64,000 bases of DNA from an uncultured Acidobacteriota bacterium. GTDB taxonomy: Bacteria; Acidobacteriota; Blastocatellia; RBC074. A program made the translations under genes and the position numbers. The notes beneath the pieces are model-generated. The model was not told the DNA's origin. It made no database searches and saw nothing but the letters and a program-made list of their open reading frames with translations. The stretch is taken from positions 1,536,001 to 1,600,000 of the forward strand of contig CAWCKY010000006.1 in the NCBI GenBank assembly GCA_963796275.1, written 5' to 3'. Positions within the stretch are counted from its first letter, which is position 1; every line of letters starts with the position of its first letter. Below are positions 1 to 64,000 of the stretch, one piece after another.

Positions 1-341
1 GTCCGGTGACGACCGTATCTGCACCGTCCCGCGCTGTTTCAACGGTCTCTCCGCAGGCATTGGCTCTGATGAACAATGAGTTTGTGCTGGAACAGGGAGG
101 GTATTTTGCCGAGCGCATCGAACGCGAGGCGGGCGGCAATAAGCGCGCGCAGATCAGCCGGGCTTTCCTGATCGCACTGGGCAGAGATCCGAGCGCAAAA
201 GAGATCGAGTGGTCGCTTGCATTTCTCAAATCGCAGACGGCCGGATATGAGCAGCGTAAGAATGAAAAGCCGGAAACGGCGGCGCTCCGCGATTTCTGCC
301 ACTCGATCATCAACCTGAATGAGTTTTTGTACTTAGATTGA
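1..341 (+). CDS. C-terminal part of a DUF1553 (PSD1, planctomycete cytochrome c-associated) protein, truncated by the window edge
   Basis: [16 protein letters not shown]...FAERI...ALGRDPS...LINLNEF-like tail typical of DUF1553 C-termini. Confidence 0.75.
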
Positions 342-453
342 ACTAAATTTATGGTGGGAACAAAAAGCGATAAGAGGCAAAGGACAAAATTTTGCTCCGC
401 TTATCCTGCTTCGCTTTTTCCCCATTTCTATTTTTTTCTTCAAGGATGGCTGA

Positions 454-1614
454 ATGGCAGATACAGCAGATGTCGTAATAATAGGGGGCGGTGTGGTTGG
501 ATCCAGCGTCGCCTATCACCTCGCCGAGCAAGGGTGCACTAATGTACTGATCGTCGAGCGCGCTGATAAACAGGGGCTTGGGTCAACCAGTAAGAGCATG
601 GGCGGCGTGCGCGCCCAATTCGCGACTCCGGTAAATATCCGGATGTCCCTCTATTCGATTGATGTCTTCTCCCGTTTTGAGGAATTGACGGGCCAGACGG
701 CCGACTACCGCGCCCATGGCTATCTCTTCGCCGCCACTGAGGAATCGCATCTGAAATATCTGAGAGAGAACCAGGAGAAGCAGAGAGCCCTCGGTTTGAC
801 GAATACCGAGATGGTCCACCGCGAAGACATCGTGAGGATGATCCCGCAGGTTCGGGCGGACGACATCATAGGCGGCTCCTATTGTCCGACCGATGGTTTC
901 GTCGATCCCTATAGCGTGATGACCGGTTTTTCCAAAGGCGCTAGAGATCGTGGCGCCCGTGTGTGGCTCGACGCGCAGGTGACTGGCATCGAAGTCGAAA
1001 ATGGAGAAATCGTCGGTGTGCGAACGTCCAGGGGAGATATTGCGACGCACACTGTAGTCAACGCCGCCGGACCATGGGCCGCGATCGTAGCTGAAATGGC
1101 GGGCCAACAGCTTCCGGTCGAGCCGTTGCGCCGCCAGATTGTCAAAACGCAGCGTTGTGATTTTCTACCAGTCAAATTTCCAATGCTGATCGATATGTCG
1201 AACGGCTTCCATTTCCGGCGCGAAGGCGAGGCAATCCTCATGGCCTGGCCCGACGACGAAGAGACTTATGGGTTCAAAACCGCTTTCACGCCCGAGTTTA
1301 TCGAAAAGACGCTCATGTGCGCCGTCAATCGCGTTCCTCAGTTCGCAGACCTGGCGGTCAATCCAAAGCAGTGTTGGGCGGGAATGTATGAAGTCACGCC
1401 GGACCATCACGCGATCATCGGCCCATCGCCCGTTGTCAGAGGATTGTATTTCGCAAACGGATTCAGCGGTCACGGCGTCATGCACTCACCGGCTACCGGC
1501 AGAATAGTTTCTGATCAAATACTGCACGGCCGGTGTGAAGTCATCGATGCCAGACCTCTCCGGTACGAGAGATTTGCTGAAGGTGAGTTGCTGGAAGAAA
1601 CGGCTGTGCTTTAA
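454..1614 (+). CDS. FAD-dependent oxidoreductase, DAO / sarcosine oxidase beta-subunit family
   Basis: N-terminal IIGGGVVG dinucleotide-binding motif, [27 protein letters not shown]. Confidence 0.9.
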
Positions 1615-1693
1615 AAATAGAGATACCGGGAAGGTCGATTTCGAAGGTTGAGTCGGAATGCTCTTGATGTCTCTCTCCATAAGTCTCTCTCAA

Positions 1694-2527
1694 TCAACTT
1701 CCGCCTCCACCGCATCCGCCTCCACCGCATCCGCTGCTTCCGCATCCGCTGGAACCGCCATCGCAATCGCCAGATTCGCATCCGCTGAGGCTGTCGACGT
1801 GAGTATATCCGCCATATGACGTATCGCCTCTTTTCCTTCGCCGGCTGGCGCCAGACTGCCGGTTAGAAATTGCTTTGATGACGGCAATCAAAATAATTGC
1901 GATGACGAAAATCAAGATGAGAGGGAAATCAAAGTTTGGGCGGCCGGATGCGGTGCAAGCAGCAACGGCCAGTCCGGAAAATAGCAGCGCACCGACCGAG
2001 GCGGAGGCTTTATTGAGATCGAGTCCCGGTTTTTTAATGAGCCAGTAGTCGTTGCTATTCAAGCGGACGAAGCAATTCTTGCGATTAAACCGCTCTTCTG
2101 GAGAAGGCCAAATGTCCGATGGAGGCTGATGGCCGAACGTTTGTCTGTAGGATGCGAGAGTTCTTGAGTACCAGTCGTAATACTTTTCATCTTCATAGCG
2201 ACCGCCCCTGGTCGGTCCGTGATGCAGATGTTTCTTCAATACCCCCTCACAGAGGTTTTTCCAGTAAGACCGAGTGTAGATAAGATGTAGATGCCAGACC
2301 TGGTCGACTTGATCGGATGGCGTTACCTGATGACCTGCTGTGACGGCCAGGTAGATGAATTTTTTATATTCGTCGAAAACCCTCTCGGCGAAATTCAGCC
2401 CCCATCCGTTTTCGCGCGCCAGACGTTTGACGAATGTTAAGTCGGTGTTAGGTGAGTCGATTCCGAAATTTTTCAGAGATAGCCAGATCGGATTGTTCAA
2501 AGAGTATGTCGAAATCGCTTGAATCAT
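1694..2527 (-). CDS. Glycine-rich domain-containing membrane protein (GRDP/DUF1399-like) with a Gly/Cys/Ser tail
   Basis: RLARENGW...EYKKFIYL...TPSDQVDQVWHLH motif, two hydrophobic segments, GCGSSGCGGGGCGGGG tail; AGGAG RBS before ATG 2527. Confidence 0.8.
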   Translation of the reverse strand: MIQAISTYSLNNPIWLSLKNFGIDSPNTDLTFVKRLARENGWGLNFAERVFDEYKKFIYLAVTAGHQVTPSDQVDQVWHLHLIYTRSYWKNLCEGVLKKHLHHGPTRGGRYEDEKYYDWYSRTLASYRQTFGHQPPSDIWPSPEERFNRKNCFVRLNSNDYWLIKKPGLDLNKASASVGALLFSGLAVAACTASGRPNFDFPLILIFVIAIILIAVIKAISNRQSGASRRRKRGDTSYGGYTHVDSLSGCESGDCDGGSSGCGSSGCGGGGCGGGGS

Positions 2528-2724
2528 GGTTTCTCCTGAGTTTTCAATGATTGAGTTTTTCAATGACCAGAAGGCGTTTGGTGATTAACGAATGGGCTGA
2601 AGTAAAGGTTTCAAATTCCAGATCACAGCAGGTTCAATGAATAGATGACTCGAAGCAGACTAAGCCTTGACAGCTTAGCTTGGCTGCTTGAGCGGTACTG
2701 ATTCGGTCAATCCGTGGATTTAGG

Positions 2725-3495
2725 TTAAATCGCGAATTCGGCGACAACTGGCGCGTGATCGGATGGTTTCTCCATTGCACGCTGGATTTTATCTATCCAT
2801 GCGCCCGTACATTTCCCGGCCAGGGCTTCAGTCGCCCACAGATGATCGATGCGCAGGCCGTTATTGCGCCTGAAAGCGCCAGCGCGATAATCCCACCAGG
2901 TGTAAAACCCCGGCCCATCGTTGTGCGCGCGAAATACATCGACCAATCCCCATTGGCCGATTTTCTGCAATGCCGCGCGCTCGGCATCGCTGCACATGAC
3001 CTCCCCCGCCCAGATGGCCAGATCGTGAATATCGCGATCTTCCGGCGCGACATTGAAATCTCCGCAGATCAGTAGCTGGTCTTTATTGTCACAGTAATTA
3101 TCGAAAAAACCGCGCAGCCTTTCCATCCACGCAAGCTTCATTACATATTTCTCCGAACCGACAGCCTGTCCATTCGGGATATAGACGTTGATTATTCTGA
3201 CAGAATTGACCGTCGCTGCGATCAATCGGCGTTGTGCATCGAGCGGTTCGTCGGGGTGACCCCGCCGAACGTCGCTCATTGGAAGCAGTGAGAGGATGGC
3301 GACACCGTTATATGTCGGCTGACCGAAAACCTCGACGTGATACCCCAATTCACGGAAAATCTGAGTGGGGAATTTCTCGTCGGTACATTTCGTTTCCTGC
3401 ATGCAGAGCACATCGGGGCGATTGCCTTCGATCCATTTGAGTACCTGCGGCGTGCGGACAGCGATTGAGTTGACATTCCAGGTAGCGATTTTCAT
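2725..3495 (-). CDS. xth: Exodeoxyribonuclease III
   Basis: [32 protein letters not shown] and SDHAPV motifs. Confidence 0.95.
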
Positions 3496-3591
3496 ATGAG
3501 TTAATGCGACAAGATTATCATTTACGTCGCGTACTTCTCAATCGTACCGGAATGTTTGATACTGTATCGATCAGGCAGTAGCATATTTTAT

Positions 3592-4897
3592 ATGGCAACA
3601 GCCTTCTACATCGTCATCGTATTCGCGCTGGTGCTTGCAAATGGCTTCTTTGTGGCTTCGGAGTTCGCCCTGGTAGGCGTGCGACGATCTCGGATTTTGA
3701 CCCTGGCCAGAGGGGGGAGCCGCCGCGCGATGCTGCTGCTCGGGCTCCTCGATAACCTCAATGCCTATATTTCCGCTACGCAGCTCGGAATCACTATGGC
3801 CTCACTCGCTCTTGGCTGGATAGGCGAACCCGTCTTCGCCCGCTTGCTCGAAGAGCCGCTCAAGGGTTACGTCTCGGAGACGGCGCTGCATACTATCTCG
3901 TTCGTTATTGCATTCTCTGTCATCACCTTCTTACATATCGTGCTGGGCGAACTTGCACCTAAAACAATGGCACTCGAAAGGGCAGAAAAAGTTGCCCTGG
4001 CCATCGCTTTACCGATGCAAATCTTTTACCAACTATTCTCCTGGCCGATCAGGTTGCTGGACTGGGCCGGAAACCGGACAGTCCGCCTTTTTGGGCTCCA
4101 TCCCACAGGTCAGCACGCTTCCGTTTATACTGAGGAGGAGTTGCGTCATCTGATCGAGGTCTCGCGACAGGGCGGGCAGGTTGAAGAGGTGGAGCAGAAA
4201 TTGATCAATCGCGTCTTTGACTTCGCCGAAGCCGAGGTTAAAGAGGCTATGGTTCCACGCTTGAACATGATTGCACTACCGGCTAACGCTACACTGGAGG
4301 AGACTAAACGGGTTTTTCGCTCACACGGATATACGAGGCTCCCGGTCTATCGTGATAATCTGGATGACGTGTTCGGAGTGGTTGTGAGGCGGGATCTCGA
4401 GCCGTACCTCGAAATGGCCTCTGTCGAAGATTTCAATTTGGCGAACCTGATCTATCCCCCGCTTTTCATACCGGCGACAGCCAAACTCGGAACTGCGCTC
4501 AAGCAGATGCAGTCCAGGCGCGCCCAACTTGCCTTTGTGATCGATGAGCACGGGGGCCTGGCTGGGATAGTGACTCTCGAAGACTCTGCTGGAAGAGATA
4601 GTCGGCGAGATAAACGACGAGTACGATGAAGAAGTAGCCGCGCAGATACTGAAGGTGGAGGGAGGCTATCTGCTCGATGGGATGCTCGCCGTTCGCGATG
4701 CAAACCGCCGGCTCGGACTCTCCCTGCCGGAGGACGAATCATATACGACTCTCGCGGGCTTCCTCATCGCTCAGGCCGGCCATCTGCTACGGCATGGCGA
4801 GATAATTGAGTATAATGGCGGCGCTTTTACCGTCGATCTCGTTGAAAGGCGTCAGATTCGCAGGGTCCGCTTCTCATTCTCGAACCGATTGCATTGA
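3592..4897 (+). CDS. Hemolysin-family CNNM(DUF21)-CBS-CorC protein, split by a +1 frameshift at ~4585
   Basis: NGFFVASEFA, QLGIT, GELAPK and a CBS pair; removing T4585 restores VTLEDLLEEIVGEINDEYD and joins the 4655..4897 CorC domain. Confidence 0.85.
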
Positions 4898-4987
4898 CCC
4901 TCAGTTGACGATGTATAATTAACCCTCCAATGTCCCTCTTTATTTTTGAATAATCCGGTATTAAGTTTAGGCCGGTAAGGAGATGAA

Positions 4988-6119
4988 ATGCAGGTTCGAA
5001 TGTCGGTACTCAAGACGCTCACTATTTTTTTGATCGCATCGGCAAGCATATTGGCGATCCAGCGGGTGGTCGCCCAAGTACCCGCCGCAGGCGCCGCAGC
5101 CGCCGCAACCGAAACAAACGGGGCAGGGGGCCAGCAAAGATCAAAAAGACAAAGATAGAAAAGGGGCGCAGCGTCAGGGTGCACAGGCCGAAGACCAAAC
5201 GACCGACCCCGAAGGAACCATTAAACTCGACACAGACCTCGTCAACCTGGACGTGACCGTGGTCGATCAGGACAATCAGCCGATCTTTGATGTGAAGAAA
5301 GAGGATTTCACAGTTTTCGAGGATAAGATTAAGCAGACGATCGACAGTATCAGCCGCGAGGAAGTCCCGCTAAGCTTCGGCGTAGTGATCGACACATCAG
5401 GCAGCATGCGGGCGAAACTGCAGACCGTCTCGGATGCCGCTCTCGATTTGATTAAACAGATGAGGGCAGACGACGAAGCCTTCCTCTCGCAATTCAAGGC
5501 CGAGCCCGAGCTGGTTCAGGATTTCACCAGCGATAAACGCGAGCTCGAAGAGGCCCTCGGTGAGCTCTTCACGAGCGGCGGGACCGCCTTGCTGGATGCG
5601 ATCATCGCGACAGCCGACTACGCTCAGGAGAAAGCCAATACGCGCGACGGCCAACGCCGCCGCAAAGCCCTGATCGTGATCTCGGATGGTCTGGAAAAGA
5701 ACAGTTCGGTCAAAGAGAAAGAGGTACTGGAGGCCCTTAAAGAAGACGAAGTGCAGGTTTATCTGGTCGGATTCATCGATGAAGAGGACGAAGGGAAGAG
5801 TTTGTTCGGGAAATCTACCTCCAAGAAAGCCAAGGAACTGCTCTCGCGTCTGGCTGAAGATTCGGGCGGCCGCGCCTTCTTTCCGAAAGAGCTGAGCGAG
5901 ATGAAGGCCATTGCCAATCAGATCGCCAAAGACCTGCGCACACAATACATCGTCAGCTATTACCCGACTAATGATAAACGTGATGGCACTTTCCGCGCGG
6001 TCAAAGTCACGATCGAGCAGAAAGGCAGTCGAAAGATGATTGCACGTACGCGCAATGGCTATTATGCGCGAGATACTAAAGGACAGTTACCCACGGCCAA
6101 AAAAGCACGAGGCAAATAA
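4988..6119 (+). CDS. Secreted acidobacterial VWA-domain protein (TIGR03436-like), +1 frameshift at ~5076
   Basis: AAGGAG RBS and ATG 4988 give the signal peptide [30 protein letters not shown]; removing one base joins ...[16 protein letters not shown]; MIDAS DTSGS, SDG, TRNGYYA. Confidence 0.85.
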
Positions 6120-6214
6120 TAATTGATAATTGATAATTGATAATTGATAATTCGTAGATTCTGTGGCTAACAGTTAATACGAACTATCAACTATCAATTA
6201 TCAACTATCAATTA

Positions 6215-6221
<7 letters not shown>
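6120..6221. repeat. Inverted heptamer tandem repeat (TAATTGA)4 ... (TCAAYTA)4 forming a long hairpin between convergent genes
   Basis: Read directly from sequence: arms at 6120-6152 and 6182-6221. Confidence 0.85.
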
Positions 6222-7360
<1,139 letters not shown>

Positions 7361-7478
7361 CGATTGTTCCCCCTTCTGATAAATGCCGGTTATAATTCAA
7401 TAAAAAAGAAATATAACGGGAAAGAGGCAGTGAAACAAACAGAAAATGAATAAACAGAATGGTAGTTGAGGGTGGAAA

Positions 7479-8852
7479 ATGTATGGTATTAAGACCAGAC
7501 TCGATGAATCGCTTCGTTCGCGCGATTTCACAGGGCTCCGCGAGGCGTTGGAGAAGCTGCCGCCTGCGGAGGTGGCCCATCTGATTGGTGAATTACAGGG
7601 CGAGCAGCAGGTTCCCGTCTTCCGCGTTCTGCCTCGTAAAACAGCCGCCGCCGCATTCGCATATCTCCCGCTTGAGAAACAAGAGGAATTGTTGAGATCT
7701 CTGGGGCAGGAAGATGTCGCCGCGATACTCAACGAGATGTCGCCTGATGACCGCACCTCGTTGCTCGAGGAACTGCCGGCAGCGGCGACCAGACAGCTCT
7801 TATCGTTGCTCGATGAACGAGCGCGATCCGTCGCCCTCGACCTGCTGGGGTACCCAGAGGGCAGCGTCGGGCGGCTGATGACGCCTCATTACATAGCAGT
7901 TGATCAGGATTGGACGGTGCAGCAGGTGCTCGACTATATCAGGCAGCACGGGCATGACAGCGAAACGCTCAATCTGATTTTCGTCGTGGATAGCCACGGC
8001 ATACTGATCGACGATATCCGCATACGCAAGTTTCTGCTCTCAGACCCGGAGCGGCGCGTAAATGAGCTGATGGACGGCATTTTCACGGCGCTAAAGGCGA
8101 CGGACGATCGCGAGACGGCGGTGAACGTCTTCCGAAAGGCCGACCTCGCGGCATTGCCGGTGACCGATTCGGACGGTGTGCTTATCGGTATCGTGACGAG
8201 CGATGATATGCTCGATGTCGCGGAAGAACGTGCAACCGAGGATATTCAGATGGTCGGCGGCTCGGAGGCGTTCGATGAACCGTATATGAAGATCGCCTTC
8301 CCCAGAATGGTGAGAAAGCGAGCCGGATGGTTAGTGCTTCTCTTCGCGGGCGAGATGTTGACGGCAACGGCCATGGGCTTTTTCGAAAAGGAGATCGAGC
8401 GCGCCGTCGTACTTGCGCTCTTCGTTCCTTTGATCATCTCAAGCGGCGGCAACTCCGGGTCGCAGGCTGCAACGCTGGTGATTCGCGCGCTCGCGCTGGG
8501 GGAAGTGACGCTGCGAGATTGGTGGAAAATCATGCGTCGCGAAGTTTTTTCCGGTCTGGCGCTCGGGACGATTCTCGGCGGCATGGGTTTTCTTCGAATT
8601 GCGATCTGGTCTCTGTTCTCGAATCTTTACGGTTCGCATTGGCTGCTCGTGGCGATCACGGTCGGCATTGCCCTGGTCGGAATCGTATTGTGGGGAACTC
8701 TGGCCGGCTCGATGCTGCCCATAATCCTGCGCCGGTTCGGATTTGATCCGGCGGTCTCGTCGGCGCCGTTCGTCGCGACCCTGGTGGACGTGACGGGGCT
8801 GGTAATCTATTTCAGCGTAGCGATGGTCATTTTACGTGGGACATTGTTGTAG
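7479..8852 (+). CDS. mgtE: Magnesium transporter MgtE
   Basis: MgtE_N plus CBS pair plus TM domain with SSGGNSGSQ and DPAVSSAPFVATLVDVTG. Confidence 0.95.
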   Translation: MYGIKTRLDESLRSRDFTGLREALEKLPPAEVAHLIGELQGEQQVPVFRVLPRKTAAAAFAYLPLEKQEELLRSLGQEDVAAILNEMSPDDRTSLLEELPAAATRQLLSLLDERARSVALDLLGYPEGSVGRLMTPHYIAVDQDWTVQQVLDYIRQHGHDSETLNLIFVVDSHGILIDDIRIRKFLLSDPERRVNELMDGIFTALKATDDRETAVNVFRKADLAALPVTDSDGVLIGIVTSDDMLDVAEERATEDIQMVGGSEAFDEPYMKIAFPRMVRKRAGWLVLLFAGEMLTATAMGFFEKEIERAVVLALFVPLIISSGGNSGSQAATLVIRALALGEVTLRDWWKIMRREVFSGLALGTILGGMGFLRIAIWSLFSNLYGSHWLLVAITVGIALVGIVLWGTLAGSMLPIILRRFGFDPAVSSAPFVATLVDVTGLVIYFSVAMVILRGTLL

Positions 8853-9013
8853 TTGGCCGATGAGATTGTCCCGAGAGATGCTGCGATAAATTCACAAAGA
8901 GTCGACCACTAAGTTTCGATAACAAAAGTATGTTGATCGCATACGTTGATCGCGTATACGCGGGAGGTTATTATACGAATAGTGAACAATGACTAACGGG
9001 AAAGGCTAGTGCT

Positions 9014-10090
9014 ATGGAACTCCCTCGTCTCCTGAGTACGCGACTCATTTTCCTCGCAGTTATTATCGCGGCAGGCTGGGCGATGTTCGTAACCTCAGGT
9101 CTTGTGCTCGGCCAAAGCGGCCGTGGAGCGGCGCCGGAAAAAAAGAAGCGAGGTCCCGTCAAATCGCGAGTGCCTGAGCCTCGGCCGACACGATTACAGG
9201 AGCAACCCCCCCAAGATAGCGGCGTTTCGATCCGGATCAACAGCGATCTGGTGACGGTCGTTACGACCATTGCAAGGAAGTCTCATAATGCTCCGCTCGA
9301 GCTGAGCCGCGAAGATTTCGAGGTCCTGGAAGACGGCATTCCGCAAGAGATCGCCAACTTTGCGCGGGAAGCCGAGCAGCCGTTGCAGATGGTCATGCTC
9401 TTCGATACGAGTCTGAGCGTTTCGCAGAAGATCGAATTCGAGCGGCGAGCCGCTGCCAAATTCTTCGAACGGGTGATGCGTCCGCAGGATCGCGCCGCTC
9501 TGGTTGCGTTTTCGACCGACATCGAAGTCCTGCAGGGGTTCACCGGCAAAGTCCCATTGCTGGTGGAGGCTGTGAAGCAACTCTGGGCGCAGGGAGCGAC
9601 CTCGCTTTACGACTCGGTATATCAGGCTGCCGATTACCTCAAACCCACACAGGGGCGGCGCGTGATAGTCATAGTTTCAGACGGCGGCGATACGACCAGC
9701 CAGCGGCCCTTACTGGACGCGCTCGGGAACGCGCAGCGATCAGATGCCATGATCTTCGCCGTCTTTACCGGTAACCGGAATATGTCGGAGAATCTGCGCG
9801 ACCTGGCGGGAGAACGCGCCCTTGAAACCCTGACCACCGAGACCGGCGGAACCCTCTATCGACCGATAGCAACACCGGGCACTCAGGGAAAAGAGACCGA
9901 CGAACTATCGATCAGAGAACTCGATCTGGCCTTCTATAATCTGGCCGAACAACTCCGCACGCAATATACACTGGGATTCTACTCAACTAACGACAAGAGA
10001 GACGGCTCCTTCCGAAAACTCGCAGTGAGGATCAAGAGGCCGGGCTACACGACGCGCGCTCGCAAGGGGTATTACGCGCCGAAGGGATGA
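9014..10090 (+). CDS. Secreted acidobacterial VWA-domain protein
   Basis: Signal peptide, IRINSDLVTV, DTSLS MIDAS, SDGGDTTS, RARKGYYAP. Confidence 0.88.
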   Translation: MELPRLLSTRLIFLAVIIAAGWAMFVTSGLVLGQSGRGAAPEKKKRGPVKSRVPEPRPTRLQEQPPQDSGVSIRINSDLVTVVTTIARKSHNAPLELSREDFEVLEDGIPQEIANFAREAEQPLQMVMLFDTSLSVSQKIEFERRAAAKFFERVMRPQDRAALVAFSTDIEVLQGFTGKVPLLVEAVKQLWAQGATSLYDSVYQAADYLKPTQGRRVIVIVSDGGDTTSQRPLLDALGNAQRSDAMIFAVFTGNRNMSENLRDLAGERALETLTTETGGTLYRPIATPGTQGKETDELSIRELDLAFYNLAEQLRTQYTLGFYSTNDKRDGSFRKLAVRIKRPGYTTRARKGYYAPKG

Positions 10091-10093
10091 GAT

Positions 10094-10127
10094 TCAGGGC
10101 TGACCGCCATCACATGGGCCAGCCCTG
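10094..10127. terminator. Probable bidirectional terminator hairpin TCAGGGCTG...CAGCCCTGA
   Basis: 9-bp perfect inverted repeat between convergent stop codons at 10090 and 10139. Confidence 0.6.
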
Positions 10128-10138
10128 ATTAGTTCAAA

Positions 10139-13100
10139 TCAGAATGTGAACTTCAACGCGAATTGAAGCTGCCGCGACGAGCCGGAATCACCGGTCGGGA
10201 AGCGCGTATTCGTGATCTGTCCGAAGGTGGTGCCGGGCATGCGGACCGGCTGGCCGAAGTTCGCGTGGTTGAACAGATCGAATATCTCGGTACGGAATTG
10301 AACATTCAGGCGTTCGGTGACCTTGGTGTTCTTGAGCACCGAGAAATCCACGTTGTGAAACCCGGGGCCGATCACGACGTTGCGGCCCAGGTTCCCGAAA
10401 TGAGCTGTTGGCGATGTCGGTGACACAAAGGCCGAGGTGTCGAACCACCGATTGGGATCCTCGAGAATAGTGATCGGGCCAACCTGATCAACCCTGACCG
10501 TGTTTGGAATACCGGTAAAGCCGGCGCCTCCGATGACGAGGTTGACCGGGTTACCGCCCTGCGATTGAACGATGGTCGAAAGCTGCCATCCCTCGACGAG
10601 GCGACTGCCGCGCAACGGCAGTTCATACAACGCGTTGATGACAAATCGGTGACGCGCGTCGAAGTCCGATAGACCGCGATCGTTGCGCACATCATAGCTG
10701 TTCTGCACGACCACGCCCTGCGAGTTGAGAGAGTTGTAGTCGATGGACTTCGAGAAAGTGTATGAGGCGTTGAACTGCAGACCTCGCGCGAGCCGTTTGT
10801 TGGCGGTCACCCACAACGCATTATAACTGGAGTTGCCCGGGCTGCTGATCTCAGTGATATTGTTGAGCATCGCGCCGGGACTGATGGGGCTGCTAGCCGA
10901 GAGTGCGGTGAATGGCGCGCGCACCGCCATTGATCGGCTGATTGACATTGCGCGACATGCGCAGGTGAGTCCCCTTCGCGCCGAAGTAGCCGATAGTCAC
11001 TCCCAGCCCATCTGTGATTTCGCGCTGGAGATTCAGGTTCCATGACTGAACGTAGGCGTTGTCGAAATCGGAATCTACGCTCTGTGGCGCAAGTCCGGCA
11101 GCCAAGGCTCTAGCCTGTGCGTTAGCGAACGTGATAGGTACCGGATTAGGATTGGTGAGACTGGGAGGTACCGCGGTGACATTGAGCGGTGTGGCCAGAT
11201 TCGGATTCCCTGCAGTTGGCGCCACGACATTTGTCACCGGCTGATCGACGAGAATCGCATACGCGGCGCGCACTGAAGTCTTCCCATCTTTGAATGGATC
11301 CCACGCGAAGCCGAAGCGTGGCTGGAAATTCTTGTTGTTCTGCTTATATATCTGATCAAGGCCCGATCCGATGCGCACGAGCGAGACCGTCTGCGGATCG
11401 AACACCACGAACCGATCATATCTCTCGCTCGGCGTCATGTTCCAATCATAACGCAAGCCCAATTCAAGGGTCAGATTCGGCCGCACCTTGAAACTGTCCT
11501 GCCCGAAGAAGCCAAGCGCTCCGGTGCCGATTGCGCTAGATCGATCGCCTAGGATTACCTGAAACGAATTGGCAGTGCCGAGAATGAAATTGTCCATCCC
11601 CGTGCGTATGAGTCTATTAGTGACGGGATCGCGCGTCTCCGTGAAGTTGAAGAGGCCCGAGTCGAGCGTGAAGTTATTATTGTAGAAACGGCGGAACTCG
11701 CCGCCGAACCTGAATGAATGGTTGCCGCGCAGGTAATTGAGCGTGTTGGAGAAGACGACGGTAGTGTCCGCGCGCCCTTGCGGGAAATTCTGGGGGCCGC
11801 CAATGTTGAAGTTACCACCGGGAATATTGATCTGCGGCAGCCCGATCGGTGCGTTGACGCCATTGTTGATGCCGAAGTCAGCCGGATTTTGCTGCGCGTT
11901 TGGCGTAAATGTGATGTTAATGCGGTTAAAACCCAGACGCGCCTCGTTGACCAGCGTCGGACTGAATGTGTGCGTCTCGTTGAGAGTGAATATCTGTCGA
12001 CGCGACTCGCGCGTGTCGCCGAAACCGGGGAGAGTATTGTTTTGTAAAATCGGCTCGCCGCGTTTGTCCCGCTGGATGGCGTAGTAACCGTGCAGCCGGT
12101 CATTGACTCCCAGAGTATGGCTAACATCGCCAGTCCACTGGTCGATATCGACAGGCGCCGTGCCGGAGCCGAAGAAGCGGCCAGTCGGCACACCGTTCAC
12201 TGTATCAACGCTTTGAGCACGCGGGATGAGGTTCAACAAGTTGAGGACTGCGGGATCAGTCGCCGCCGCTCTTTGCGCATCGGTCGGGACATTGCTGTTG
12301 AGCGTCAAGCCCTGACGCTGGCGCAGTCCTTCATAGCTGAAAAAGAAGAAGGTCTTCTCCTTGATGATCGGCCCGCCGAGCGCTGCCCCGAATTGATTGC
12401 GTTTGAAGGGCGGTTTATTGGCCTTGCCGTCACCGTCAGTATCGTTCCGGTCGAAGAAATTGCGCGCATCCAGCGCGTCGTTGCGTATGAACTCGAAAAC
12501 TTCACCGTGAAACTGATTGGCGCCGGAGCGCGTTGCGATGTTGACGATCGCCCCGGAGTTGCGCCCGTATTCGGCGCTGTATGTCGAGTTATCAACCTTG
12601 AACTCCTGCACGGTGTTGATCGACGGCTGGAACGTGATCTGGTTCTGAGACATATCGTTCAGGTTTATGCCGTTGATCATGAAGTTCACCGTGTCTTCAC
12701 GCGCTCCGGCAGTATTGAAAGCGAACGATCCCTGACCGCGCAGCGGAGCGGTTAAAAAGCCATTTTGCGGAGGTGTGACCGATCCGGGGATAAGCAGGCC
12801 CAGATCGACGAAGTGACGGCCATTGAGCGGAATCTCCTGGACGGTCTTCTGGTTGATCACCTGGCCAACAGTCACCGTGGCCGTTTCAATCGTCTGAGAG
12901 TCCGACGTTACATTAACTTCCTGCGTTACGTCTCCTACCTTGAGCTGGAAATTCTGCACTACGATCCGGCTGACTTCGACTATGACGTTGGATGCGACCT
13001 GCGGACCAAAGCCGCCTGCCTGAACATCGACGCGGTAGACTCCTACCGGTAAAGCCGCGACCTGGTAATTACCCTCACTGTCGGTTTGAACCGTCCGTTC

Positions 13101-13280
13101 GACTCCGGTGGCCTGGTTGCGTACAACGACCTTGGCGTTCGCCACGACCGCACCTGACTGATCCTTCACCGTGCCTTGTAATGTGGCAGTAGACTGTGCC
13201 AATACGGATAAAGCGGCAAATGACGAAAAGACCGCTGCCAATAAAAGGCTCCTTATTATTAGGATATTACTCCTCTCCAT
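10139..13280 (-). CDS. Oar-like TonB-dependent receptor with an N-terminal carboxypeptidase-regulatory-like domain, +1 frameshift at ~10917
   Basis: Signal peptide, GTVKDQSGAVV, IPLNGR plug, RSGANQFHG, C-terminal RQLQFALKFTF; removing one base in the GCGCGCGC run joins ORFs 10893..13280 and 10139..10948. Confidence 0.9.
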
Positions 13281-13508
13281 TGTCTCTTTCCTTCCTTTCG
13301 CATGTGTGCAATGCAGTCTGTGTGTTTAACAATAATATTTTCAATAGATTGAGTGGGTCGACCGCGTTTCTGGATTGCAATTATTAGACCAGATGATGGG
13401 GGAGAGGAAAATGGCTAATTTATAGGACTTTCAATTTGAGAGATTGGACGTGGGGATTTAGCTTTCTGCATTTCTCCAAAATTTCGGATACTGACAGGTT
13501 CCAATTTC

Positions 13509-13570
13509 TAGTTTTCAGTTTTCAGTTTTCGGTAATGATTTCCCAACTGAAAACTGAAAACTGAAAACTA
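13509..13570. repeat. 25-bp inverted heptamer repeat (AGTTTTC)3 / (GAAAACT)3 hairpin just downstream of the amidohydrolase stop
   Basis: Arms at 13509-13533 and 13546-13570, one mismatch, 12-nt loop. Confidence 0.85.
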
Positions 13571-13578
13571 ACTTGTGG

Positions 13579-14916
13579 TTACTTCCTGTCCTTAAACTTC
13601 TCGTTCAGCCGCGTATGTTTGTTCGACAGATCAACGGGATGGCCGTTGATGAACATATGCTTGACCTTCGTCCGGAATTCGAGAATATCGCCGTCGGTAA
13701 CTACCAGATTGGCGATCTTGCCGGTTTCAATACTTCCGACCAGTTTATCCGCGCCGAATATCTGCGCCGGATAGAGCGTAATACCTTTTAACGCTTCTTC
13801 CTTGGGCAGCCCGAATGCTGCCGCCGTACCGGCATGATACGGCAGAAGACGCACGTCGGAGGCGGTACCCGTTGAGAAGGCGAACTTCACTCCGGCCTTT
13901 TGCAGCTCGGCTGCGCGCGCGTAAACGCTGTCGTAAGGGTCATCTTCCGCGTTCGGCAGATCGAGCACCGGGCCCAGCACTACCGGAATATTCTTTTCTT
14001 TTAGCAGCTTTGCGACCTTTACGGCACTCTCGCCGCCGCCGCCAATGATCAGTTTGAGCTTATATTTATCGGCCAGGTCGATAGCGCCCATGATCTCGCG
14101 TTCGCCGTTGGCATCTATCAAGACCGGGACATTTCCCTTGATCACCGGGATCAGTGCTTCGAGACCGAGGTCGATGGGATGAGCGGGAATATTCTTGTCG
14201 GCGACGACCGCTTCTCTTGCTTTGGCGTAAGCTTGCGCTTCTTCAAGTTTTTTGCGCATGCTCTCGATCTGGCGTTCCCGCTGCTGGCGCTGTTGTTCGC
14301 CCGACTGGCCCTGGCCACGGCCGAATCCGCCGCGCCGCCCGCCAGCGGCGAGCACCGGGTAGATCATCTGCATCGCGGACGGTGCCAGCAGTTTCATCTC
14401 CTGAGGGGTCCATCCATCAAGGCTGATCAACGCGCATTGTCCCGCGATGATCCCGCCCTGCGGGCACGTGATCGCTGCCGTCACCCCGTTCATCCGCGCG
14501 ACCGGTATCAGCTCGCTGTGCGGATTGACCGCTGTCAGGGCTTTCATATTCGCCTTGAAATCCCCCAGTTCTGTCGTGTCGACCGTGGCATTGACCCGGC
14601 CGACTTCCACTAATCCGAGCGTAGTATTCGAATCGATGAGTCCGGGGTAGACGCTCAAACCCTGAGCATCGATCACTTTAGCATTTCCCGGAATACTAAC
14701 GTTTGCACCCACTGCCGCAATCTTACCGTCTTTTATTAACACAGTGCCGCGCTCGATCGTCGCACCGCTCACGGTGACGATCTTGGCGTTGCGGATGGCG
14801 AATATGCCCTGCTCGGATTTCGATTGGGCAAAGGAGATGCCAAAGGCCAATACTATGAGGCAAACGGCGAACGCGGGAGCGTTTCGTGATTGCCTGGTCA
14901 AATTCAATGTATTCAT
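13579..14916 (-). CDS. Secreted amidohydrolase-family protein lacking the HxH metal motif
   Basis: [32 protein letters not shown]; signal peptide. Confidence 0.88.
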
Positions 14917-14948
14917 CTCTACTCCGCGGTAAAGGTAATAAATTCTGA

Positions 14949-14970
14949 ACAGGTCAGAAACCTGCCCTAC
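14949..14970 (-). repeat. GTAG-type REP element (GTAGGGCAGGTTTCTGACCTGT)
   Basis: GTAG tetranucleotide followed by a short imperfect palindrome, intergenic. Confidence 0.55.
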
Positions 14971-14991
14971 ATATGAGTCCCGGTCGCATTT

Positions 14992-17823
14992 TCATCGTCG
15001 ATGTGGATGTGGATCATCTTCTTCCGGACCGAGCGTCGGGATGACCGCCGAACCGGCCTGCGTCGGCTGCAACTGCTGCGGAGACCTTCTCTCGCGCTCG
15101 ATCAGCTCTCTCTTTTCCTTAACGAGCAGATCACGGTCCTTGAGGTCTTCGTTGCGATCGAAGTAGATTTCGCCCTCGACCATCGTCATCTCAGGGCGGG
15201 AATAGATGCTGAACGGATGGCCGTTGAAAATGACCAGGTCGGCATCCTTTCCCACGTCGATGCTCCCGATGCGATGATCGAGCCGGATTTGCATCGCCGG
15301 GTTGAGCGTCACGAGCCTCAGCGCCTCCTCTTCGGTCAGATCGCCGTACTTCATCATCTTCGCAGCCTCCTGGTAGAAACGGCGAGCATGCTCGTTGCTG
15401 TCGGAGTGGATCGAAACGACGATGCCGTGGCGCGTCATAATCGCGGCATTGAATGGAATGGCATCGTAGGCCTCCATCTTGTAAGCCCACCAGTCGGGCA
15501 GGATCGAAGCGCTTGCGCCGTGCCCGGCGATCTCCGGCGCCACCTTGTATCCTTCGAGCACGTGCTGAAGCGTGCGTAACTTGATGCCGAATTCTTCGCA
15601 CAACCGCAGGAGCATGACGATCTCATCGGCGCGGTAGCAGTGAGCATGGATGTCGACCTTACCTTTGAGGACGTCGGCGATCGCCTCGAGTTTGAGATCG
15701 CGCCGGGGAGGCAGCGGATTTCCACCGCGCGCCTTCGCAGCTTCGTAATCTTCCCATTTCTTGATGTATTCGCGGCCCTCCGTGAAGGCTTCGCGGATGG
15801 TCTCTTCGACGCCCATCCTGGTGGCGGGGAAGCGGCGCGGTGCGCCCTGAGGCGCATTGGAGTTGGATCTCTTCGGGTTCTCTCCCAGCGCAAACTTGAT
15901 AGTACGGGGCGCTTCTGCAACCTTCATCTCCTCGCCCGGCTTGCCCCACTTAAGCTTGATGATCGAATTCTGACCGCCGATCGAGTTGGCGCTGCCGTGA
16001 AGCTGATGGATGGTCGTCATCCCGCCCGCAAGCTGGCGGTAGATGTTGATCTCCGTGTCATTGATCACATCGCGCATCCGCACCATCGCCGTGACGGACA
16101 ACGAGCCTTCATTTATGTCGTCGAGCGCGGTGTGCGAATGCGAATCGACGAATCCGGGCGTTACGTACTTCCCGGTCGCATCGATGACCGTCGCATTGGC
16201 CGGCGCATTGACGTCCTTGCCGACGGCGGCGATCTTTCCGTCGCGAATGAGGATCGAGCCGTTTTCGATGGTGCCGTGCGATGCGGTCATTATCGTCGCG
16301 TTGCGGATCAGTATCTCAGCGGGAGACGGCTGCCGCGGCTGCCGTGCGGGGATGGGAGCACCAGCCGCTTCCGGGCGTTCCCCGGGTTCCCGGGTTGCCC
16401 CGGGTGTTGAATTGGATGCGGAATCAGGCGCTGGGACAGCCGCCCTTTCGCCTCGCCTGCCGCCTCCGGCTAAAGTCCCCGCGGGCCGCTGTGGTTCAGG
16501 AGGTTTTATATCCAGGAGTTTGCCGTCTATCAGGATGTTCCTGACTTTGGTCTCTCTATTGAAAATGTCGCCGGTCGCGATAAGCAGGTTGGCGATCTTT
16601 CCCGGCTCAATGCTCCCGAGCTGCTCGCTCAGGCCGAATATCTGCGCCGGGTAGATCGTCATAGCCTTGATGGCCTCTTCCTTCGGCAGCCCGGCTTCAA
16701 CCGCGCGCGCCGCGTTGACGATGTAGTCGTGCGGACGGGCGAGCGTGCCGGAATTGAATGCGAAACGCACCCCGGCTCGGTGCAGGGCGGCAGCCGCCTT
16801 CGGCGCGTCGGCGCGGTCGCGCAGAACGCGCAGGCTCTCTCTCTCGGGGTTATCGAGATTCTGCTGCCTTTGCGGATAACTCAGTGCGAGCAGCACCGTG
16901 GCATTCTTCGATTTGAGGTAATCGGCGATCTGATAACTCTGGGTGGCGCCCGCGATCATATACTTGATGTTGAACTCTTCGGCCAATCCGATCGCGCGCT
17001 GGATCTCGCGCACGCTGCTCGCATTGAAGATCACAGGCATCTCGCCATTGATCACCGGCTGCAACGTGGCGAGCGATTTGTTGACCTGGGGGCGCTGTGC
17101 CCCGCGGGGCGATTTGCTGTAACGCGCCCACTCATCGCGGTAGTGCTGCGCATCCAGCAGCGACTGGCGCAGGAACGCGAAGACGCCCATCAGCGAGCCC
17201 GGATAACCGCCGCGAGAAGTGGTGAAGCCCACGTTCAGCGAATACGGCGATTTCAATATGAGCTTCTCCGCCGCGTCGGTGCCCAGGTTGATGAGCGCGC
17301 TCTGGCCCTGGAAGACGCCGGCCCGCGGAGCGGTCAGCGCCGTCGTGATGCCGGCGGAGCGTTGCTGATCGAAGGTTGATTCGGTGATCTGAAGCTGGTC
17401 GAGTACCGTCACTTCGGGCAAGAGCCCGACGGTCGATTGGGGTGCCGTCATGCGCGCCATCATCGCCTGCTCCGGATCATCTCCGCCTGCTCGGGCGGCG
17501 GGCGTCGGCGCCGGCTTCGTGCCATAACTCGTATAGGAGTCGAAGAGGCCAGGATAAACCGTCATCCCGGTTGCATCGATCACTCGAGCGTCGCCGGGAA
17601 TGGGGATATCCGCACCGACTGCTTCGATCAAGCCATTGCGGATGACGACCGTGCCCTTCGGAATAGTGGCGCCGGTCACGGTGACGACGTTCCCGCCGCT
17701 AATCGCATAGGTTTCACCATCAAATGTAATTGCGGATGTCGGGCGAACCACAGTTGCGAAGGCTGCCGCCAATGTAAGCGCGAGAACGCAGAAAAGGGTG
17801 AGATAGTACTTTTTATTCATCAT
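14992..17823 (-). CDS. Secreted protein with two tandem amidohydrolase domains
   Basis: Two PG(L/F)xD motifs (PGLFDSYT and PGFVDSHSH) and two GSIxxGKxA motifs joined by a Pro/Ala-rich linker. Confidence 0.88.
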
Positions 17824-18101
17824 GGAGTAGACTCCGGAGTAGAGTTAATCGTTAGAATTTGAGTGCTTTGTGATGAATGAGAGAATCAAATTTCACTCGG
17901 TCTCCAGAGTGAAAGACGTTATAGGCAAACAGCGGTTACAACTTTTATCGCTGTCCGCCGGCTAATCTAGCCGATTCGGAACAATTTTCCAAATCTCTGC
18001 TCAGGCCGGATGATGAGATTATGTTTTAAGAAACGCAATAGGTGCGCGACCGTTCGGGTTATTCACAAATCCGTTAGGATCAGTAAATCTCTTAATCAAA
18101 T

Positions 18102-18794
18102 ATGGATGAACTACAAGTGGTCTTTTTTGATGTCGCCGGTACGCTCGTCGAACTCAATGGCAGTGTCGGTGAAATCTACGGCAGGTTCGCCCGTCGCTAC
18201 GGTATCGACCGGGACCCGTTTGTAATGTCGGATGCTTTCTCTCGCAGTTTTCGAGAGCAACCGCCGTTGGCGTTTCCGCCAGAAACATCGGAGGACGAGC
18301 TGCACATGCACGAGCGCGGCTGGTGGCGGCGCGTCGTCCTCGATGTGGTTCCCGAGTTCCCGCAATTCGATGCATTTTTCAACGAGGTGTATGAGTTCTT
18401 CAGGGGAAGGGAAGCCTGGCGGCTGTTCGATGAAGTCATTCCGACGCTGGCTGAGCTTAAGAACCGCGGCCTGCGACTGGCCATAATTTCAAACTACGAC
18501 TCTCGGATCGACGATCTGCTGCGGGACTTTGAAATAGAGCACTACTTCGATGGAGTTCATATTTCCACTCGTATCGGAGCGGCCAAACCTGATAGAGATA
18601 TTTTTCTTTCGGCCCTGAGATACCATCAAGTCGAGCCTCGATCAGCGTTACACGTAGGCGATAGCTTGCGAGAAGATTACGAGGGAGCATCGGCGGCGGG
18701 TATCCGCGCAGTACTGCTCGACCGAACCCGAAGCTCAGGTCTAAATCATCATCCTGATCGGATTACTCGTCTTGATCAGTTGATCGACTGCTGA
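18102..18794 (+). CDS. HAD-IA family hydrolase (HDHD3/REG-2-like)
   Basis: FFDVAGTL, ISNYD, KPD, HVGDS...DYEGA. Confidence 0.9.
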   Translation: MDELQVVFFDVAGTLVELNGSVGEIYGRFARRYGIDRDPFVMSDAFSRSFREQPPLAFPPETSEDELHMHERGWWRRVVLDVVPEFPQFDAFFNEVYEFFRGREAWRLFDEVIPTLAELKNRGLRLAIISNYDSRIDDLLRDFEIEHYFDGVHISTRIGAAKPDRDIFLSALRYHQVEPRSALHVGDSLREDYEGASAAGIRAVLLDRTRSSGLNHHPDRITRLDQLIDC

Positions 18795-18972
18795 TTCGAA
18801 AACAAGGAGCAGAAGCAGCACCGGATGGCTTTATATTTGAGATATTGTCATTACCCAAAATTTTTGTGCTTTTGGATATCGATCTCAGCCCCTTTGGGGC
18901 TGGGATCGTAATATCCATCAGCGCAAAAGATTTGATGACAAGGATTTGAGATGCAGGGCGCTCCCGGAAAAA

Positions 18973-19082
18973 CTCACCACAAAAATCACAAAAGTACATC
19001 AAAAGACAAAATGCAACACCAAATCATTCCATATCCACCGCTATTTGTGGTTTTGATGTACTTATGTGATTTTTGTGGTGAG
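18973..19082. repeat. REP-like 32-bp inverted repeat (CACCACAAAAATCACAAAAG family)
   Basis: Arms at 18973-19004 and 19051-19082 with one mismatch. Confidence 0.8.
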
Positions 19083-19140
19083 ATAAAAAAACACTTCCAT
19101 AATTTACAGGCAGCATCGCTGAGATTTTAGCTGCCGGCCA

Positions 19141-21192
19141 TCAATGTCCTGATACATTGGCCATCTTGCCCGCCATCGGCCACCAACGCACAAGTATAGT
19201 CACGGAACCCTGACCGAAGACCCGCAACACGGCGTAGCGCCAGTTGTTGTTGTGACTCGGCGACTCGATCACTCCGACGCGGTCGCGATAGACGCGCGGA
19301 ATCTCGATCGTGCCGGGGACTCCGGGCATCTCTATCTTGATAATCCGCTCGCTGAATACCTCGCCGTTCCACTGAATCAAACGGGGCGCAAGCCTCTGTG
19401 GACTTTCATCGTCATATGGCGAGCCAGCCTCGCGGTCGTCGTCATCCGGACGGTTCCCGCGTTCCGCCGGGCGTTGTGATTGGCGAGGACTGCTTGAAGT
19501 GTTCCCGCGATCCTCGTAGCCGCCCGCTCTCCGGTCGGAAGCGTTCTGATCTGGTGGATTGCCGTTCTGCGCGCCTCCTTCTCTTCCGGGAGCTTGTGAG
19601 ATGTCAGGTTCGCTTTCCGGTTTCACCACGCGTGTGGCTACGATGGATGGCACCGGCATGGGCGGCGTTTGCGGCTGCGCCTTCGGAGGCAGGGGAAGCC
19701 CACCGTTCGCATCCGCCTGTATTCCTGTATTGTTGGGGCCTATCCCGGGGTCGGTAGTTTTAGCTGCGATGGGCGTTGGATATCCGGACGGCTGTGGTGT
19801 GGGATTCGCCAGGTTGGTCATCTCCTTCAGCCCTTCCTGTAAAAGCCTCGCCGCCGTCTCCATGGCATCGTCATCGCTGCTCAAATCGGCGAGATTCTCC
19901 TCGGCCGCCTGTGTAGCCGTCAGATCGGGCGATGGCGAAGCACCGCCAGCCATCATTTCGGGATTTACCGCCGTCAATCGCGGTTTGGTCAAATGTTTCC
20001 CGAGCAATACTCCGCCGGCCGTGAGCAGCAGGAGAACGGCGGCGGCGACCGATGCGCGACGCCACCGGCGACGCCGCGCGACCCTCAGACTCTCATCGGA
20101 TGATTCATCGAGAGAGGACTCGGATAAGCCATTACTTTTGGCGAAGGCCAGATCCAACCGCTCGACTATCGTTTCAGTTTTCAGCGGAATGATTATCTGG
20201 TTCGACATGGCCGCCCGCAATTCGCGCGCGAGCTCTCCGACGCTTTGCTGACGCTCCCCCGGGTTCTTAGCCAGCGCCCTGAGTATTACTCTCTCCATCC
20301 CGGACGGCAGATAAGGGTTGATCGTGCGGAGCGAAATGGGTTGTGATTGAATCTGATTGAGCGCGACTTCCGTGGGAGTCCGGCCGGTGAATGGCCGCTG
20401 CCCAGTCAGCATCTCGTAGAGCATTACGCCGAGCGAATAGATATCAGTGCGATAATCGAGCGGTCGGTTCTGGCATTGTTCGGGAGACGCATAGGCGACG
20501 GTTCCGCTCATCACCGAATAACGAGTGAATGGCGGCGCGCCGGGCGGCTGCGGGAATTTGGCGATGCCGAAGTCTATCAATTTGGTGACAGTCTGCATCG
20601 CATTCTCTCGAGTGATTACCGAATCAATAAAGATATTGCGGGGATTGATGTCCCGATGCACGATCCCGCGCGAATGCACTTCTTTCAAGCCCGAGATGAT
20701 CTCAAAAGCAATATGGAGGGTTTCAGGCAATTCGATGCGTCTTCGTCTGGTGATTTCATCTCGCAATGTCCGGCCGCGCAGATATTCCATCACCACGTAT
20801 CGCAGGTCATCATTGATCATTCCGGTGCCGTGAAAACCCACTATGTTCGGGTGATCGATGCTAACGAGCGTCTCCGCTTCGCACCGCATACGGTCGATCA
20901 TCTCTCCCCAATAACTGCGTGCCTCGAGAGAATCGATATCGTAGCTGAGATCGCGACGTACGAGCTGGGCCGGGTCGCTGATTTTAATGACGACGACCTG
21001 ATCGGAAAATAAATCAGTCGCTGCGAATACGGTCGAAAGACCTCCCTGACCTAATCGACGATCAATGCGATAGCGGCCGTCAATGATCTGACTAATGAGT
21101 TGATCGAAGTCGGGTTCATGAACTTGTGCACAATGTTGGCAGAAGACCGCGAGGTTGTGAAGATCGCCGAAACAACGAGCACAGCGACTCAT
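19141..21192 (-). CDS. Membrane-anchored Hanks-type Ser/Thr protein kinase with an N-terminal zinc ribbon
   Basis: CxxC..CxxC, LGQGGLSTV, HRDINPRN, DFG, GTVAYASPE, DIYSLG, a TM helix and a Pro-rich extracytoplasmic region. Confidence 0.92.
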   Translation of the reverse strand: MSRCARCFGDLHNLAVFCQHCAQVHEPDFDQLISQIIDGRYRIDRRLGQGGLSTVFAATDLFSDQVVVIKISDPAQLVRRDLSYDIDSLEARSYWGEMIDRMRCEAETLVSIDHPNIVGFHGTGMINDDLRYVVMEYLRGRTLRDEITRRRRIELPETLHIAFEIISGLKEVHSRGIVHRDINPRNIFIDSVITRENAMQTVTKLIDFGIAKFPQPPGAPPFTRYSVMSGTVAYASPEQCQNRPLDYRTDIYSLGVMLYEMLTGQRPFTGRTPTEVALNQIQSQPISLRTINPYLPSGMERVILRALAKNPGERQQSVGELARELRAAMSNQIIIPLKTETIVERLDLAFAKSNGLSESSLDESSDESLRVARRRRWRRASVAAAVLLLLTAGGVLLGKHLTKPRLTAVNPEMMAGGASPSPDLTATQAAEENLADLSSDDDAMETAARLLQEGLKEMTNLANPTPQPSGYPTPIAAKTTDPGIGPNNTGIQADANGGLPLPPKAQPQTPPMPVPSIVATRVVKPESEPDISQAPGREGGAQNGNPPDQNASDRRAGGYEDRGNTSSSPRQSQRPAERGNRPDDDDREAGSPYDDESPQRLAPRLIQWNGEVFSERIIKIEMPGVPGTIEIPRVYRDRVGVIESPSHNNNWRYAVLRVFGQGSVTILVRWWPMAGKMANVSGH

Positions 21193-21328
21193 TTCTTTCT
21201 CCTTAAAATCGTATTGTTAAGAGGAGAAAATTCAAGGGGTGAGCTGAGTATAGGTGAAAGGTGAATGTGACACAATCGAAAAAAACGCAGCCGTCGAAAA
21301 ATTTTGTAATGAAATTTTCACCTGACAA

Positions 21329-21423
21329 ATTCATCACTAAACACATAAAAGGAAGGTCACAAGGGGGCTTTTCTTATTTCTAACTTTACGTTCTTTTGTT
21401 AATTTTGTGTTTCTGTGATGAAT
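21329..21423. repeat. Degenerate REP-like inverted repeat (same family as 18973 and 37868)
   Basis: ATTCATCACTAAACACA...TGTGTTTCTGTGATGAAT. Confidence 0.55.
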
Positions 21424-21498
21424 CATTCCTTCTATTTATCCATACTACTTAATGAGGGTTGTACAAATTAAAGTTGGTTATTCTCAACAATTTTGATT

Positions 21499-21645
21499 GG
21501 CTCCGGAGGACCTGATTTATATAACATTCGATAACCCAAGTCTCACAAGCGCCGGAGGAGCGACAAATGAATGCCGATATATCGCTCCTCCGAAGCTTGC
21601 GAAATATGTGAGGACGAATTCTATAACCATCCCGCGCCTCTGGCG
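21499..21645. repeat. REP/BIME-like cluster (GCTCCGGAGGAGC family)
   Basis: GCTCCGGAGGAC, AGCGCCGGAGGAGCGA...TCGCTCCTCCGAAGCT inverted pair. Confidence 0.55.
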
Positions 21646-21702
21646 GGCAGGACCGATAACGTTGATTTCAAGGACCTTTTTATATGCAGATTCTTCATTT
21701 AT

Positions 21703-22131
21703 TTATTTTTTGCCGGGAAGCTTTGCATCTACTGAAACCTTCCCGCCACCCAAGATCAGCAATGTCGCTGCCATGCCGAGCAGGGCATATGGGTATTCGA
21801 ATCCTCCCTGGGATTGGAAGAAGCCATTGTTCCAATGCACTCCGGCAACCGCAACCGCCATCACGCATGCGATGAAGAATGCTCCAACCCGCGTAAGGAG
21901 CCCTATCAAGACCAACAAGCCGCCCAGGAGTTCGGAGAATGCGGCCGCGCCGAGCCATATCCACGGCGGGTTGAGATCGAGCGGGGCGATTCCCGATACC
22001 CATGCATCGAGACCTTTCCCGCCCCAGACGCCCAGGACTTTCTGCGCGCCGTGTGCAAACATTATCGTGCCCAGGGCGAGCCGGATCGGAATAGTCGCCC
22101 AGGTTTGTGTCGTTGCAGTTAAAATTGACAT
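21703..22131 (-). CDS. DoxX family membrane protein
   Basis: IRLALGTIMFAHGAQK, ELLGGLLVLIGLLTR, GFEYP, GGGKVSVD; GAGGTG RBS. Confidence 0.9.
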   Translation of the reverse strand: MSILTATTQTWATIPIRLALGTIMFAHGAQKVLGVWGGKGLDAWVSGIAPLDLNPPWIWLGAAAFSELLGGLLVLIGLLTRVGAFFIACVMAVAVAGVHWNNGFFQSQGGFEYPYALLGMAATLLILGGGKVSVDAKLPGKK

Positions 22132-22207
22132 TGTCATCACCTCAGTTCTGTGATTTGTGGGAATTGTTCCGGAGCATGAAAGGAAATCTATCTTGTTTTG
22201 TAAAGAC

Positions 22208-24457
22208 TTGCGCAAGATATTCTGCATTATCTCTTTATTCATTTGCACTTTGAAGATCGACGCTCAGACTGTTCAAGAAGCCGAACGCGAGACGGAAAAA
22301 CCGGGCGTGTCGGCAGCTGCCGCGCAAACGAATCCGCTCAAGATCGGTCTGGTTCTGAGCGGCGGCGGGGCGCGCGGCATTGCGCACGTCGGGGTACTCA
22401 AATGGTTCGATGAACATCGCATACCGGTCGACCTGGTGGCCGGGACGAGCATGGGCGGGCTCGTCGGCGCTCTCCACGCAATGGGCAGCTCTCCCGCCGA
22501 GATGCGTGAGATATTAAATTCAATCGATTGGGATGAGATGTTAAGCACCGGGCCGAGTTTCCGACAGTTATCGTTCCGCCGCAAAGAGGATCGCAGGGCT
22601 TATCCATCGAAGATCGAATTGGGTCTGCGTCACGGGGTTGCCCTGCCGCTCGGGCTCAGCACGGATCACTATATCGGGCTCTTATTCGATCGCTTGACCC
22701 TGCCATACGCTGGGATCGGCAGCTTCGACGATCTGCCGACGCCGTTCCGCTGTGTGGCCACGGATTTTCTCAAGGGCGAGTCGGTTGTGCTCAAGGATGG
22801 CTCGCTCGCTTCCGCGATGCGCGCGACCATGTCGATACCGGGCGTCTTCCGGCCGGTGGAACGCGACGGCAGAGTCCTGGTCGACGGCGGTCTGCTCAAC
22901 AATATTCCGACCGACGTAATTAAAGAGCTGCACCCCGACGTCGTTATCGCGGTCGATGTCGGAGCGCCGCTGGGCGACATCGACTCAATCGCCTCCCTGG
23001 CGGGCGTCCTATCCCAGTCAGTCAGTATTATGCTGGTCGAAAGCGATCGTCGTAATCTCCGTCTCGCGGACATCATCATAGCGCCGGAGCTGGGAAATCA
23101 TTCGTTCCTCGATTTCTCGGCGACCGATAGAATTATCGAGATCGGCTATCAAGCGGCGAATCAGAAGGCGGCAATCCTGAAAAAGTTCGCACTCGACGAA
23201 CAGGAATGGAATGAATATCTGGCGCGGCGCAGGTCCAAAAAGCGCACCGCTGTGCCTGTGCCGGATGCCCTCGTGATCACCGGTGTGCCGGCGAGCGCCC
23301 AAAAGAGGTTGCGAAACAAGCTGAGCGATTTCGTGGGAGAGCCGCTCGAGCCGCAGAAGCTCGAGACCGAGTTGACCAGGATTACGGGGCAAGGCAAGTA
23401 CGAAGGCCTCGAGTACACGGTCATGCCGGGCAGCGGGGGGTCGAATCTGAACCTCTTGCAGATCAGCGTCAAAGAAAAATATTCTGCGCCGCCGACCCTG
23501 AATTTCGGGCTGGAGGTCGATGGCTCCGAGGTCGATGAAATCAACTTCATCATCGGAGGGCGGTTGACTCTTTATGACATCGGAAAGTACGGCGCCGAGT
23601 GGAGGTCGGATATCAGACTGGGATCTTCCAATCTCTTTGCGTCGGAATATTTCTACCCGCTCGGTACCAGCGGTCTCTTTGCGGCCCCGCGCGCTGGCTA
23701 CCGGCGGGAAACATTCAACATTTTCCAGGGCGATGCGAACATCGCTGAATATCAAGAGGATGGATATGGCGCCGGATTCGACCTGGGCTATGTGAAGCGT
23801 CTCAGTGAATTGAGAGTCGGGTATGAGATAGGTCGAGTCGATGCCACCGTTCGCACGGGAAATGCCTCCGCGTTGCCATCCGCCGACGGCACGCTCAGCC
23901 TGGCCCGGGCTCGGTGGAGCTTCGATGGTCAGAACAGCGCGACCATACCGACGAGAGGGTTCCGGTTCATCGCTGAGGGGCGCTATTATTTTCAAACCCC
24001 GCCGGTGCCCAATAATTTTACGCAGGCAGAGATCAAGTTATCGACTTTTCAACCGGTGAACCGTCGCGGCACGCTATTTTTCGCAGGCTCGGGCGGGACA
24101 TCGTTCAACCAGCAGAATGTGGGGACCCAACTGTTCACGCTCGGCGGCCCTTTTCGGCTGGGAGCTTATGATCGTGACGAATTCCGTGGTAACCACTATC
24201 TGTTGCTATCCACCGGATATCTCCGCACGTTGTCGCAACTTCCTTCTCTTATTGGGGGGAGGGTCTATGCAACTGGCTGGTATGATTTCGGCGGAGCTTT
24301 CGGCGGACTTAACGCGAATACTCTTAACAACCGCTACCGTAGTGCTGTATCGGCGGGGCTGTTGGCCGATACCATTTTGGGTCCGGTTGCATTGATCGGC
24401 AGTTTCGGCGAGGGCGGGCAAGGCAAAATCTACTTTGCCGTCGGAAAATTTTTCTGA
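22208..24457 (+). CDS. Patatin-like phospholipase fused to a POTRA and Omp85/BamA-type barrel (PlpD-like)
   Basis: LSGGGARG, GTSMG, DGG; beta-strand-rich C-terminus ending in F; signal peptide from TTG 22208 (start uncertain). Confidence 0.88.
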   Translation: MRKIFCIISLFICTLKIDAQTVQEAERETEKPGVSAAAAQTNPLKIGLVLSGGGARGIAHVGVLKWFDEHRIPVDLVAGTSMGGLVGALHAMGSSPAEMREILNSIDWDEMLSTGPSFRQLSFRRKEDRRAYPSKIELGLRHGVALPLGLSTDHYIGLLFDRLTLPYAGIGSFDDLPTPFRCVATDFLKGESVVLKDGSLASAMRATMSIPGVFRPVERDGRVLVDGGLLNNIPTDVIKELHPDVVIAVDVGAPLGDIDSIASLAGVLSQSVSIMLVESDRRNLRLADIIIAPELGNHSFLDFSATDRIIEIGYQAANQKAAILKKFALDEQEWNEYLARRRSKKRTAVPVPDALVITGVPASAQKRLRNKLSDFVGEPLEPQKLETELTRITGQGKYEGLEYTVMPGSGGSNLNLLQISVKEKYSAPPTLNFGLEVDGSEVDEINFIIGGRLTLYDIGKYGAEWRSDIRLGSSNLFASEYFYPLGTSGLFAAPRAGYRRETFNIFQGDANIAEYQEDGYGAGFDLGYVKRLSELRVGYEIGRVDATVRTGNASALPSADGTLSLARARWSFDGQNSATIPTRGFRFIAEGRYYFQTPPVPNNFTQAEIKLSTFQPVNRRGTLFFAGSGGTSFNQQNVGTQLFTLGGPFRLGAYDRDEFRGNHYLLLSTGYLRTLSQLPSLIGGRVYATGWYDFGGAFGGLNANTLNNRYRSAVSAGLLADTILGPVALIGSFGEGGQGKIYFAVGKFF

Positions 24458-24500
24458 TCGTTCCGGACGTTCGGTGTTGGATGACTGCCGTATTCGACGA

Positions 24501-24529
24501 GGGATGCGCAGGTTTACGCGGCGCATCCC
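24501..24529. terminator. Hairpin GGGATGCGC...GCGCATCCC between convergent genes
   Basis: 9-bp perfect stem followed by CTTGTTT on the + strand. Confidence 0.6.
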
Positions 24530-24564
24530 CTTGTTTCGTAAAGCTCAGGAAATCAGGCTACGCA

Positions 24565-25521
24565 TTACAATCCGCGGCTGACCAGCATCCTGACTTCAAC
24601 CCGCCTGTTCATTTTTCTTCCTTCGGCCGTATTATCATCCGCCACACTTCTGGTAGCTCCGTAACCTATCGGCGTGACGATTCGACGCATAGGGATATTG
24701 CCGTTAATCGCCAGATACTTAACAACCGTATCGGCACGGCGCTGGCTCAAGGCGAGATTCTTGTTCGGATCGCCGGTTGAATCGGCGAAACCGGCTACTT
24801 CAACCATATACCCTTTGGCGTTTAATGCTTGTTGCGAGAGGTCATCGAGCGCTTGCTTATCTTCAGCCGTGAGCGCGTAACTGTTGACCGCAAAATAGAC
24901 GGTCTTCTCAGCCTTCACGTCGAAGTTGTCCAGCCCCGATATCCGTTCGTTTGTAGCATCGATCCGCTTGTTCGCCGCCACCACTCCCTCATTAGCTTTC
25001 GCCGCATCGCTGCGCGCGTCTTTGGAGACGGCCTCAACTTCCGCGACCTGTCCCGAAAGCTTTTTGTTCGCATCCTCGACCGGACTGACGCGCGAGTCCA
25101 CAGTCATCGCAGTCTTCAAATCAGATTCATTGAAGCGAACCTTCTCCGCAACGAGCTGCCCTTTCTCGTTACCTTTGCCTTCAACCTCAACGACGAGGCC
25201 GCGCACGAGCGAGGTCACCGCGTATTCTTGCCCTCGGCGGAAGATTCCCAGCCCTTTTTTGTTCGTCTTCACGCTGGTCGTGTCAGTCAGAAGAACAACG
25301 GTTTTCCCTCCGGCCGTATCGCTAATGGTGATTGCATCTACGTCCCGCTCGCTAATTCGACCACTGATCTTCGTCTTCTCGCCCGCCGTTATAGTTTTCG
25401 ATTGCGCCGCTGCTGCCGCGTCGTTTAAAAGCGATGAGCCATTGGCCGCGATCATCGCTGCGGTAACTAAAAACAGAATCATAACTAAATGCCACGATCT
25501 TGCTTTTCTGTTGGTCATCAT
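24565..25521 (-). CDS. OmpA-family protein with an N-terminal DUF5666-like OB domain and a coiled coil
   Basis: VAGFADSTG, NLALSQRRA, GYG, NRRVEV; AAGGAGG RBS before ATG 25521. Confidence 0.9.
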   Translation of the reverse strand: MMTNRKARSWHLVMILFLVTAAMIAANGSSLLNDAAAAAQSKTITAGEKTKISGRISERDVDAITISDTAGGKTVVLLTDTTSVKTNKKGLGIFRRGQEYAVTSLVRGLVVEVEGKGNEKGQLVAEKVRFNESDLKTAMTVDSRVSPVEDANKKLSGQVAEVEAVSKDARSDAAKANEGVVAANKRIDATNERISGLDNFDVKAEKTVYFAVNSYALTAEDKQALDDLSQQALNAKGYMVEVAGFADSTGDPNKNLALSQRRADTVVKYLAINGNIPMRRIVTPIGYGATRSVADDNTAEGRKMNRRVEVRMLVSRGL

Positions 25522-25809
25522 AATATCTACCTCCTTATCCTTCAGAATTATATGGGTGGCCAAAAGTGCAGAACACTGTCAATATCGACAGTGTTCCCCC
25601 TGACAAAACTGACAGGAGGATAGAAACTATTTTTCATCAGGCATAGCAGGGAGATAAGAGCTAGATCATCAACCTCTGTAATCTCTTTCTATCATTTGCA
25701 CAGGACCGGATTCGAAACGGCATGGACTTGCTGTGAACTCATTGACGGACTTGACGTCCGAGCATAAGCTTACCGTGCGGTAAGTAAGCTATAAACCGAT
25801 GTGGTGGCG

Positions 25810-26580
25810 ATGACAGACTTCGTTAATCAGCATTCGATCGTCCGCTCTATTTGGGGGAATTCCGACCTGATCCTCCTGGTATTTGCCGGGGCGGCGGCGG
25901 AATTCGCGCTCAACCGCTCAGTCGATTGGTTGTTCTTCACCGGCCGTTTACCGCAAGACCCAATCGGCCGGCTGTTTTCGACGGCACGGTTCGCTCAAGA
26001 GATTGCCTTTGTGGACGAGGTTACTGCGATGCGGACGCTCGACCGCATTACGGCCATTCATCAGTCAGTGGAAGGGGACCGCGGCGCGCGCATACCGGAT
26101 TGGGCTTATCGCGATGTTCTCTATTTGCTGATCGATTATTCCGAGCGGGCGCACCGCCTGCTCTACCGCCCGCTGACGAGTCCTGAAAAGCACGACCTCT
26201 ACGACGTTTTCCATCGAATTGGCGATGGGCTGCATATTTCTGAACTGCCGTCTTCTTACGAGGAGTATCGCATCGACCGGAAACTTCACCTCGAACGCGA
26301 TCTGGAATATAGCCGTTACACTGCGCGTATGTACGAACAGTATCGGCTTAACCTCGGTTGGTGGCGCTACGAATTCCTTTTGCAGGTGCAGGCTGTGTTA
26401 GTGCCTGAACGGGTGCGCCAGTTGCTGAAGATGGAGCAGACGCCACTTCTCAGTGAGATCATCGGTTTGTATGGAAAATTGGGAGCGCTCGGTTTGAAAT
26501 CGATCGTTCAAACCTGTCTCCTGCCGGCCGGTTATCTGGGCGAGATCGGTCAATTCGATCGCCTTAAATCGGATTCTTAA
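25810..26580 (+). CDS. DUF2236 (MpaB / rubber oxygenase-like) protein
   Basis: SIVRSIWG, DPIGRLFST, ITAIHQSVE motif pattern. Confidence 0.75.
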   Translation: MTDFVNQHSIVRSIWGNSDLILLVFAGAAAEFALNRSVDWLFFTGRLPQDPIGRLFSTARFAQEIAFVDEVTAMRTLDRITAIHQSVEGDRGARIPDWAYRDVLYLLIDYSERAHRLLYRPLTSPEKHDLYDVFHRIGDGLHISELPSSYEEYRIDRKLHLERDLEYSRYTARMYEQYRLNLGWWRYEFLLQVQAVLVPERVRQLLKMEQTPLLSEIIGLYGKLGALGLKSIVQTCLLPAGYLGEIGQFDRLKSDS

Positions 26581-26794
26581 CCGTTGTCATTCACCATCTC
26601 TTTGCACGTAAGACGCAATTTTCTTCGCCGCGTAACGACAACGTGAATTAAGCCCCGGATATCAACCCCTTGTCGTTACCTGATAGCAGCCTGCATTCGC
26701 GGGCTGCTTTCGTGCAAAATTTGATGACAATATCTCAACCCACCGGGACGCATGAAATCCCGGCATCCGATGTGCCTCGAGAGGATATTTGAGT

Positions 26795-28183
26795 ATGAAA
26801 GCAGAGCCATCTGTAGTACCCGTCCCCGCTGAAAGCGAGCATCCTTATCCCGCACCGAATTATGCCTGGTATGTGGTCGGCGTGCTTACGCTGTTCTATA
26901 TCTTTTCATTCATCGACCGGCAGATTCTCAACTTGATGGTGGGACCCATACGCCGCGATCTGGGAATCAGCGATACTCAGATAAGTCTGTTGATGGGGTT
27001 CGGTTTTGCGGTCTTCTATGCTTTATTCGGGATCCCCCTCGGCCGCCTCGCCGATAGCCGCAGCCGCCGTACGATCATTGCGGTCGGATTCGTTTTCTGG
27101 AGCCTGATGACGGCCGGATGCGGGCTCGCGCGTAACTTCTGGCAGATGCTGCTCCTGCGTATGGGCGTGGGGGTGGGAGAAGCGGCGCTCTCACCCTCTG
27201 CTTACTCGATCCTCTCCGACTACTTTCCCAGAGAGCGCAGGGCGACGGCCATCAGCGTCTACTCGATGGGAATCTATATCGGTTCGGGGCTGGCCTTCCT
27301 GCTGGGAGGGTTGGTAATCGCTTATGCATCGACACAAGATGTCTGGCGTCTTCCGGTCGTAGGTGAGACGCGGCCCTGGCAGGTGATCTTCTTCATCGTC
27401 GGGCTGCCCGGCGTGTTGTTGGCACTGCTGGCGTATACGGTGCGCGAACCAATGAGGCGCGGATTGCGAATGGTGAGATCAAATGACGGCATGCTGATAT
27501 CGACCCAGGTTCCGCTCGGCGAGGTATACGCCTATATTCTCAAGAACTGGCAGACCTTCGTTTGCCATACGGTTGGCTTCGCTTTGCTCTCGTTTTCATC
27601 CTATGGGACTTCAGCGTGGGTCCCGACGATGTTCGTACGCAACCATGGCTGGAGCGCATCGCGGGCGGGGATTGTATACGGTGCAATAGTCATGGTATTC
27701 GCCACTCTGGGTGTGGTTGCCGGCGGCTGGGTGGCCGACAAAATGGTCGCGCGCGGCCGCCGCGATGCAACGATGCGCATCGGATTGATCGTCGCCGTCG
27801 CATGGTTCCCCTTCGGGCTGCTATATCCCATCGTCGCCGACGCGAGCCTTGCCGCAGCGCTCCTGGTGCCTTCTGTGTTTCTGGCCAGCGCGCCGTTCGG
27901 CGTAGCCCCCGCGGCAATCCAACAAATCATGCCCAACGAGATGCGGGGGCAGGCATCGGCGATCTATCTCTTCGTCGTCAACCTCATCGGCCTCGGGGTG
28001 GGACCAACCGCAGTTGCAATGACTACGGACTATGTCTTTCGCGACGACAATGCGGTCAATTATTCGCTGCTCATAGTGTGCTCGATCGCGCACGTCGTTT
28101 CAGCCCTTCTTCTGTGGGCCGGGCTGAAGCCATTTGTGCAAAGCCTGGATAGACTGAAACAGTGGATAGCCGACCCGATTTGA
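26795..28183 (+). CDS. MFS transporter, spinster-like
   Basis: SFIDRQIL, GRLADSRSRR, RMGVGVGEA; about 12 TM segments. Confidence 0.9.
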   Translation: MKAEPSVVPVPAESEHPYPAPNYAWYVVGVLTLFYIFSFIDRQILNLMVGPIRRDLGISDTQISLLMGFGFAVFYALFGIPLGRLADSRSRRTIIAVGFVFWSLMTAGCGLARNFWQMLLLRMGVGVGEAALSPSAYSILSDYFPRERRATAISVYSMGIYIGSGLAFLLGGLVIAYASTQDVWRLPVVGETRPWQVIFFIVGLPGVLLALLAYTVREPMRRGLRMVRSNDGMLISTQVPLGEVYAYILKNWQTFVCHTVGFALLSFSSYGTSAWVPTMFVRNHGWSASRAGIVYGAIVMVFATLGVVAGGWVADKMVARGRRDATMRIGLIVAVAWFPFGLLYPIVADASLAAALLVPSVFLASAPFGVAPAAIQQIMPNEMRGQASAIYLFVVNLIGLGVGPTAVAMTTDYVFRDDNAVNYSLLIVCSIAHVVSALLLWAGLKPFVQSLDRLKQWIADPI

Positions 28184-28249
28184 TCGGAGGATCGACAAAC
28201 ATAGAACAGAAAGAGGCTCTCCAGCTGTTTACGATAAGTTTTATGGCGA

Positions 28250-30355
28250 TTAATCGCGACCCTGATAGGTCAAGACTTTCTTCGACGATACGTGTTTGAG
28301 CAACTCATCTTTTTTAAGAAAGTAACTCGATTTCATTTTGCTCTTGCTGAACAACTTCTCAGCCTGATCATCCCAGTGACCGGACTCCTTCAGATCGCTT
28401 TCGCCCAGCGGCAGGATCGTGAATGACTGCGGCGTTTTGGACATGACGACGACTTGAGTCGAGGTTTGCCCGCCGCGACCGACCATCTCGTTGCCGACCT
28501 TGCGAAAACTGATCGCCCTCGGGGTCGCCATCCCGGCTTCCTGCAGCGTTCCGCCGCCCACCGGATATGTCTTTCCGCCCTCACGGCCGGCGCGGAAATA
28601 TCTGCCATATGGCGCTTCGATCGTGCCGAAATTTGTCTTGAGCCACTCGATCCCTTTGTTGAAGGCCTTGATTATCTCTTCGTCTTTCATCGATTCCGGC
28701 GGAAAGACGGACCGGGCGAGCAGCTGATTGTCGAATCCCGTCTTAAAGGCGTAATACGCCAGCGCTCCCTTCGAATCAGCATCACTGCGGCGATTCCATT
28801 TTTGAATCAGGTCGTATACTTTTCCGCCATCCTCGGTCTTCGCGCCGTTCTTCTCCCAGGCTGATTTCAAGCGCTCCTGCCAGAGCTCGGCTTTGTAAAC
28901 TTCTGGGTTATATGCCAGGTCGATGGCCTGATCGATCGTCACCTTCTTAGCCTCGTCCAGTTGTTCGAGAGTCATGGCAGCGCGCTGGTGAGGCTGAACC
29001 TTTAGATAGTTATAGATATATGGGATCGCCGCATACTTCTCCCGCTGCAGAGGGCTATCTTTCATCATGGCATCCGGAGAGCAGTTGTTGTTCTGCATAT
29101 AACCCTGAGGCGGATTGGTGATCTGCACGAGGTCCGTGAACTGATGCAGGCCCTTCCATTCGCAGGCGGAGTTATTACCCGGCAAAGGCTTACTCGAATC
29201 GCAGCCCTTGCCGCGGATCGGAACCCGGCCATTGCGGACGTAATAGATGTCTCCCTGCACCGTGCCGACCATAATGTTTTGCGCCATCAGTTGTAGAGTG
29301 CTCAGCGCCTTCTTCATCTCTTCGAGGTTCTGCGCCTGATACATCTGGTATATCTGATCGCTGAGCCCCACCTCTTCGGAGTAGGGAATAGCCATCGCAT
29401 AGGCTTTATCACCGCGACGCGCGACGATCGGACCGTGGCGAGTGTAATCTATCGTAACTTCCCTTACCTTGAGCTCTTCCCCGTCCCTGACCTTGATCTG
29501 CTCTTTACGCTGCGTCATCTCGCGCCATTGGCCGTCGTATTTATATTGGGCCGGGCTGGCGGGATTTATCTCTTCCTCGAATATGTCGGACGTATCCGGA
29601 CCTCCTGTCGTCATAGCTACCGAGCACCAGCGGCTGTGGCCGAGGGACGGGAAGGGTATACCCAGGATGCTTACGCCCGAGGCGGCGAAATCGCCGGCAT
29701 AGATCCTCACTTCATAAAATCGAAACTCGCCGTACCAGCTCAGATGCGGGTCGATGACCGCAATCGGAGCATTCATCGCGGTTTTGGAGGGCGAGAGGAG
29801 CATCTGATTAGATCCGCGATAAGCGACCGGATCGGGTTTAATTCCCGCACGCTCGAGGTCATCATTCGCCTCGCCCAACGGCCAACCCCAGATAATGTAG
29901 CGACCGAGCGCGACGACCTGTGAGGGATGAAGCTCCGGCGCCCACTTCGGGACGCGTTCGGGATGCTCTTTCATAAATTGTTTGATGCCTTCCTGGTACG
30001 CTTCAAAGCAAGCCCGCATTTTGGGTGAGACCTGGCTATATTTTTCGCGCGAAATCGCCGCGTGCCTCCAGACGCGCTGCCGATAATCGTGTTGGAAAAA
30101 CTCGGGGCCGAATGCCTCCGACATCGTGCCTTCGGCTTTGCGGTAATTTTTCAGTAATTCCTCCAGCCGGTCCTCGGCCTGCGCATAACCGACCGCATAC
30201 GACGCTGCTTCGAGCGTCGGCGCGAAGATATGCGGCACGCCGAATTCATCGCGCAGTATTTCCGTCTCTTTGGCGATGGCCGAGCTTTTGTTAATGGGTT
30301 GGGTGCAAATGAAGATGAACAACACGAGTGAAAGTAATTTATATGCTTTAGTCAT
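28250..30355 (-). CDS. Penicillin acylase family (Ntn-hydrolase, peptidase S45)
   Basis: [18 protein letters not shown], beta-chain start GSNQ, DPHL; signal peptide. Confidence 0.9.
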
Positions 30356-30429
30356 AAAGGACTCCACAGGAAATGGTAGTCGGATGTCGGTCCATAGAAC
30401 TGAAACCGCCTTGGAATCGACAATGGCAA

Positions 30430-31638
30430 TTATTGATTACCGACAACCGGCCTCTCGACACCAGGTTTGGCCGCGGTAACGATCGTCGTTGCGATAAATA
30501 CTGCTATTGTAAAGAAAATCCCGCAGACCCAGGCCAACCAGGTGGGATGCAGTGCGATGATCCAACCGCCGAGTACGGGCGCGATGACCCGCGTAAAACT
30601 CTCGATCGATGTCATGGCCCCGAGCGCGCCGCCGCGACGATTCGCGGGCGTTGATTGAGTGACGAGGCTCGTTAAGGAAGGGCGCGATATCCCATGACCG
30701 AAAGAGAACAGGATGGCGACGAATCCGAGCTTCCACCAGACATTCACCGCCACCATGTAATACAGGCCGCACGCGCTGGCCAGGAGCCCGATCAAGAGCG
30801 CCTTGTAATCGCCGAACTGTTTTACGAACGGCCCGATCACCGCGCCCTGCCACACTATCCCCATAAAACCGACAAAACCCAGAAAATAACCTGCGTGTTC
30901 CGCGGTGAATTGAAGCTGCTGCTTCGCGTAAAGGGAGAACATCGTGACATAGATCGCAAACGGCATGGTCATAAAGAAGAAGACCATCAACAGCCGGCGA
31001 AGCTCGGGAATCTCCAGGTAATCGAAGACTCGCGTGTAGATCGCCATTCCCGACGGCCTCGTCTCATCGCGCTGGTGTTGCGTCTCGGGCAGGAGGAACA
31101 CGGTCGCCATTATGCTCGCAAATGAGATCGCCGCGGCAGCATAGGCCGGCACGTCATACCCGAAGCGAGAGAGGAAACCGCCGAGCGTCGGCCCGATCAA
31201 AAAACCGAGGCCGAACGAGACGCCGATGATCATCCCGAAGTTTCTGGCTCGTTCTTCCGGCTTCGTTATGTCACTGATATAAGCCTGCGCCACCGTCAGG
31301 TTGCCGCCTGACAACCCGTCAATGATCCTCGCCGCAAAAAGCCAGAGGAGCGGATTGGTAAGCTGAAGCGCCCACCCCATCAGGATGAACCCCAGACACG
31401 ACCCGATCTGGCTGTATAGCAGTATCGGCCTCCGCCCGTATCTGTCGCTCAAATGGCCCAGGATCGGAGCGGAAAAGAACTGAAAAAACGAATATGTAGC
31501 AATGAGAATTCCGATCGTCAGCTCAGAAGCGCCGAATGTCGATGCGTAATAGGGTAAAAGGGGGAGAATGATACTGAAACCTAGAAGATCGACGAAAACT
31601 ACGATAAAAATCGGAATAAGACGTTTATTACTCTCCAT
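30430..31638 (-). CDS. MFS transporter, TetA/DHA1-like
   Basis: [45 protein letters not shown]. Confidence 0.9.
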
Positions 31639-31900
31639 TTGATCTCGATAAAAATAGGGATTGTGAAAAGATTGAGATGGCAGTCTAAATCAAAAGCGGT
31701 GAGATTGAAAAGTGTTGTGAATTTAGTACCGCTCCTGTGCGCCAAGCTAAAGATTTAGCTGGCTCCTAAGCACCAATGGCGCGCGAATATAAGCGATACT
31801 GCGGACGAAATAAACAATTCGCCTGAGTTTGGAGTTCCGCGTTTACGCGGTCTTTCCTTTCCGAATGCGATTTTCTAGGGGGCTACGCTTCGATTCACCC

Positions 31901-32151
31901 TGCGAGCGCGACGGAGAACAATTTGAACTCTCGGCCAAGGAGTTCCAATTACTTCGCTACCTCATCGAACATCGCGGAGCGACGCTCTCGCGCGATGAAT
32001 TGTTGAATGAAGTCTGGGGTTACACGCAATGCCCGCCACACGAACGGTCGACGTCCACGTCGCCTGGCTGCGGCAGAAACTGGAGCCGAACCCCCGCCAC
32101 CCCCAATACATCCTGACCGTCCATGGCATGGGATATAAATTTATCGGTTAA
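31901..32151 (+). pseudogene. Orphan OmpR/PhoB winged-helix DNA-binding domain fragment (no receiver domain; -1 frameshift at ~32023)
   Basis: [33 protein letters not shown], then in another frame [35 protein letters not shown]. Confidence 0.8.
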
Positions 32152-32167
32152 AGCTCGCCAATTCATT

Positions 32168-32241
32168 GCGGATAAACAGGGATGCGACGGATATTTACGG
32201 AATTTTATCCGTCATAACCCGTCGCACCCCAGCAAATCCGC
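32168..32241. repeat. REP-like imperfect inverted repeat (GCGGAT...ATCCGC family)
   Basis: GCGGAT..GGGATGCGACGG..ACGGA / TCCGT..CCGTCGCACCCC..ATCCGC. Confidence 0.6.
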
Positions 32242-32262
32242 GGATGAGCAGAAAACTCCGGC

Positions 32263-32541
32263 TCATGCCGCCACACAAACGTTCTCGTCATTCACCGGCA
32301 GATTAAGGAGCTGATCGTTATCGCAATTAGAATTGATGTAACACAGGATGTCATCGTGGGTTTTTATCTTGCCATCCTGGTAGGTTTCTAAGAATTGATT
32401 GATAGTTTCCGTCGCGCTCGCTTCATCCTTATGTGTGCCCAGACAGATCGTATTGCTTCTGTCCAGACTCACGCAGGTGCGATATAGACCGGAGGTGTAC
32501 TGCCTGACAACGCAGGCTATGAGCTCTTTACGGGGCTCCAT
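32263..32541 (-). CDS. Small hypothetical protein (92 aa)
   Basis: AAAGGAAGG RBS before ATG 32541; ordinary globular composition; fills an otherwise empty gap. Confidence 0.6.
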
Positions 32542-32956
32542 AGGATAAACCTTCCTTTCGTTGGCTGATAACTGGTTGAACCAAAAAGACACAGATCCCC
32601 GCATCAGCTGTTTACGTGGATCTTGTCAGTGACTCTACTAAAGTTGGATAGTCGCGATATGCATCACGCTCTTCGTACCCAAGAGGTTTCAAAAAATTGT
32701 TACGCGTCGGTAGGTTGAGCAAAAGATTACCGGTGGCCCGGCAGGCGATCGTTCCCGTAAGAATCGGATCGGTTAACGTTCCACGAGGCTGTTTAACAGG
32801 TAGAGCAGTTACAACGTTTCAATCTTTTCCATTTTGATTTAGCATACCCTTGACGTGTCACTAACATGGCACGCCGGCGTTCCCGGTCACGAACGCTGCC
32901 AACCTTAAATTTAAACTCAGAGAATATGAGTCCGTCTCTTGAAAGGAGATATGTCC

Positions 32957-35062
<2,106 letters not shown>

Positions 35063-35093
35063 CGAATAACATAGATATTTAGACGCAATTCAG

Positions 35094-35182
35094 GGGATTT
35101 AGATAGGATTGGCAGGGGCTTTCAGGGATTACCTCAATTCCAGTATAACCCTGAAAAATCCTGCCAATCCTGTCTAAATCCC
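35094..35182. repeat. REP-like 23-bp inverted repeat (GGATTTAGATAGGATT family)
   Basis: Arms at 35094-35116 and 35160-35182, one mismatch. Confidence 0.75.
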
Positions 35183-35240
35183 GTGAAATCATGTCTAATT
35201 CACAGTGCTCCATTCTGAAAATACTATATAATTCGCATGC

Positions 35241-37436
35241 ATGATCCGCTTTGAAGATGTAGAAAGAAAGGTGGAACGGTATCATCCTGACTCCGATTTA
35301 GATCTGCTTCGCCGCGCTTACATATATTCGGCCAAGGAGCACAAAGACCAGGTGCGTGCTTCTGGGGAGCCATATCTGATCCACCCGCTTACTGTTGCAG
35401 AGATCCTCGCTGATCTGAAACTCGACGTGGAAACGGTCAGTACCGGACTCCTGCACGATGTTGTCGAGGACACGCTGGTGACGCTCGACGAGATAAAGGC
35501 GACTTTTGGCGAGAGGGTCGCTCATCTGGTCGATGGTGTGACCAAGATCAGCAACCTCGGCAAGAAGATGTCGCGTGAGGAGGTGGAGGCCGAGAGTCTG
35601 CGAAAAATGGTGCTGGCGATGGTGGACGACATCAGGATCGTCCTCGTCAAACTGGCGGACCGGCTCCACAACATGCGTACCCTGCAATACCTCAGGCCGG
35701 AGAAACGCCGCCGGATTGCGCAGGAAACTCTCGAGGTCTATGCGCCGATCGCTCATCGCCTCGGGATGAGCAAGATCCGCGCCGAACTGGAAGACCTCGC
35801 GTTCCAATATCTGGATCCGGAAAGTTACAACCGGCTGAAAGAGGAAGTCGAGAAACGCCGCGCCGCGACCGAAGCTTTCCTCGAGGAAGTGAGGACACAG
35901 ATCACCGACCGTATGACCGATGAAGGAGTGCCGTTCATGCGGATCGAAGGGCGGATCAAACGCTTATACAGTATTCATCTCAAACTCAAGCGGCAGAAGA
36001 TACCGGTCGATAAGGTATATGACCTGGCTGCGGTGCGGATCATCACGCGGGATTTGCGCGACTGTTATTACGCGCTCGGGGTGATGCACAAATATTGGAG
36101 GCCGTTTCAGGACCGGATCAAAGACTTCATCGCCAACCCGCGGGAGAACGGTTATCAATCGCTGCACACCTCGGTGATCGGCGATGAGGGGCATCACTTC
36201 GAAGTGCAGATCCGCACGGAGGAGATGCATCGCATTGCCGAAGAGGGGATTGCGGCGCACTGGAAGTACAAGGAAGGCGTCGGCGGGGATACGCACGAAG
36301 ATGAGATGATGAAATGGCTGCGCCGCCTGGTCGAAGGGCAACAGGACACGACCGATGCGCGCGATTTCATCGATTCATTCAAACTCGATCTCTACCCGAA
36401 AGAGGTCTATGCGTTCAGCCCCAAGGGCCGGGTGATCCAACTGCAGCGCAATGCGACTCCGGTCGATTTCGCTTACGCTATCCACTCTGAAGTTGGCGAT
36501 CAGTGTACGGGGGCGAAGGTCAACGGCCGCATAGTCCCGCTCAAGTATCAGATTCAGAATGGCGATGTGATCGAAGTCATCACCACTCCCGGTCATAAGC
36601 CCAGCCGCGATTGGCTCAACTTCGCCGTCACATCGCGGGCCCGGACCAAGATCAAGCACTGGATCGCCGAAAAGCAGCGATCTGAATCGATCGAGGTGGG
36701 GCGTAAGATATTCGAGAAAGAAGCCGCGCGTCTGCAGCTCAAGACGAAGCGCGTCCTGGAAGACCCGCAGATCGCACGGTTTCTCAGCGACAACGGCTAC
36801 CCGAAGATAGAAGATATGTTTGCTGCGATCGGGTATGGGAAGCTGACCGCGCGCTCGGTTCTGGTCCGGTTAGTCCCGGAAGATGAATTGGCTCAGATAG
36901 ATCAGGGCGGGACTTCGCGTCTGCAGCAGATGACGAAGGTGGTCAAGCGTGCGCTGCGCCTGGGGGATGACCGGATCGCGATCAAGGGCGTCGATGACGT
37001 CATGGTTTATCGCGCGCCGTGCTGCAATCCGATCCGCGGTGAGGAGATCACCGGATACATCACAAGGGGGAAAGGCGTCGCGGTGCATACCAAACGATGC
37101 AAGAATGTGGCGAATCTGCTCGTCAATCGCGAACGCATCATTGAAGTGACATGGATCGGCGAAAGCGGCAGCGAGCCCTATGCCGTGAAGCTCTCTGTCA
37201 TCACCGAGGATCGGCAGGGACAGCTCGCAGCTCTGACGAACGCCATCGCGAATATCAAAACCAATATCCGCGACGCTCGCACCGATGACAACAGTTACAC
37301 CGATGGCGTGCGAAGAATAGACCTCACCGTCGATATTACGGATTTGAAGCATCTGGAACGCGTGGCGAGCGCAATCAAAGGCGTCGAGGGTGTGATTGAA
37401 GTCGAGCGTCTCATCGCATATCCACAAGGAAATTGA
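35241..37436 (+). CDS. rel: Bifunctional (p)ppGpp synthetase/hydrolase (long RSH)
   Basis: RASGEPYLIHP, LLHDVVEDT (intact HD), KLADRLHNMRT, YQSLHT, EVQIRT, TGS and ACT domains. Confidence 0.95.
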   Translation: MIRFEDVERKVERYHPDSDLDLLRRAYIYSAKEHKDQVRASGEPYLIHPLTVAEILADLKLDVETVSTGLLHDVVEDTLVTLDEIKATFGERVAHLVDGVTKISNLGKKMSREEVEAESLRKMVLAMVDDIRIVLVKLADRLHNMRTLQYLRPEKRRRIAQETLEVYAPIAHRLGMSKIRAELEDLAFQYLDPESYNRLKEEVEKRRAATEAFLEEVRTQITDRMTDEGVPFMRIEGRIKRLYSIHLKLKRQKIPVDKVYDLAAVRIITRDLRDCYYALGVMHKYWRPFQDRIKDFIANPRENGYQSLHTSVIGDEGHHFEVQIRTEEMHRIAEEGIAAHWKYKEGVGGDTHEDEMMKWLRRLVEGQQDTTDARDFIDSFKLDLYPKEVYAFSPKGRVIQLQRNATPVDFAYAIHSEVGDQCTGAKVNGRIVPLKYQIQNGDVIEVITTPGHKPSRDWLNFAVTSRARTKIKHWIAEKQRSESIEVGRKIFEKEAARLQLKTKRVLEDPQIARFLSDNGYPKIEDMFAAIGYGKLTARSVLVRLVPEDELAQIDQGGTSRLQQMTKVVKRALRLGDDRIAIKGVDDVMVYRAPCCNPIRGEEITGYITRGKGVAVHTKRCKNVANLLVNRERIIEVTWIGESGSEPYAVKLSVITEDRQGQLAALTNAIANIKTNIRDARTDDNSYTDGVRRIDLTVDITDLKHLERVASAIKGVEGVIEVERLIAYPQGN

Positions 37437-37452
37437 ACGAGGAAAACCAGAA

Positions 37453-37830
37453 ATGATAGAAAGCATACGGACTGACCGGGCGCCGCAGGCCATCGGTCCC
37501 TATTCACAGGCCGTCAAGGCCAACGGGATGATCTTTGCTTCGGGGCAGATACCGCTCGATCCGGAGACGATGCAGATCATCGATGGGGATATCCGAGCAC
37601 AGACCGAACGGGTGTTGGCCAACATCAGGGCTGTTCTGGAAGCGGCCGGCACCTCGCCCGACCGCGTAGTCAAGACAACGGTCTATCTGCTCGATATGAA
37701 CGATTTCGCTGCCATGAATGACGTTTATTCGGCATTTTTCGCCTCCAATCGTCCGGCTCGCTCGACGGTGCAGGCCGCTCGTCTGCCTCGGGACGCTCGC
37801 GTCGAAATAGATGTCATCGCACTTGCGTGA
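37453..37830 (+). CDS. ridA: RidA family enamine/imine deaminase
   Basis: APQAIGPYSQA, SGQIP, VVKTTVYL, PARST, LPRDARVEID. Confidence 0.92.
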   Translation: MIESIRTDRAPQAIGPYSQAVKANGMIFASGQIPLDPETMQIIDGDIRAQTERVLANIRAVLEAAGTSPDRVVKTTVYLLDMNDFAAMNDVYSAFFASNRPARSTVQAARLPRDARVEIDVIALA

Positions 37831-37867
37831 GGACGAGGTTTAAAATATTGTGCCTTGGTTTTTACAG

Positions 37868-37958
37868 GATTCACCACAAAATTCACAGAATTTCACCAAA
37901 GGAAAAATGCTCTCTTCTGTGTCGATGGTCGGTTCGTCTGTGAATTTTGTGGTGAATC
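37868..37958. repeat. REP-like perfect 22-bp inverted repeat (CACCACAAAA family)
   Basis: GATTCACCACAAAATTCACAGA / TCTGTGAATTTTGTGGTGAATC. Confidence 0.85.
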
Positions 37959-37988
37959 TCTCAAATTTCGATAAGGAGCTAATACACA

Positions 37989-39118
37989 GTGGGTAAGATA
38001 CTGATTCCACATTTCTTAGTAGCGTTCGTGCTGGTTGTTTCATCTTGTAGCGGTGGAACGAGCAGCGGCGCGAGCGGCAGCGATGATGTCGCCGCCGTAG
38101 TCAATGGTACGAAAATCCTGGTGAAAGACGTCGACCGCGTGATCGCCCAGCAGTCTCGCGATCAGGAGAACCAGCTCTCACAGCTTCAGAAAGCGGCCTA
38201 TCGCCTGCAGGCACTCGAGACGCTGATCAATCAGGAAGTGCTCTTTCAACGTGCGCAGGAAGATAAGATCGCACCGACCGATGACGAGATCAGACAATAC
38301 ATCCAGAGGTACAAACAGGATAATGGTTTTACCGAGGAGGCGTTCGCAAACGAGCTTAAACGGACCAACCAGACGGAAGATCAGTTCCGGGATTTCGTGA
38401 AGAAACAGCTCGCCATCCAGAAGCTATATGAGAAGTCCGACTCTCAGCTTAAAGTGCAGGACCGCGAGGTCGCTGAAGTTTTCAATACCAATCCGAAACA
38501 ATTCTCGATTCAGCCTGGCGTCGCGGTCTCCGACATCATCATCGATCCGCGAGAGAATGGGATGAAGTTCGACGCACAGGGCGATGCCGCCGCCGAACAG
38601 CGGGTCCGCGAGATCCACACGCGGCTCAAGAACGGGTCTGATTTTGCCACCAACGCGCGACAGTTCTCAGAGCACCAGAGCGCCATGCAGAGCGGCGATC
38701 TGGGATTTCTGCCGCAGAGCGGATTTTCGAAATTGCCGGAGGTCATGGGATTGCCCGCTCAGCTCGGAGATAGATTGATGTCGATGAAAGAGGGTGACAT
38801 AACCGAGCCGATCAGGGATACGCAAAGCCGCTGGCACATCTTCAAACTGACGGCCAAGCAGACCGAGAGCCGCGATCGTACCCTTGATGATCAGAGCGTG
38901 AGGAAGGAATCTCCGACGCCATCCTGGCGCAGCGCAAACAGGTAGTGGCTGCCGCGCTCCAGGCCAAGGCGCGCGACGATGCGGAGATCGAGAACTACCT
39001 GGCGGGAAAGATGCTCGAAAACCCCAACAGCTTTGGCGTCCTGCGCCCGGTACCCGCTGCGACCTCAGGCGAATCGCAACAAGCTTCACCAACGCCGGCG
39101 GCTTCGACAAACCCGTAA
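37989..39118 (+). CDS. SurA/PrsA-like lipoprotein peptidyl-prolyl isomerase, -1 frameshift at ~38908
   Basis: Lipobox LVVSSC, AAVVNG, SurA_N, parvulin GSDF..ARQFS..SGDLG; adding one A at ~38908 extends it by ISDAILAQRKQ...AEIENYL to TAA 39118. Confidence 0.85.
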
Positions 39119-39229
39119 TATCAGGGACTGAAAGAAGTCATATGAAAATAAGTGAGCCGGTCAATACCCAAGCGTTATTAAACGGGTCGAAGCTGACGCT
39201 CACCACAGTTGTAACGAATGAACCAGTTT

Positions 39230-39442
39230 AAGCTCCCGCAGGGCGGCGATATAACTGGCAGGGGGGTGAACCCCTGGAATGTCCACGAGCAAGCATCAAA
39301 CTCTGAAAGGCGCAATAACCGCACTTTATTGCGGCTATTATCTTGCCAGCTGGCATGCTGATTAATTTGGCCGGGGAAATGACATAGGCAAGGTAGTAAA
39401 AGAGGGGGAAGCGAGTGGCGAATTTTCCAGGGTTTCACCCCT
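39230..39442. repeat. Degenerate REP cluster (CAGGGGxTGAAxCCCCTGG family); related copy at ~41526-41563
   Basis: CAGGGGGGTGAACCCCTGG and CCAGGGTTTCACCCCT palindromes. Confidence 0.5.
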
Positions 39443-39498
39443 AACCGTTAAAAATGCGGCTTCATAGGAGCTCAAGACCGCATCACTGAATCCGAGCT

Positions 39499-41394
39499 AT
39501 GCTTTTTCGTCTCAACGATGTGACCAAATCCTACGGCGCACAAGAGGTTTTGTGCGGCGTCGGTTTTCAGCTCAATCCCGGCGAGCACGTCGGATTGGTT
39601 GGCCGCAACGGTGCCGGCAAGACGACTATTCTCCGGCTGATCTCCGGATCCGAGACGGCAGATAGCGGTGTGGTCGATCGGCTGCGCGGACTTCGGACCG
39701 GCGTCCTCGCGCAACACGTCGACTTCGCCGGGCAGAAGACCGTAATGGATGCGGCATTGGAAGTCTTTGAAAAATTGCGGGCGCTCGAGGCTAAGATGCG
39801 CGAGCTGGAGCATCGCATGACGGAAAGCGCAGGCGAGGAGCTGGAGCGCGTCATGGATGCCTATAGCGAGGCCCAGCACGCCTACGAACACGACGGCGGT
39901 TTCAGCTATCACGCGCGCGCCGAATCGGTGCTGCTCGGCCTCGGTTTTACGAAAGATGAATTTGAGAAGTCCGCTGAGAGTCTCTCCGGCGGCGAGAAGA
40001 ACCGGCTCGGGTTAGCCCGTCTATTGCTGCTCGAACCCGATATCTTATTACTCGATGAGCCGACCAACCACCTCGATGTCGAGGCGGTCGAGTGGCTCGA
40101 GGAGTTCCTCGCGGAATATCGATCGGCTTATCTGATCATCTCGCACGACCGGTTCTTTCTGGACCACACGGTGAATCGCGTGCTCGATCTGGAAAATGGC
40201 AGAGTCGAAAGTTACCGGGGAAACTACAGCGATTATCTGGTGGAAAAAGAAGAGCGGCGCGAGCAGCAATTGAAGGCCTACGAGCAGCAGCAGGAGCTCA
40301 TCGCGAAGACGGAGGAGTTCATTCGCCGAAACCTGGCGGGCCAGAAGACCAAACAAGCCAAATCGCGGCGGAACATGCTGGAACGGATGGAGCGCGTCGA
40401 TAACGTCAACAGCCTGGATGCCGCGAATTTCAAGCTCAAGCCGGCGGCGCGCACCGGCGATCAGGTGCTGGTCCTCGAAAAGTTAGCGATAGGATTCCCA
40501 TCCCGTACTCTCGCACGGAACCTCTCGTTGATGCTCCGGCGGGGCGAGCGATTGGGCATCATCGGCGGCAATGGTACGGGGAAGACGACACTACTGCGAA
40601 CGGTTCTGGGCGAGCACAGCGCGCTCGATGGCGAAGCGCGTTGGGGCTCCGGCGTCAATATTGGTTATTACGATCAAAGGCTCTTATGCATCGATGAACG
40701 GAACACAGTCATCGATGAGCTGCGCACAGTCGCATCGTCTTCCGTCACCGACGGCGAGCTGCGCGGTTTCCTCGGAAGATTCCTATTTACGGGAGATGAC
40801 GCGTTCAAGCCGGTGTCTGCATTATCGGGAGGGGAGAAAGGGAGGCTCTCGCTCGCGAAGCTCATCTATTCGCATGCCAACGTCCTGGTGCTGGACGAGC
40901 CGACGAACCACCTCGACATCTCATCACGCGAGGCCCTCGAATCCGCGTTGAACGAATATGGCGGCACGATCATCACAGTCTCGCACGATCGCTATTTCCT
41001 CGACCGCGTTGCTACGCAGATTCTTTTCTTCGGGGATAAAGGGGTCGAACACTTCGACGGAAGTTACAGCGAGTTTTATCGGGCTCATCATCAGGTTCTC
41101 GCTGAAAAGCAGGCGAGGGAACTCGAGGCGCAAAAAAACGTGCGCGCCACTCGGAAATCTCAGGCGGTGACGAAGAAAGCCAAACGTAAGGAGCCGGCCG
41201 CAGAGGAGATCGAAGCGGAGATTCAATCTGTGGAAGCGGAACAACAGGAGATCGTCGCGCTGCTCTCTTCAGAAGAAGTTGCTCGCGACAGGGATCGGTT
41301 GTTTGAGTTGAGTGAAAAATATCAAGCTCTTGATGATCGCCTCAAGGAACTCTATGAGAGTTGGGATGCCGCGCTCAAGGCGGATAAGGTTTGA
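39499..41394 (+). CDS. ABC-F family ATP-binding protein
   Basis: Two ABC domains (GRNGAGKT, GGNGTGKT; LSGGE; LDEPTNHLD), inter-domain linker, C-terminal coiled coil, no TM segments. Confidence 0.93.
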   Translation: MLFRLNDVTKSYGAQEVLCGVGFQLNPGEHVGLVGRNGAGKTTILRLISGSETADSGVVDRLRGLRTGVLAQHVDFAGQKTVMDAALEVFEKLRALEAKMRELEHRMTESAGEELERVMDAYSEAQHAYEHDGGFSYHARAESVLLGLGFTKDEFEKSAESLSGGEKNRLGLARLLLLEPDILLLDEPTNHLDVEAVEWLEEFLAEYRSAYLIISHDRFFLDHTVNRVLDLENGRVESYRGNYSDYLVEKEERREQQLKAYEQQQELIAKTEEFIRRNLAGQKTKQAKSRRNMLERMERVDNVNSLDAANFKLKPAARTGDQVLVLEKLAIGFPSRTLARNLSLMLRRGERLGIIGGNGTGKTTLLRTVLGEHSALDGEARWGSGVNIGYYDQRLLCIDERNTVIDELRTVASSSVTDGELRGFLGRFLFTGDDAFKPVSALSGGEKGRLSLAKLIYSHANVLVLDEPTNHLDISSREALESALNEYGGTIITVSHDRYFLDRVATQILFFGDKGVEHFDGSYSEFYRAHHQVLAEKQARELEAQKNVRATRKSQAVTKKAKRKEPAAEEIEAEIQSVEAEQQEIVALLSSEEVARDRDRLFELSEKYQALDDRLKELYESWDAALKADKV

Positions 41395-41612
41395 CGTAAC
41401 CCGGCGACGAAGAAGGGACATCTGACCGATCAGCTCGATGTTCTTCGAGCGATAAATGCATCCCGTTACCTGAAAGTGCATGGCATTGAATTAAGGGTCG
41501 ATTACATCAAGGGCCTAATTAATAATAGCCAGGGGTTACGCGCTGCCGCTCCACCCATGGCTATTTTATTCCGCGCCTTCGTCGCTTAATTCAAGGGACC
41601 GGATCCGGCGTA

Positions 41613-42989
41613 TTACCTCAGCGAACTGATCTCCTCGAAATACTTGACGAACATCTTGATACCGCCCGATGCCTGCCGCCAGTCATAATTTTCATTCTTC
41701 GCGTGATAACCATGCTCGGGCAGGCTCAGGCCCAGGAAGATGATCGGGGCTTTGATCTGTTTCTGCAGCGTGACGACCGCGCCGATAGACCCGCCCTCTC
41801 GTGTGAATGCTGGCTCTTTTCCGAATGCGAATTTCATCGCCGTGCTCGCGGCATCGGCGAAGGGGCCGGAGAAATCGCCGAGAAACGGTTCGAGCGCCTG
41901 GATCGGTTCAACCTTCACATCCGGATTGATCTTCTTGACGAAATCTTTTACCAGCTTCGCGATCTTGGTCGCTTTCTGGCCGGGCACGAGCCGCGTGCTG
42001 ATCTTCGCTTCGGCATGGTAGGGCACGATGGTTTTGACTCCGGGACCGTTATAACCGCCGGTGATGCCGTGAACTTCGAAGGTCGGCAACGCCATAAACG
42101 CCTTGAGAACTTCGGCCTCCGTCTTCAAATGCGGCCTTATCGATTTGAGTTCGTGCGCTTTCTGATACCCCTTGGTCGTGAAACCGGAATTAACGAAACT
42201 GGCGACCTCCGACTTCGTCGCGGGATTGACGTCATCATAGAAACCCGGGATTTTTACTCTACCCGTCCGGGCGTCATAGCACTGGCTGATGACCTGTGCC
42301 AGTTCGCCGATCGGGTTGCGCGCGACGCCGCCGACCAGCCCCGAATGCACGTCTTTAGCGTGCGTCTCTAGCTTGAAGAGAAACGCTTGCAGACCGCGTA
42401 AGCCGTAAGGTACCGCCGGCTGCTTGCGCGAGATCCAGATCGTGTCCGAAACCAGAAATGAATCGGTCGCCAAACGGCCCTTGTGCTTTTTGACGAAATA
42501 TTCGAAGTTGGGACTGCCGATTTCCTCTTCGAGCTCCCAGATGAATTTGAAGTTGAGCGGCAGATTGTTATCCACCGCGTAGCGAACTGCTAGCATGGCG
42601 GTCAACGCCGGGCCTTTGTCGTCCGTCGTGCCTCGTCCTTCGTAGCGGCCGTTATCCTTGAAGAAGGTGAACGGCGCCTTATTCCATTCGGAAGGGTCGG
42701 CCGGCTGAACGTCGAGGTGGTTGTAAATCGTAACAGTCGGATTTTTAGGATCGGTAATGAGTGATCCGAAGACTACCGGATTGCCGGGAGTCGATACGGC
42801 CTCGGCCTCCGCGCCCATGTCGCGCAGATATTGCATCGCCACCTCGCCGCATCCCGTGATATCGGGTTTATGTGAAGGATCGCTGCTGACGCTGGGAAGT
42901 TCGACGAGCTCCGCCAGCTTGTCTTCGAATTCAACGCGCGCGTTTTTGATATAGGTGTCGATGTTTTTATAAAGTCCGTTGTTTTTCAT
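41613..42989 (-). CDS. M20/M25/M40 family metallopeptidase (dipeptidase-like)
   Basis: [33 protein letters not shown]. Confidence 0.92.
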
Positions 42990-43038
42990 ATTTATTTTCT
43001 CAATTTTATTTCTTGAATTTATTTTGAGCGAGAAGATA

Positions 43039-43119
43039 CACCACAAAAGTCACAAAAATACAAAAAACACAAATTTAGCCTCGATTTTTGTGTCGATCGT
43101 CTCCCGGTATTTCGTGGTG
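43039..43119. repeat. Degenerate REP-like element (CACCACAAAA family)
   Basis: CACCACAAAAGTCACAAAAATACAAAAA...TTTCGTGGTG. Confidence 0.55.
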
Positions 43120-43132
43120 GATTACTCTGAGG

Positions 43133-45197
43133 TTATTTATAGAACCGAACATTATCCAACTCCAGCCATACAAACGAGCCGGCGGGTCGCGCGACCTCGA
43201 AGCTGAGCATCAGCAGATCATCGCCCGTCCATTTCACCGCCATACTCGACCCTGCTTGCGTGAGCGATGAAAAATCTATGCTCACCGTCTTCCATTGCGA
43301 ATCGGCCTGGAAGGGTGCTTGAAAGTAGCCGGAGTCGCGGACGCCGTATGTCGGCACTATCAATCGATAAGCGCCATCTCCGCGCGCATCGAAACGCAGA
43401 CCGCGGAATTCGCGGGCATCGACCGGCTCGATAGCCCCGCGGCTCAGTGGAACAGTGATGCGGATGAATGGCCTGTCTTTCTCCGACATTTTGCCGGCGA
43501 TCGAGAGTGCGTTTTTCCCAGCTTCTCGAACGATCCTGCCATAGACCATGGACGACGGGTCGACGCCGGCATCGGTCGAGTTGACCCAGAGAGTGTCCAG
43601 ACGGCTGCGATCGGGCGAACCGTTGCCCCCCGGACTCTCGAAATCGTCGATCAGTTCACGCGCTTTGACCGCCGGAATGGCAGTTACCGCCGGCGACGCA
43701 ATCTCACGCGCCAGCTTTTCGCGATCGATCTCCCGCCCGCCGATGAAGACGCGCTGGATTCTCTCGATGTCGCGTATGTTATTGTGGGGCTCACCCTCTA
43801 CGAGTACCAGATCGGCGAGATTTCCCGCGACAATCGAACCGCGCTCGTGGGCGACCTTGATTGCTCGCGCCGCGTTGCCGGTCGCCGCCGTGATCGCTTC
43901 CAGTGGCGTTAACCCGCCGGCGACGAGCAATTGCAGTTCGCGCAGCGTAGCCCAGCCATGACGAGTCCCGGTCACGCCGGCATCGGTCCCCACTCCGAAA
44001 TTTATCCCGCCCTGGCGGAGGGCAGCTGTGTTCTCCTGCAGTATTTGCCAGCGCCGAGCCCGTGCAGATCGATCGGAGATCGCATCGGCGGCCGTTGCAG
44101 ATATAACTTCCGGAATCGGAAGAGGCGTAAGCGGCGGCTGAATCGCTGACAGCACGGAAGGAGCGAGTACCGATTCGAGCAGCGGCGTGAGGATAGCCCT
44201 GCTGCGGGGTTCGTATACGGCGAGCGTAGGCGCGTATGTCGTCCCCTTCTCCTTCATCAGTTTGATTACTTCATCGTCAACCGCTGCATCCCCGATGCCG
44301 TGAGCGATCACATCGACGCCTGAGCGCGCAGCGATCTTCGCTTTGTCCCGCGTAACCGTATGAGTTAAGACCTGGAGACCGTGCTTATGCGCCTCGTCGA
44401 CGAGGGCTCTCAGCGTCTCTTCGTTCATGTCCGTCATATCCGGCGCGGTCCCGTAACGCCAGCCGTCAGTGAATACTTTAATGACATCCGGTTGATAGGG
44501 TAGTACGCGGCGCACGGCCGCTCGCGCTTCGCGAGGCGTCGATACTGCGAGCGAGAAGAAATCGCCGCGGCCTCCCTCCGCGCCGTGGCCGCCCGGCGTC
44601 GTTATGCGAGCTGCCAGACTTATGTGGGGCGACTCTACCACCCCATTCCTGATCAACCGTCGCATCGGCTCGAACGTCTCAGCATAAGTGCCGAAATCGA
44701 CGACAGAAGTTATGCCGCAATACAGGTACGCTTTGAGATTTTTCGGCCAGTCACCGGCTACTCCGCTCGCCGTCGCGTAAGGCAGGTGCGTGTGAAGGTC
44801 GAACAGCCCGGGCAACAGCGTCTGCCCGTCGGCTTTGATTACGCGTGCGCCAGCGGGAATTTCAACTTTTGGTGCGACCGTTTCGATCCGGTCGCCGCGA
44901 ATGACTACCGCGGCGGGCACGGGCTTCGAACCAATGCCGTCGATGACAGTTGCCCCCGTGATGATAGTGACGTTGCGGGCGGGAGATGAGTTTTGTTGGC
45001 GACTATCGGAGGAATATGCGGAATATGCGGAATATAAGGTCGTGCTGAATATGACCCCCGGTAAGAGAAATATGATGTGAAAACAAAAAAGGCAGATAGT
45101 GGCAGAAACGATAAATGAATTTTTGCCAGGTTTACCCCGATTGCCCCGATTTGCCCCGTATACCGGGGTTGACGATTTTCGCCTTTATTAGTTCCAT
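43133..45197 (-). CDS. Secreted amidohydrolase fused to a C-terminal CIA30-like domain; probable +1 frameshift at ~45150
   Basis: [27 protein letters not shown]-terminal [10 protein letters not shown]...LELDNVRFY; frame stays open upstream of 44920 ([12 protein letters not shown], hydrophobic leader) and ATG 45197 is one base out of frame. Confidence 0.8.
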
Positions 45198-45215
45198 TCT
45201 CGTTCGCCTGATAGG

Positions 45216-45932
45216 TTAGGAGCGGGGCAGGAAACTCATGCAGACAAATTTGAGAGTAGCCTCGCCGATCTGAATAAGATCGCCATTAGACAGTAAATAG
45301 GGTTCCTGCGGCGTCAATCGCATGCTGCCGTTGATTAACGTTCCGTTGGCGCTGCCCAGGTCCTCGACGAAGTAGAGGTGGCCGCGCACAGTAATTCGGG
45401 CATGACGACGTGAAACACGCGAAGCCGGGTCGTATTTGGTCAGATCGACCTCTGGCCGTATGCCGCGGTGTGGATCAATGCGACCGATTATCATCTCACC
45501 ATCCGACGCGAGGGGGAAATTTTCCTCGCTTTCGGCGGTAAGGATGAGGAGTTTAGTGGACCCGAACTCGGTGGTCGGCGGGCGATCGCCGAAGTAGATG
45601 CGATAGAGATCGCTTGGAGTCATTTGATGCCCGCAGTGATGGCAGGATGCAATCGAAGGACTCAAGGAATTGCCAACCTGTGTGGCATAGAGTTCGTTCT
45701 CGCGCACCAGGGTATCGAGAAATATCTCGCGCTCCGTTTCGGTCAACGCATCCCAATCCCCTCCTCGATCAGCGCATAAGCGGCGCACTTGCGCCACGGC
45801 GTAATCGAGACGCGCATTGCGTTGCAAGTGATCATCTTCGGTAAGCAACACCAGCAGTAGTTGCTTGTGCTCATCCGAGAGCTGATCGATCCAATCTCTC
45901 AATTTTTGTTCGACAGATGAAGAGTCTGACAT
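45216..45932 (-). CDS. FHA-domain protein with an N-terminal helical domain and CxxC
   Basis: [34 protein letters not shown]. Confidence 0.9.
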
Positions 45933-46442
45933 TCAGCTTCCTTCACTGTAATGCTCGTTGTGAGAGCAGATACCATGGGAGTGTATAGTTTTTTTTGCCT
46001 TCAGTGACAACCTCAATGATTCACAGGAGAGAATTCTATCTTGTTTTGTAAATATCGACAAAATAATTAGATAAAATTTTGGGAGAGTAGGGATCGGTTG
46101 CCAATTCGGCCATGAGAATCGCCGGGGCTGAAAATGTATGACAGAAATGAGGAAATGGCCAGCGATTGACAGCAGATTAATTTTTTTATCCTTGGTACCA
46201 GGCACAAAATTCCACGTCTTATATGTACGGATGAAATGAGTGAATGCGCGCATTCGATACCGGCAGTCCCGATTCTTTACGTCCGTTTCAAGTCTAACTC
46301 CTCACCAGTCATAGAGTTATCGTGGCTGGTCCGGTTGGCTTTTGGGTTTCCATGGCTGCATCAACTTGTCTTACGAAACCGGCAAGTATTGCTGCAGATT
46401 TCTCTCGTCAATTTCTCATATCGTTGATTAAGGAGGCGCCTC

Positions 46443-46907
46443 TTGGATCGCAGAGTTAATACGGCAATCCAATTTCTGTCCGATGCCATAACTGATGCTG
46501 TTATTGGTAATTTACCAGCCGGATCAGGTCACGATGAATGTGAGATAAAAGATAGATTGTCGCTGGATAAGCTGGCACGATCTGTGAATCTATCCCGGTC
46601 GCGGTTGCGAGCCCTGTTCAAATCTGGAACTGGAATGACTCCGGCGCAATACATAAAGCGCCTCAAAATAGAGAAAGCGAAGGAACTGGCGGAAAAAAGC
46701 AATATGACCATGGGGCAGATTTTAGCGAGTTTAGGAGTCCGTGACGAAAGCCACTTTCGGCGTGACTTCAAGAAAGCCATAGGTATTACTCTCAAAGAGT
46801 GCAGAGACCTCCATTACCAGCAGCCCAAAGAACCGCTTAGTCAAAGATTCCAGTTTTTATCAAGTGTACAGTCAAATCGGCCCGCAAATAGTCAAAACGG
46901 CCAGTGA
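46443..46907 (+). CDS. Stand-alone AraC-family HTH transcriptional regulator
   Basis: AAGGAGG RBS before TTG; LARSVNLSRSRLRALFKSGTGMTP...ESHFRRDFKKAIG double HTH with no sensor domain. Confidence 0.88.
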   Translation: MDRRVNTAIQFLSDAITDAVIGNLPAGSGHDECEIKDRLSLDKLARSVNLSRSRLRALFKSGTGMTPAQYIKRLKIEKAKELAEKSNMTMGQILASLGVRDESHFRRDFKKAIGITLKECRDLHYQQPKEPLSQRFQFLSSVQSNRPANSQNGQ

Positions 46908-46952
46908 ATAGTCATTTAGGCTCTGTTTATTACTATGAGATATCGATAACTT
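46870..46952 (+). promoter_or_regulatory. Three 20-bp direct repeats (AGTCAxxxxGGC) followed by a -10-like TAACTT: putative AraC-activated promoter, copy 1
   Basis: AGTCA at 46870, 46890 and 46910; the block recurs almost identically at 57522. Confidence 0.7.
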
Positions 46953-47036
46953 AAGCTGACTAATCCGAGTGGTTGATATTTAGTCGTTGGCCGGATTTGT
47001 TGTATCCATCTGTCTTCCAAAGGGAGGGTTCATATA

Positions 47037-49553
47037 GTGAAAAGAAATCTTCTGTTTTTATGCATGTTTGCCATGTGGTGTTTCGCCGTCTTGGGTTCGG
47101 GGAAAATTTTCACTAACAGCAGCGCGCAACAAGCCGACATTGAACTTTCGCTGGCTCCTTTGTCGATTCCCGACAATACGATCGGAATCCGTGTGCGAGG
47201 GGCGAGTAAGAACGGCAAGCGTCTGGTCTTCGAATCGGAGAACAATTTTAACGGCGGCAATCCCGATCGAAACCCCGAGATTTTTGTTTTTGATGTCGAT
47301 TCACAAAGTATAATTCAGATAACCAACTCCCAGAATGGGACAACCCCAATAGTTTTTGTCAAAAACCTTACGCCATCGATCAGCGGTGATGGAACCAAGA
47401 TCGTCTTCTCTTCCAATGCGCCTTTGGGCGATATGCTTGACACTGATCACAATTATGAAATGTATTTGGCCAATCTGCCGCCCGGCGCGACGACGGCGAC
47501 GATTAGTCGCCTGACCAAGACCGATCCGGACTTTTTTTGTGGCAACGTGGGTCCAAGCGTCAATGATGACGGCAGTATGATCGTTTTCGTATCGAGATGT
47601 AAGTCCTTCAATGAGACCAATGTTGCAGGGTCATTCACTCCCGATAATCCTGAGGGTAACCCTGAGATTATGGCGCTTCGGCTGGATCCTGGGCAAACGC
47701 GATATCGATATATTCAGGTGACGGGTACGCAAAATTATAATCAGTGCGGGGCTACGTGTTCCAGCCATACTCCGAGAGTCAGCGGCAATGGGATGGTGGT
47801 GGCGTTTCTCTCTTACGGGGATTTTGAGGGCAGAAACGGCGATGCGAACGGGGATTTTGAAAATGAAGAGATTTTCCTGAGCAGGTATGATCTTGGGAGT
47901 AGTAGATTCGCTAACATCATACAGGTCACCGATACCATTGAAAACAACGGTGTGGGGGGAATCGTTCCGATCTTCGATGTAATGACGGGAAAATTCCGAG
48001 TAGATAATAATAGGGCGAGGGGAAACCTGTTTCAGTGGATTATGAATCCGCTGAGCAATGATGGGAGGTGGCTCGTGATGGAGTCGGCGGGAAACTATGA
48101 TGGGATCAATCACAACAAGGCGCGGAACGTCTGGCTTTTCGATACAGTCAACCGCTCTTTTATTAGGCTTACCAATCAGATGGCCTCTCCTGTGCCGACC
48201 CAGGATGAACTGCGGCAACTCGACTATTTCTTCTTTCCCAGCATCAATGCGGCGGGAACATTCATCACTTTCAGCTCGTCGCTCAATCTCACATCGCAGA
48301 ACCCCGATGGCAGCAAAGAGGTTTTCAGGTACGAGATTAACCATGGGAGTCTCCGGCAGCTTACGTTCACCCAGCCTTCGTCCTTCTACGACGATGAGCG
48401 TGACAACTACACATCATCATTTCTCTCTGCCAATGGCGATATCGTGTCATTCAATTATCTGACGCAATCGCTGCAGCCCAACGCAGAGAACGTGATTGGC
48501 CTTTTCCAGATGATCATCCGCCCGGTCACGAGGAGCTCTCCGGGGGCCCGTATCGTTAATGGCGCGAGCTTCGATCCGGCACAGGTCGCGCGGGGCTCGC
48601 TGAGCACAGTCCAGGGCAATGAGCTGGCCAATTCGACTCCATCGGTCCCTGCCAGTCCGCCGTTTATCGTGGATGGCGTATCGGTCTCAGTGGGAGGGAT
48701 CGCGGCGCGGATTACCTATGTCTCGCCGGGACGTGTCAATTTCGTCGTCCCGAATGAAATTGCGACTGGTGATGCGGTTGCTTTCTCAGTCAACAACAAC
48801 GGAGTGCAGTCGGCCGGGACGATCAAGATCGTCGATGCCGCGCCTGGCATCTATAGCGTCGACGGGAGCGGGACAGGAATGCCGACTGCCACCTGTTTAA
48901 GCAAATTCCAGGGCTTTCATGACATTTATTACGACCCTCCGTGCGTAGCGAGTGGGGCCAATCTGGACAGTATTCTATTCTTCTTTGGGACAGGGTGGCG
49001 CAATGCGCTGGGAACCCAGGTCAAGCTCAACGGTATGACACTGACGCCGGTCTACAGCGGGGCTGCAGGCGGGGGAGATCGGAGAGATCAGATCAACCTG
49101 GTAGTGCCTTCCAACCTTGCCGGGTTGACCGATGCCGATATCTCGGTGGTGGCATCAGGGATCAATCTTGAGAGTAATAAATTGAAGGTCTCATTCCAGG
49201 AAATCTCGACGGCCCTTCTCCTCTTGGATAGCAGCAGATGTTTAACTAAGAGGCCCGGGATGCCTGATGAGTACTCATATCCACCGTGTACGGTGAGCAG
49301 CGACACAACAACCGGGATTCTGGTCCTTTATGGCACCGTGTTTAGCAATGCGCCAAGTCTGCAGGTCAAGTTTGAAGAAGTGACATTGAGTCCGGTATAC
49401 AGCGGACCGTCGGGGAATAATCCAGCGATAGATCAGATGAACATCCCGCTGCCACCGAGTCTTGCCGGCAGGACGGGCCATATCTCAGTGATAATTCCCG
49501 GCACCGGCGTCGAGAGCAATAAGGTGAGCATCTCATTCCAGCCGCTTCCGTGA
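47037..49553 (+). CDS. Secreted TolB/PD40-like beta-propeller protein with a C-terminal TIGR03437-type domain, copy 1
   Basis: Signal peptide; repeated PSISGDG..IVFSS / EIF blades; IVNGASF..VARGSL..YVSPGRVNFVVP..APGIY..GTG..DQIN C-terminal module. Confidence 0.8.
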   Translation: MKRNLLFLCMFAMWCFAVLGSGKIFTNSSAQQADIELSLAPLSIPDNTIGIRVRGASKNGKRLVFESENNFNGGNPDRNPEIFVFDVDSQSIIQITNSQNGTTPIVFVKNLTPSISGDGTKIVFSSNAPLGDMLDTDHNYEMYLANLPPGATTATISRLTKTDPDFFCGNVGPSVNDDGSMIVFVSRCKSFNETNVAGSFTPDNPEGNPEIMALRLDPGQTRYRYIQVTGTQNYNQCGATCSSHTPRVSGNGMVVAFLSYGDFEGRNGDANGDFENEEIFLSRYDLGSSRFANIIQVTDTIENNGVGGIVPIFDVMTGKFRVDNNRARGNLFQWIMNPLSNDGRWLVMESAGNYDGINHNKARNVWLFDTVNRSFIRLTNQMASPVPTQDELRQLDYFFFPSINAAGTFITFSSSLNLTSQNPDGSKEVFRYEINHGSLRQLTFTQPSSFYDDERDNYTSSFLSANGDIVSFNYLTQSLQPNAENVIGLFQMIIRPVTRSSPGARIVNGASFDPAQVARGSLSTVQGNELANSTPSVPASPPFIVDGVSVSVGGIAARITYVSPGRVNFVVPNEIATGDAVAFSVNNNGVQSAGTIKIVDAAPGIYSVDGSGTGMPTATCLSKFQGFHDIYYDPPCVASGANLDSILFFFGTGWRNALGTQVKLNGMTLTPVYSGAAGGGDRRDQINLVVPSNLAGLTDADISVVASGINLESNKLKVSFQEISTALLLLDSSRCLTKRPGMPDEYSYPPCTVSSDTTTGILVLYGTVFSNAPSLQVKFEEVTLSPVYSGPSGNNPAIDQMNIPLPPSLAGRTGHISVIIPGTGVESNKVSISFQPLP

Positions 49554-49555
49554 GA

Positions 49556-49745
49556 TGGCCATCTGAGATTTGAGATTTAATATTCGTCCTTAATACAAAT
49601 TTCAAATTTCAAAATTTCAAAATCTCTGTGGCCGAGCCTGATTACTGATCACAGCAATATCGTGGTTGGGATTGTTAATAGTCGATTTCGATTATAGATG
49701 ACCGTCCCAGTTTTGTCTCCAGTCGGTCATCAGGAGGTTGAATCT
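49556..49745 (+). promoter_or_regulatory. Conserved structured intergenic spacer (heptamer hairpin plus stem-loops abutting the Rhs RBS), copy 1
   Basis: Near-identical to 60216-60389; GATGACCG...CGGTCATC stem ends immediately before AGGAGG. Confidence 0.5.
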
Positions 49746-52700
49746 ATGTCTCGCCTGCTTGCGAAGTCCTCTCTCTTCTTGGCTCATTCCATTCACTCAG
49801 CTCTTTCCGCGTGTGGAACTCTGCGTGCCGCATTCCGGCAGACAGGAGGCTGTCTGTCGTCACTCTTGCGCGCGCTCATGTTACGACGCGAGCCCGAGAG
49901 ACGGCGATTCGCCCCTTCCGCCATCCATCGTTTCGTCTGCGCCGCGATGGTGATAGTGATGCCTGCCCAGATGGTACTAGCTTCGCCTCAGATTACTCAC
50001 GCCCTGGCGGAGGGCGTCCGGGTGAGATCGATCAATTCGTGGCAGAGGGCGGAGCACTGGTGGGGCGCGAGCGGGTGGGGGGCGAGCTCGGCGCTCTTCG
50101 TGCGAGAGAACCTTCCCTTCCTGGGCTCCGCCAAGCCGCAGAGGAAGGGAGGGGATGGGAGAGGGGCGCCGGCGGGAGAGCGGATGCCGCAGCCGAGACC
50201 GCAGGAGACGCAGGCAGAGCGCCAAGCGCGTGTGGCGCGTGTGGAGGTGATACCTGCAGAGGCCGCCGTCAGACCCGATCAGGAGGTGGAGTTCATCGTC
50301 ATCGGATATGATAGCGATGGTGCGCCGGTCAGCAGCTTGCCGTTTGAGCTGAGCGGAGAGGATGAGAAGACCGGCGAGAGTGTGGCGGTGGGGGGGAAGG
50401 GGAAGTTTGCCGCCTCCCGAGAGGGAGATTACCGGGTGAAGGTCAATGCGTTGGGCCATCGGGCCGAAGCCAGGGTGAAGGTGAATACTGCCCCGGGGGC
50501 GCTGAGTGACAGACCGGTGGTTCCCTATACCTTTTCATCGCGCGACCTGCCACAGGCACCGCGATCCAGTTCGTCGGTTACGCCCGGGAACCGGCGCCCC
50601 GGCAAGCAGAAGGGAAATATCGTAGGAGGATTGGCTTCGAGGTACGCGGCGAGCGGGACGAAGCTGATGGCGGCGATCGCGCAGAGCCAGGGAGACCTCT
50701 ATGGGTGGAACGACGGCAACGCGACGACGGCGGATGATCCCGGATCGGGGCGAGGCATGCCGACCGGAGAGCCGCCCGATGGTGGAGCGGGCAGCGCCAA
50801 TTTCCAGTTCACCGCGCCGGTGCTGGCAGTGGAGGGGCGAGGTCTTGACCTGGATCTGGGGATGTACTACAACGCGCGCGTCTGGCATAAGGCGGGCCCC
50901 GTGATCACCTACAACATCGATAACGAACAAGTGCCCGGCTGGCGGTTCGGCTTGAGTAAGATAGTGGGAATGGGCGAGCAGAGCGGATTTATGATCATGG
51001 AAGCCAACGGGACGCGGCGGTCATACACGTGTACGATCACGCCGCAGCAGCCGATCGGATTCGCAGACTGCAAGACCACCGACGGTTCATTCATCGACTA
51101 CCACGTGGAGGCGTCTTACCCTGGAGGAAAGCCGATCTCGGCGCGGATGGCGCTGTCCAACGGGACGGTGATCACGATGGACACGGCCAACCCATATGGG
51201 TCTGGTCCGAATGCGGTCTACCCGCAGAATATTCAGGATAGTCACGGGAATCGGATAAATATCGCGTATGCGCCCCACTCATTCCCCTATGGAGGGGAGC
51301 CGAAGATTCGCTACATCATCGACACGATGGGGAAGGTGATCGAGTTCTATTATAACGCCGATCACCTGCCGGTAGCGGTGACGGCGCCCGGGTTGGACGG
51401 GACGAGGCGGACGATGGTGCGGATCACCTACGATTGGATAAATAAAAGCAGCCTGGGAACATTCACAAACATGGTTCCGCTGATCCGTAATACTTCATAT
51501 CCACGTGTGAAGGCGATCTATTATCCGGAAAGCAAGACGGGGTGGTGGTTCGGGGATTCCTATTCGGTCTATGGGATGCTGGCGAAGGTAGTCAATCAGC
51601 GGGGAATGAGCTTTAGTGGGGCGTCGCTGCCGGCCGATTCGTTACAACCGGCAGATATGGGAACGATCACGCCTGGAGTGATGACGCACCAGTTGGTCTA
51701 TGACTATCCGATGGTATCGAGCGGATTGAGGGATGAGCCGAGATATCAGACAATGACCGAGACGTGGGCGTATATGGATGAGGCGCCGGCGGTGACGCGA
51801 TATCTGGTGCAGGAGGATGCGACGCCGCGGCGAACGGAGATGACGCGGCCTGACGGGGTGAAGATGGTGATGCTGTCGCATAACGCGCCGGGAGATTTCA
51901 AGGATGGTCGTGTATATCAGAACGAGACCTTCAGCCCGCAGGGAGCGCTGCTGAGCCGGTCATACATCGAATGGGAGGAGGGGAACTGTCCGCAGCCGGG
52001 GCAGGCGCCTGGACCATACGAGTATTGTGCGCCGCGAGTGAGCCGGATAGAGACGACTGATGAACTGGGCCAGACGACGGGCAAAGAATACAGCTATGGG
52101 TCGCACTTCAACCAGGTGGGGGAGACGCGCCTCTATGGGTATGGGTATAAATTTGATGGGACGAAGACGTTGCTGCGGAAGACGAAGACTGAGTATATGA
52201 ATGATGGGAAGTATATCGATTATCGGCAACGAGCGTATGGGAGCCACATCTACAATCTGGTGAAGGCGAGCGAGGTATATGGGGCAGATGGGACGACGCG
52301 GTTGGCGCGCACTGAGTATTCCTATGATGAAAACACAGGGACAGGGGGATTGAAAGATGCGCCTGAGATAACGACAGATGGGTATAACAGTTACTTCAAC
52401 CCGCATAGTACCCCGGGAAACATCGATACGTGGAATCGGGGAGATGTCACGAGTGTCAAACGATACGCGAAGGCGGCGACGCTGGAGGGTGCGATCACCG
52501 GGACGATGGATTACGACACCACGGGGAACGTGGTGAAGGTGGTGCCGCAATGCTGCGGTCAGACGATGATCGAATACACGTTAAACACGCAATACTCGTG
52601 GCCGGAATCGGTGACCAGCGGATCGGTGACTGAGACGACGAAACAGAATAAGACATTCGCGACCTATGATTTCGGCACTGGGCTGTTGAAGAATGAGACC

Positions 52701-55700
52701 GATGCGAATGGACGGATATCGCAATATGAATACATCCCCGGAACGACACGCCCATTAAAAGAGATAGGGCCGACCGGGGCCTACACCTATCACGAGTACG
52801 ATGATGCGGGGCTGAAGGTGATGGACTTCGTCTACAGGGCTGGGGAGAGCGAGGGGGATTTCTCTTCGCGCAGCGATAAATACCTGAATGGGCAGGGCCA
52901 GGTGCGCTTGGCGATCGGGTATGGGAAGGATGACGTGCAGGATCAGGTGGCGAGCCGATATGACCAGATGGGAAGAATGAAGCAGCAGAGCCGGCCGTAC
53001 CGCGATGGGGAGACGCCGCAATGGAGCACGGTGACCTATGATGACCTGGATCGGCCGATGAAGACGACCTCGCCTGACTTGAGCGAAATGACGAGAGCGT
53101 ACAACGAGGAGGTGGAGCCTGAAGGGGCATTGGGGCAGGCGGGGCAGACGGTGCGAGTGAGGGACGCGTGGGGGCGAGAGCACTGGGCGCGCAGAGACGC
53201 GCTGAGGAGGCTGGTGGAGGTCATCGAACCGAATCCGGATGGGGACGGAAGTGTGGGGACAGGCGGGCTGATCACGACCTACAGTTACGATGAGCTGGAT
53301 CGGTTGATTGAGGTGAGGCAGGGAAACCAGAGGCGGAGATTCAGGTATAACTCGTTTGGACAGGTAACGCATCAGAAATTGGCGGAACAGGCTGGGACGC
53401 TCAATGACCAGGGGGAGTATGTTGAGATGGGGGGGCAGTGGAGCAGTGTCTTCAAATACGACCCACGGACGACCCTGATGACAGAGAGCGTGGATGCGCG
53501 TGGGGTGAAGACGGTCTTTGAATACAACGACGATCCGCTCTACCGGGTGCAGACGCTGAGATATGACAAGAGCGGAGTGCCTGCGAGTCTGGCGGGGACG
53601 ATACTGGATGCGGCGAGTGTGGATTACTTCTATATGACGACAGGAGACGTGACGCGGCTGCGGAGTATGGAAGTGGCTTCAGGGATGGGCAACGAGACGA
53701 TGAGCTACGACAGCGAGGGAAGGCCGAGCGAGGTGGTGCGGACCTTTGCGGGACGTGGGGACTATCCGCTGGTGATGAACTATGAGTGGGATGAGCTGGG
53801 TCGGCTGAAAGCGATGACCTATCCGAATCAGTACGGAGCTGGAGATATCCGCAAGAAGGTGGAATACACCTATGACAGCGCGAGCCGGGTCGAGAGTATG
53901 AAGTTCGGGGGAGTGTCCTTCGCCGCCAACCCGGTCTACAACGCAGCGGACCAGACGACGTCGTTGAAGGTTGGTAGCCAGACCGTCGAGAACTATGGCT
54001 ATGACCTGCAGACGGGACTTCTGACGACACAGCAAGTCGTGCGCGGCGGGACGGATAAATTGGTAGATCTGAAGTACAACTACACGCTGACCAATGATGC
54101 GAACAACAGCGGAGCGAAGACGGGGCAACTGACGGGGATCACGGATCTGAAGAACCCGGCGCGCAACCGGATACATAAATACGACAATCTAGGAAGATTG
54201 AAGATGGTCCAGGGAGGAGCCAATGCGTTCACGAGCCCGGACTGGAGTCAGAGCTACAGATATGATCGGTTTGGGAACAAGTTGGGAGTGACGAAGAATG
54301 GTAACTCGCCGCAGATACCGCTGGATGGGATGGGGAGTGTGAGCGTCAACCCACTAAACAACCGGATCACGAGCGCGGGGTTTGCGTATAACGATACGGG
54401 AGATCAGACGAGTGCGGTGATCGACGAAAGCGGGACGCAGCAGCAGAGTCAGTATGATGCGGCAGGGAGGCTGGTGAAGGTGCTGGACGGGAGCGGGACG
54501 ACGGTGCTGGCGAGCTATAGCTACGGAGCGGGCAACCAGCGGCTGATGAGCGTCGAGGGCGGAGTGACGAGGTATTTCGCGTGGGGAGGAGAAGGGATAT
54601 TGAGCGAGTACGAGGCAGTGGGAGCGAGCGGGTTGAAGTGGAAGACGAGTTACGTCTATCTGAGCGGGCAGCTCATGGCGACGACGAGTGGGAGCGATGG
54701 GAGTGAGACGCGATTCCATCACCCGAATCGATTGGGTGGCACGAGGCTGGTGACCGATGCGGCGAATGGGGAGATAGTGGCGGAGCAGTTGAGCTTGCCA
54801 TACGGGACGATGCAGCCGTATGGGGCGTATGGCGGAGACAACTCGTATCAGCACCCGACCAAGAGCAATCCGTCGAGGAAGCGGTTCACGAGCTATGATC
54901 TGGACGATGCGACTGGAATGCATTATGCGGTGAATCGGTATTACAGCAGCCGGCAGGGGCGATTCACGCAGGTCGATCCGATAGTGATGGGATCGGTGGA
55001 GTTGGCGAATCCGCAGAGTTTGAACCTGTATGCGTATGTGGAGGGCGATCCGGTAAACAGTAGAGATCCGTTGGGGCTTGATGGTCTGTCCTTTTCTTTC
55101 GGAGGACCCTATCCGACAGGTGGAGGAGGTGGTGGCTGGTGGAATAGCTTGTTATCGTTTGGGCCGTTTACCTTCAGTTTCGGGTTTGGCAGTGGATTTG
55201 GGGGCCCATTCATTCCATGGTTCCCACTTCCCATGAACAGGATGCTGTTGCTGCAGCAACAACTCGGGATACAGCCAACATACGTGGCGAAGCCACAGGA
55301 GCCCAAACCACTACTGCCGCTGCTACAGGAGCCACCTACGGCTCAACCTTTTGTGAGCAAGAGCCCCTCGATCTCTGAAAGCGATTTCTATTACAACGAG
55401 GAGTATGGTGCGACTTTAAGAATTGGACAAGCATCAGAATCCAAAGCAAGCGCTGATGGTTTTTTTGCCAATGTTAGGAAGTGGCTTCCTGGAAGTTTTG
55501 GCTTGAGTATTGATGCCGCAGCTAATGCTGGTATGGGCATGGGATATAATGCTGTTGGTTCGGCAGGGATTGGCACATTTTCTGGGCGCCCATTTTTCGG
55601 ATTGCCAAATGGAGCATTTGCTAGCGGTGGCGTTTCTGGATATGGAACTAATCACCCATTCAGTTATCCACAGGAAGTGCCGGACAAGATTGGGGGACTT

Positions 55701-55976
55701 CAAGTTCCCAATATATCGGTTTTTGGTTATGCTGGGGTCGGTATTGGTGGGTGGCTCAGCAATGCTCGAACCCCATATGACCTGACAAAAACAGTTAACA
55801 CAATCTCTATAAATTTCGGAATACCATGGGTCGCAGACTTGCAGGGCGGATTTTCGCTGTCTTATGGTAATGGAATATATCAACTTACTATTGACCCTCC
55901 AACCGGTATTCCTTTCACGGGGATCGGAGGTGGTATGGGCATTATCAAGCAAACGACTGCCACTAAGGGATGGTGA
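49746..55976 (+). CDS. Rhs/YD-repeat polymorphic toxin (~2076 aa) with a signal peptide, Ig-like and DUF6531-like N-terminal domains and a Gly-rich C-terminal domain
   Basis: AGGAGG RBS before ATG 49746; many YD repeats; Rhs core RYYSSRQGRFTQVDP...NLYAYVEGDPVNSRDPLG; composition shifts after DPLG (~55076). Confidence 0.92.
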   Translation: MSRLLAKSSLFLAHSIHSALSACGTLRAAFRQTGGCLSSLLRALMLRREPERRRFAPSAIHRFVCAAMVIVMPAQMVLASPQITHALAEGVRVRSINSWQRAEHWWGASGWGASSALFVRENLPFLGSAKPQRKGGDGRGAPAGERMPQPRPQETQAERQARVARVEVIPAEAAVRPDQEVEFIVIGYDSDGAPVSSLPFELSGEDEKTGESVAVGGKGKFAASREGDYRVKVNALGHRAEARVKVNTAPGALSDRPVVPYTFSSRDLPQAPRSSSSVTPGNRRPGKQKGNIVGGLASRYAASGTKLMAAIAQSQGDLYGWNDGNATTADDPGSGRGMPTGEPPDGGAGSANFQFTAPVLAVEGRGLDLDLGMYYNARVWHKAGPVITYNIDNEQVPGWRFGLSKIVGMGEQSGFMIMEANGTRRSYTCTITPQQPIGFADCKTTDGSFIDYHVEASYPGGKPISARMALSNGTVITMDTANPYGSGPNAVYPQNIQDSHGNRINIAYAPHSFPYGGEPKIRYIIDTMGKVIEFYYNADHLPVAVTAPGLDGTRRTMVRITYDWINKSSLGTFTNMVPLIRNTSYPRVKAIYYPESKTGWWFGDSYSVYGMLAKVVNQRGMSFSGASLPADSLQPADMGTITPGVMTHQLVYDYPMVSSGLRDEPRYQTMTETWAYMDEAPAVTRYLVQEDATPRRTEMTRPDGVKMVMLSHNAPGDFKDGRVYQNETFSPQGALLSRSYIEWEEGNCPQPGQAPGPYEYCAPRVSRIETTDELGQTTGKEYSYGSHFNQVGETRLYGYGYKFDGTKTLLRKTKTEYMNDGKYIDYRQRAYGSHIYNLVKASEVYGADGTTRLARTEYSYDENTGTGGLKDAPEITTDGYNSYFNPHSTPGNIDTWNRGDVTSVKRYAKAATLEGAITGTMDYDTTGNVVKVVPQCCGQTMIEYTLNTQYSWPESVTSGSVTETTKQNKTFATYDFGTGLLKNETDANGRISQYEYIPGTTRPLKEIGPTGAYTYHEYDDAGLKVMDFVYRAGESEGDFSSRSDKYLNGQGQVRLAIGYGKDDVQDQVASRYDQMGRMKQQSRPYRDGETPQWSTVTYDDLDRPMKTTSPDLSEMTRAYNEEVEPEGALGQAGQTVRVRDAWGREHWARRDALRRLVEVIEPNPDGDGSVGTGGLITTYSYDELDRLIEVRQGNQRRRFRYNSFGQVTHQKLAEQAGTLNDQGEYVEMGGQWSSVFKYDPRTTLMTESVDARGVKTVFEYNDDPLYRVQTLRYDKSGVPASLAGTILDAASVDYFYMTTGDVTRLRSMEVASGMGNETMSYDSEGRPSEVVRTFAGRGDYPLVMNYEWDELGRLKAMTYPNQYGAGDIRKKVEYTYDSASRVESMKFGGVSFAANPVYNAADQTTSLKVGSQTVENYGYDLQTGLLTTQQVVRGGTDKLVDLKYNYTLTNDANNSGAKTGQLTGITDLKNPARNRIHKYDNLGRLKMVQGGANAFTSPDWSQSYRYDRFGNKLGVTKNGNSPQIPLDGMGSVSVNPLNNRITSAGFAYNDTGDQTSAVIDESGTQQQSQYDAAGRLVKVLDGSGTTVLASYSYGAGNQRLMSVEGGVTRYFAWGGEGILSEYEAVGASGLKWKTSYVYLSGQLMATTSGSDGSETRFHHPNRLGGTRLVTDAANGEIVAEQLSLPYGTMQPYGAYGGDNSYQHPTKSNPSRKRFTSYDLDDATGMHYAVNRYYSSRQGRFTQVDPIVMGSVELANPQSLNLYAYVEGDPVNSRDPLGLDGLSFSFGGPYPTGGGGGGWWNSLLSFGPFTFSFGFGSGFGGPFIPWFPLPMNRMLLLQQQLGIQPTYVAKPQEPKPLLPLLQEPPTAQPFVSKSPSISESDFYYNEEYGATLRIGQASESKASADGFFANVRKWLPGSFGLSIDAAANAGMGMGYNAVGSAGIGTFSGRPFFGLPNGAFASGGVSGYGTNHPFSYPQEVPDKIGGLQVPNISVFGYAGVGIGGWLSNARTPYDLTKTVNTISINFGIPWVADLQGGFSLSYGNGIYQLTIDPPTGIPFTGIGGGMGIIKQTTATKGW

Positions 55977-56279
55977 TTTGTAATGTTGTCGGATGAGATG
56001 TTGATATGAATATCTGGCAATTCCCTGATTAATTTCGCATAGATTTCAGGGCCTCAATCTGAGTTGCTCTATCATTCAAGGTCGTTAGCAGGCTGGTGCA
56101 GAAGATGAGATAATCGAGTAGAACGCACTATAGATGATATGAAAACATGGTGCTGGCGCCCAGTTCGGCTAGTAACACTGATTTGAACGTTTCCTTGATA
56201 GACTAGAGACTATCTGGCCCTTCAAGGAAGCGTCTTGACCTTCATATATCTTCTTCGTTATTTTAAGATTGCAGAGTAA

Positions 56280-56672
56280 ATGGATTGTATATTTCAAATT
56301 GTTACTTTTGTCATTCAGCTTATGGGCTTTGCCCTATTCATTTTCGTATTTATTTGGCTCTTTGCTCGCCCACTTCTCTATAGTTATCAAATATCCCACA
56401 GTGGTATAGACATTATGTTTATGTACGTATATAAAATGTATTATATTAATTTCGATGACATCGTAAATATCCGAGTTGAGAACTATCTATCCGCATTAAG
56501 GAATTTCAATAGCATTAGCAATATCCGCAAAACGAAAAACCTGTTAGATACATTTTACCCGAAGCGAGTGATGGTAATCACCACAAGCGGAAAGATACAG
56601 AATTGGATATTATCCACGACTCCTCTTGAGTACATTAGCAATAATGTAAAGATAAGTATTGAGTACAAATGA
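56280..56672 (+). CDS. AT-rich small membrane protein, candidate immunity protein
   Basis: N-terminal TM helix, markedly AT-rich, downstream of the Rhs toxin, overlaps the next gene (ATGA). Confidence 0.6.
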   Translation: MDCIFQIVTFVIQLMGFALFIFVFIWLFARPLLYSYQISHSGIDIMFMYVYKMYYINFDDIVNIRVENYLSALRNFNSISNIRKTKNLLDTFYPKRVMVITTSGKIQNWILSTTPLEYISNNVKISIEYK

Positions 56673-57133
56673 TCATCAGAGTTGAGGCTAAAATCAATAA
56701 GTTAATACATAGACATAAAAACCGAGTCAATATTTCACCTATAATGTTGCTCGTTTTAGCGGTTGTATCCTGCTCTTCTTTGCAAAGCCCTGAGTTAGCC
56801 AACATTGCGATTCAGGATTTCCATAAAAAATATAATAACGAACAGTACAAAGAAATTTACAATCAATCGGATGAAAGCTTCAAACAAACTGTGCCAGAGG
56901 GAGAAGCCATAGTATTTTTTACCAAGCTTGGTGAAAAGCTGGGAAAAGTTGGAAACACCAAGCCGATTAAGCAGGGTATAAGCGTAACATCAATGGGAAC
57001 TATGGTAACCATAAGTAATGATACGGAGTTCTCAAGAGGAAAGGCGCAAGAAAGATTTGTATTTATCATTAAAGATAGTGTTATTAAGCTGATGGATTAT
57101 AAAGTAGATTCGCCCTTATTGCTCTCGCGATAA
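56669..57133 (+). CDS. DUF4019/DUF3887-like lipoprotein, candidate immunity protein
   Basis: Lipobox LAVVSC; IQDFHKKYNNEQYKEIY...KLG...TEFSRGKAQERFVF pattern; AT-rich. Confidence 0.65.
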   Translation: MIIRVEAKINKLIHRHKNRVNISPIMLLVLAVVSCSSLQSPELANIAIQDFHKKYNNEQYKEIYNQSDESFKQTVPEGEAIVFFTKLGEKLGKVGNTKPIKQGISVTSMGTMVTISNDTEFSRGKAQERFVFIIKDSVIKLMDYKVDSPLLLSR

Positions 57134-57276
57134 TGCGGAACCAATCGATTCCAAATCCCATTCTCACCGCCAATTCGTTCGGAGATCCGCGACAAGCCAT
57201 GTTCCCAATACATATTTTCAGCTCATGCGCTTAACCTGACGGTAAGGTCTTCGTTTTTTCTTCAGCCACCAGACCA

Positions 57277-57463
57277 CAATTTGAAGAGATGATGCTGAAT
57301 CCGAGGCTACAGCGGGGCGTTTGGGAACCACCCTATGATAGATCAGATGAACATCCCCCTGCCTGGGATATTTGCCGGTAGGACGTGTCAGGCCTCAGTG
57401 AGAATTCCCGGCACCAGTGTTCGAGAGCGACAGGATGCCGATCTCATTGCTGCCGCTTCCGTG
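57277..57463 (+). pseudogene. Decayed 3' end of a third propeller/TIGR03437 gene
   Basis: GATAGATCAGATGAACATCCC...ATTCCCGGCACC...GCCGCTTCCGTGAGA matches the ends of 47037..49553 and 57691..60213, with indels. Confidence 0.8.
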
Positions 57464-57521
57464 AGACAGCCACAGAGGCGCATCCGAAAATCTTAAATTT
57501 CCGGATTTTATCAAAGCGGGC

Positions 57522-57604
57522 AGTCAAATCGGCCCGCGAATAGTCAAAACGGCCAGTGAATAGTCATTTAGGCTCTGTTTATCATTTTGAGATATCAATA
57601 CCCT
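57522..57604 (+). promoter_or_regulatory. Three 20-bp direct repeats plus a -10-like TACCCT: putative AraC-activated promoter, copy 2
   Basis: AGTCA at 57522, 57542 and 57562; one mismatch to copy 1 over the 60-bp repeat block; same spacing to the -10. Confidence 0.7.
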
Positions 57605-57690
57605 GAAGCTGTCTGATCAGATCGATTGAAATCTGGTTGTTGGCCGGGTTTATTGGATTCATCTTTCTTCCAAAAGGAGGGTTTCATAAC

Positions 57691-60213
57691 GTGAAAAGTT
57701 ATATTCTGTTTTTATGCGGGTTTGTCATGTGCTGTTTCACCGTCTTGGGTTCGGAAAATATTCTCACTACCACCAGCGCGCAACAAGCCGACATTGAACT
57801 TTCGCTGGCTCTGTTGCCGATTCCCGGCAATACGGTCGGAATTCGTGTGCGCGGGGCGAGTAGGAACGGCAAGCGTCTGGTCTTCGAATCGGAGAACAAT
57901 TTTAACGGCGGCAATCCCGACCGAAACCCCGAGATTTTTGTCTTTGATATCGATTCCCAAAGTATCATTCAGATAACTAACTCCCAGAATAGGGCGCACC
58001 CCTTCGTCTATGTCAAAAACCTTACGCCATCGATCAGCGGTGATGGATCCAAGATCGTCTTCTCTTCCAATGCGCCTTTGGGCGATATGCCGAACACTAA
58101 TTACAATAGTGAAATCTACCTGGCCAATCTGCCGCCCGGCGCGACGACGGCGACGATCCGTCGCCTGACCAAGACCACCGAACCGAACTGTAGCATCGGG
58201 AATCCAAGCGTCAATGATGACGGCAGTATGATCGTTTTCGGATCGGGTTGTAAGGTCTTCAATGAGACCAATGTTGCAGGGTCATTTACTGCCGATATTC
58301 CTGCGTATAGTGCCGAAATTATGGCGCTTCGGCTGGATCCTGGGCAAACGCGATATCGATACATTCAGGTGACGGGTTCGCAAAATTATAACGACTGCGA
58401 GGGTACCTGTTCCAGCCATACTCCGAGAGTCAGTGGCAATGGGATGGTGGTGGCGTTTCTCTCTTACGGGAATTTTGAGGGCAGAAACGTCGATGCGAAC
58501 GGGGATTTTCAGAGTGGTAATGAAGAGATTTTCCTAAGCAGGTATGATCTTGGGAGTAGTAGATTCACCAACATCATACAGGTCACCGATACCCTTGAAA
58601 ACAACGGTGTGGGGGGAATCGTTCCGATCTTCGATGTAATGACGGGAAAATTCCGAGTAGATAATAATAGGGCGAGGGCAAACCTGTTTCCGCCGTATAT
58701 AAATCCGCTGAGCAATGATGGGAGGTGGCTCGTGATGGAGTCGGCGGGAAACTATGATGGGATCAATCACAACAAGGCGCGGAACGTCTGGCTTTTCGAT
58801 ACAGTCAACCGCTCTTTTATTAGGCTTACCAATCAGATGGCCTCTCCTATGCCGACCCAGGATGAGCTGGGGCGGCTGGACCATACTTTCACACCCAGCA
58901 TCGATGCGGCGGGAACATTCATAACTTTCTGCTCGTCGCTCAATCTCACATCGCAGAACCCCGATGGCAGCAAAGAGGTTTTCAGGTACGAGATTAACAA
59001 CGGGACTCTCCGGCAGCTCACTTTCACCCAGCCTTCGTCTTTCTTCGACGATCAGCGTTACAACTTCACATCATCGTTTCTAACTGAAAATGGCGATATG
59101 GTGTCATTCAATTATCTCACGCAATCGCTGCAGCCCAACGCCCAGAACGTTATGGGCCTTTTCCAGATGATTATCCGCCCGATAACCAGCCCCAACAATG
59201 TGGGGACGGCTATCGGCAATGCGGCAAGCTTCAACACGAACCAGATCGCGCGCGGGTCACTCGCTATCTCCCTTGGCACTCAGATCGCGGGGGCCGTGTC
59301 CCCGGCCTCGCTGCCATTCGTGCTCAATGGGGTATCAGTCAGGGTAGGCCAGGTGGCGGCGCGGATCGCCTCGATAGTAGATGGAAGAGTCACATTCTTG
59401 ATGCCAAATGAAATTGCGACTGGAGTGATCGATTACTCGATCAACGATAACGGAGTGCAACATACGGGTAATGTAGTAATCGTGGATGCAGCGCCTGGAA
59501 TCTATACCATCGACGGGGGCGGGACAGGAGATTCGACCGCCTATTGTTACAGCATATACCGGAACGGGACAGATGGTTACTCGGATCTTCCGTGCGCGGC
59601 GAGTAACAACGACGCGACCAATTTTCTGGTCATCGTGGGGACGGGCTGGCGTAATTCTCCTGGGGGTACCCAGGTCAAGATCAACGGGACAACATTGAAT
59701 TCGAGCTATAGCGGCGCGACCGGGCTTCTCACTCAGGATCAGATCAACGTCATTCTCCCGTCGTATCTCGCCGGATTGCAGAATGCCGAACTCTCGGTGG
59801 TGATTCCCGGCAGCGGGCTTGAGAGCAACAGGGTGCCGATCTCATTCCAGGGTACGCCGACATCCCCAACCATTTTGGAGGGCAATGATGGTGTCGATTG
59901 TGTGAGCTCAAGGCTTGGGCAGCCCGACACCTACTCGGAGCCGCCGTGTGTGGTGAGCAATGGCTCAACAATGAGGCTCCTGGTCCTCTATGGATTTGGG
60001 TGGCGCAATGCGCCGAATCTGCAGGTCAAGTTTGAGGAATTGATACTGAATCCGAGCTACAGCGGCCCGTTGGGGAATAATCCAGCGATAGATCAGATGA
60101 ACATCATACTACCATCGAGTCTTGCCGGCAGGACGGGCCATATCTCAGTGATAATTCCCGGCACCGGCGTCGAGAGCAATAAGGTGAGCATCTCATTCCA
60201 GCCGCTTCCGTGA
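57691..60213 (+). CDS. Secreted beta-propeller/TIGR03437 protein, copy 2
   Basis: AAGGAGG RBS before GTG 57691; colinear paralog of 47037..49553. Confidence 0.8.
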   Translation: MKSYILFLCGFVMCCFTVLGSENILTTTSAQQADIELSLALLPIPGNTVGIRVRGASRNGKRLVFESENNFNGGNPDRNPEIFVFDIDSQSIIQITNSQNRAHPFVYVKNLTPSISGDGSKIVFSSNAPLGDMPNTNYNSEIYLANLPPGATTATIRRLTKTTEPNCSIGNPSVNDDGSMIVFGSGCKVFNETNVAGSFTADIPAYSAEIMALRLDPGQTRYRYIQVTGSQNYNDCEGTCSSHTPRVSGNGMVVAFLSYGNFEGRNVDANGDFQSGNEEIFLSRYDLGSSRFTNIIQVTDTLENNGVGGIVPIFDVMTGKFRVDNNRARANLFPPYINPLSNDGRWLVMESAGNYDGINHNKARNVWLFDTVNRSFIRLTNQMASPMPTQDELGRLDHTFTPSIDAAGTFITFCSSLNLTSQNPDGSKEVFRYEINNGTLRQLTFTQPSSFFDDQRYNFTSSFLTENGDMVSFNYLTQSLQPNAQNVMGLFQMIIRPITSPNNVGTAIGNAASFNTNQIARGSLAISLGTQIAGAVSPASLPFVLNGVSVRVGQVAARIASIVDGRVTFLMPNEIATGVIDYSINDNGVQHTGNVVIVDAAPGIYTIDGGGTGDSTAYCYSIYRNGTDGYSDLPCAASNNDATNFLVIVGTGWRNSPGGTQVKINGTTLNSSYSGATGLLTQDQINVILPSYLAGLQNAELSVVIPGSGLESNRVPISFQGTPTSPTILEGNDGVDCVSSRLGQPDTYSEPPCVVSNGSTMRLLVLYGFGWRNAPNLQVKFEELILNPSYSGPLGNNPAIDQMNIILPSSLAGRTGHISVIIPGTGVESNKVSISFQPLP

Positions 60214-60215
60214 GA

Positions 60216-60389
60216 CGGCCATCTGAGATTTGAGATTTAATATTCGTCCTTAATTCAAATTTCAAATCTCTGTGGCCGAGCCTGATTACTGATCACAGCA
60301 ATATCGTGGTTGGGATTGTTAATAGTCGATTTCGATTATAGATGACCGTCCCAGTTTTGTCTCCAGTCGGTCATCAGGAGGTTGAACCT
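60216..60389 (+). promoter_or_regulatory. Conserved structured intergenic spacer, copy 2
   Basis: Near-identical to 49556-49745 except for heptamer copy number. Confidence 0.5.
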
Positions 60390-63300
60390 ATGTCTCGCCT
60401 GCTCGAGAAATCCTCTCTCTTCTTGGCCCATTTCATTCACAGAGCTCTTTCCGCGTGTGGAACTCTGCGCGCCGCATTCCGGCAGACACGATGCTGCCTG
60501 TCGTCACTTTTGCGAGCGCTCCTGTTTCGCCGCGAGGCCGAGAGAGGGCGTTTCGCCGTGTCGACCATCCATCGGTTCGTCTGTGCGGTGATGGTGATGG
60601 TGATGCCTGCCCAGATGGTCGTAGCTTCACCTCAGATTTCCCACTCCGTGGCGGAGACGGTCTCGCTAAGAACGATCAATGGGTGGCAGCAGGTGGATCA
60701 CTGGTGGGCCTCGAGCGGATGGGAGGAGAGGACAGAGCGCTTCGTGCGTGAGAACCTTCCCTTCCTGCGCACCGCCACGCCGCAAAGGAAGGGCTGGGAT
60801 GGGAGAGGGGCGCCGGCGGGAGAGCGGATGCCGGAGCCGAGACCGCAGGAGAGTCAGGCAGAGCGCCATGCGCGAGTGGTGCGTGTGGAGGTGATCCCGG
60901 ATGAAGTCACGGTCAGACCCGATCAGCCGGTAGAGTTCATCGTCATCGGATATGACAGCAATAATGCGCCGGTCAGCAGCCTGTCGTTTGAGCTGAGCGG
61001 GGAAGATGAGAAGACCGGGGAGCAGGTGAATGTAGCAGGGAAAGGGAAGTTTGCAGCCTCAAGAGAGGGAGAATACCGGGTGAAGGTCAATGCGTTGGGT
61101 CATCAGGCCGAAGCCCGGGTGAGTGTGAAGGCCGCCCCCCAAGCGCTGAGTGACAGACCGGTGGTTCCCTATACCTACTCATCGCGCGAGGTGGCGCCGG
61201 CGCCGCGATCGACTTCGTCTGTACAGCCGAAGAGCGGGCGCACCGGCAGGCAGAGAGGAAAGATCGCCGGTGGGTGGGCTAGCAGGTACGCGGCGAGCGG
61301 GACGAAGCTGATGGCAGCGATCGCGCAGAGCGGAGATCAGTATGGCTGGAACGACGGCAACGCGGGGACGGCGGACAATCCCGGGTCTCGGCGTGGGACG
61401 CCGGCCGGAGAGCCGCCCGATGGGGGAGCGGGCAACTCCAATTACCAATTCACGGCGCCGGTTCTGGCGGTGGAGGGGCGAGGTCTGGATCTGGATCTGG
61501 GGATGTACTACAACTCGCGGGTATGGCATAAGGCGGGCTTCGTCGTCACCCACGACATCGATCGCGATTGGCCGGCGCCCGGCTGGGAATTCGGGTTCAG
61601 CAAGATCGTGGGGATGGGAGAGCAGAGCGGCTATATGATCATGGAAGCCAACGGGACGAGGCGGCCATACACCTGCACGATCACGCCGCAGCAGCCGATC
61701 GGGTTCGCCGACTGCAAGACGACGGACGGATCATTCATCGATTACCACGTGGAGGCGAATTTTCCGGGAGGAAAACCGATCTCGGCGCGGATGGTGCTTT
61801 CCAACGGGACGGTGATCACGATGGACTCGGCCAATCCATATGGGTCTGGTCCCAATGCGGTCTACCCGCAGAATATTCAGGATAGTCACGGGAATCGGAT
61901 AAATATCGCGTATGTGCCGCACTCATTCCCATATGGCGGGGAGCCGAAGCTACGCTACGTCATCGACACGATGGGGAAGGTGATCCAGTTCTATTACGAT
62001 GCCAATAACCTGCCGGTGGCGGTGACAGCGCCGGGATTGGACGGGACGAGGAGAACGGTGGTGCGGATCACCTACGAATGGAAGAACAAAAGCAGCCTGG
62101 GAAGTTTCGCCAACCTGGTACCGCTGGTCCGAGGTAATACATTTCCGGTGGTGAAGGGGATCTATTATCCGGAGAGCCAGACGGGGTGGTGGTTCGGCGA
62201 CACGGATTCATATTCAGCGTATGGGATGATCGCGAAGGTAGTCAATCAGCGAGGGATGGGCTTCAGCGGGGCGGCGCTGCCGGCCGATTCGTTACAACCG
62301 GCAGATATGGGAACGATCACGCCTGGAGTGATGACGCACCAGTTGGTCTATGACTATCCGATGGTATCGAGCGGATTGAGGGATGAGCCGAGATACCAGA
62401 CGATGACCGAGACGTGGGCGCATATGGATGAGGCGCCGGCGGTGACGCGATATCTGGTGCAGGAGGATGCGACGCCGCGGCGAACGGAGATGACGCGGCC
62501 TGACGGGGTGAAGATGGTGATGCTGTCGCATAACGCGCCGGGAGATTTCAAGGATGGTCGTGTATATCAGAACGAGACGTACAGCCCGCAGGGAGCGCTG
62601 CTGAGCCGATCATACATCGAATGGGAGGAGGGGAACTGTTCGCAGCCGGGGCAGGCGCCGGGGCAATACGAGTACTGTGCGCCGCGCGTGAGCCGGATAG
62701 AGACGACTGATGAACTGGGCCGGAAGACGGGCAAAGAGTTCAGCTACGGGTCGCTCTTCAATCAGGTGGAGGAGGCGCGTCTATATGGCTACGGGTATAA
62801 ATTTGATGGGGCGAAGACGTTGCTGCGGAAGACGAAGACTGAGTATATGAATGATGGGAAGTATATCGATTATCAGCAGCGAGCGTATGGGAGCCATATC
62901 TACAATCTGGTGGCGGCGAGCGAGGTATATGCGGGGGACGGCACGACGCGGCTGTCGCGCGTCGAGTATTCCTATGATGAAAACACCGGGACAGAGGGAT
63001 TGAAAAACGCGCCCGGGATAACGACAGACGGATATAACGATTTCTTCAATCCGCATACTAACCCGACGAGCGAGAGTACGTGGAGTCGAGGAGACGTGAC
63101 GGCAGTCAAGCGATACGCAAAGGCGGCGACGCTGGAAGCCGGGAGCGCGATCAGCGAGACGATGAATTACGACGTGACGGGGAATGTGGTGAAGGTGGTG
63201 CCGCAATGCTGCGGGCAGACGACGATCAATTACACGGCGAACACGCAATACGCGTGGCCGGAATCGGTGACCAGCGGATCGGCGAGTGAGGAGACGAAAC

Positions 63301-64000
63301 AGAATACGAGTTCATCGACCTACGATTTCAACACGGGACTGGTGAAGACGGTGACCGACGCGAATGGGCGAACATCGCAGTACCAATACATTCCCGGAAC
63401 GACGCGGCCATTAAAGGAGATTGGGCCGACGGGGGCCTACACCTATCACGAGTACGATGATGCGGGGCTGAAGGTGATGGACTTCGCCTACAGGGCTGGG
63501 GAGAGCGAGGGGGATTTCTCTTCGCGCAGTGATAAATACCTGAATGGGCAGGGCGGAGTGCGGCTGGCGATCGCGTATGGGAAGGATGACGTGCAGGATC
63601 AGGTGGCGATCAAATATGACCAGATGAGGAGAGTGAAGCAGCAGAGCCGGCCGTACCGCAGTGGGGAGACGCCGCAATGGAGCACTGTAACCTATGATTA
63701 TCTGGATCGGCCGATGAAGACGACCTCGCCTGACTTGAGCGAAATGACGAGAGCGTACAACCAGGGGGAGGAGCCTGAGGGAGCATCAGGGGAAGCCGGG
63801 CAGACGGTGCGAGTGACGGATGCATGGGGGAGGGAGCGATGGGCGCTGAGTGATGCGCTGGGGAGGCTGGTGAAGGTGATCGAGCCGAAAGCGGATGGGG
63901 ACGGAAAGGTAAACACGGATGGGATGGTGACGACCTACAAGTACGATGACCTGGATCGCTTGATAGAGGTGAGGCAGGGAGAGCAGATACGGAGATTCAG
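60390..64000 (+). CDS. Second Rhs/YD-repeat protein, running off the window end
   Basis: AGGAGG RBS before ATG 60390 (MSRLLEKSSLFLAH...); colinear with 49746..~53345; absent from the ORF track, consistent with no stop before the window end. Confidence 0.9.
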   Translation, partial: MSRLLEKSSLFLAHFIHRALSACGTLRAAFRQTRCCLSSLLRALLFRREAERGRFAVSTIHRFVCAVMVMVMPAQMVVASPQISHSVAETVSLRTINGWQQVDHWWASSGWEERTERFVRENLPFLRTATPQRKGWDGRGAPAGERMPEPRPQESQAERHARVVRVEVIPDEVTVRPDQPVEFIVIGYDSNNAPVSSLSFELSGEDEKTGEQVNVAGKGKFAASREGEYRVKVNALGHQAEARVSVKAAPQALSDRPVVPYTYSSREVAPAPRSTSSVQPKSGRTGRQRGKIAGGWASRYAASGTKLMAAIAQSGDQYGWNDGNAGTADNPGSRRGTPAGEPPDGGAGNSNYQFTAPVLAVEGRGLDLDLGMYYNSRVWHKAGFVVTHDIDRDWPAPGWEFGFSKIVGMGEQSGYMIMEANGTRRPYTCTITPQQPIGFADCKTTDGSFIDYHVEANFPGGKPISARMVLSNGTVITMDSANPYGSGPNAVYPQNIQDSHGNRINIAYVPHSFPYGGEPKLRYVIDTMGKVIQFYYDANNLPVAVTAPGLDGTRRTVVRITYEWKNKSSLGSFANLVPLVRGNTFPVVKGIYYPESQTGWWFGDTDSYSAYGMIAKVVNQRGMGFSGAALPADSLQPADMGTITPGVMTHQLVYDYPMVSSGLRDEPRYQTMTETWAHMDEAPAVTRYLVQEDATPRRTEMTRPDGVKMVMLSHNAPGDFKDGRVYQNETYSPQGALLSRSYIEWEEGNCSQPGQAPGQYEYCAPRVSRIETTDELGRKTGKEFSYGSLFNQVEEARLYGYGYKFDGAKTLLRKTKTEYMNDGKYIDYQQRAYGSHIYNLVAASEVYAGDGTTRLSRVEYSYDENTGTEGLKNAPGITTDGYNDFFNPHTNPTSESTWSRGDVTAVKRYAKAATLEAGSAISETMNYDVTGNVVKVVPQCCGQTTINYTANTQYAWPESVTSGSASEETKQNTSSSTYDFNTGLVKTVTDANGRTSQYQYIPGTTRPLKEIGPTGAYTYHEYDDAGLKVMDFAYRAGESEGDFSSRSDKYLNGQGGVRLAIAYGKDDVQDQVAIKYDQMRRVKQQSRPYRSGETPQWSTVTYDYLDRPMKTTSPDLSEMTRAYNQGEEPEGASGEAGQTVRVTDAWGRERWALSDALGRLVKVIEPKADGDGKVNTDGMVTTYKYDDLDRLIEVRQGEQIRRF

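Follow-up and report, generated by a model that had tools for sequence, protein, structure and literature searches.

Analysis of a locus in the genome of an uncultured Acidobacteriota bacterium (GCA_963796275.1) revealed that a unit of ~10.65 kb was present twice in tandem, with 83-96% nucleotide identity. Each unit contained an operator block, a gene for a secreted PD40-propeller/TIGR03437 protein, an Rhs gene with a putative signal peptide and a low-GC putative toxin tip with small ORFs. Coordinates refer to the window, that is, the whole stretch of 64,000 nucleotides that was analysed, and the following features were identified.

46443..46907, + strand: small AraC/XylS-family regulator of 154 aa, DNA-binding domain only, TTG start after AAGGAGG
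46867..46923, + strand: operator 1, three 20-nt units in tandem that match AATAGTC-N5-GGCCA and run across the AraC stop codon, ~115 nt 5' of the propeller 1 start
47037..49553, + strand: propeller 1, secreted PD40 beta-propeller then TIGR03437 beta-sandwich domains, 838 aa (PD40 3.2e-11, TIGR03437 2.1e-33)
49554..49745, + strand: propeller-Rhs spacer and leader of unit 1, with one AATAGTC motif and AGGAGG 8 nt 5' of ATG 49746
49698..55976, + strand: Rhs1, ORF of 2092 aa, likely start ATG 49746 (RHS_repeat 1.1e-17, TIGR03696 1e-15)
55347..55973, + strand: CT1, Gly-rich putative toxin tip of 209 aa, low-GC segment, unrelated to CT2
56280..56672, + strand: candidate immunity gene 1a, 130 aa, N-terminal hydrophobic helix, GC ~38%, role suggested by position only
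56669..57133, + strand: candidate immunity gene 1b, 154 aa, lipoprotein-like leader, weak DUF3887 match, role likewise suggested by position only
57308..57472, + strand: propeller 3'-end relic (165 nt; D10, D11), 76-77% identical to the corresponding ends of the two intact genes, then ~40 nt resembling the AraC 3' end
57519..57575, + strand: operator 2, the same three 20-nt units (D12)
57691..60213, + strand: propeller 2, 840 aa from GTG 57691
60342..64000, + strand, past the window end to window-equivalent 66464: Rhs2, 2040 aa, with a different putative toxin tip, CT2

The ~10.65 kb period reported in the first-pass annotation was confirmed by direct-repeat blocks of 236-300 nt (families D1-D9), which were spaced 10641-10660 nt apart and showed 83-96% identity, and by a genome-wide BLASTN search with unit 1, in which 8529 nt aligned to unit 2 with 85.6% identity. 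An upstream block of 87 nt (46862-46948) recurred at 57514-57600 with 91% identity (D12). As that annotation had stated, in both units the Rhs gene was preceded by a secreted propeller/TIGR03437 gene, the same operator and the same spacer; within the latter, 123 nt (49620-49742) were 100% identical between units. A search for terminator-like sites on the + strand of the spacer (49554..49745) found none, and the propeller gene is probably co-transcribed with Rhs. Reading beyond position 64000 for further units, as the annotation had proposed, gave a total of two units, followed by genes coding for lactate permease, G6PD and other housekeeping functions. The proposed arrangement of AraC plus tandem cassettes was correct as to the conserved operator and the regulator, but the AraC gene was located 5' of unit 1 only, and unit 2 carried instead the propeller 3'-end relic and the stretch resembling the AraC 3' end.

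In profile searches the AraC protein matched PF12833 (1.2e-19) and PF00165 (3.2e-17) over residues 36-121 of its 154 and showed no further domain, so that it is a single-domain AraC/XylS (MarA-like) protein having the double HTH without an N-terminal sensor domain. Its NCBIfam equivalog scores were far below the MarA and SoxS cut-offs, which indicates that it is not MarA or SoxS itself. The three sites of operator 1 lie at -41, -21 and -1 from the AraC stop, with 3, 0 and 2 mismatches, respectively; operator 2 differed from operator 1 by a single substitution in ~60 nt, with diverged flanks. Homologues of the small AraC (33-53% identity) were found in 22 of 86 other family genomes. Tandem sites, i.e. 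two to three 20-nt units at the AraC stop, were present in 14 of 27 small-AraC loci, and 18 of the 27 had one site or more, compared with ~0.08 sites per segment in shuffled controls. A same-strand Rhs gene was located downstream in 13 of the 18 small-AraC loci having enough downstream sequence, and in genome G078 a closest-type Rhs gene directly followed AraC and operator with no intervening gene. The regulator and its predicted operator are conserved, and the element recurring across relatives is, on this comparison of sequences, a small AraC gene with tandem putative sites, usually followed by an Rhs gene.

Both Rhs proteins carried the RHS/YD-repeat shell (PF05593 1.1e-17 in Rhs1 and 2.3e-25 in Rhs2; TIGR01643 also matched) and the Rhs core with its DPxGL motif (TIGR03696 1e-15 at residues 1708-1794 of Rhs1; also found in Rhs2); the motif reads DPLGLDG in both proteins, at residue 1790 of Rhs1 and residue 1793 of Rhs2. 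The order in Rhs1 was an N-terminal signal-like segment, a conserved FWW/GWDGKGAP N-domain, the RHS shell, the core, a Gly/Phe-rich linker common to both Rhs proteins, and CT1. Alignment revealed that the tips parted past residue 1884, with 17-22% identity beyond the common linker, and the GC content of the tip segments was 37-46% versus 54-67% in the Rhs body. Searches of the Pfam toxin families with CT1 and CT2 gave no match, and an Atlas search with CT1 gave no reliable match. Small ORFs followed both low-GC tips; profile searches among tips and ORFs matched no toxin or immunity family, and candidate gene 1a matched no family profile. Toxin and immunity functions are putative. The view that this is a polymorphic Rhs toxin locus whose cassettes were duplicated whole was supported, the tips being different in the two units.

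The AlphaFold model of propeller 1 (mean pLDDT 78.6) showed a propeller and beta-sandwiches. Propeller 2, whose ORF spans 57637-60213 and in which a GGAGG ribosome site accompanies the homologous GTG start, was 74% identical to propeller 1 in amino acids and just 46-57% over residues 481-780. TIGR03437 scores of 115.9 and 87.6 bits were above the curated cut-off of 29.05; genome-wide, TIGR03437 gave 15 matches in at least 10 frames. The pair showed dN/dS of 0.48 at dS 0.36 with both ORFs intact, indicative of purifying selection, and in the mosaic TIGR03437 region (residues 481-780) dN/dS was 0.2-0.65 with no sign of positive selection. The leader of the propeller looked cleavable and not like an anchor. 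The three propeller copies of this genome formed one clade (SH-aLRT 100), and the copy at the ancestral site, on contig C3, was frameshifted.

A profile search of the genome's contigs found no PAAR, VgrG, Hcp or Eag gene on the locus contig, in agreement with the annotation, which had noted none adjacent; PAAR, VgrG, Hcp, TssC and Eag-like genes occurred only on contigs C1, C3 and C7. Contig C3 carried a complete-looking T6SS cluster with TssC, Hcp and VgrG, C1 an Eag-PAAR-Rhs locus and C7 a VgrG/PAAR-Rhs locus. PAAR profiles had no match in Rhs1 or Rhs2, and the locus Rhs genes had neither PAAR/prePAAR nor an adjacent VgrG or Eag gene, as would mark T6SS Rhs effectors. The TpsB profile PF03865 had no match in this genome and likewise none in every control genome. 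The Rhs N-termini had a basic stretch, ~17 hydrophobic residues and LA(A/S)PQ, conserved in the 27 sequences aligned, the signal segment being judged by eye; export through it is the likely route suggested by these features.

The annotation had further proposed that the propeller is a dedicated partner of its Rhs protein and defines an Acidobacteria-specific delivery route, and named absence of the pairing from other genomes as the outcome that would count against this. Comparison with sister genomes did not sustain either proposal, the pairing being essentially absent elsewhere. No propeller homologue was found in the 1.5-8 kb regions upstream of 24 orthologous Rhs genes with the same N-terminal architecture (0/24); the neighbours were unrelated housekeeping genes. 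At one Rhs-orthologue locus, L090, an ORF of 800 aa was seen ~1.5 kb upstream, beyond an opposite-strand gene; part of it weakly resembled TIGR03437 (25% identity). The propeller N-domain was found in 75 of 86 Blastocatellales family genomes, near-universal and single-copy, and the Rhs core in 70 of 86. Each gene occurs without the other: all nine genomes of genus g8 carried the propeller and none the Rhs core, and at E<=1e-40 no propeller was matched in genomes G078, G079, G080 and G081, where the closest Rhs relatives occur. Propeller orthologues were flanked by GlmS/GlmU/CofD-like genes on one side and by isocitrate/malate dehydrogenase, GreA, Rpe, BamD-like and ValRS genes on the other; this housekeeping neighbourhood is the ancestral site at which the present genome has its frameshifted C3 copy. 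We examined 68 propeller-orthologue loci, 57 of them, all outside this genome, with usable downstream sequence. An AraC island lay downstream in three of the 57, and Rhs was seen in two of the three, with AraC between propeller and Rhs. These islands, directly 3' of the orthologue, belong to three other genera (G020, G060 and G004, the last from an unpublished genome), and their position beside the propeller orthologue in three genera is far above chance adjacency. Conservation of the propeller-Rhs pairing is nevertheless contradicted by these sequence comparisons.

In relatives the slot between operator and Rhs was often occupied by other genes. All nine second-type AraC-Rhs loci had a small secreted gene in it, which suggests that the slot may hold genuine accessory genes; the slot proteins belonged to at least four unrelated families, and in this genome the propeller holds the slot. 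Genome G013 carried an AraC-linked Rhs protein of 2405 aa with fused NHL propeller and TIG domains.

We consider that the locus is probably (at a rough probability of 0.6) a Sec-type, T6SS-independent Rhs toxin-immunity cassette, controlled by a small AraC and tandemly duplicated in this lineage, and that the propeller is a captured paralogue and not a general or required delivery partner. The AraC protein would bind the three tandem 20-bp sites starting at its own stop codon and from this operator would control the downstream operon; since unit 2 has kept the sites and lost its AraC copy, one AraC protein would act in trans on both units. Each Rhs protein would be exported via its N-terminal signal segment and fold as a YD shell enclosing the C-terminal toxin, which may be released by a cut at the DPLGL core motif, and the small ORFs after each unrelated tip are the presumed immunity genes of their own unit. 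The cassette propeller would be a lineage-specific paralogue of a family-wide single-copy secreted protein from a housekeeping neighbourhood, a copy of which may have been captured between operator and Rhs and later duplicated along with the cassette.

A tentative alternative, to which we give clearly less weight, is that the captured propeller has been co-opted in this lineage as a true Rhs accessory, acting for example as an export adaptor, in surface tethering or in target recognition, and filling the slot of the small secreted proteins found elsewhere; this narrows the annotation's proposal to a single lineage. Since both cassette propellers are intact and under purifying selection and the C3 copy is frameshifted, the captured copies are functional and their function could now be tied to Rhs; the same selection is, however, equally explained if they took over the ancestral function once the C3 copy had decayed. 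The mosaic TIGR03437 region varies between units like the toxin tip, but positive selection was not seen in it. The identical 123 nt of the spacer, the occupied slot in 9/9 type-2 loci, the propeller orthologues adjoining AraC-Rhs islands in G020, G060 and unpublished G004, and the fused NHL-propeller/TIG/Rhs protein of G013 also favour co-option; the 0/24 orthologous Rhs loci, the closest Rhs relatives whose genomes gave no propeller match, and the G078 cassette with no gene between operator and Rhs argue against it. It is rather doubtful that in this Blastocatellales family the slot generally holds a lineage-variable secreted accessory, here the PD40/TIGR03437 propeller and elsewhere a member of one of three small families unrelated to each other, without which Sec-type Rhs proteins could not be exported, displayed or aimed across the diderm envelope; if true, this would be a modular way of delivering Rhs proteins independently of the T6SS, so far undescribed and with a regulator dedicated to it.

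It is very improbable that the slot proteins, the propeller included, are signal-sensing partners of the DNA-binding-only AraC and not toxin machinery. The regulator has no ligand or dimerisation domain, and here and in 9/9 type-2 loci the gene right after the operator has a product that is exported or membrane-anchored; yet these proteins are from at least four unrelated families, G078 has no slot gene, and the propeller, having a cleavable-looking leader and no anchor, could not easily reach a cytoplasmic regulator. Export of the locus Rhs proteins by the T6SS encoded on C3, local genes being irrelevant to delivery, has hardly any likelihood in spite of the complete-looking cluster, given that these proteins have no PAAR match, that VgrG and Eag genes are absent nearby, that canonical Eag-PAAR-Rhs (C1) and VgrG/PAAR-Rhs (C7) loci of the same genome provide a contrast, and that the signal-like segment is conserved in 27/27 aligned relatives.

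T6SS PAAR-Rhs effectors combine an Rhs shell, a DPxGL-motif core and a polymorphic tip with immunity, Eag chaperones and VgrG. The locus resembles them in shell, core, polymorphic tip with putative immunity gene and an accessory gene directly upstream, but it has a Sec-like leader instead of PAAR, prePAAR, Eag or VgrG, and its upstream gene codes for an 838-aa secreted propeller where those effectors have a small chaperone of the cytoplasm. Teneurin-like bacterial YD proteins and the Tc toxin TcB/TcC combine a beta-propeller with a YD shell. A beta-propeller with Ig-like domains likewise lies beside the YD/Rhs shell here, and relative G013 has the fused version; the propeller here is a separate gene, of PD40 and not NHL type, and not conserved with Rhs. 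The PD40-type fold is shared with TolB, the Tol-Pal propeller, whose chains were among the structural matches of the propeller 1 model. Identity with TolB was rejected: TIGR02800 scored 25.7 versus a cut-off of 343, the TolB N-domain was absent, and two TIGR03437 beta-sandwich domains follow the propeller. MarA/SoxS/Rob-type AraC/XylS regulators are stand-alone double-HTH domains that recognise asymmetric sites of ~20 bp. The locus AraC shares the lone double-HTH domain and predicted asymmetric sites of ~20 bp, but these sites are two to three tandem direct repeats at the regulator's own stop codon and its putative targets are Rhs toxin cassettes.

Sec-type RHS toxins that lack signature genes beside them have been described as a class (Zhang et al. 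2012, PMC3482391), and Acidobacteria are among the carriers listed there for several toxin families. As in the Sec-dependent ('T2SS/Sec') RHS systems of that account, the locus has a putative N-terminal signal peptide, RHS repeats, an Rhs core and a variable C-terminal putative toxin with a downstream candidate immunity gene, and no signature secretion genes nearby. It differs from these systems, as far as the sections of PMC3482391 dealing with them go, in that neither tip matched a Pfam toxin family, complete cassettes and not orphan tips are duplicated, an entire gene stands between operator and Rhs, and a small dedicated AraC, with a predicted operator of tandem 20-bp sites, lies upstream. 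We read the locus as a variant of an already known kind, the Sec-type Rhs polymorphic toxins.

BLASTN analysis of unit 1 against the whole G000 assembly (9.46 Mb in 7 contigs), in which the window occupies C6:1536001-1600000, aligned 8529 nt to the next unit at 85.6% identity and also picked up a more divergent, third Rhs (about 69%) on contig C4. Within the window, direct-repeat blocks of 236-300 nt are spaced 10641-10660 nt apart with identities of 83-96%, confirming the repeated unit with a period of about 10.65 kb described in the first-pass annotation, and an upstream 87-nt block (46862-46948) is found again at 57514-57600 with 91% identity. Each unit comprises an operator, a propeller gene coding for a secreted PD40 beta-propeller/TIGR03437 protein, an Rhs gene with its toxin tip (CT) and small ORFs. 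The genes identified are as follows.

46443-46907, AraC homologue, 154 aa, HTH domain only
47037-49553, propeller 1, PD40 repeats and TIGR03437
49698-55976, Rhs1, Rhs core at residues 1708-1794
56280-56672, small ORF of unit 1
56669-57133, small ORF of unit 1
57691-60213, propeller 2, from the homologous GTG start
60342 to window-equivalent 66464, Rhs2, 2040 aa

The AraC gene is found before unit 1 only, and Rhs1 probably starts at the ATG at 49746, which has an AGGAGG 8 nt before it. The operator blocks and the propeller-Rhs spacers are shared by both units, as had been noted: the operator cores differ by one substitution in about 60 nt, with diverged flanking non-coding DNA, and 123 nt of the spacer/leader are 100% identical (49620-49742; 60248-60386) next to coding sequence with dS of 0.1-0.4. 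This identical stretch carries one AATAGTC motif 18 nt 5' of the first ATG and may be an internal control element or the product of recent gene conversion.

In the DNA past the window, Rhs2 is followed by two small ORFs and then by genes for L-lactate permease, glucose-6-phosphate dehydrogenase and other housekeeping functions; there are therefore exactly two units, and the further units envisaged past 64000 were not found. A degraded Rhs core end (NYAVNRY...SNLY) contained in one of these small ORFs, after the presumed unit 2 immunity gene (L001:6867-7289, window-equivalent 66866-67288), is the trace of an earlier displaced toxin tip. Divergent from AraC, at 45216-46253 on the minus strand, are genes for an FHA-domain protein (238 aa), three paralogues of which are clustered on contig C4, and for a 106-aa ORF. 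Among the sequencing runs listed as matching there was none of RNA; one soil DNA run shared 29% of words, and its contigs cover the locus sparsely; a 556-nt contig joins the end of propeller 1, the spacer and the start of Rhs1, and at this sparse cover no contig spanned the unit junction. Promoter and terminator scans gave counts not above those of shuffled sequence.

The first-pass annotation had proposed that the propeller is a dedicated partner of its Rhs, defining an Acidobacteria-specific delivery route, and this claim was not supported by the relatives. Rhs genes of the same N-terminal architecture were found in 39 of the 86 other genomes of the Blastocatellales family, and 24 of these loci were fetched with 1.5-8 kb of upstream DNA; none of the 24 had a propeller homologue upstream (tblastn, E<=1e-5). 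Unrelated genes with housekeeping or regulatory functions lay nearest upstream. At one locus (L090), about 1.5 kb before the Rhs and behind an opposite-strand gene, there is an ORF of 800 aa that contains a weak TIGR03437-like stretch, and another locus (L104) carries tandem Rhs genes with no propeller in between. The G000 paralogue on contig C4 is preceded by transposase and dienelactone hydrolase genes and not by a propeller. The Rhs core domain was detected in 70 of the 86 family genomes and in none of the nine genomes of genus g8 (80-97% complete), all nine of which have the propeller, and the genomes with the closest relatives of the window Rhs (G078, G079, G080 and G081) were unmatched by the propeller domain query at E<=1e-40; these absences mean not found with the given query, in draft or metagenome-assembled genomes of one family. 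Given these distributions, the conserved propeller function is independent of Rhs and the window Rhs type independent of the propeller.

A gene pair repeated within one genome is a single evolutionary event and no evidence for partnership, and the two propeller-Rhs pairings of the window are one such event. Complex prediction for propeller residues 35-838 and Rhs1 residues 97-290 from separate alignments gave scores of 0.41, 0.00 and 0.00 with an uncertain fold of the partner, and weighs neither for nor against binding. A metagenome scan with propeller 1 yielded 54 pattern matches, none of which was confirmed, and no closer relative of the cassette. Over its first 700 aa the third Rhs paralogue (L002:8815-14943 on C4) shows 52% identity; it is preceded by IS21-type transposase genes, lacks AraC, operator and propeller, and has an in-frame TAG in the stretch homologous to the N-terminal extension of the window Rhs.

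Of the first 40 relatives, the 24 belonging to the family all yielded full-length propeller homologues (37-48% identity) and the 16 from other families of the class yielded none, and the propeller domain alone matched 75 of 86 family genomes (E<=1e-40), mostly with one copy per genome. The orthologue has a conserved core neighbourhood, with GlmS, GlmU and a CofD-like gene on one side and isocitrate and malate dehydrogenases, GreA, Rpe, a BamD-like lipoprotein and ValRS on the other. Among 68 propeller loci examined, the downstream sequence was usable for 57 (15 from the first 20, 41 from another 47, these 41 having 2 kb or more, and G060), and AraC was directly 3' of the orthologue in three of them (G020, G060 and the unpublished genome G004, whose contig stops after AraC), with Rhs visible in two; this survey likewise failed to bear out a general pairing in the family. 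The copy that G000 has at the ancestral site, on contig C3, is interrupted by a frameshift. This break (in C3:1208374-1210876, L106:8375-10877) lies near L106:9480-9500 with no homopolymer, and could be a real pseudogene mutation or an assembly error.

A quick phylogenetic tree, rooted at the midpoint for drawing only, showed that propellers 1 and 2 and the C3 copy formed one clade (SH-aLRT 100) separate from 20 orthologues, which branched by genus. The AlphaFold model of the propeller protein (18-row alignment, mean pLDDT 78.6) revealed a leader helix followed by an all-beta propeller, which extends to about residue 480, and beta-sandwich domains beyond it; Foldseek matches were generic propellers (S9 peptidase N-domains, TolB, oligogalacturonate lyase) and multidomain propeller-plus-Ig proteins with query-normalised TM-scores of at most 0.29, and no catalytic domain was evident in the protein. 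A literature search for 'TIGR03437' found no papers. Propellers 1 and 2 are 74% identical with dN/dS of 0.48 (0.39 for the Rhs pair), and their TIGR03437 region, residues 481-780, is 46-57% identical with dS of 0.6-1.6. Alignment of 48480-49380 with 59140-60040 revealed that the TIGR03437 parts differ from each other as much as from the C3 copy (55-72% nucleotide identity), with flanks that are 85-100% identical, which points to one copy being a recombinant of mosaic origin.

Before operator 2, 165 nt (57308-57472) are a relic of the 3' end of a propeller gene, with 76-77% identity to each intact copy; they are directly followed by about 40 nt resembling the AraC 3' end (57308-57513 overall). 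This fits a former propeller-AraC-operator order in the G000 lineage, as in G020 and G060. Neither the DNA upstream of AraC 1 nor that following unit 2 yielded a propeller relic.

Small AraC homologues were found by a search of the family in 22 of the 86 other genomes, and one adjoins Rhs in G020, G081 and G078. The protein query covered the 87 family genomes, and the species-representative collection was covered by one exact operator pattern, which was found in G020 and G081 only; allowing up to 3 mismatches in the 87 family genomes added nothing. Because these scans gave little, a looser scoring was used around the AraC stop codon (up to 3 of 12 mismatches to AATAGTC-N5-GGCCA, coding strand, -80 to +130 nt), after 20 more AraC loci had been fetched, leaving out 3 further small-frame matches and 9 in frames of at least 270 aa. 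At least one match was present at 18 of 27 small-AraC loci, and 14 of the 27 had two or three matches spaced 19-22 nt, compared with about 0.08 sites in shuffled segments and pairs in at most 0.5% of them. A same-strand Rhs lay downstream at 13 of the 18 loci with enough sequence and was absent in 5, the other nine being too short for an Rhs call. Of the 23 family genomes having such a regulator, at least 10 have it together with Rhs genes. The AraC N-terminal coding sequence of G020 (L107:~14490-14500) and G078 (L113/L055:~1895-1905) contains a run of 8-9 C (PPPG), at which the G078 reading frame breaks and which the window AraC lacks; it may reflect slipped-strand phase variation or an assembly error. 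A literature search on AraC, Rhs, immunity and direct repeats gave nothing relevant by title or abstract start among the papers listed.

The slot between operator and Rhs, occupied by the propeller in the window, holds other genes elsewhere. In G078, which has a window-type Rhs, the Rhs directly follows the operator. All nine type-2 AraC-Rhs loci have there a small gene whose product carries an N-terminal hydrophobic leader and belongs to one of three families, Xa (155-200 aa), Xb (about 300 aa) and Xc (219-308 aa), none with a Pfam match; at the C-terminus of the type-2 Rhs proteins are known toxin domains, Colicin_D (G050) and Ntox10 (G060). The X proteins of G020 and G081 have no similarity to each other, to the propeller or to the Rhs N-terminus, and were rejected as split-off Rhs N-termini or propeller relatives. 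At four type-2 loci (L126:7682-11224, L129:850-4563, L131:7742-11365 and L134:587-4162) a gene further downstream than the Rhs and its small ORFs encodes a secreted, reprolysin-like metallopeptidase (M12B) of about 1200 aa that has BACON or Ig domains. The boldest interpretation that the data allow is that of a variable accessory slot.

AraC-Rhs islands lie immediately 3' of the propeller orthologue at the ancestral site in three genera (G020, G060 and G004), far more than expected by chance, and this adjacency can be explained either by preferred insertion between convergent genes or by a functional link. G013 encodes an AraC-linked Rhs of 2405 aa with fused NHL propeller and TIG domains, and G014 has a separate NHL propeller gene after AraC. 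A lineage-specific accessory role of the propeller nevertheless appears rather unlikely to us. The best reading of these sequence comparisons is that an AraC-controlled, Sec-type Rhs toxin-immunity cassette, as predicted for its control, export and toxicity, would have captured a paralogue of the family-wide secreted propeller and would then have undergone a tandem duplication in which the toxin tip was exchanged. The G013 locus (L130:440-12321) comprises AraC with operator, a 773-aa TPR/multihaem-like protein, a 554-aa RHS+TIG protein and the 2405-aa teneurin-like NHL/TIG/RHS protein.

Rhs1 and Rhs2 share DPLGLDG, a Gly/Phe-rich hydrophobic stretch and a Pro-rich linker, after which divergence is complete (CT1, 209 aa; CT2, 154 aa); the GC content of the CT1 and small-ORF segment is 37-46% and that of the Rhs body 54-67%. 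Toxin tips, immunity candidates and X proteins matched no family in Pfam or NCBIfam, and comparison of CT2 and CT1 with the ESM Atlas yielded nothing of use, the best scores (0.87 and 0.91, at low recognition) being to clusters without a name. All 27 aligned Rhs N-termini have a basic stretch plus some 17 hydrophobic residues that end in LA(A/S)PQ, judged by eye to be a putative signal peptide, together with the conserved FWW..SGWA / KGWDGKGAP module and an Ig-like domain. The small AraC with its clearly defined tandem operator is a testable handle on Rhs deployment and the variable slot gene between operator and toxin a second one; either could explain when or how soil Acidobacteriota deploy such toxins.

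No established route is known to us for the exit of signal-peptide Rhs toxins from a diderm cell and their passage to the target, and the locus does not solve Rhs export through the propeller. Literature searches on Rhs with signal peptide and T6SS-independent or Sec-dependent export found nothing describing the present arrangement. G000 has a T6SS cluster on contig C3 (TssC, Hcp, VgrG) and canonical T6SS-type Rhs loci on C1 (Eag-like gene, PAAR and Rhs core) and C7 (VgrG-like and PAAR-Rhs), and the window Rhs proteins are without any T6SS parts, in agreement with the earlier observation that no PAAR, VgrG, Hcp or Eag gene is adjacent. A search for TpsB (PF03865) had no match in G000, nor in any control genome. 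The window Rhs proteins can be compared with signal-peptide RHS toxins without signature neighbour genes, a class described in Table 1 of PMC3482391.

What the first reader, a model, noticed from the sequence alone, without database searches (positions are those of the whole stretch)
47160..59180. CDR-like hypervariable loops on an almost invariant beta-propeller scaffold
Seen: the two propeller paralogs share long near-identical DNA tracts interrupted by short replaced patches. Examples: GTTPIVF/RAHPFVY, LDTDHNYEM/PNTNYNSEI, DPDFFCGNVG/TEPNCSIGN, PDNPEGNP/ADIPAYSA, QCGA/DCEG, QWIM/PPYI (48033-48044 vs 58690-58701), RQLDYFFF/GRLDHTFT, YDDERDNY/FDDQRYNF. The patches recur at two equivalent positions per blade (before the PS[IV]x motif and before the EI[FYM] strand) and several are rich in aromatic residues. 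Inference: these loops map to one propeller face and form a diversifying binding surface that sets target or partner specificity for each cassette.
Basis: partly seen in the sequence, partly recalled or inferred. Interest (0 to 1): 0.8.

Follow-up and report, generated by a model that had tools for sequence, protein, structure and literature searches.

The report
Gene-conversion mosaic in twin propeller genes
Two neighbouring copies of a secreted propeller-protein gene beside Rhs toxin genes have been largely homogenised by recombination, leaving short divergent islands mainly in surface loops; this is a known pattern for duplicated genes, not an antibody-like diversity system.

Summary
All 8 quoted patch pairs exist at the stated places, and differences in the propeller DNA are clustered far beyond chance (0 of 5000 shuffles).

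The "CDR-like hypervariable loops" reading is not supported.
- The two genes sit in two tandem ~10.65-kb cassettes. Each cassette is a secreted 7-blade PD40 propeller with a TIGR03437 Ig-like tail, then an Rhs toxin, then small ORFs.
- The cassettes are a recombination mosaic. Silent divergence is 0.16 in the propeller, 0.54 in the Ig-like module and 0.05 in the last 47 codons (p=8e-23).
- The trees disagree. The propellers of A and B are sisters (100/100). A's Ig-like module groups with metagenome proteins (100/99), and B lies outside that group.
- Silent changes pile up next to replaced codons.
- dN/dS is below 1 in the loops: 0.64 on the D-A/B-C face and 0.66 on the other face.
- The neighbouring Rhs genes show the same kind of patchiness.
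- Other homolog pairs show little extra variation at these columns.
- No reverse transcriptase lies nearby and no donor copies exist. Soil contigs carry the same alleles.

By count, 50 of 68 replaced residues do lie in loops of one face. Selection keeping cassette-specific surfaces apart is plausible but untested.

The parts
46443..46907 (+). AraC-type HTH regulator gene just upstream of cassette A
   Evidence: Pfam HTH_18 70.8 bits, HTH_AraC 62.6 bits
46862..46948 (+). Upstream non-coding repeat marking the start of the duplicated unit (copy B: 57514-57600, 91% identical)
   Evidence: the repeat finder family D11. The identity profile rises from 0.47 to 0.78 at about 46840
47037..49553 (+). 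Copy A: secreted protein of 838 aa (P0001). It has an N-terminal helix/signal region, a 7-blade PD40 propeller (residues ~35-496, nt ~47139-48524) and a TIGR03437 Ig-like module (residues ~506-838)
   Evidence: Pfam PD40 43.3 bits against a cut-off of 20.9. TIGR03437 115.9 bits against 29.05. AlphaFold model with mean pLDDT 90.8 and pTM 0.81, with 7 x 4 strands. Foldseek best TM to the 7-blade oligogalacturonate lyase, 0.61-0.63, and 0.44-0.48 to TolB
47337..47357 (+). Island, D-A loop 1 (residues 101-107). B copy: 57991-58011
47436..47468 (+). Island, B-C loop 2 and start of strand C (residues 134-144). B copy: 58090-58122. A departs here from a family-conserved motif (N135 is 100% conserved)
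47520..47552 (+). Island with an indel, D-A loop 2 (residues 162-172). B copy: 58174-58203. Holds the Cys shared by A and B only
47589..47666 (+). Two islands in B-C loop 3 (residues 185-190 and 200-210). B copy: 58240-58317
47739..47756 (+). Island, D-A loop 3 (residues 235-240). B copy: 58390-58407. Contains a CxxxC motif unique to A and B. Model confidence is low here (pLDDT about 60)
48033..48044 (+). Sharpest island (residues 333-336, QWIM versus PPYI at 58690-58701). It has 6 base changes in 4 codons, lying between identical tracts of 84 nt (47938-48021) and 147 nt (48045-48191); one further difference lies at about 48022
48207..48236 (+). Island, D-A loop 5 (residues 391-400). B copy: 58864-58893
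48381..48431 (+). Island, D-A loop 6 to strand A7 (residues 449-465). B copy: 59038-59088
48525..49410 (+). Unhomogenised Ig-like module of copy A (about residues 497-791). It is 53% identical to B but 80-83% identical to metagenome proteins P0007-P0009
49698..55976 (+). Rhs A (2092 aa). It has a YD shell, the Rhs-associated core and a divergent C-terminal tip from about residue 1895
   Evidence: RHS_repeat 64.4 bits. TIGR03696 58 bits. Tip 23-27% identical to Rhs B
56280..57133 (+). Two small ORFs after Rhs A (130 and 154 aa), candidate immunity genes. They have no counterpart after Rhs B
   Evidence: ORFs; weak DUF3887 match; no blastp match below E=1 to the ORFs after Rhs B
57308..57420 (+). 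Relic of the 3' end of a propeller gene between the cassettes (77% identical to 49398-49510)
   Evidence: the repeat finder family D10; tblastn hit at 1593299-1593427 of C6
57691..60213 (+). Copy B: 840 aa (P0006; the frame is open from 57637). Same architecture as A
   Evidence: AlphaFold model with mean pLDDT 90.4 and the same strand pattern
60342..64000 (+). Rhs B. It runs off the window and is 2040 aa in the genome, ending at window coordinate 66464

Best explanation
The region holds two tandem paralogous cassettes: a propeller-Ig protein gene, an Rhs toxin gene and small ORFs. The cassettes evolve in concert.

Shown: repeated recombination or gene conversion between the copies has overwritten most of the propeller-coding DNA, the last ~47 codons, the intergenic spacer and many tracts of the Rhs genes. 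Three things stayed different: the Ig-like module, the Rhs toxin tip, and about a dozen short islands in the propeller. The 'invariant scaffold' is therefore recently homogenised DNA. The 'hypervariable patches' are small segments that carry more divergence at silent as well as replacement sites. They sit mostly in the long D-A and B-C loops, the parts of a propeller that tolerate change and indels.

Inferred, not shown: the islands persist because each copy's loop surface, like its Ig-like module and its toxin tip, has a cassette-specific role, so conversions that erase them are selected against. This is the islands-of-divergence model of Teshima and Innan.

No mutagenic or programmed diversification mechanism is involved.
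For: Heterogeneous silent divergence:
- Within one gene pair, pS is 0.156 in the propeller, 0.544 in the Ig-like module and 0.049 in the tail. Chi-square is 101.7, p=8e-23.

Incongruent ancestry:
- In the propeller tree A and B are sisters (100/100). In the Ig-like module tree A groups with P0007-P0009 (100/99) and B lies outside (19 rows).
- Identities: the A propeller is 85.6% identical to B and 65-67% to P0007-9. The A Ig-like module is 53% identical to B and 80-83% to P0007-9.

Mosaic across the cassette:
- Eight perfectly identical tracts of 82-157 nt are spread over the unit, while its 150-nt window identity ranges from 0.57 to 0.99.

Silent changes track replaced codons:
- Among codons with the same amino acid, silent changes fall with distance from the nearest replaced codon: 14/89, 6/54, 6/84, 6/98, 2/76.
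- Mean distance is 2.94 versus 5.26 codons expected; 0 of 5000 shuffles reached that.
- A run of 101 codons has no silent change (p=0.0006).
- Transition:transversion is 63:76 in the propeller and 139:166 in the old Ig-like module.

Location of replaced residues:
- 50 of 68 lie in D-A/B-C loops (odds ratio 3.0 against the rest, p=1e-4).
- This holds within each tertile of family entropy.
- 120 of 144 family indel columns fall in these loops.

Hints of functional difference:
- Some islands change family-conserved residues in one copy only. There are 4 such columns in A and 5 in B, of 150 conserved columns.

Literature:
- Passages of PMC3728101 state that islands of divergence under ongoing conversion can signal selection maintaining paralog differences.
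Against: The selective part is not demonstrated.
- dN/dS in the loops is below 1: 0.64 on face 1 and 0.66 on face 2.
- The per-site excess of face 1 over face 2 is not significant (p=0.07).
- The Rhs pair shows the same kind of clustering: dense windows 20 versus 4.4 expected, and 37% of replaced codons with 2 or more base changes against 38% in the propeller. The pattern is therefore not special to the propeller loops.
- 3 of 14 islands contain indels that could block conversion without any selection.
- Silent divergence next to replaced codons (about 0.16) is lower than in the Ig-like module (0.38). Multi-hit replaced codons are also fewer, 38% versus 68%. The islands are therefore not simply as old as that module.
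- Which copy keeps the family-like state differs from island to island, so no single donor direction explains them.
- Model coordinates could not be read, so 'one face' rests on blade topology (recalled rule) applied to the DSSP strands of the model.
Confidence: 0.6

Rival explanations
1. Neutral mosaic. The islands are only places where conversion tracts happened to end, or where local divergence or indels block heteroduplex formation. Loops are over-represented because they tolerate change and are long. The differences have no cassette-specific function.
For: Loop dN/dS is equal on both faces (0.64 versus 0.66), and the face difference is not significant (p=0.07). The Rhs pair shows the same patchiness. 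3 of 14 islands hold indels. Some islands are mostly silent, for example residues 84-92 with sd 3 and nd 1, and residues 483-487. PMC3728101 passages name this neutral alternative.
Against: Very sharp indel-free islands exist. The 12-nt QWIM/PPYI island lies between perfect tracts of 84 and 147 nt. That needs tract ends to fall repeatedly at the same few bases. One-copy departures occur at family-invariant residues (N135D in A; N170I and N404D in B). The excess of replaced residues in face-1 loops persists within entropy tertiles.
Confidence: 0.27
2. After a recent duplication, point mutations in the loops were driven by positive diversifying selection on a constrained scaffold, in a CDR-like way.
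For: Replaced codons are strongly clustered. In the stretch from about residue 293 to 390 there are roughly 8-9 replacement changes and no silent change. The QWIM island has 6 base changes and none is silent.
Against: dN/dS is 0.64 in structure-defined loops and 0.45 in ascertained patches. Silent changes co-cluster with replaced codons. The trees are incongruent and pS differs ten-fold within the gene, so this is not a simple recent duplicate. Other homolog pairs show little extra variability at these columns. Soil contigs carry the same loop alleles with 0 differences: 48003-48479, 58664-58814 and 58753-59056 (thin cover).
Confidence: 0.08
3. Programmed diversification, either by a diversity-generating retroelement or by micro-conversion from silent donor cassettes.
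For: Only the short multi-base replaced patches themselves.
Against: The reverse-transcriptase matches in the genome lie on C1, on C4 and at C6:2.92 Mb, more than 1.3 Mb from the window. No second copy of any of 11 patches per paralog, each with 12-nt flanks, was found elsewhere in the 9.46-Mb assembly; only chance hits with E of 0.05 or more appeared. Adenine is involved in 69 of 139 differences, so there is no bias. The patches span 1.4 kb, not one C-terminal variable repeat.
Confidence: 0.02
4. Assembly or polishing chimera between two repeat copies created the mosaic.
For: The genome is a 7-contig assembly with 5.2% estimated contamination. Tandem 10.6-kb repeats are error-prone.
Against: Independent short-read contigs from soil runs match with 0 differences across islands plus flanks. 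X1 covers 48003-48479 (two A islands and part of a third). X2, from another study, covers 58753-59056. X3 covers 58664-58814. Both reading frames are intact and both proteins fold with pLDDT about 90. X1 may be the source sample, so only X2 and X3 count as independent.
Confidence: 0.03

Closest known systems
Concerted evolution of duplicated genes with islands of divergence (Teshima-Innan model; RHCE/RHD and opsin examples as cited in PMC3728101, passages read)
   Same: Homogenised background, short divergent islands, elevated linked silent divergence that decays with distance, and incongruent ancestry along the gene.
   Different: This case is bacterial, in tandem 10.6-kb cassettes at an Rhs locus. 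No functional difference between the copies is known. No population data were available to run the formal test.
Rhs/YD polymorphic toxin loci (Zhang et al. 2012, PMC3482391; passages and tables read)
   Same: A conserved Rhs shell with the Rhs-associated core, a swapped C-terminal tip (23-27% identity after about residue 1895), different small downstream ORFs, and relics of recombination.
   Different: No PAAR, VgrG or TPS secretion domain was seen by Pfam. Each Rhs gene is preceded by a separate secreted propeller-Ig protein gene. Such a neighbour was found in only 2 of 30 relatives' loci.
TolB and other PD40 beta-propellers
   Same: PD40 repeat signature and Foldseek matches to TolB structures (TM 0.44-0.48 on the target).
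   Different: Seven blades rather than TolB's six (the TolB blade number is recalled). No TolB N-terminal domain. The TolB equivalog score is far below cut-off (25.7 versus 343 bits). The protein carries Ig-like TIGR03437 modules.
Propeller plus YD-shell assemblies in cis: the TcB/TcdB propeller and teneurin-like proteins (PMC3482391 table; PMC13018210 passages)
   Same: A beta-propeller is functionally coupled to an Rhs/YD shell in those systems. Here a propeller gene sits 145 nt (A) and 129 nt (B) upstream of an Rhs gene on the same strand.
   Different: Here the propeller is a separate PD40-type protein, not an NHL or integrin-like domain of the toxin. No fused form was seen among the 4 longest of the 150 best representatives. 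Binding was not tested.
Antibody CDRs and diversity-generating retroelement targets
   Same: Short variable patches on a conserved beta scaffold.
   Different: Only two fixed alleles exist. There is no mutagenic machinery, template or donor, dN/dS is below 1, and the same alleles occur in soil contigs.

Membership tests
PD40 (WD40-like) beta-propeller, PF07676 | Repeat signature above Pfam's gathering score | tested here: met
   P0001 43.3 bits and P0002 38.7 bits against a cut-off of 20.9
PD40 (WD40-like) beta-propeller, PF07676 | Closed propeller of four-stranded blades | tested here: met
   The AlphaFold models (pLDDT 90.8 and 90.4) show 7 x 4 strands, with an N-terminal strand (35-42) available to close blade 7. 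Foldseek hits are propellers
TolB (TIGR02800 equivalog) | Full-length match above NCBIfam's cut-off | tested here: not met
   25.7 bits against 343.15; only a partial match to blades
TIGR03437 Soli_cterm domain proteins | C-terminal domain above the cut-off | tested here: met
   115.9 bits (A) and 87.6 bits (B) against 29.05, two stretches each
Rhs/YD polymorphic toxin | YD/RHS repeats and the Rhs-associated core | tested here: met
   RHS_repeat 64.4 and 51.4 bits. TIGR03696 58 bits against 32.5 in Rhs A
Rhs/YD polymorphic toxin | Variable C-terminal toxin tip with a cognate immunity gene | tested here: inconclusive
   The tips are 23-27% identical after about residue 1895. The downstream small ORFs differ. 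There is no Pfam match for the tip of Rhs A. Toxicity and immunity were not tested
Diversity-generating retroelement target | Nearby reverse transcriptase and a template repeat | tested here: not met
   RT matches lie only on C1, on C4 and at C6:2.92 Mb. No extra copy of the patches exists
Diversity-generating retroelement target | Adenine-specific substitutions | tested here: not met
   69 of 139 differing sites involve A in either copy
Gene conversion with selected islands (Teshima-Innan) | Heterogeneous silent divergence and incongruent trees along the gene | tested here: met
Gene conversion with selected islands (Teshima-Innan) | Linked silent divergence peaks at replaced sites and decays with distance | tested here: met
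   0.157, 0.111, 0.071, 0.061, 0.026
Gene conversion with selected islands (Teshima-Innan) | Islands are fixed differences with a functional effect | not testable with these tools
   No population sample and no assay were available. Soil contigs show only the same alleles at thin cover
Teneurin-like protein (FN-plug + NHL propeller + YD shell in one chain) | NHL propeller and FN-plug in the Rhs protein | tested here: not met
   Pfam finds only RHS_repeat and a weak sub-threshold CarboxypepD_reg match in Rhs A

The most novel reading that the evidence does not exclude
The propeller-Ig protein is a cassette-specific recognition or delivery partner of the Sec-type Rhs toxin encoded just downstream. 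This would be a two-protein counterpart of the propeller-plus-YD-shell assemblies of Tc toxins and teneurin-like proteins. Its loop face and Ig-like module are held apart from the sister cassette by selection against gene conversion, so that each toxin keeps its own target or partner.
Probability: 0.15. Interest if true: 0.6.

Novelty: new member of a known kind. Interest (0 to 1): 0.28.

Why it matters
The case shows how a striking pattern of 'invariant scaffold plus variable loops' between tandem paralogs can arise from concerted evolution rather than from a diversity-generating mechanism. It also gives simple checks that separate the two: silent divergence by region, trees by region, and the neighbouring gene pair as a control.

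If the islands prove to be selected, they would mark the working surface of an uncharacterised protein family. That family is restricted to one taxonomic family: it was found in 53 of 55 genomes of that family and in 0 of 145 genomes from other families of the class. Selected islands would also hint that these proteins can act together with Rhs toxins in Acidobacteriota-like soil bacteria.

Tried and rejected
Mechanisms rejected:
- DGR.
- Silent donor cassettes. blastn-short of 22 patch segments against the genome gave only chance hits.
- Aromatic enrichment, p=0.34.
- A charge shift: acidic residues in A only number 10 and in B only 4, p=0.18.
- Fused propeller-Rhs proteins. The 'longer' search of the search for homologous proteins did not finish. 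The full HMMER search gave 3549 hits at E of 0.001 or less, and the 4 longest of the best 150 have no RHS repeats.

Searches for DNA of the closest relatives (P0007-P0017):
- The genome-contig scan with the single protein gave 1 irrelevant short hit.
- The metagenome scan with alignment A3 gave only 38-41% relatives.
- No codon model could therefore be run across relatives.

Searches that found nothing or did not run:
- Solved structures by sequence: one weak hit (Ika8, E=0.0011), and none with the profile.
- Expression: no RNA holder was listed.
- The sigma-70 and terminator scan was at background level.
- Earlier findings of this scan: three look-ups returned nothing.
- A full-text search for 'TIGR03437' found 0 papers.

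Model coordinates are not exposed to scripts. No geometric mapping, solvent exposure or electrostatics could be computed.
Full report
WHAT IS THERE

The finding spans two tandem cassettes about 10.65 kb apart.
- Cassette A holds a gene for an 838-aa protein (47037-49553), an Rhs gene of 2092 aa (49698-55976) and two small ORFs.
- Cassette B holds the paralog (open frame from 57637; probable GTG start at 57691, 840 aa as in database entry P0006) and an Rhs gene that leaves the window (2040 aa in the genome).
- An AraC-type regulator gene lies upstream of A.
- A relic of a propeller-gene 3' end lies between the cassettes at 57308-57420.
- The rest of the window is ordinary chromosome, with EF-G, RelA/SpoT, SurA and transporters.

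THE PROTEINS

Both proteins carry PD40 repeats (43.3 and 38.7 bits, cut-off 20.9) and the TIGR03437 'Soli_cterm' domain (115.9 and 87.6 bits, cut-off 29.05). They are not TolB (25.7 against 343 bits).

AlphaFold models were built on a 90-row alignment: the two paralogs plus 88 of the 120 listed homologs. I left out P0082, P0084, P0090, P0094, P0096, P0099 and P0101-P0124 for low coverage or identity. The models are confident (pLDDT 90.8 and 90.4, pTM 0.81 and 0.80). They show seven four-stranded blades followed by Ig-like sandwiches. Foldseek returns propellers: the best target TM is 0.61-0.63 to a seven-blade oligogalacturonate lyase, and 0.44-0.48 to TolB.

The family is taxonomically narrow. 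It was found in 53 of 55 other genomes of the same taxonomic family and in 0 of 145 genomes from other families of the class, mostly as a single copy. Source names of homologs point to Acidobacteriota/Blastocatellia.

An Rhs gene follows the propeller gene in only 2 of 30 relatives' loci examined (G053 and G161). Three of the 30 were cut short by contig ends.

All eight quoted pairs are present. Differences in the propeller (139 of 1422 nt) are clustered beyond all 5000 shuffles.

WHY THE SCAFFOLD IS NEARLY IDENTICAL

Silent divergence differs ten-fold along one gene pair: 0.156 in the propeller, 0.544 in the Ig-like module and 0.049 in the last 47 codons (chi-square 101.7, p=8e-23).

Ancestry differs too. 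The A and B propellers are 85.6% identical to each other and 65-67% identical to the nearest metagenome proteins P0007-P0009. A's Ig-like module is 80-83% identical to those proteins and only 53% identical to B. Maximum-likelihood trees of 19 rows agree: (A,B) is supported 100/100 for the propeller, and A with P0007-9 is supported 100/99 for the Ig-like module, with B outside.

Across the unit, identity in 150-nt windows runs from 0.57 to 0.99. There are eight perfect tracts of 82-157 nt. This is a recombination or gene-conversion mosaic. The 'invariant scaffold' is recently homogenised DNA.

WHAT THE PATCHES ARE

Among codons whose amino acid is unchanged, the share with a silent change falls with distance from the nearest replaced codon: 0.157, 0.111, 0.071, 0.061, 0.026. 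Replacement and silent changes therefore travel together, as expected for small retained or replaced DNA segments. Selected point mutations would not give this pattern.

The transition:transversion ratio is the same as in the old Ig-like module (63:76 against 139:166).

In patches defined by any change, pS is 0.47 and pN is 0.27 (dN/dS 0.45). That is close to the Ig-like module (0.54, 0.30, dN/dS 0.40). This comparison is inflated by how the patches were chosen. By the unbiased measures the islands look younger than that module: silent change next to replaced codons is 0.16 against 0.38, and multi-hit replaced codons are 38% against 68%.

WHERE THE PATCHES LIE

Loop classes were set from the model's DSSP strands. 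In a four-stranded meander blade, the D-A and B-C loops share one face; I recalled this topology rule and applied it.
- 50 of 68 replaced residues lie in D-A and B-C loops (239 residues).
- 7 lie in A-B and C-D loops (65 residues).
- 11 lie in strands (158 residues).

Face 1 against the rest gives an odds ratio of 3.0, p=1e-4. Per site, face 1 against face 2 gives 21% against 11%, p=0.07. dN/dS is 0.64 against 0.66, and 0.14 in strands. An earlier motif-based classification gave the same picture, and it held within tertiles of family entropy. These loops also take 120 of the 144 indel columns of the family.

The concentration on one face is therefore real by count. It is largely explained by the fact that this face carries the long, tolerant loops.

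CONTROLS AGAINST A SPECIAL MECHANISM

- The neighbouring Rhs pair shows the same kind of patchiness, somewhat weaker. Dense windows are 20 against 4.4 expected (propeller: 15 against 1.1). Multi-hit codons are 37%. Silent change near replaced codons is 0.22 against 0.09 far away.
- In 55 pairs of other homologs, the columns where A differs from B are only modestly more variable (mean 55.3 against 68.8%). In three close pairs the gap is small or absent: 89.9 against 90.9, 85.3 against 88.0 and 80.9 against 84.9.
- No reverse transcriptase lies within 1.3 Mb, no other copy of any patch exists in the genome, and there is no adenine bias.
- Soil-metagenome contigs match both copies across islands with 0 differences. 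Cover is thin, and X1 may be the source sample.

WHAT REMAINS SUGGESTIVE

- Some islands are razor-sharp and free of indels. QWIM/PPYI has 6 changes in 12 nt between perfect tracts of 84 and 147 nt.
- Some islands alter family-invariant residues in one copy only.
- Both copies share a remodelled blade 3-4 surface: four cysteines seen in 0 of 88 homologs, and 22 of 150 conserved columns changed in both.
- Everything that stays different between the cassettes is a plausible specificity part: the loops, the Ig-like module, the toxin tip (23-27% identity after about residue 1895) and the small ORFs.

This fits the published model in which islands that resist conversion mark selected paralog differences. 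The same source names the neutral alternative, that divergence or indels stop conversion (PMC3728101, passages). I could not separate these two.

VERDICT

This is a well-documented example of concerted evolution at an Rhs locus, not a CDR-like diversification system. The functional idea, a cassette-specific binding surface that may be a partner of the Rhs toxin, remains a hypothesis. The complex predictor was not available, and no fused forms were found.

Noticed in passing
window 57308-57420: A relic of the 3' end of a propeller-Ig gene (77% identical to 49398-49510) lies between the cassettes, just before the upstream repeat of cassette B. It is a trace of an earlier rearrangement or a lost cassette.
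   Followed up: partly
G000:C3:1208374-1210876 (loci L003/L004): A third, distant paralog (38-49% identical) is split into two ORFs of 456 and 494 aa in different frames. This is a frameshift, a pseudogene or an assembly error. No Rhs match was found within about 15 kb downstream.
   Followed up: partly
window 47538-47540, 47598-47600, 47745-47747, 47757-47759 (A residues C168, C188, C237, C241) and the equivalent codons in B: Both paralogs share four cysteines that none of 88 homologs has. One replaces an arginine that is invariant in all 88. They may form disulfides in the blade 3-4 loops. The model is of low confidence there (pLDDT about 60).
   Followed up: partly
window 48552-49410 versus proteins P0007-P0009: A's Ig-like module is much closer to metagenome proteins (80-83%) than its propeller is (65-67%). 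This suggests module exchange between lineages, or that the shared A/B propeller came from the B lineage.
   Followed up: partly
window 55381-57636: The Rhs A tip (GC 0.465) and the inter-cassette stretch with the small ORFs (GC 0.405) are well below the genome's GC of 0.543. The Rhs core has GC 0.585. This is typical of swapped toxin and immunity modules.
   Followed up: no
window 49698-49990 and 60342-60630: Both Rhs ORFs begin with about 97 residues that include a hydrophobic stretch near residues 78-96, following an arginine-rich segment. Read by eye, this suggests an internal start with a Sec signal peptide. No PAAR or VgrG domain was found by Pfam.
   Followed up: no
L045 (G053) 4577-17878 and L049 (G161) 4261-17871: In two other genera the propeller-Ig gene is followed, after a 1.9-kb gap or a 308-aa ORF, by an Rhs gene (1902 and 1754 aa) and a further Rhs piece (612 and 913 aa).
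   Followed up: partly
G000:C1:1098002-1098655 and C6:2919772-2920425: Two reverse-transcriptase matches with identical scores sit in 651-aa open frames, far from the window. They may be copies of a mobile retroelement.
   Followed up: no
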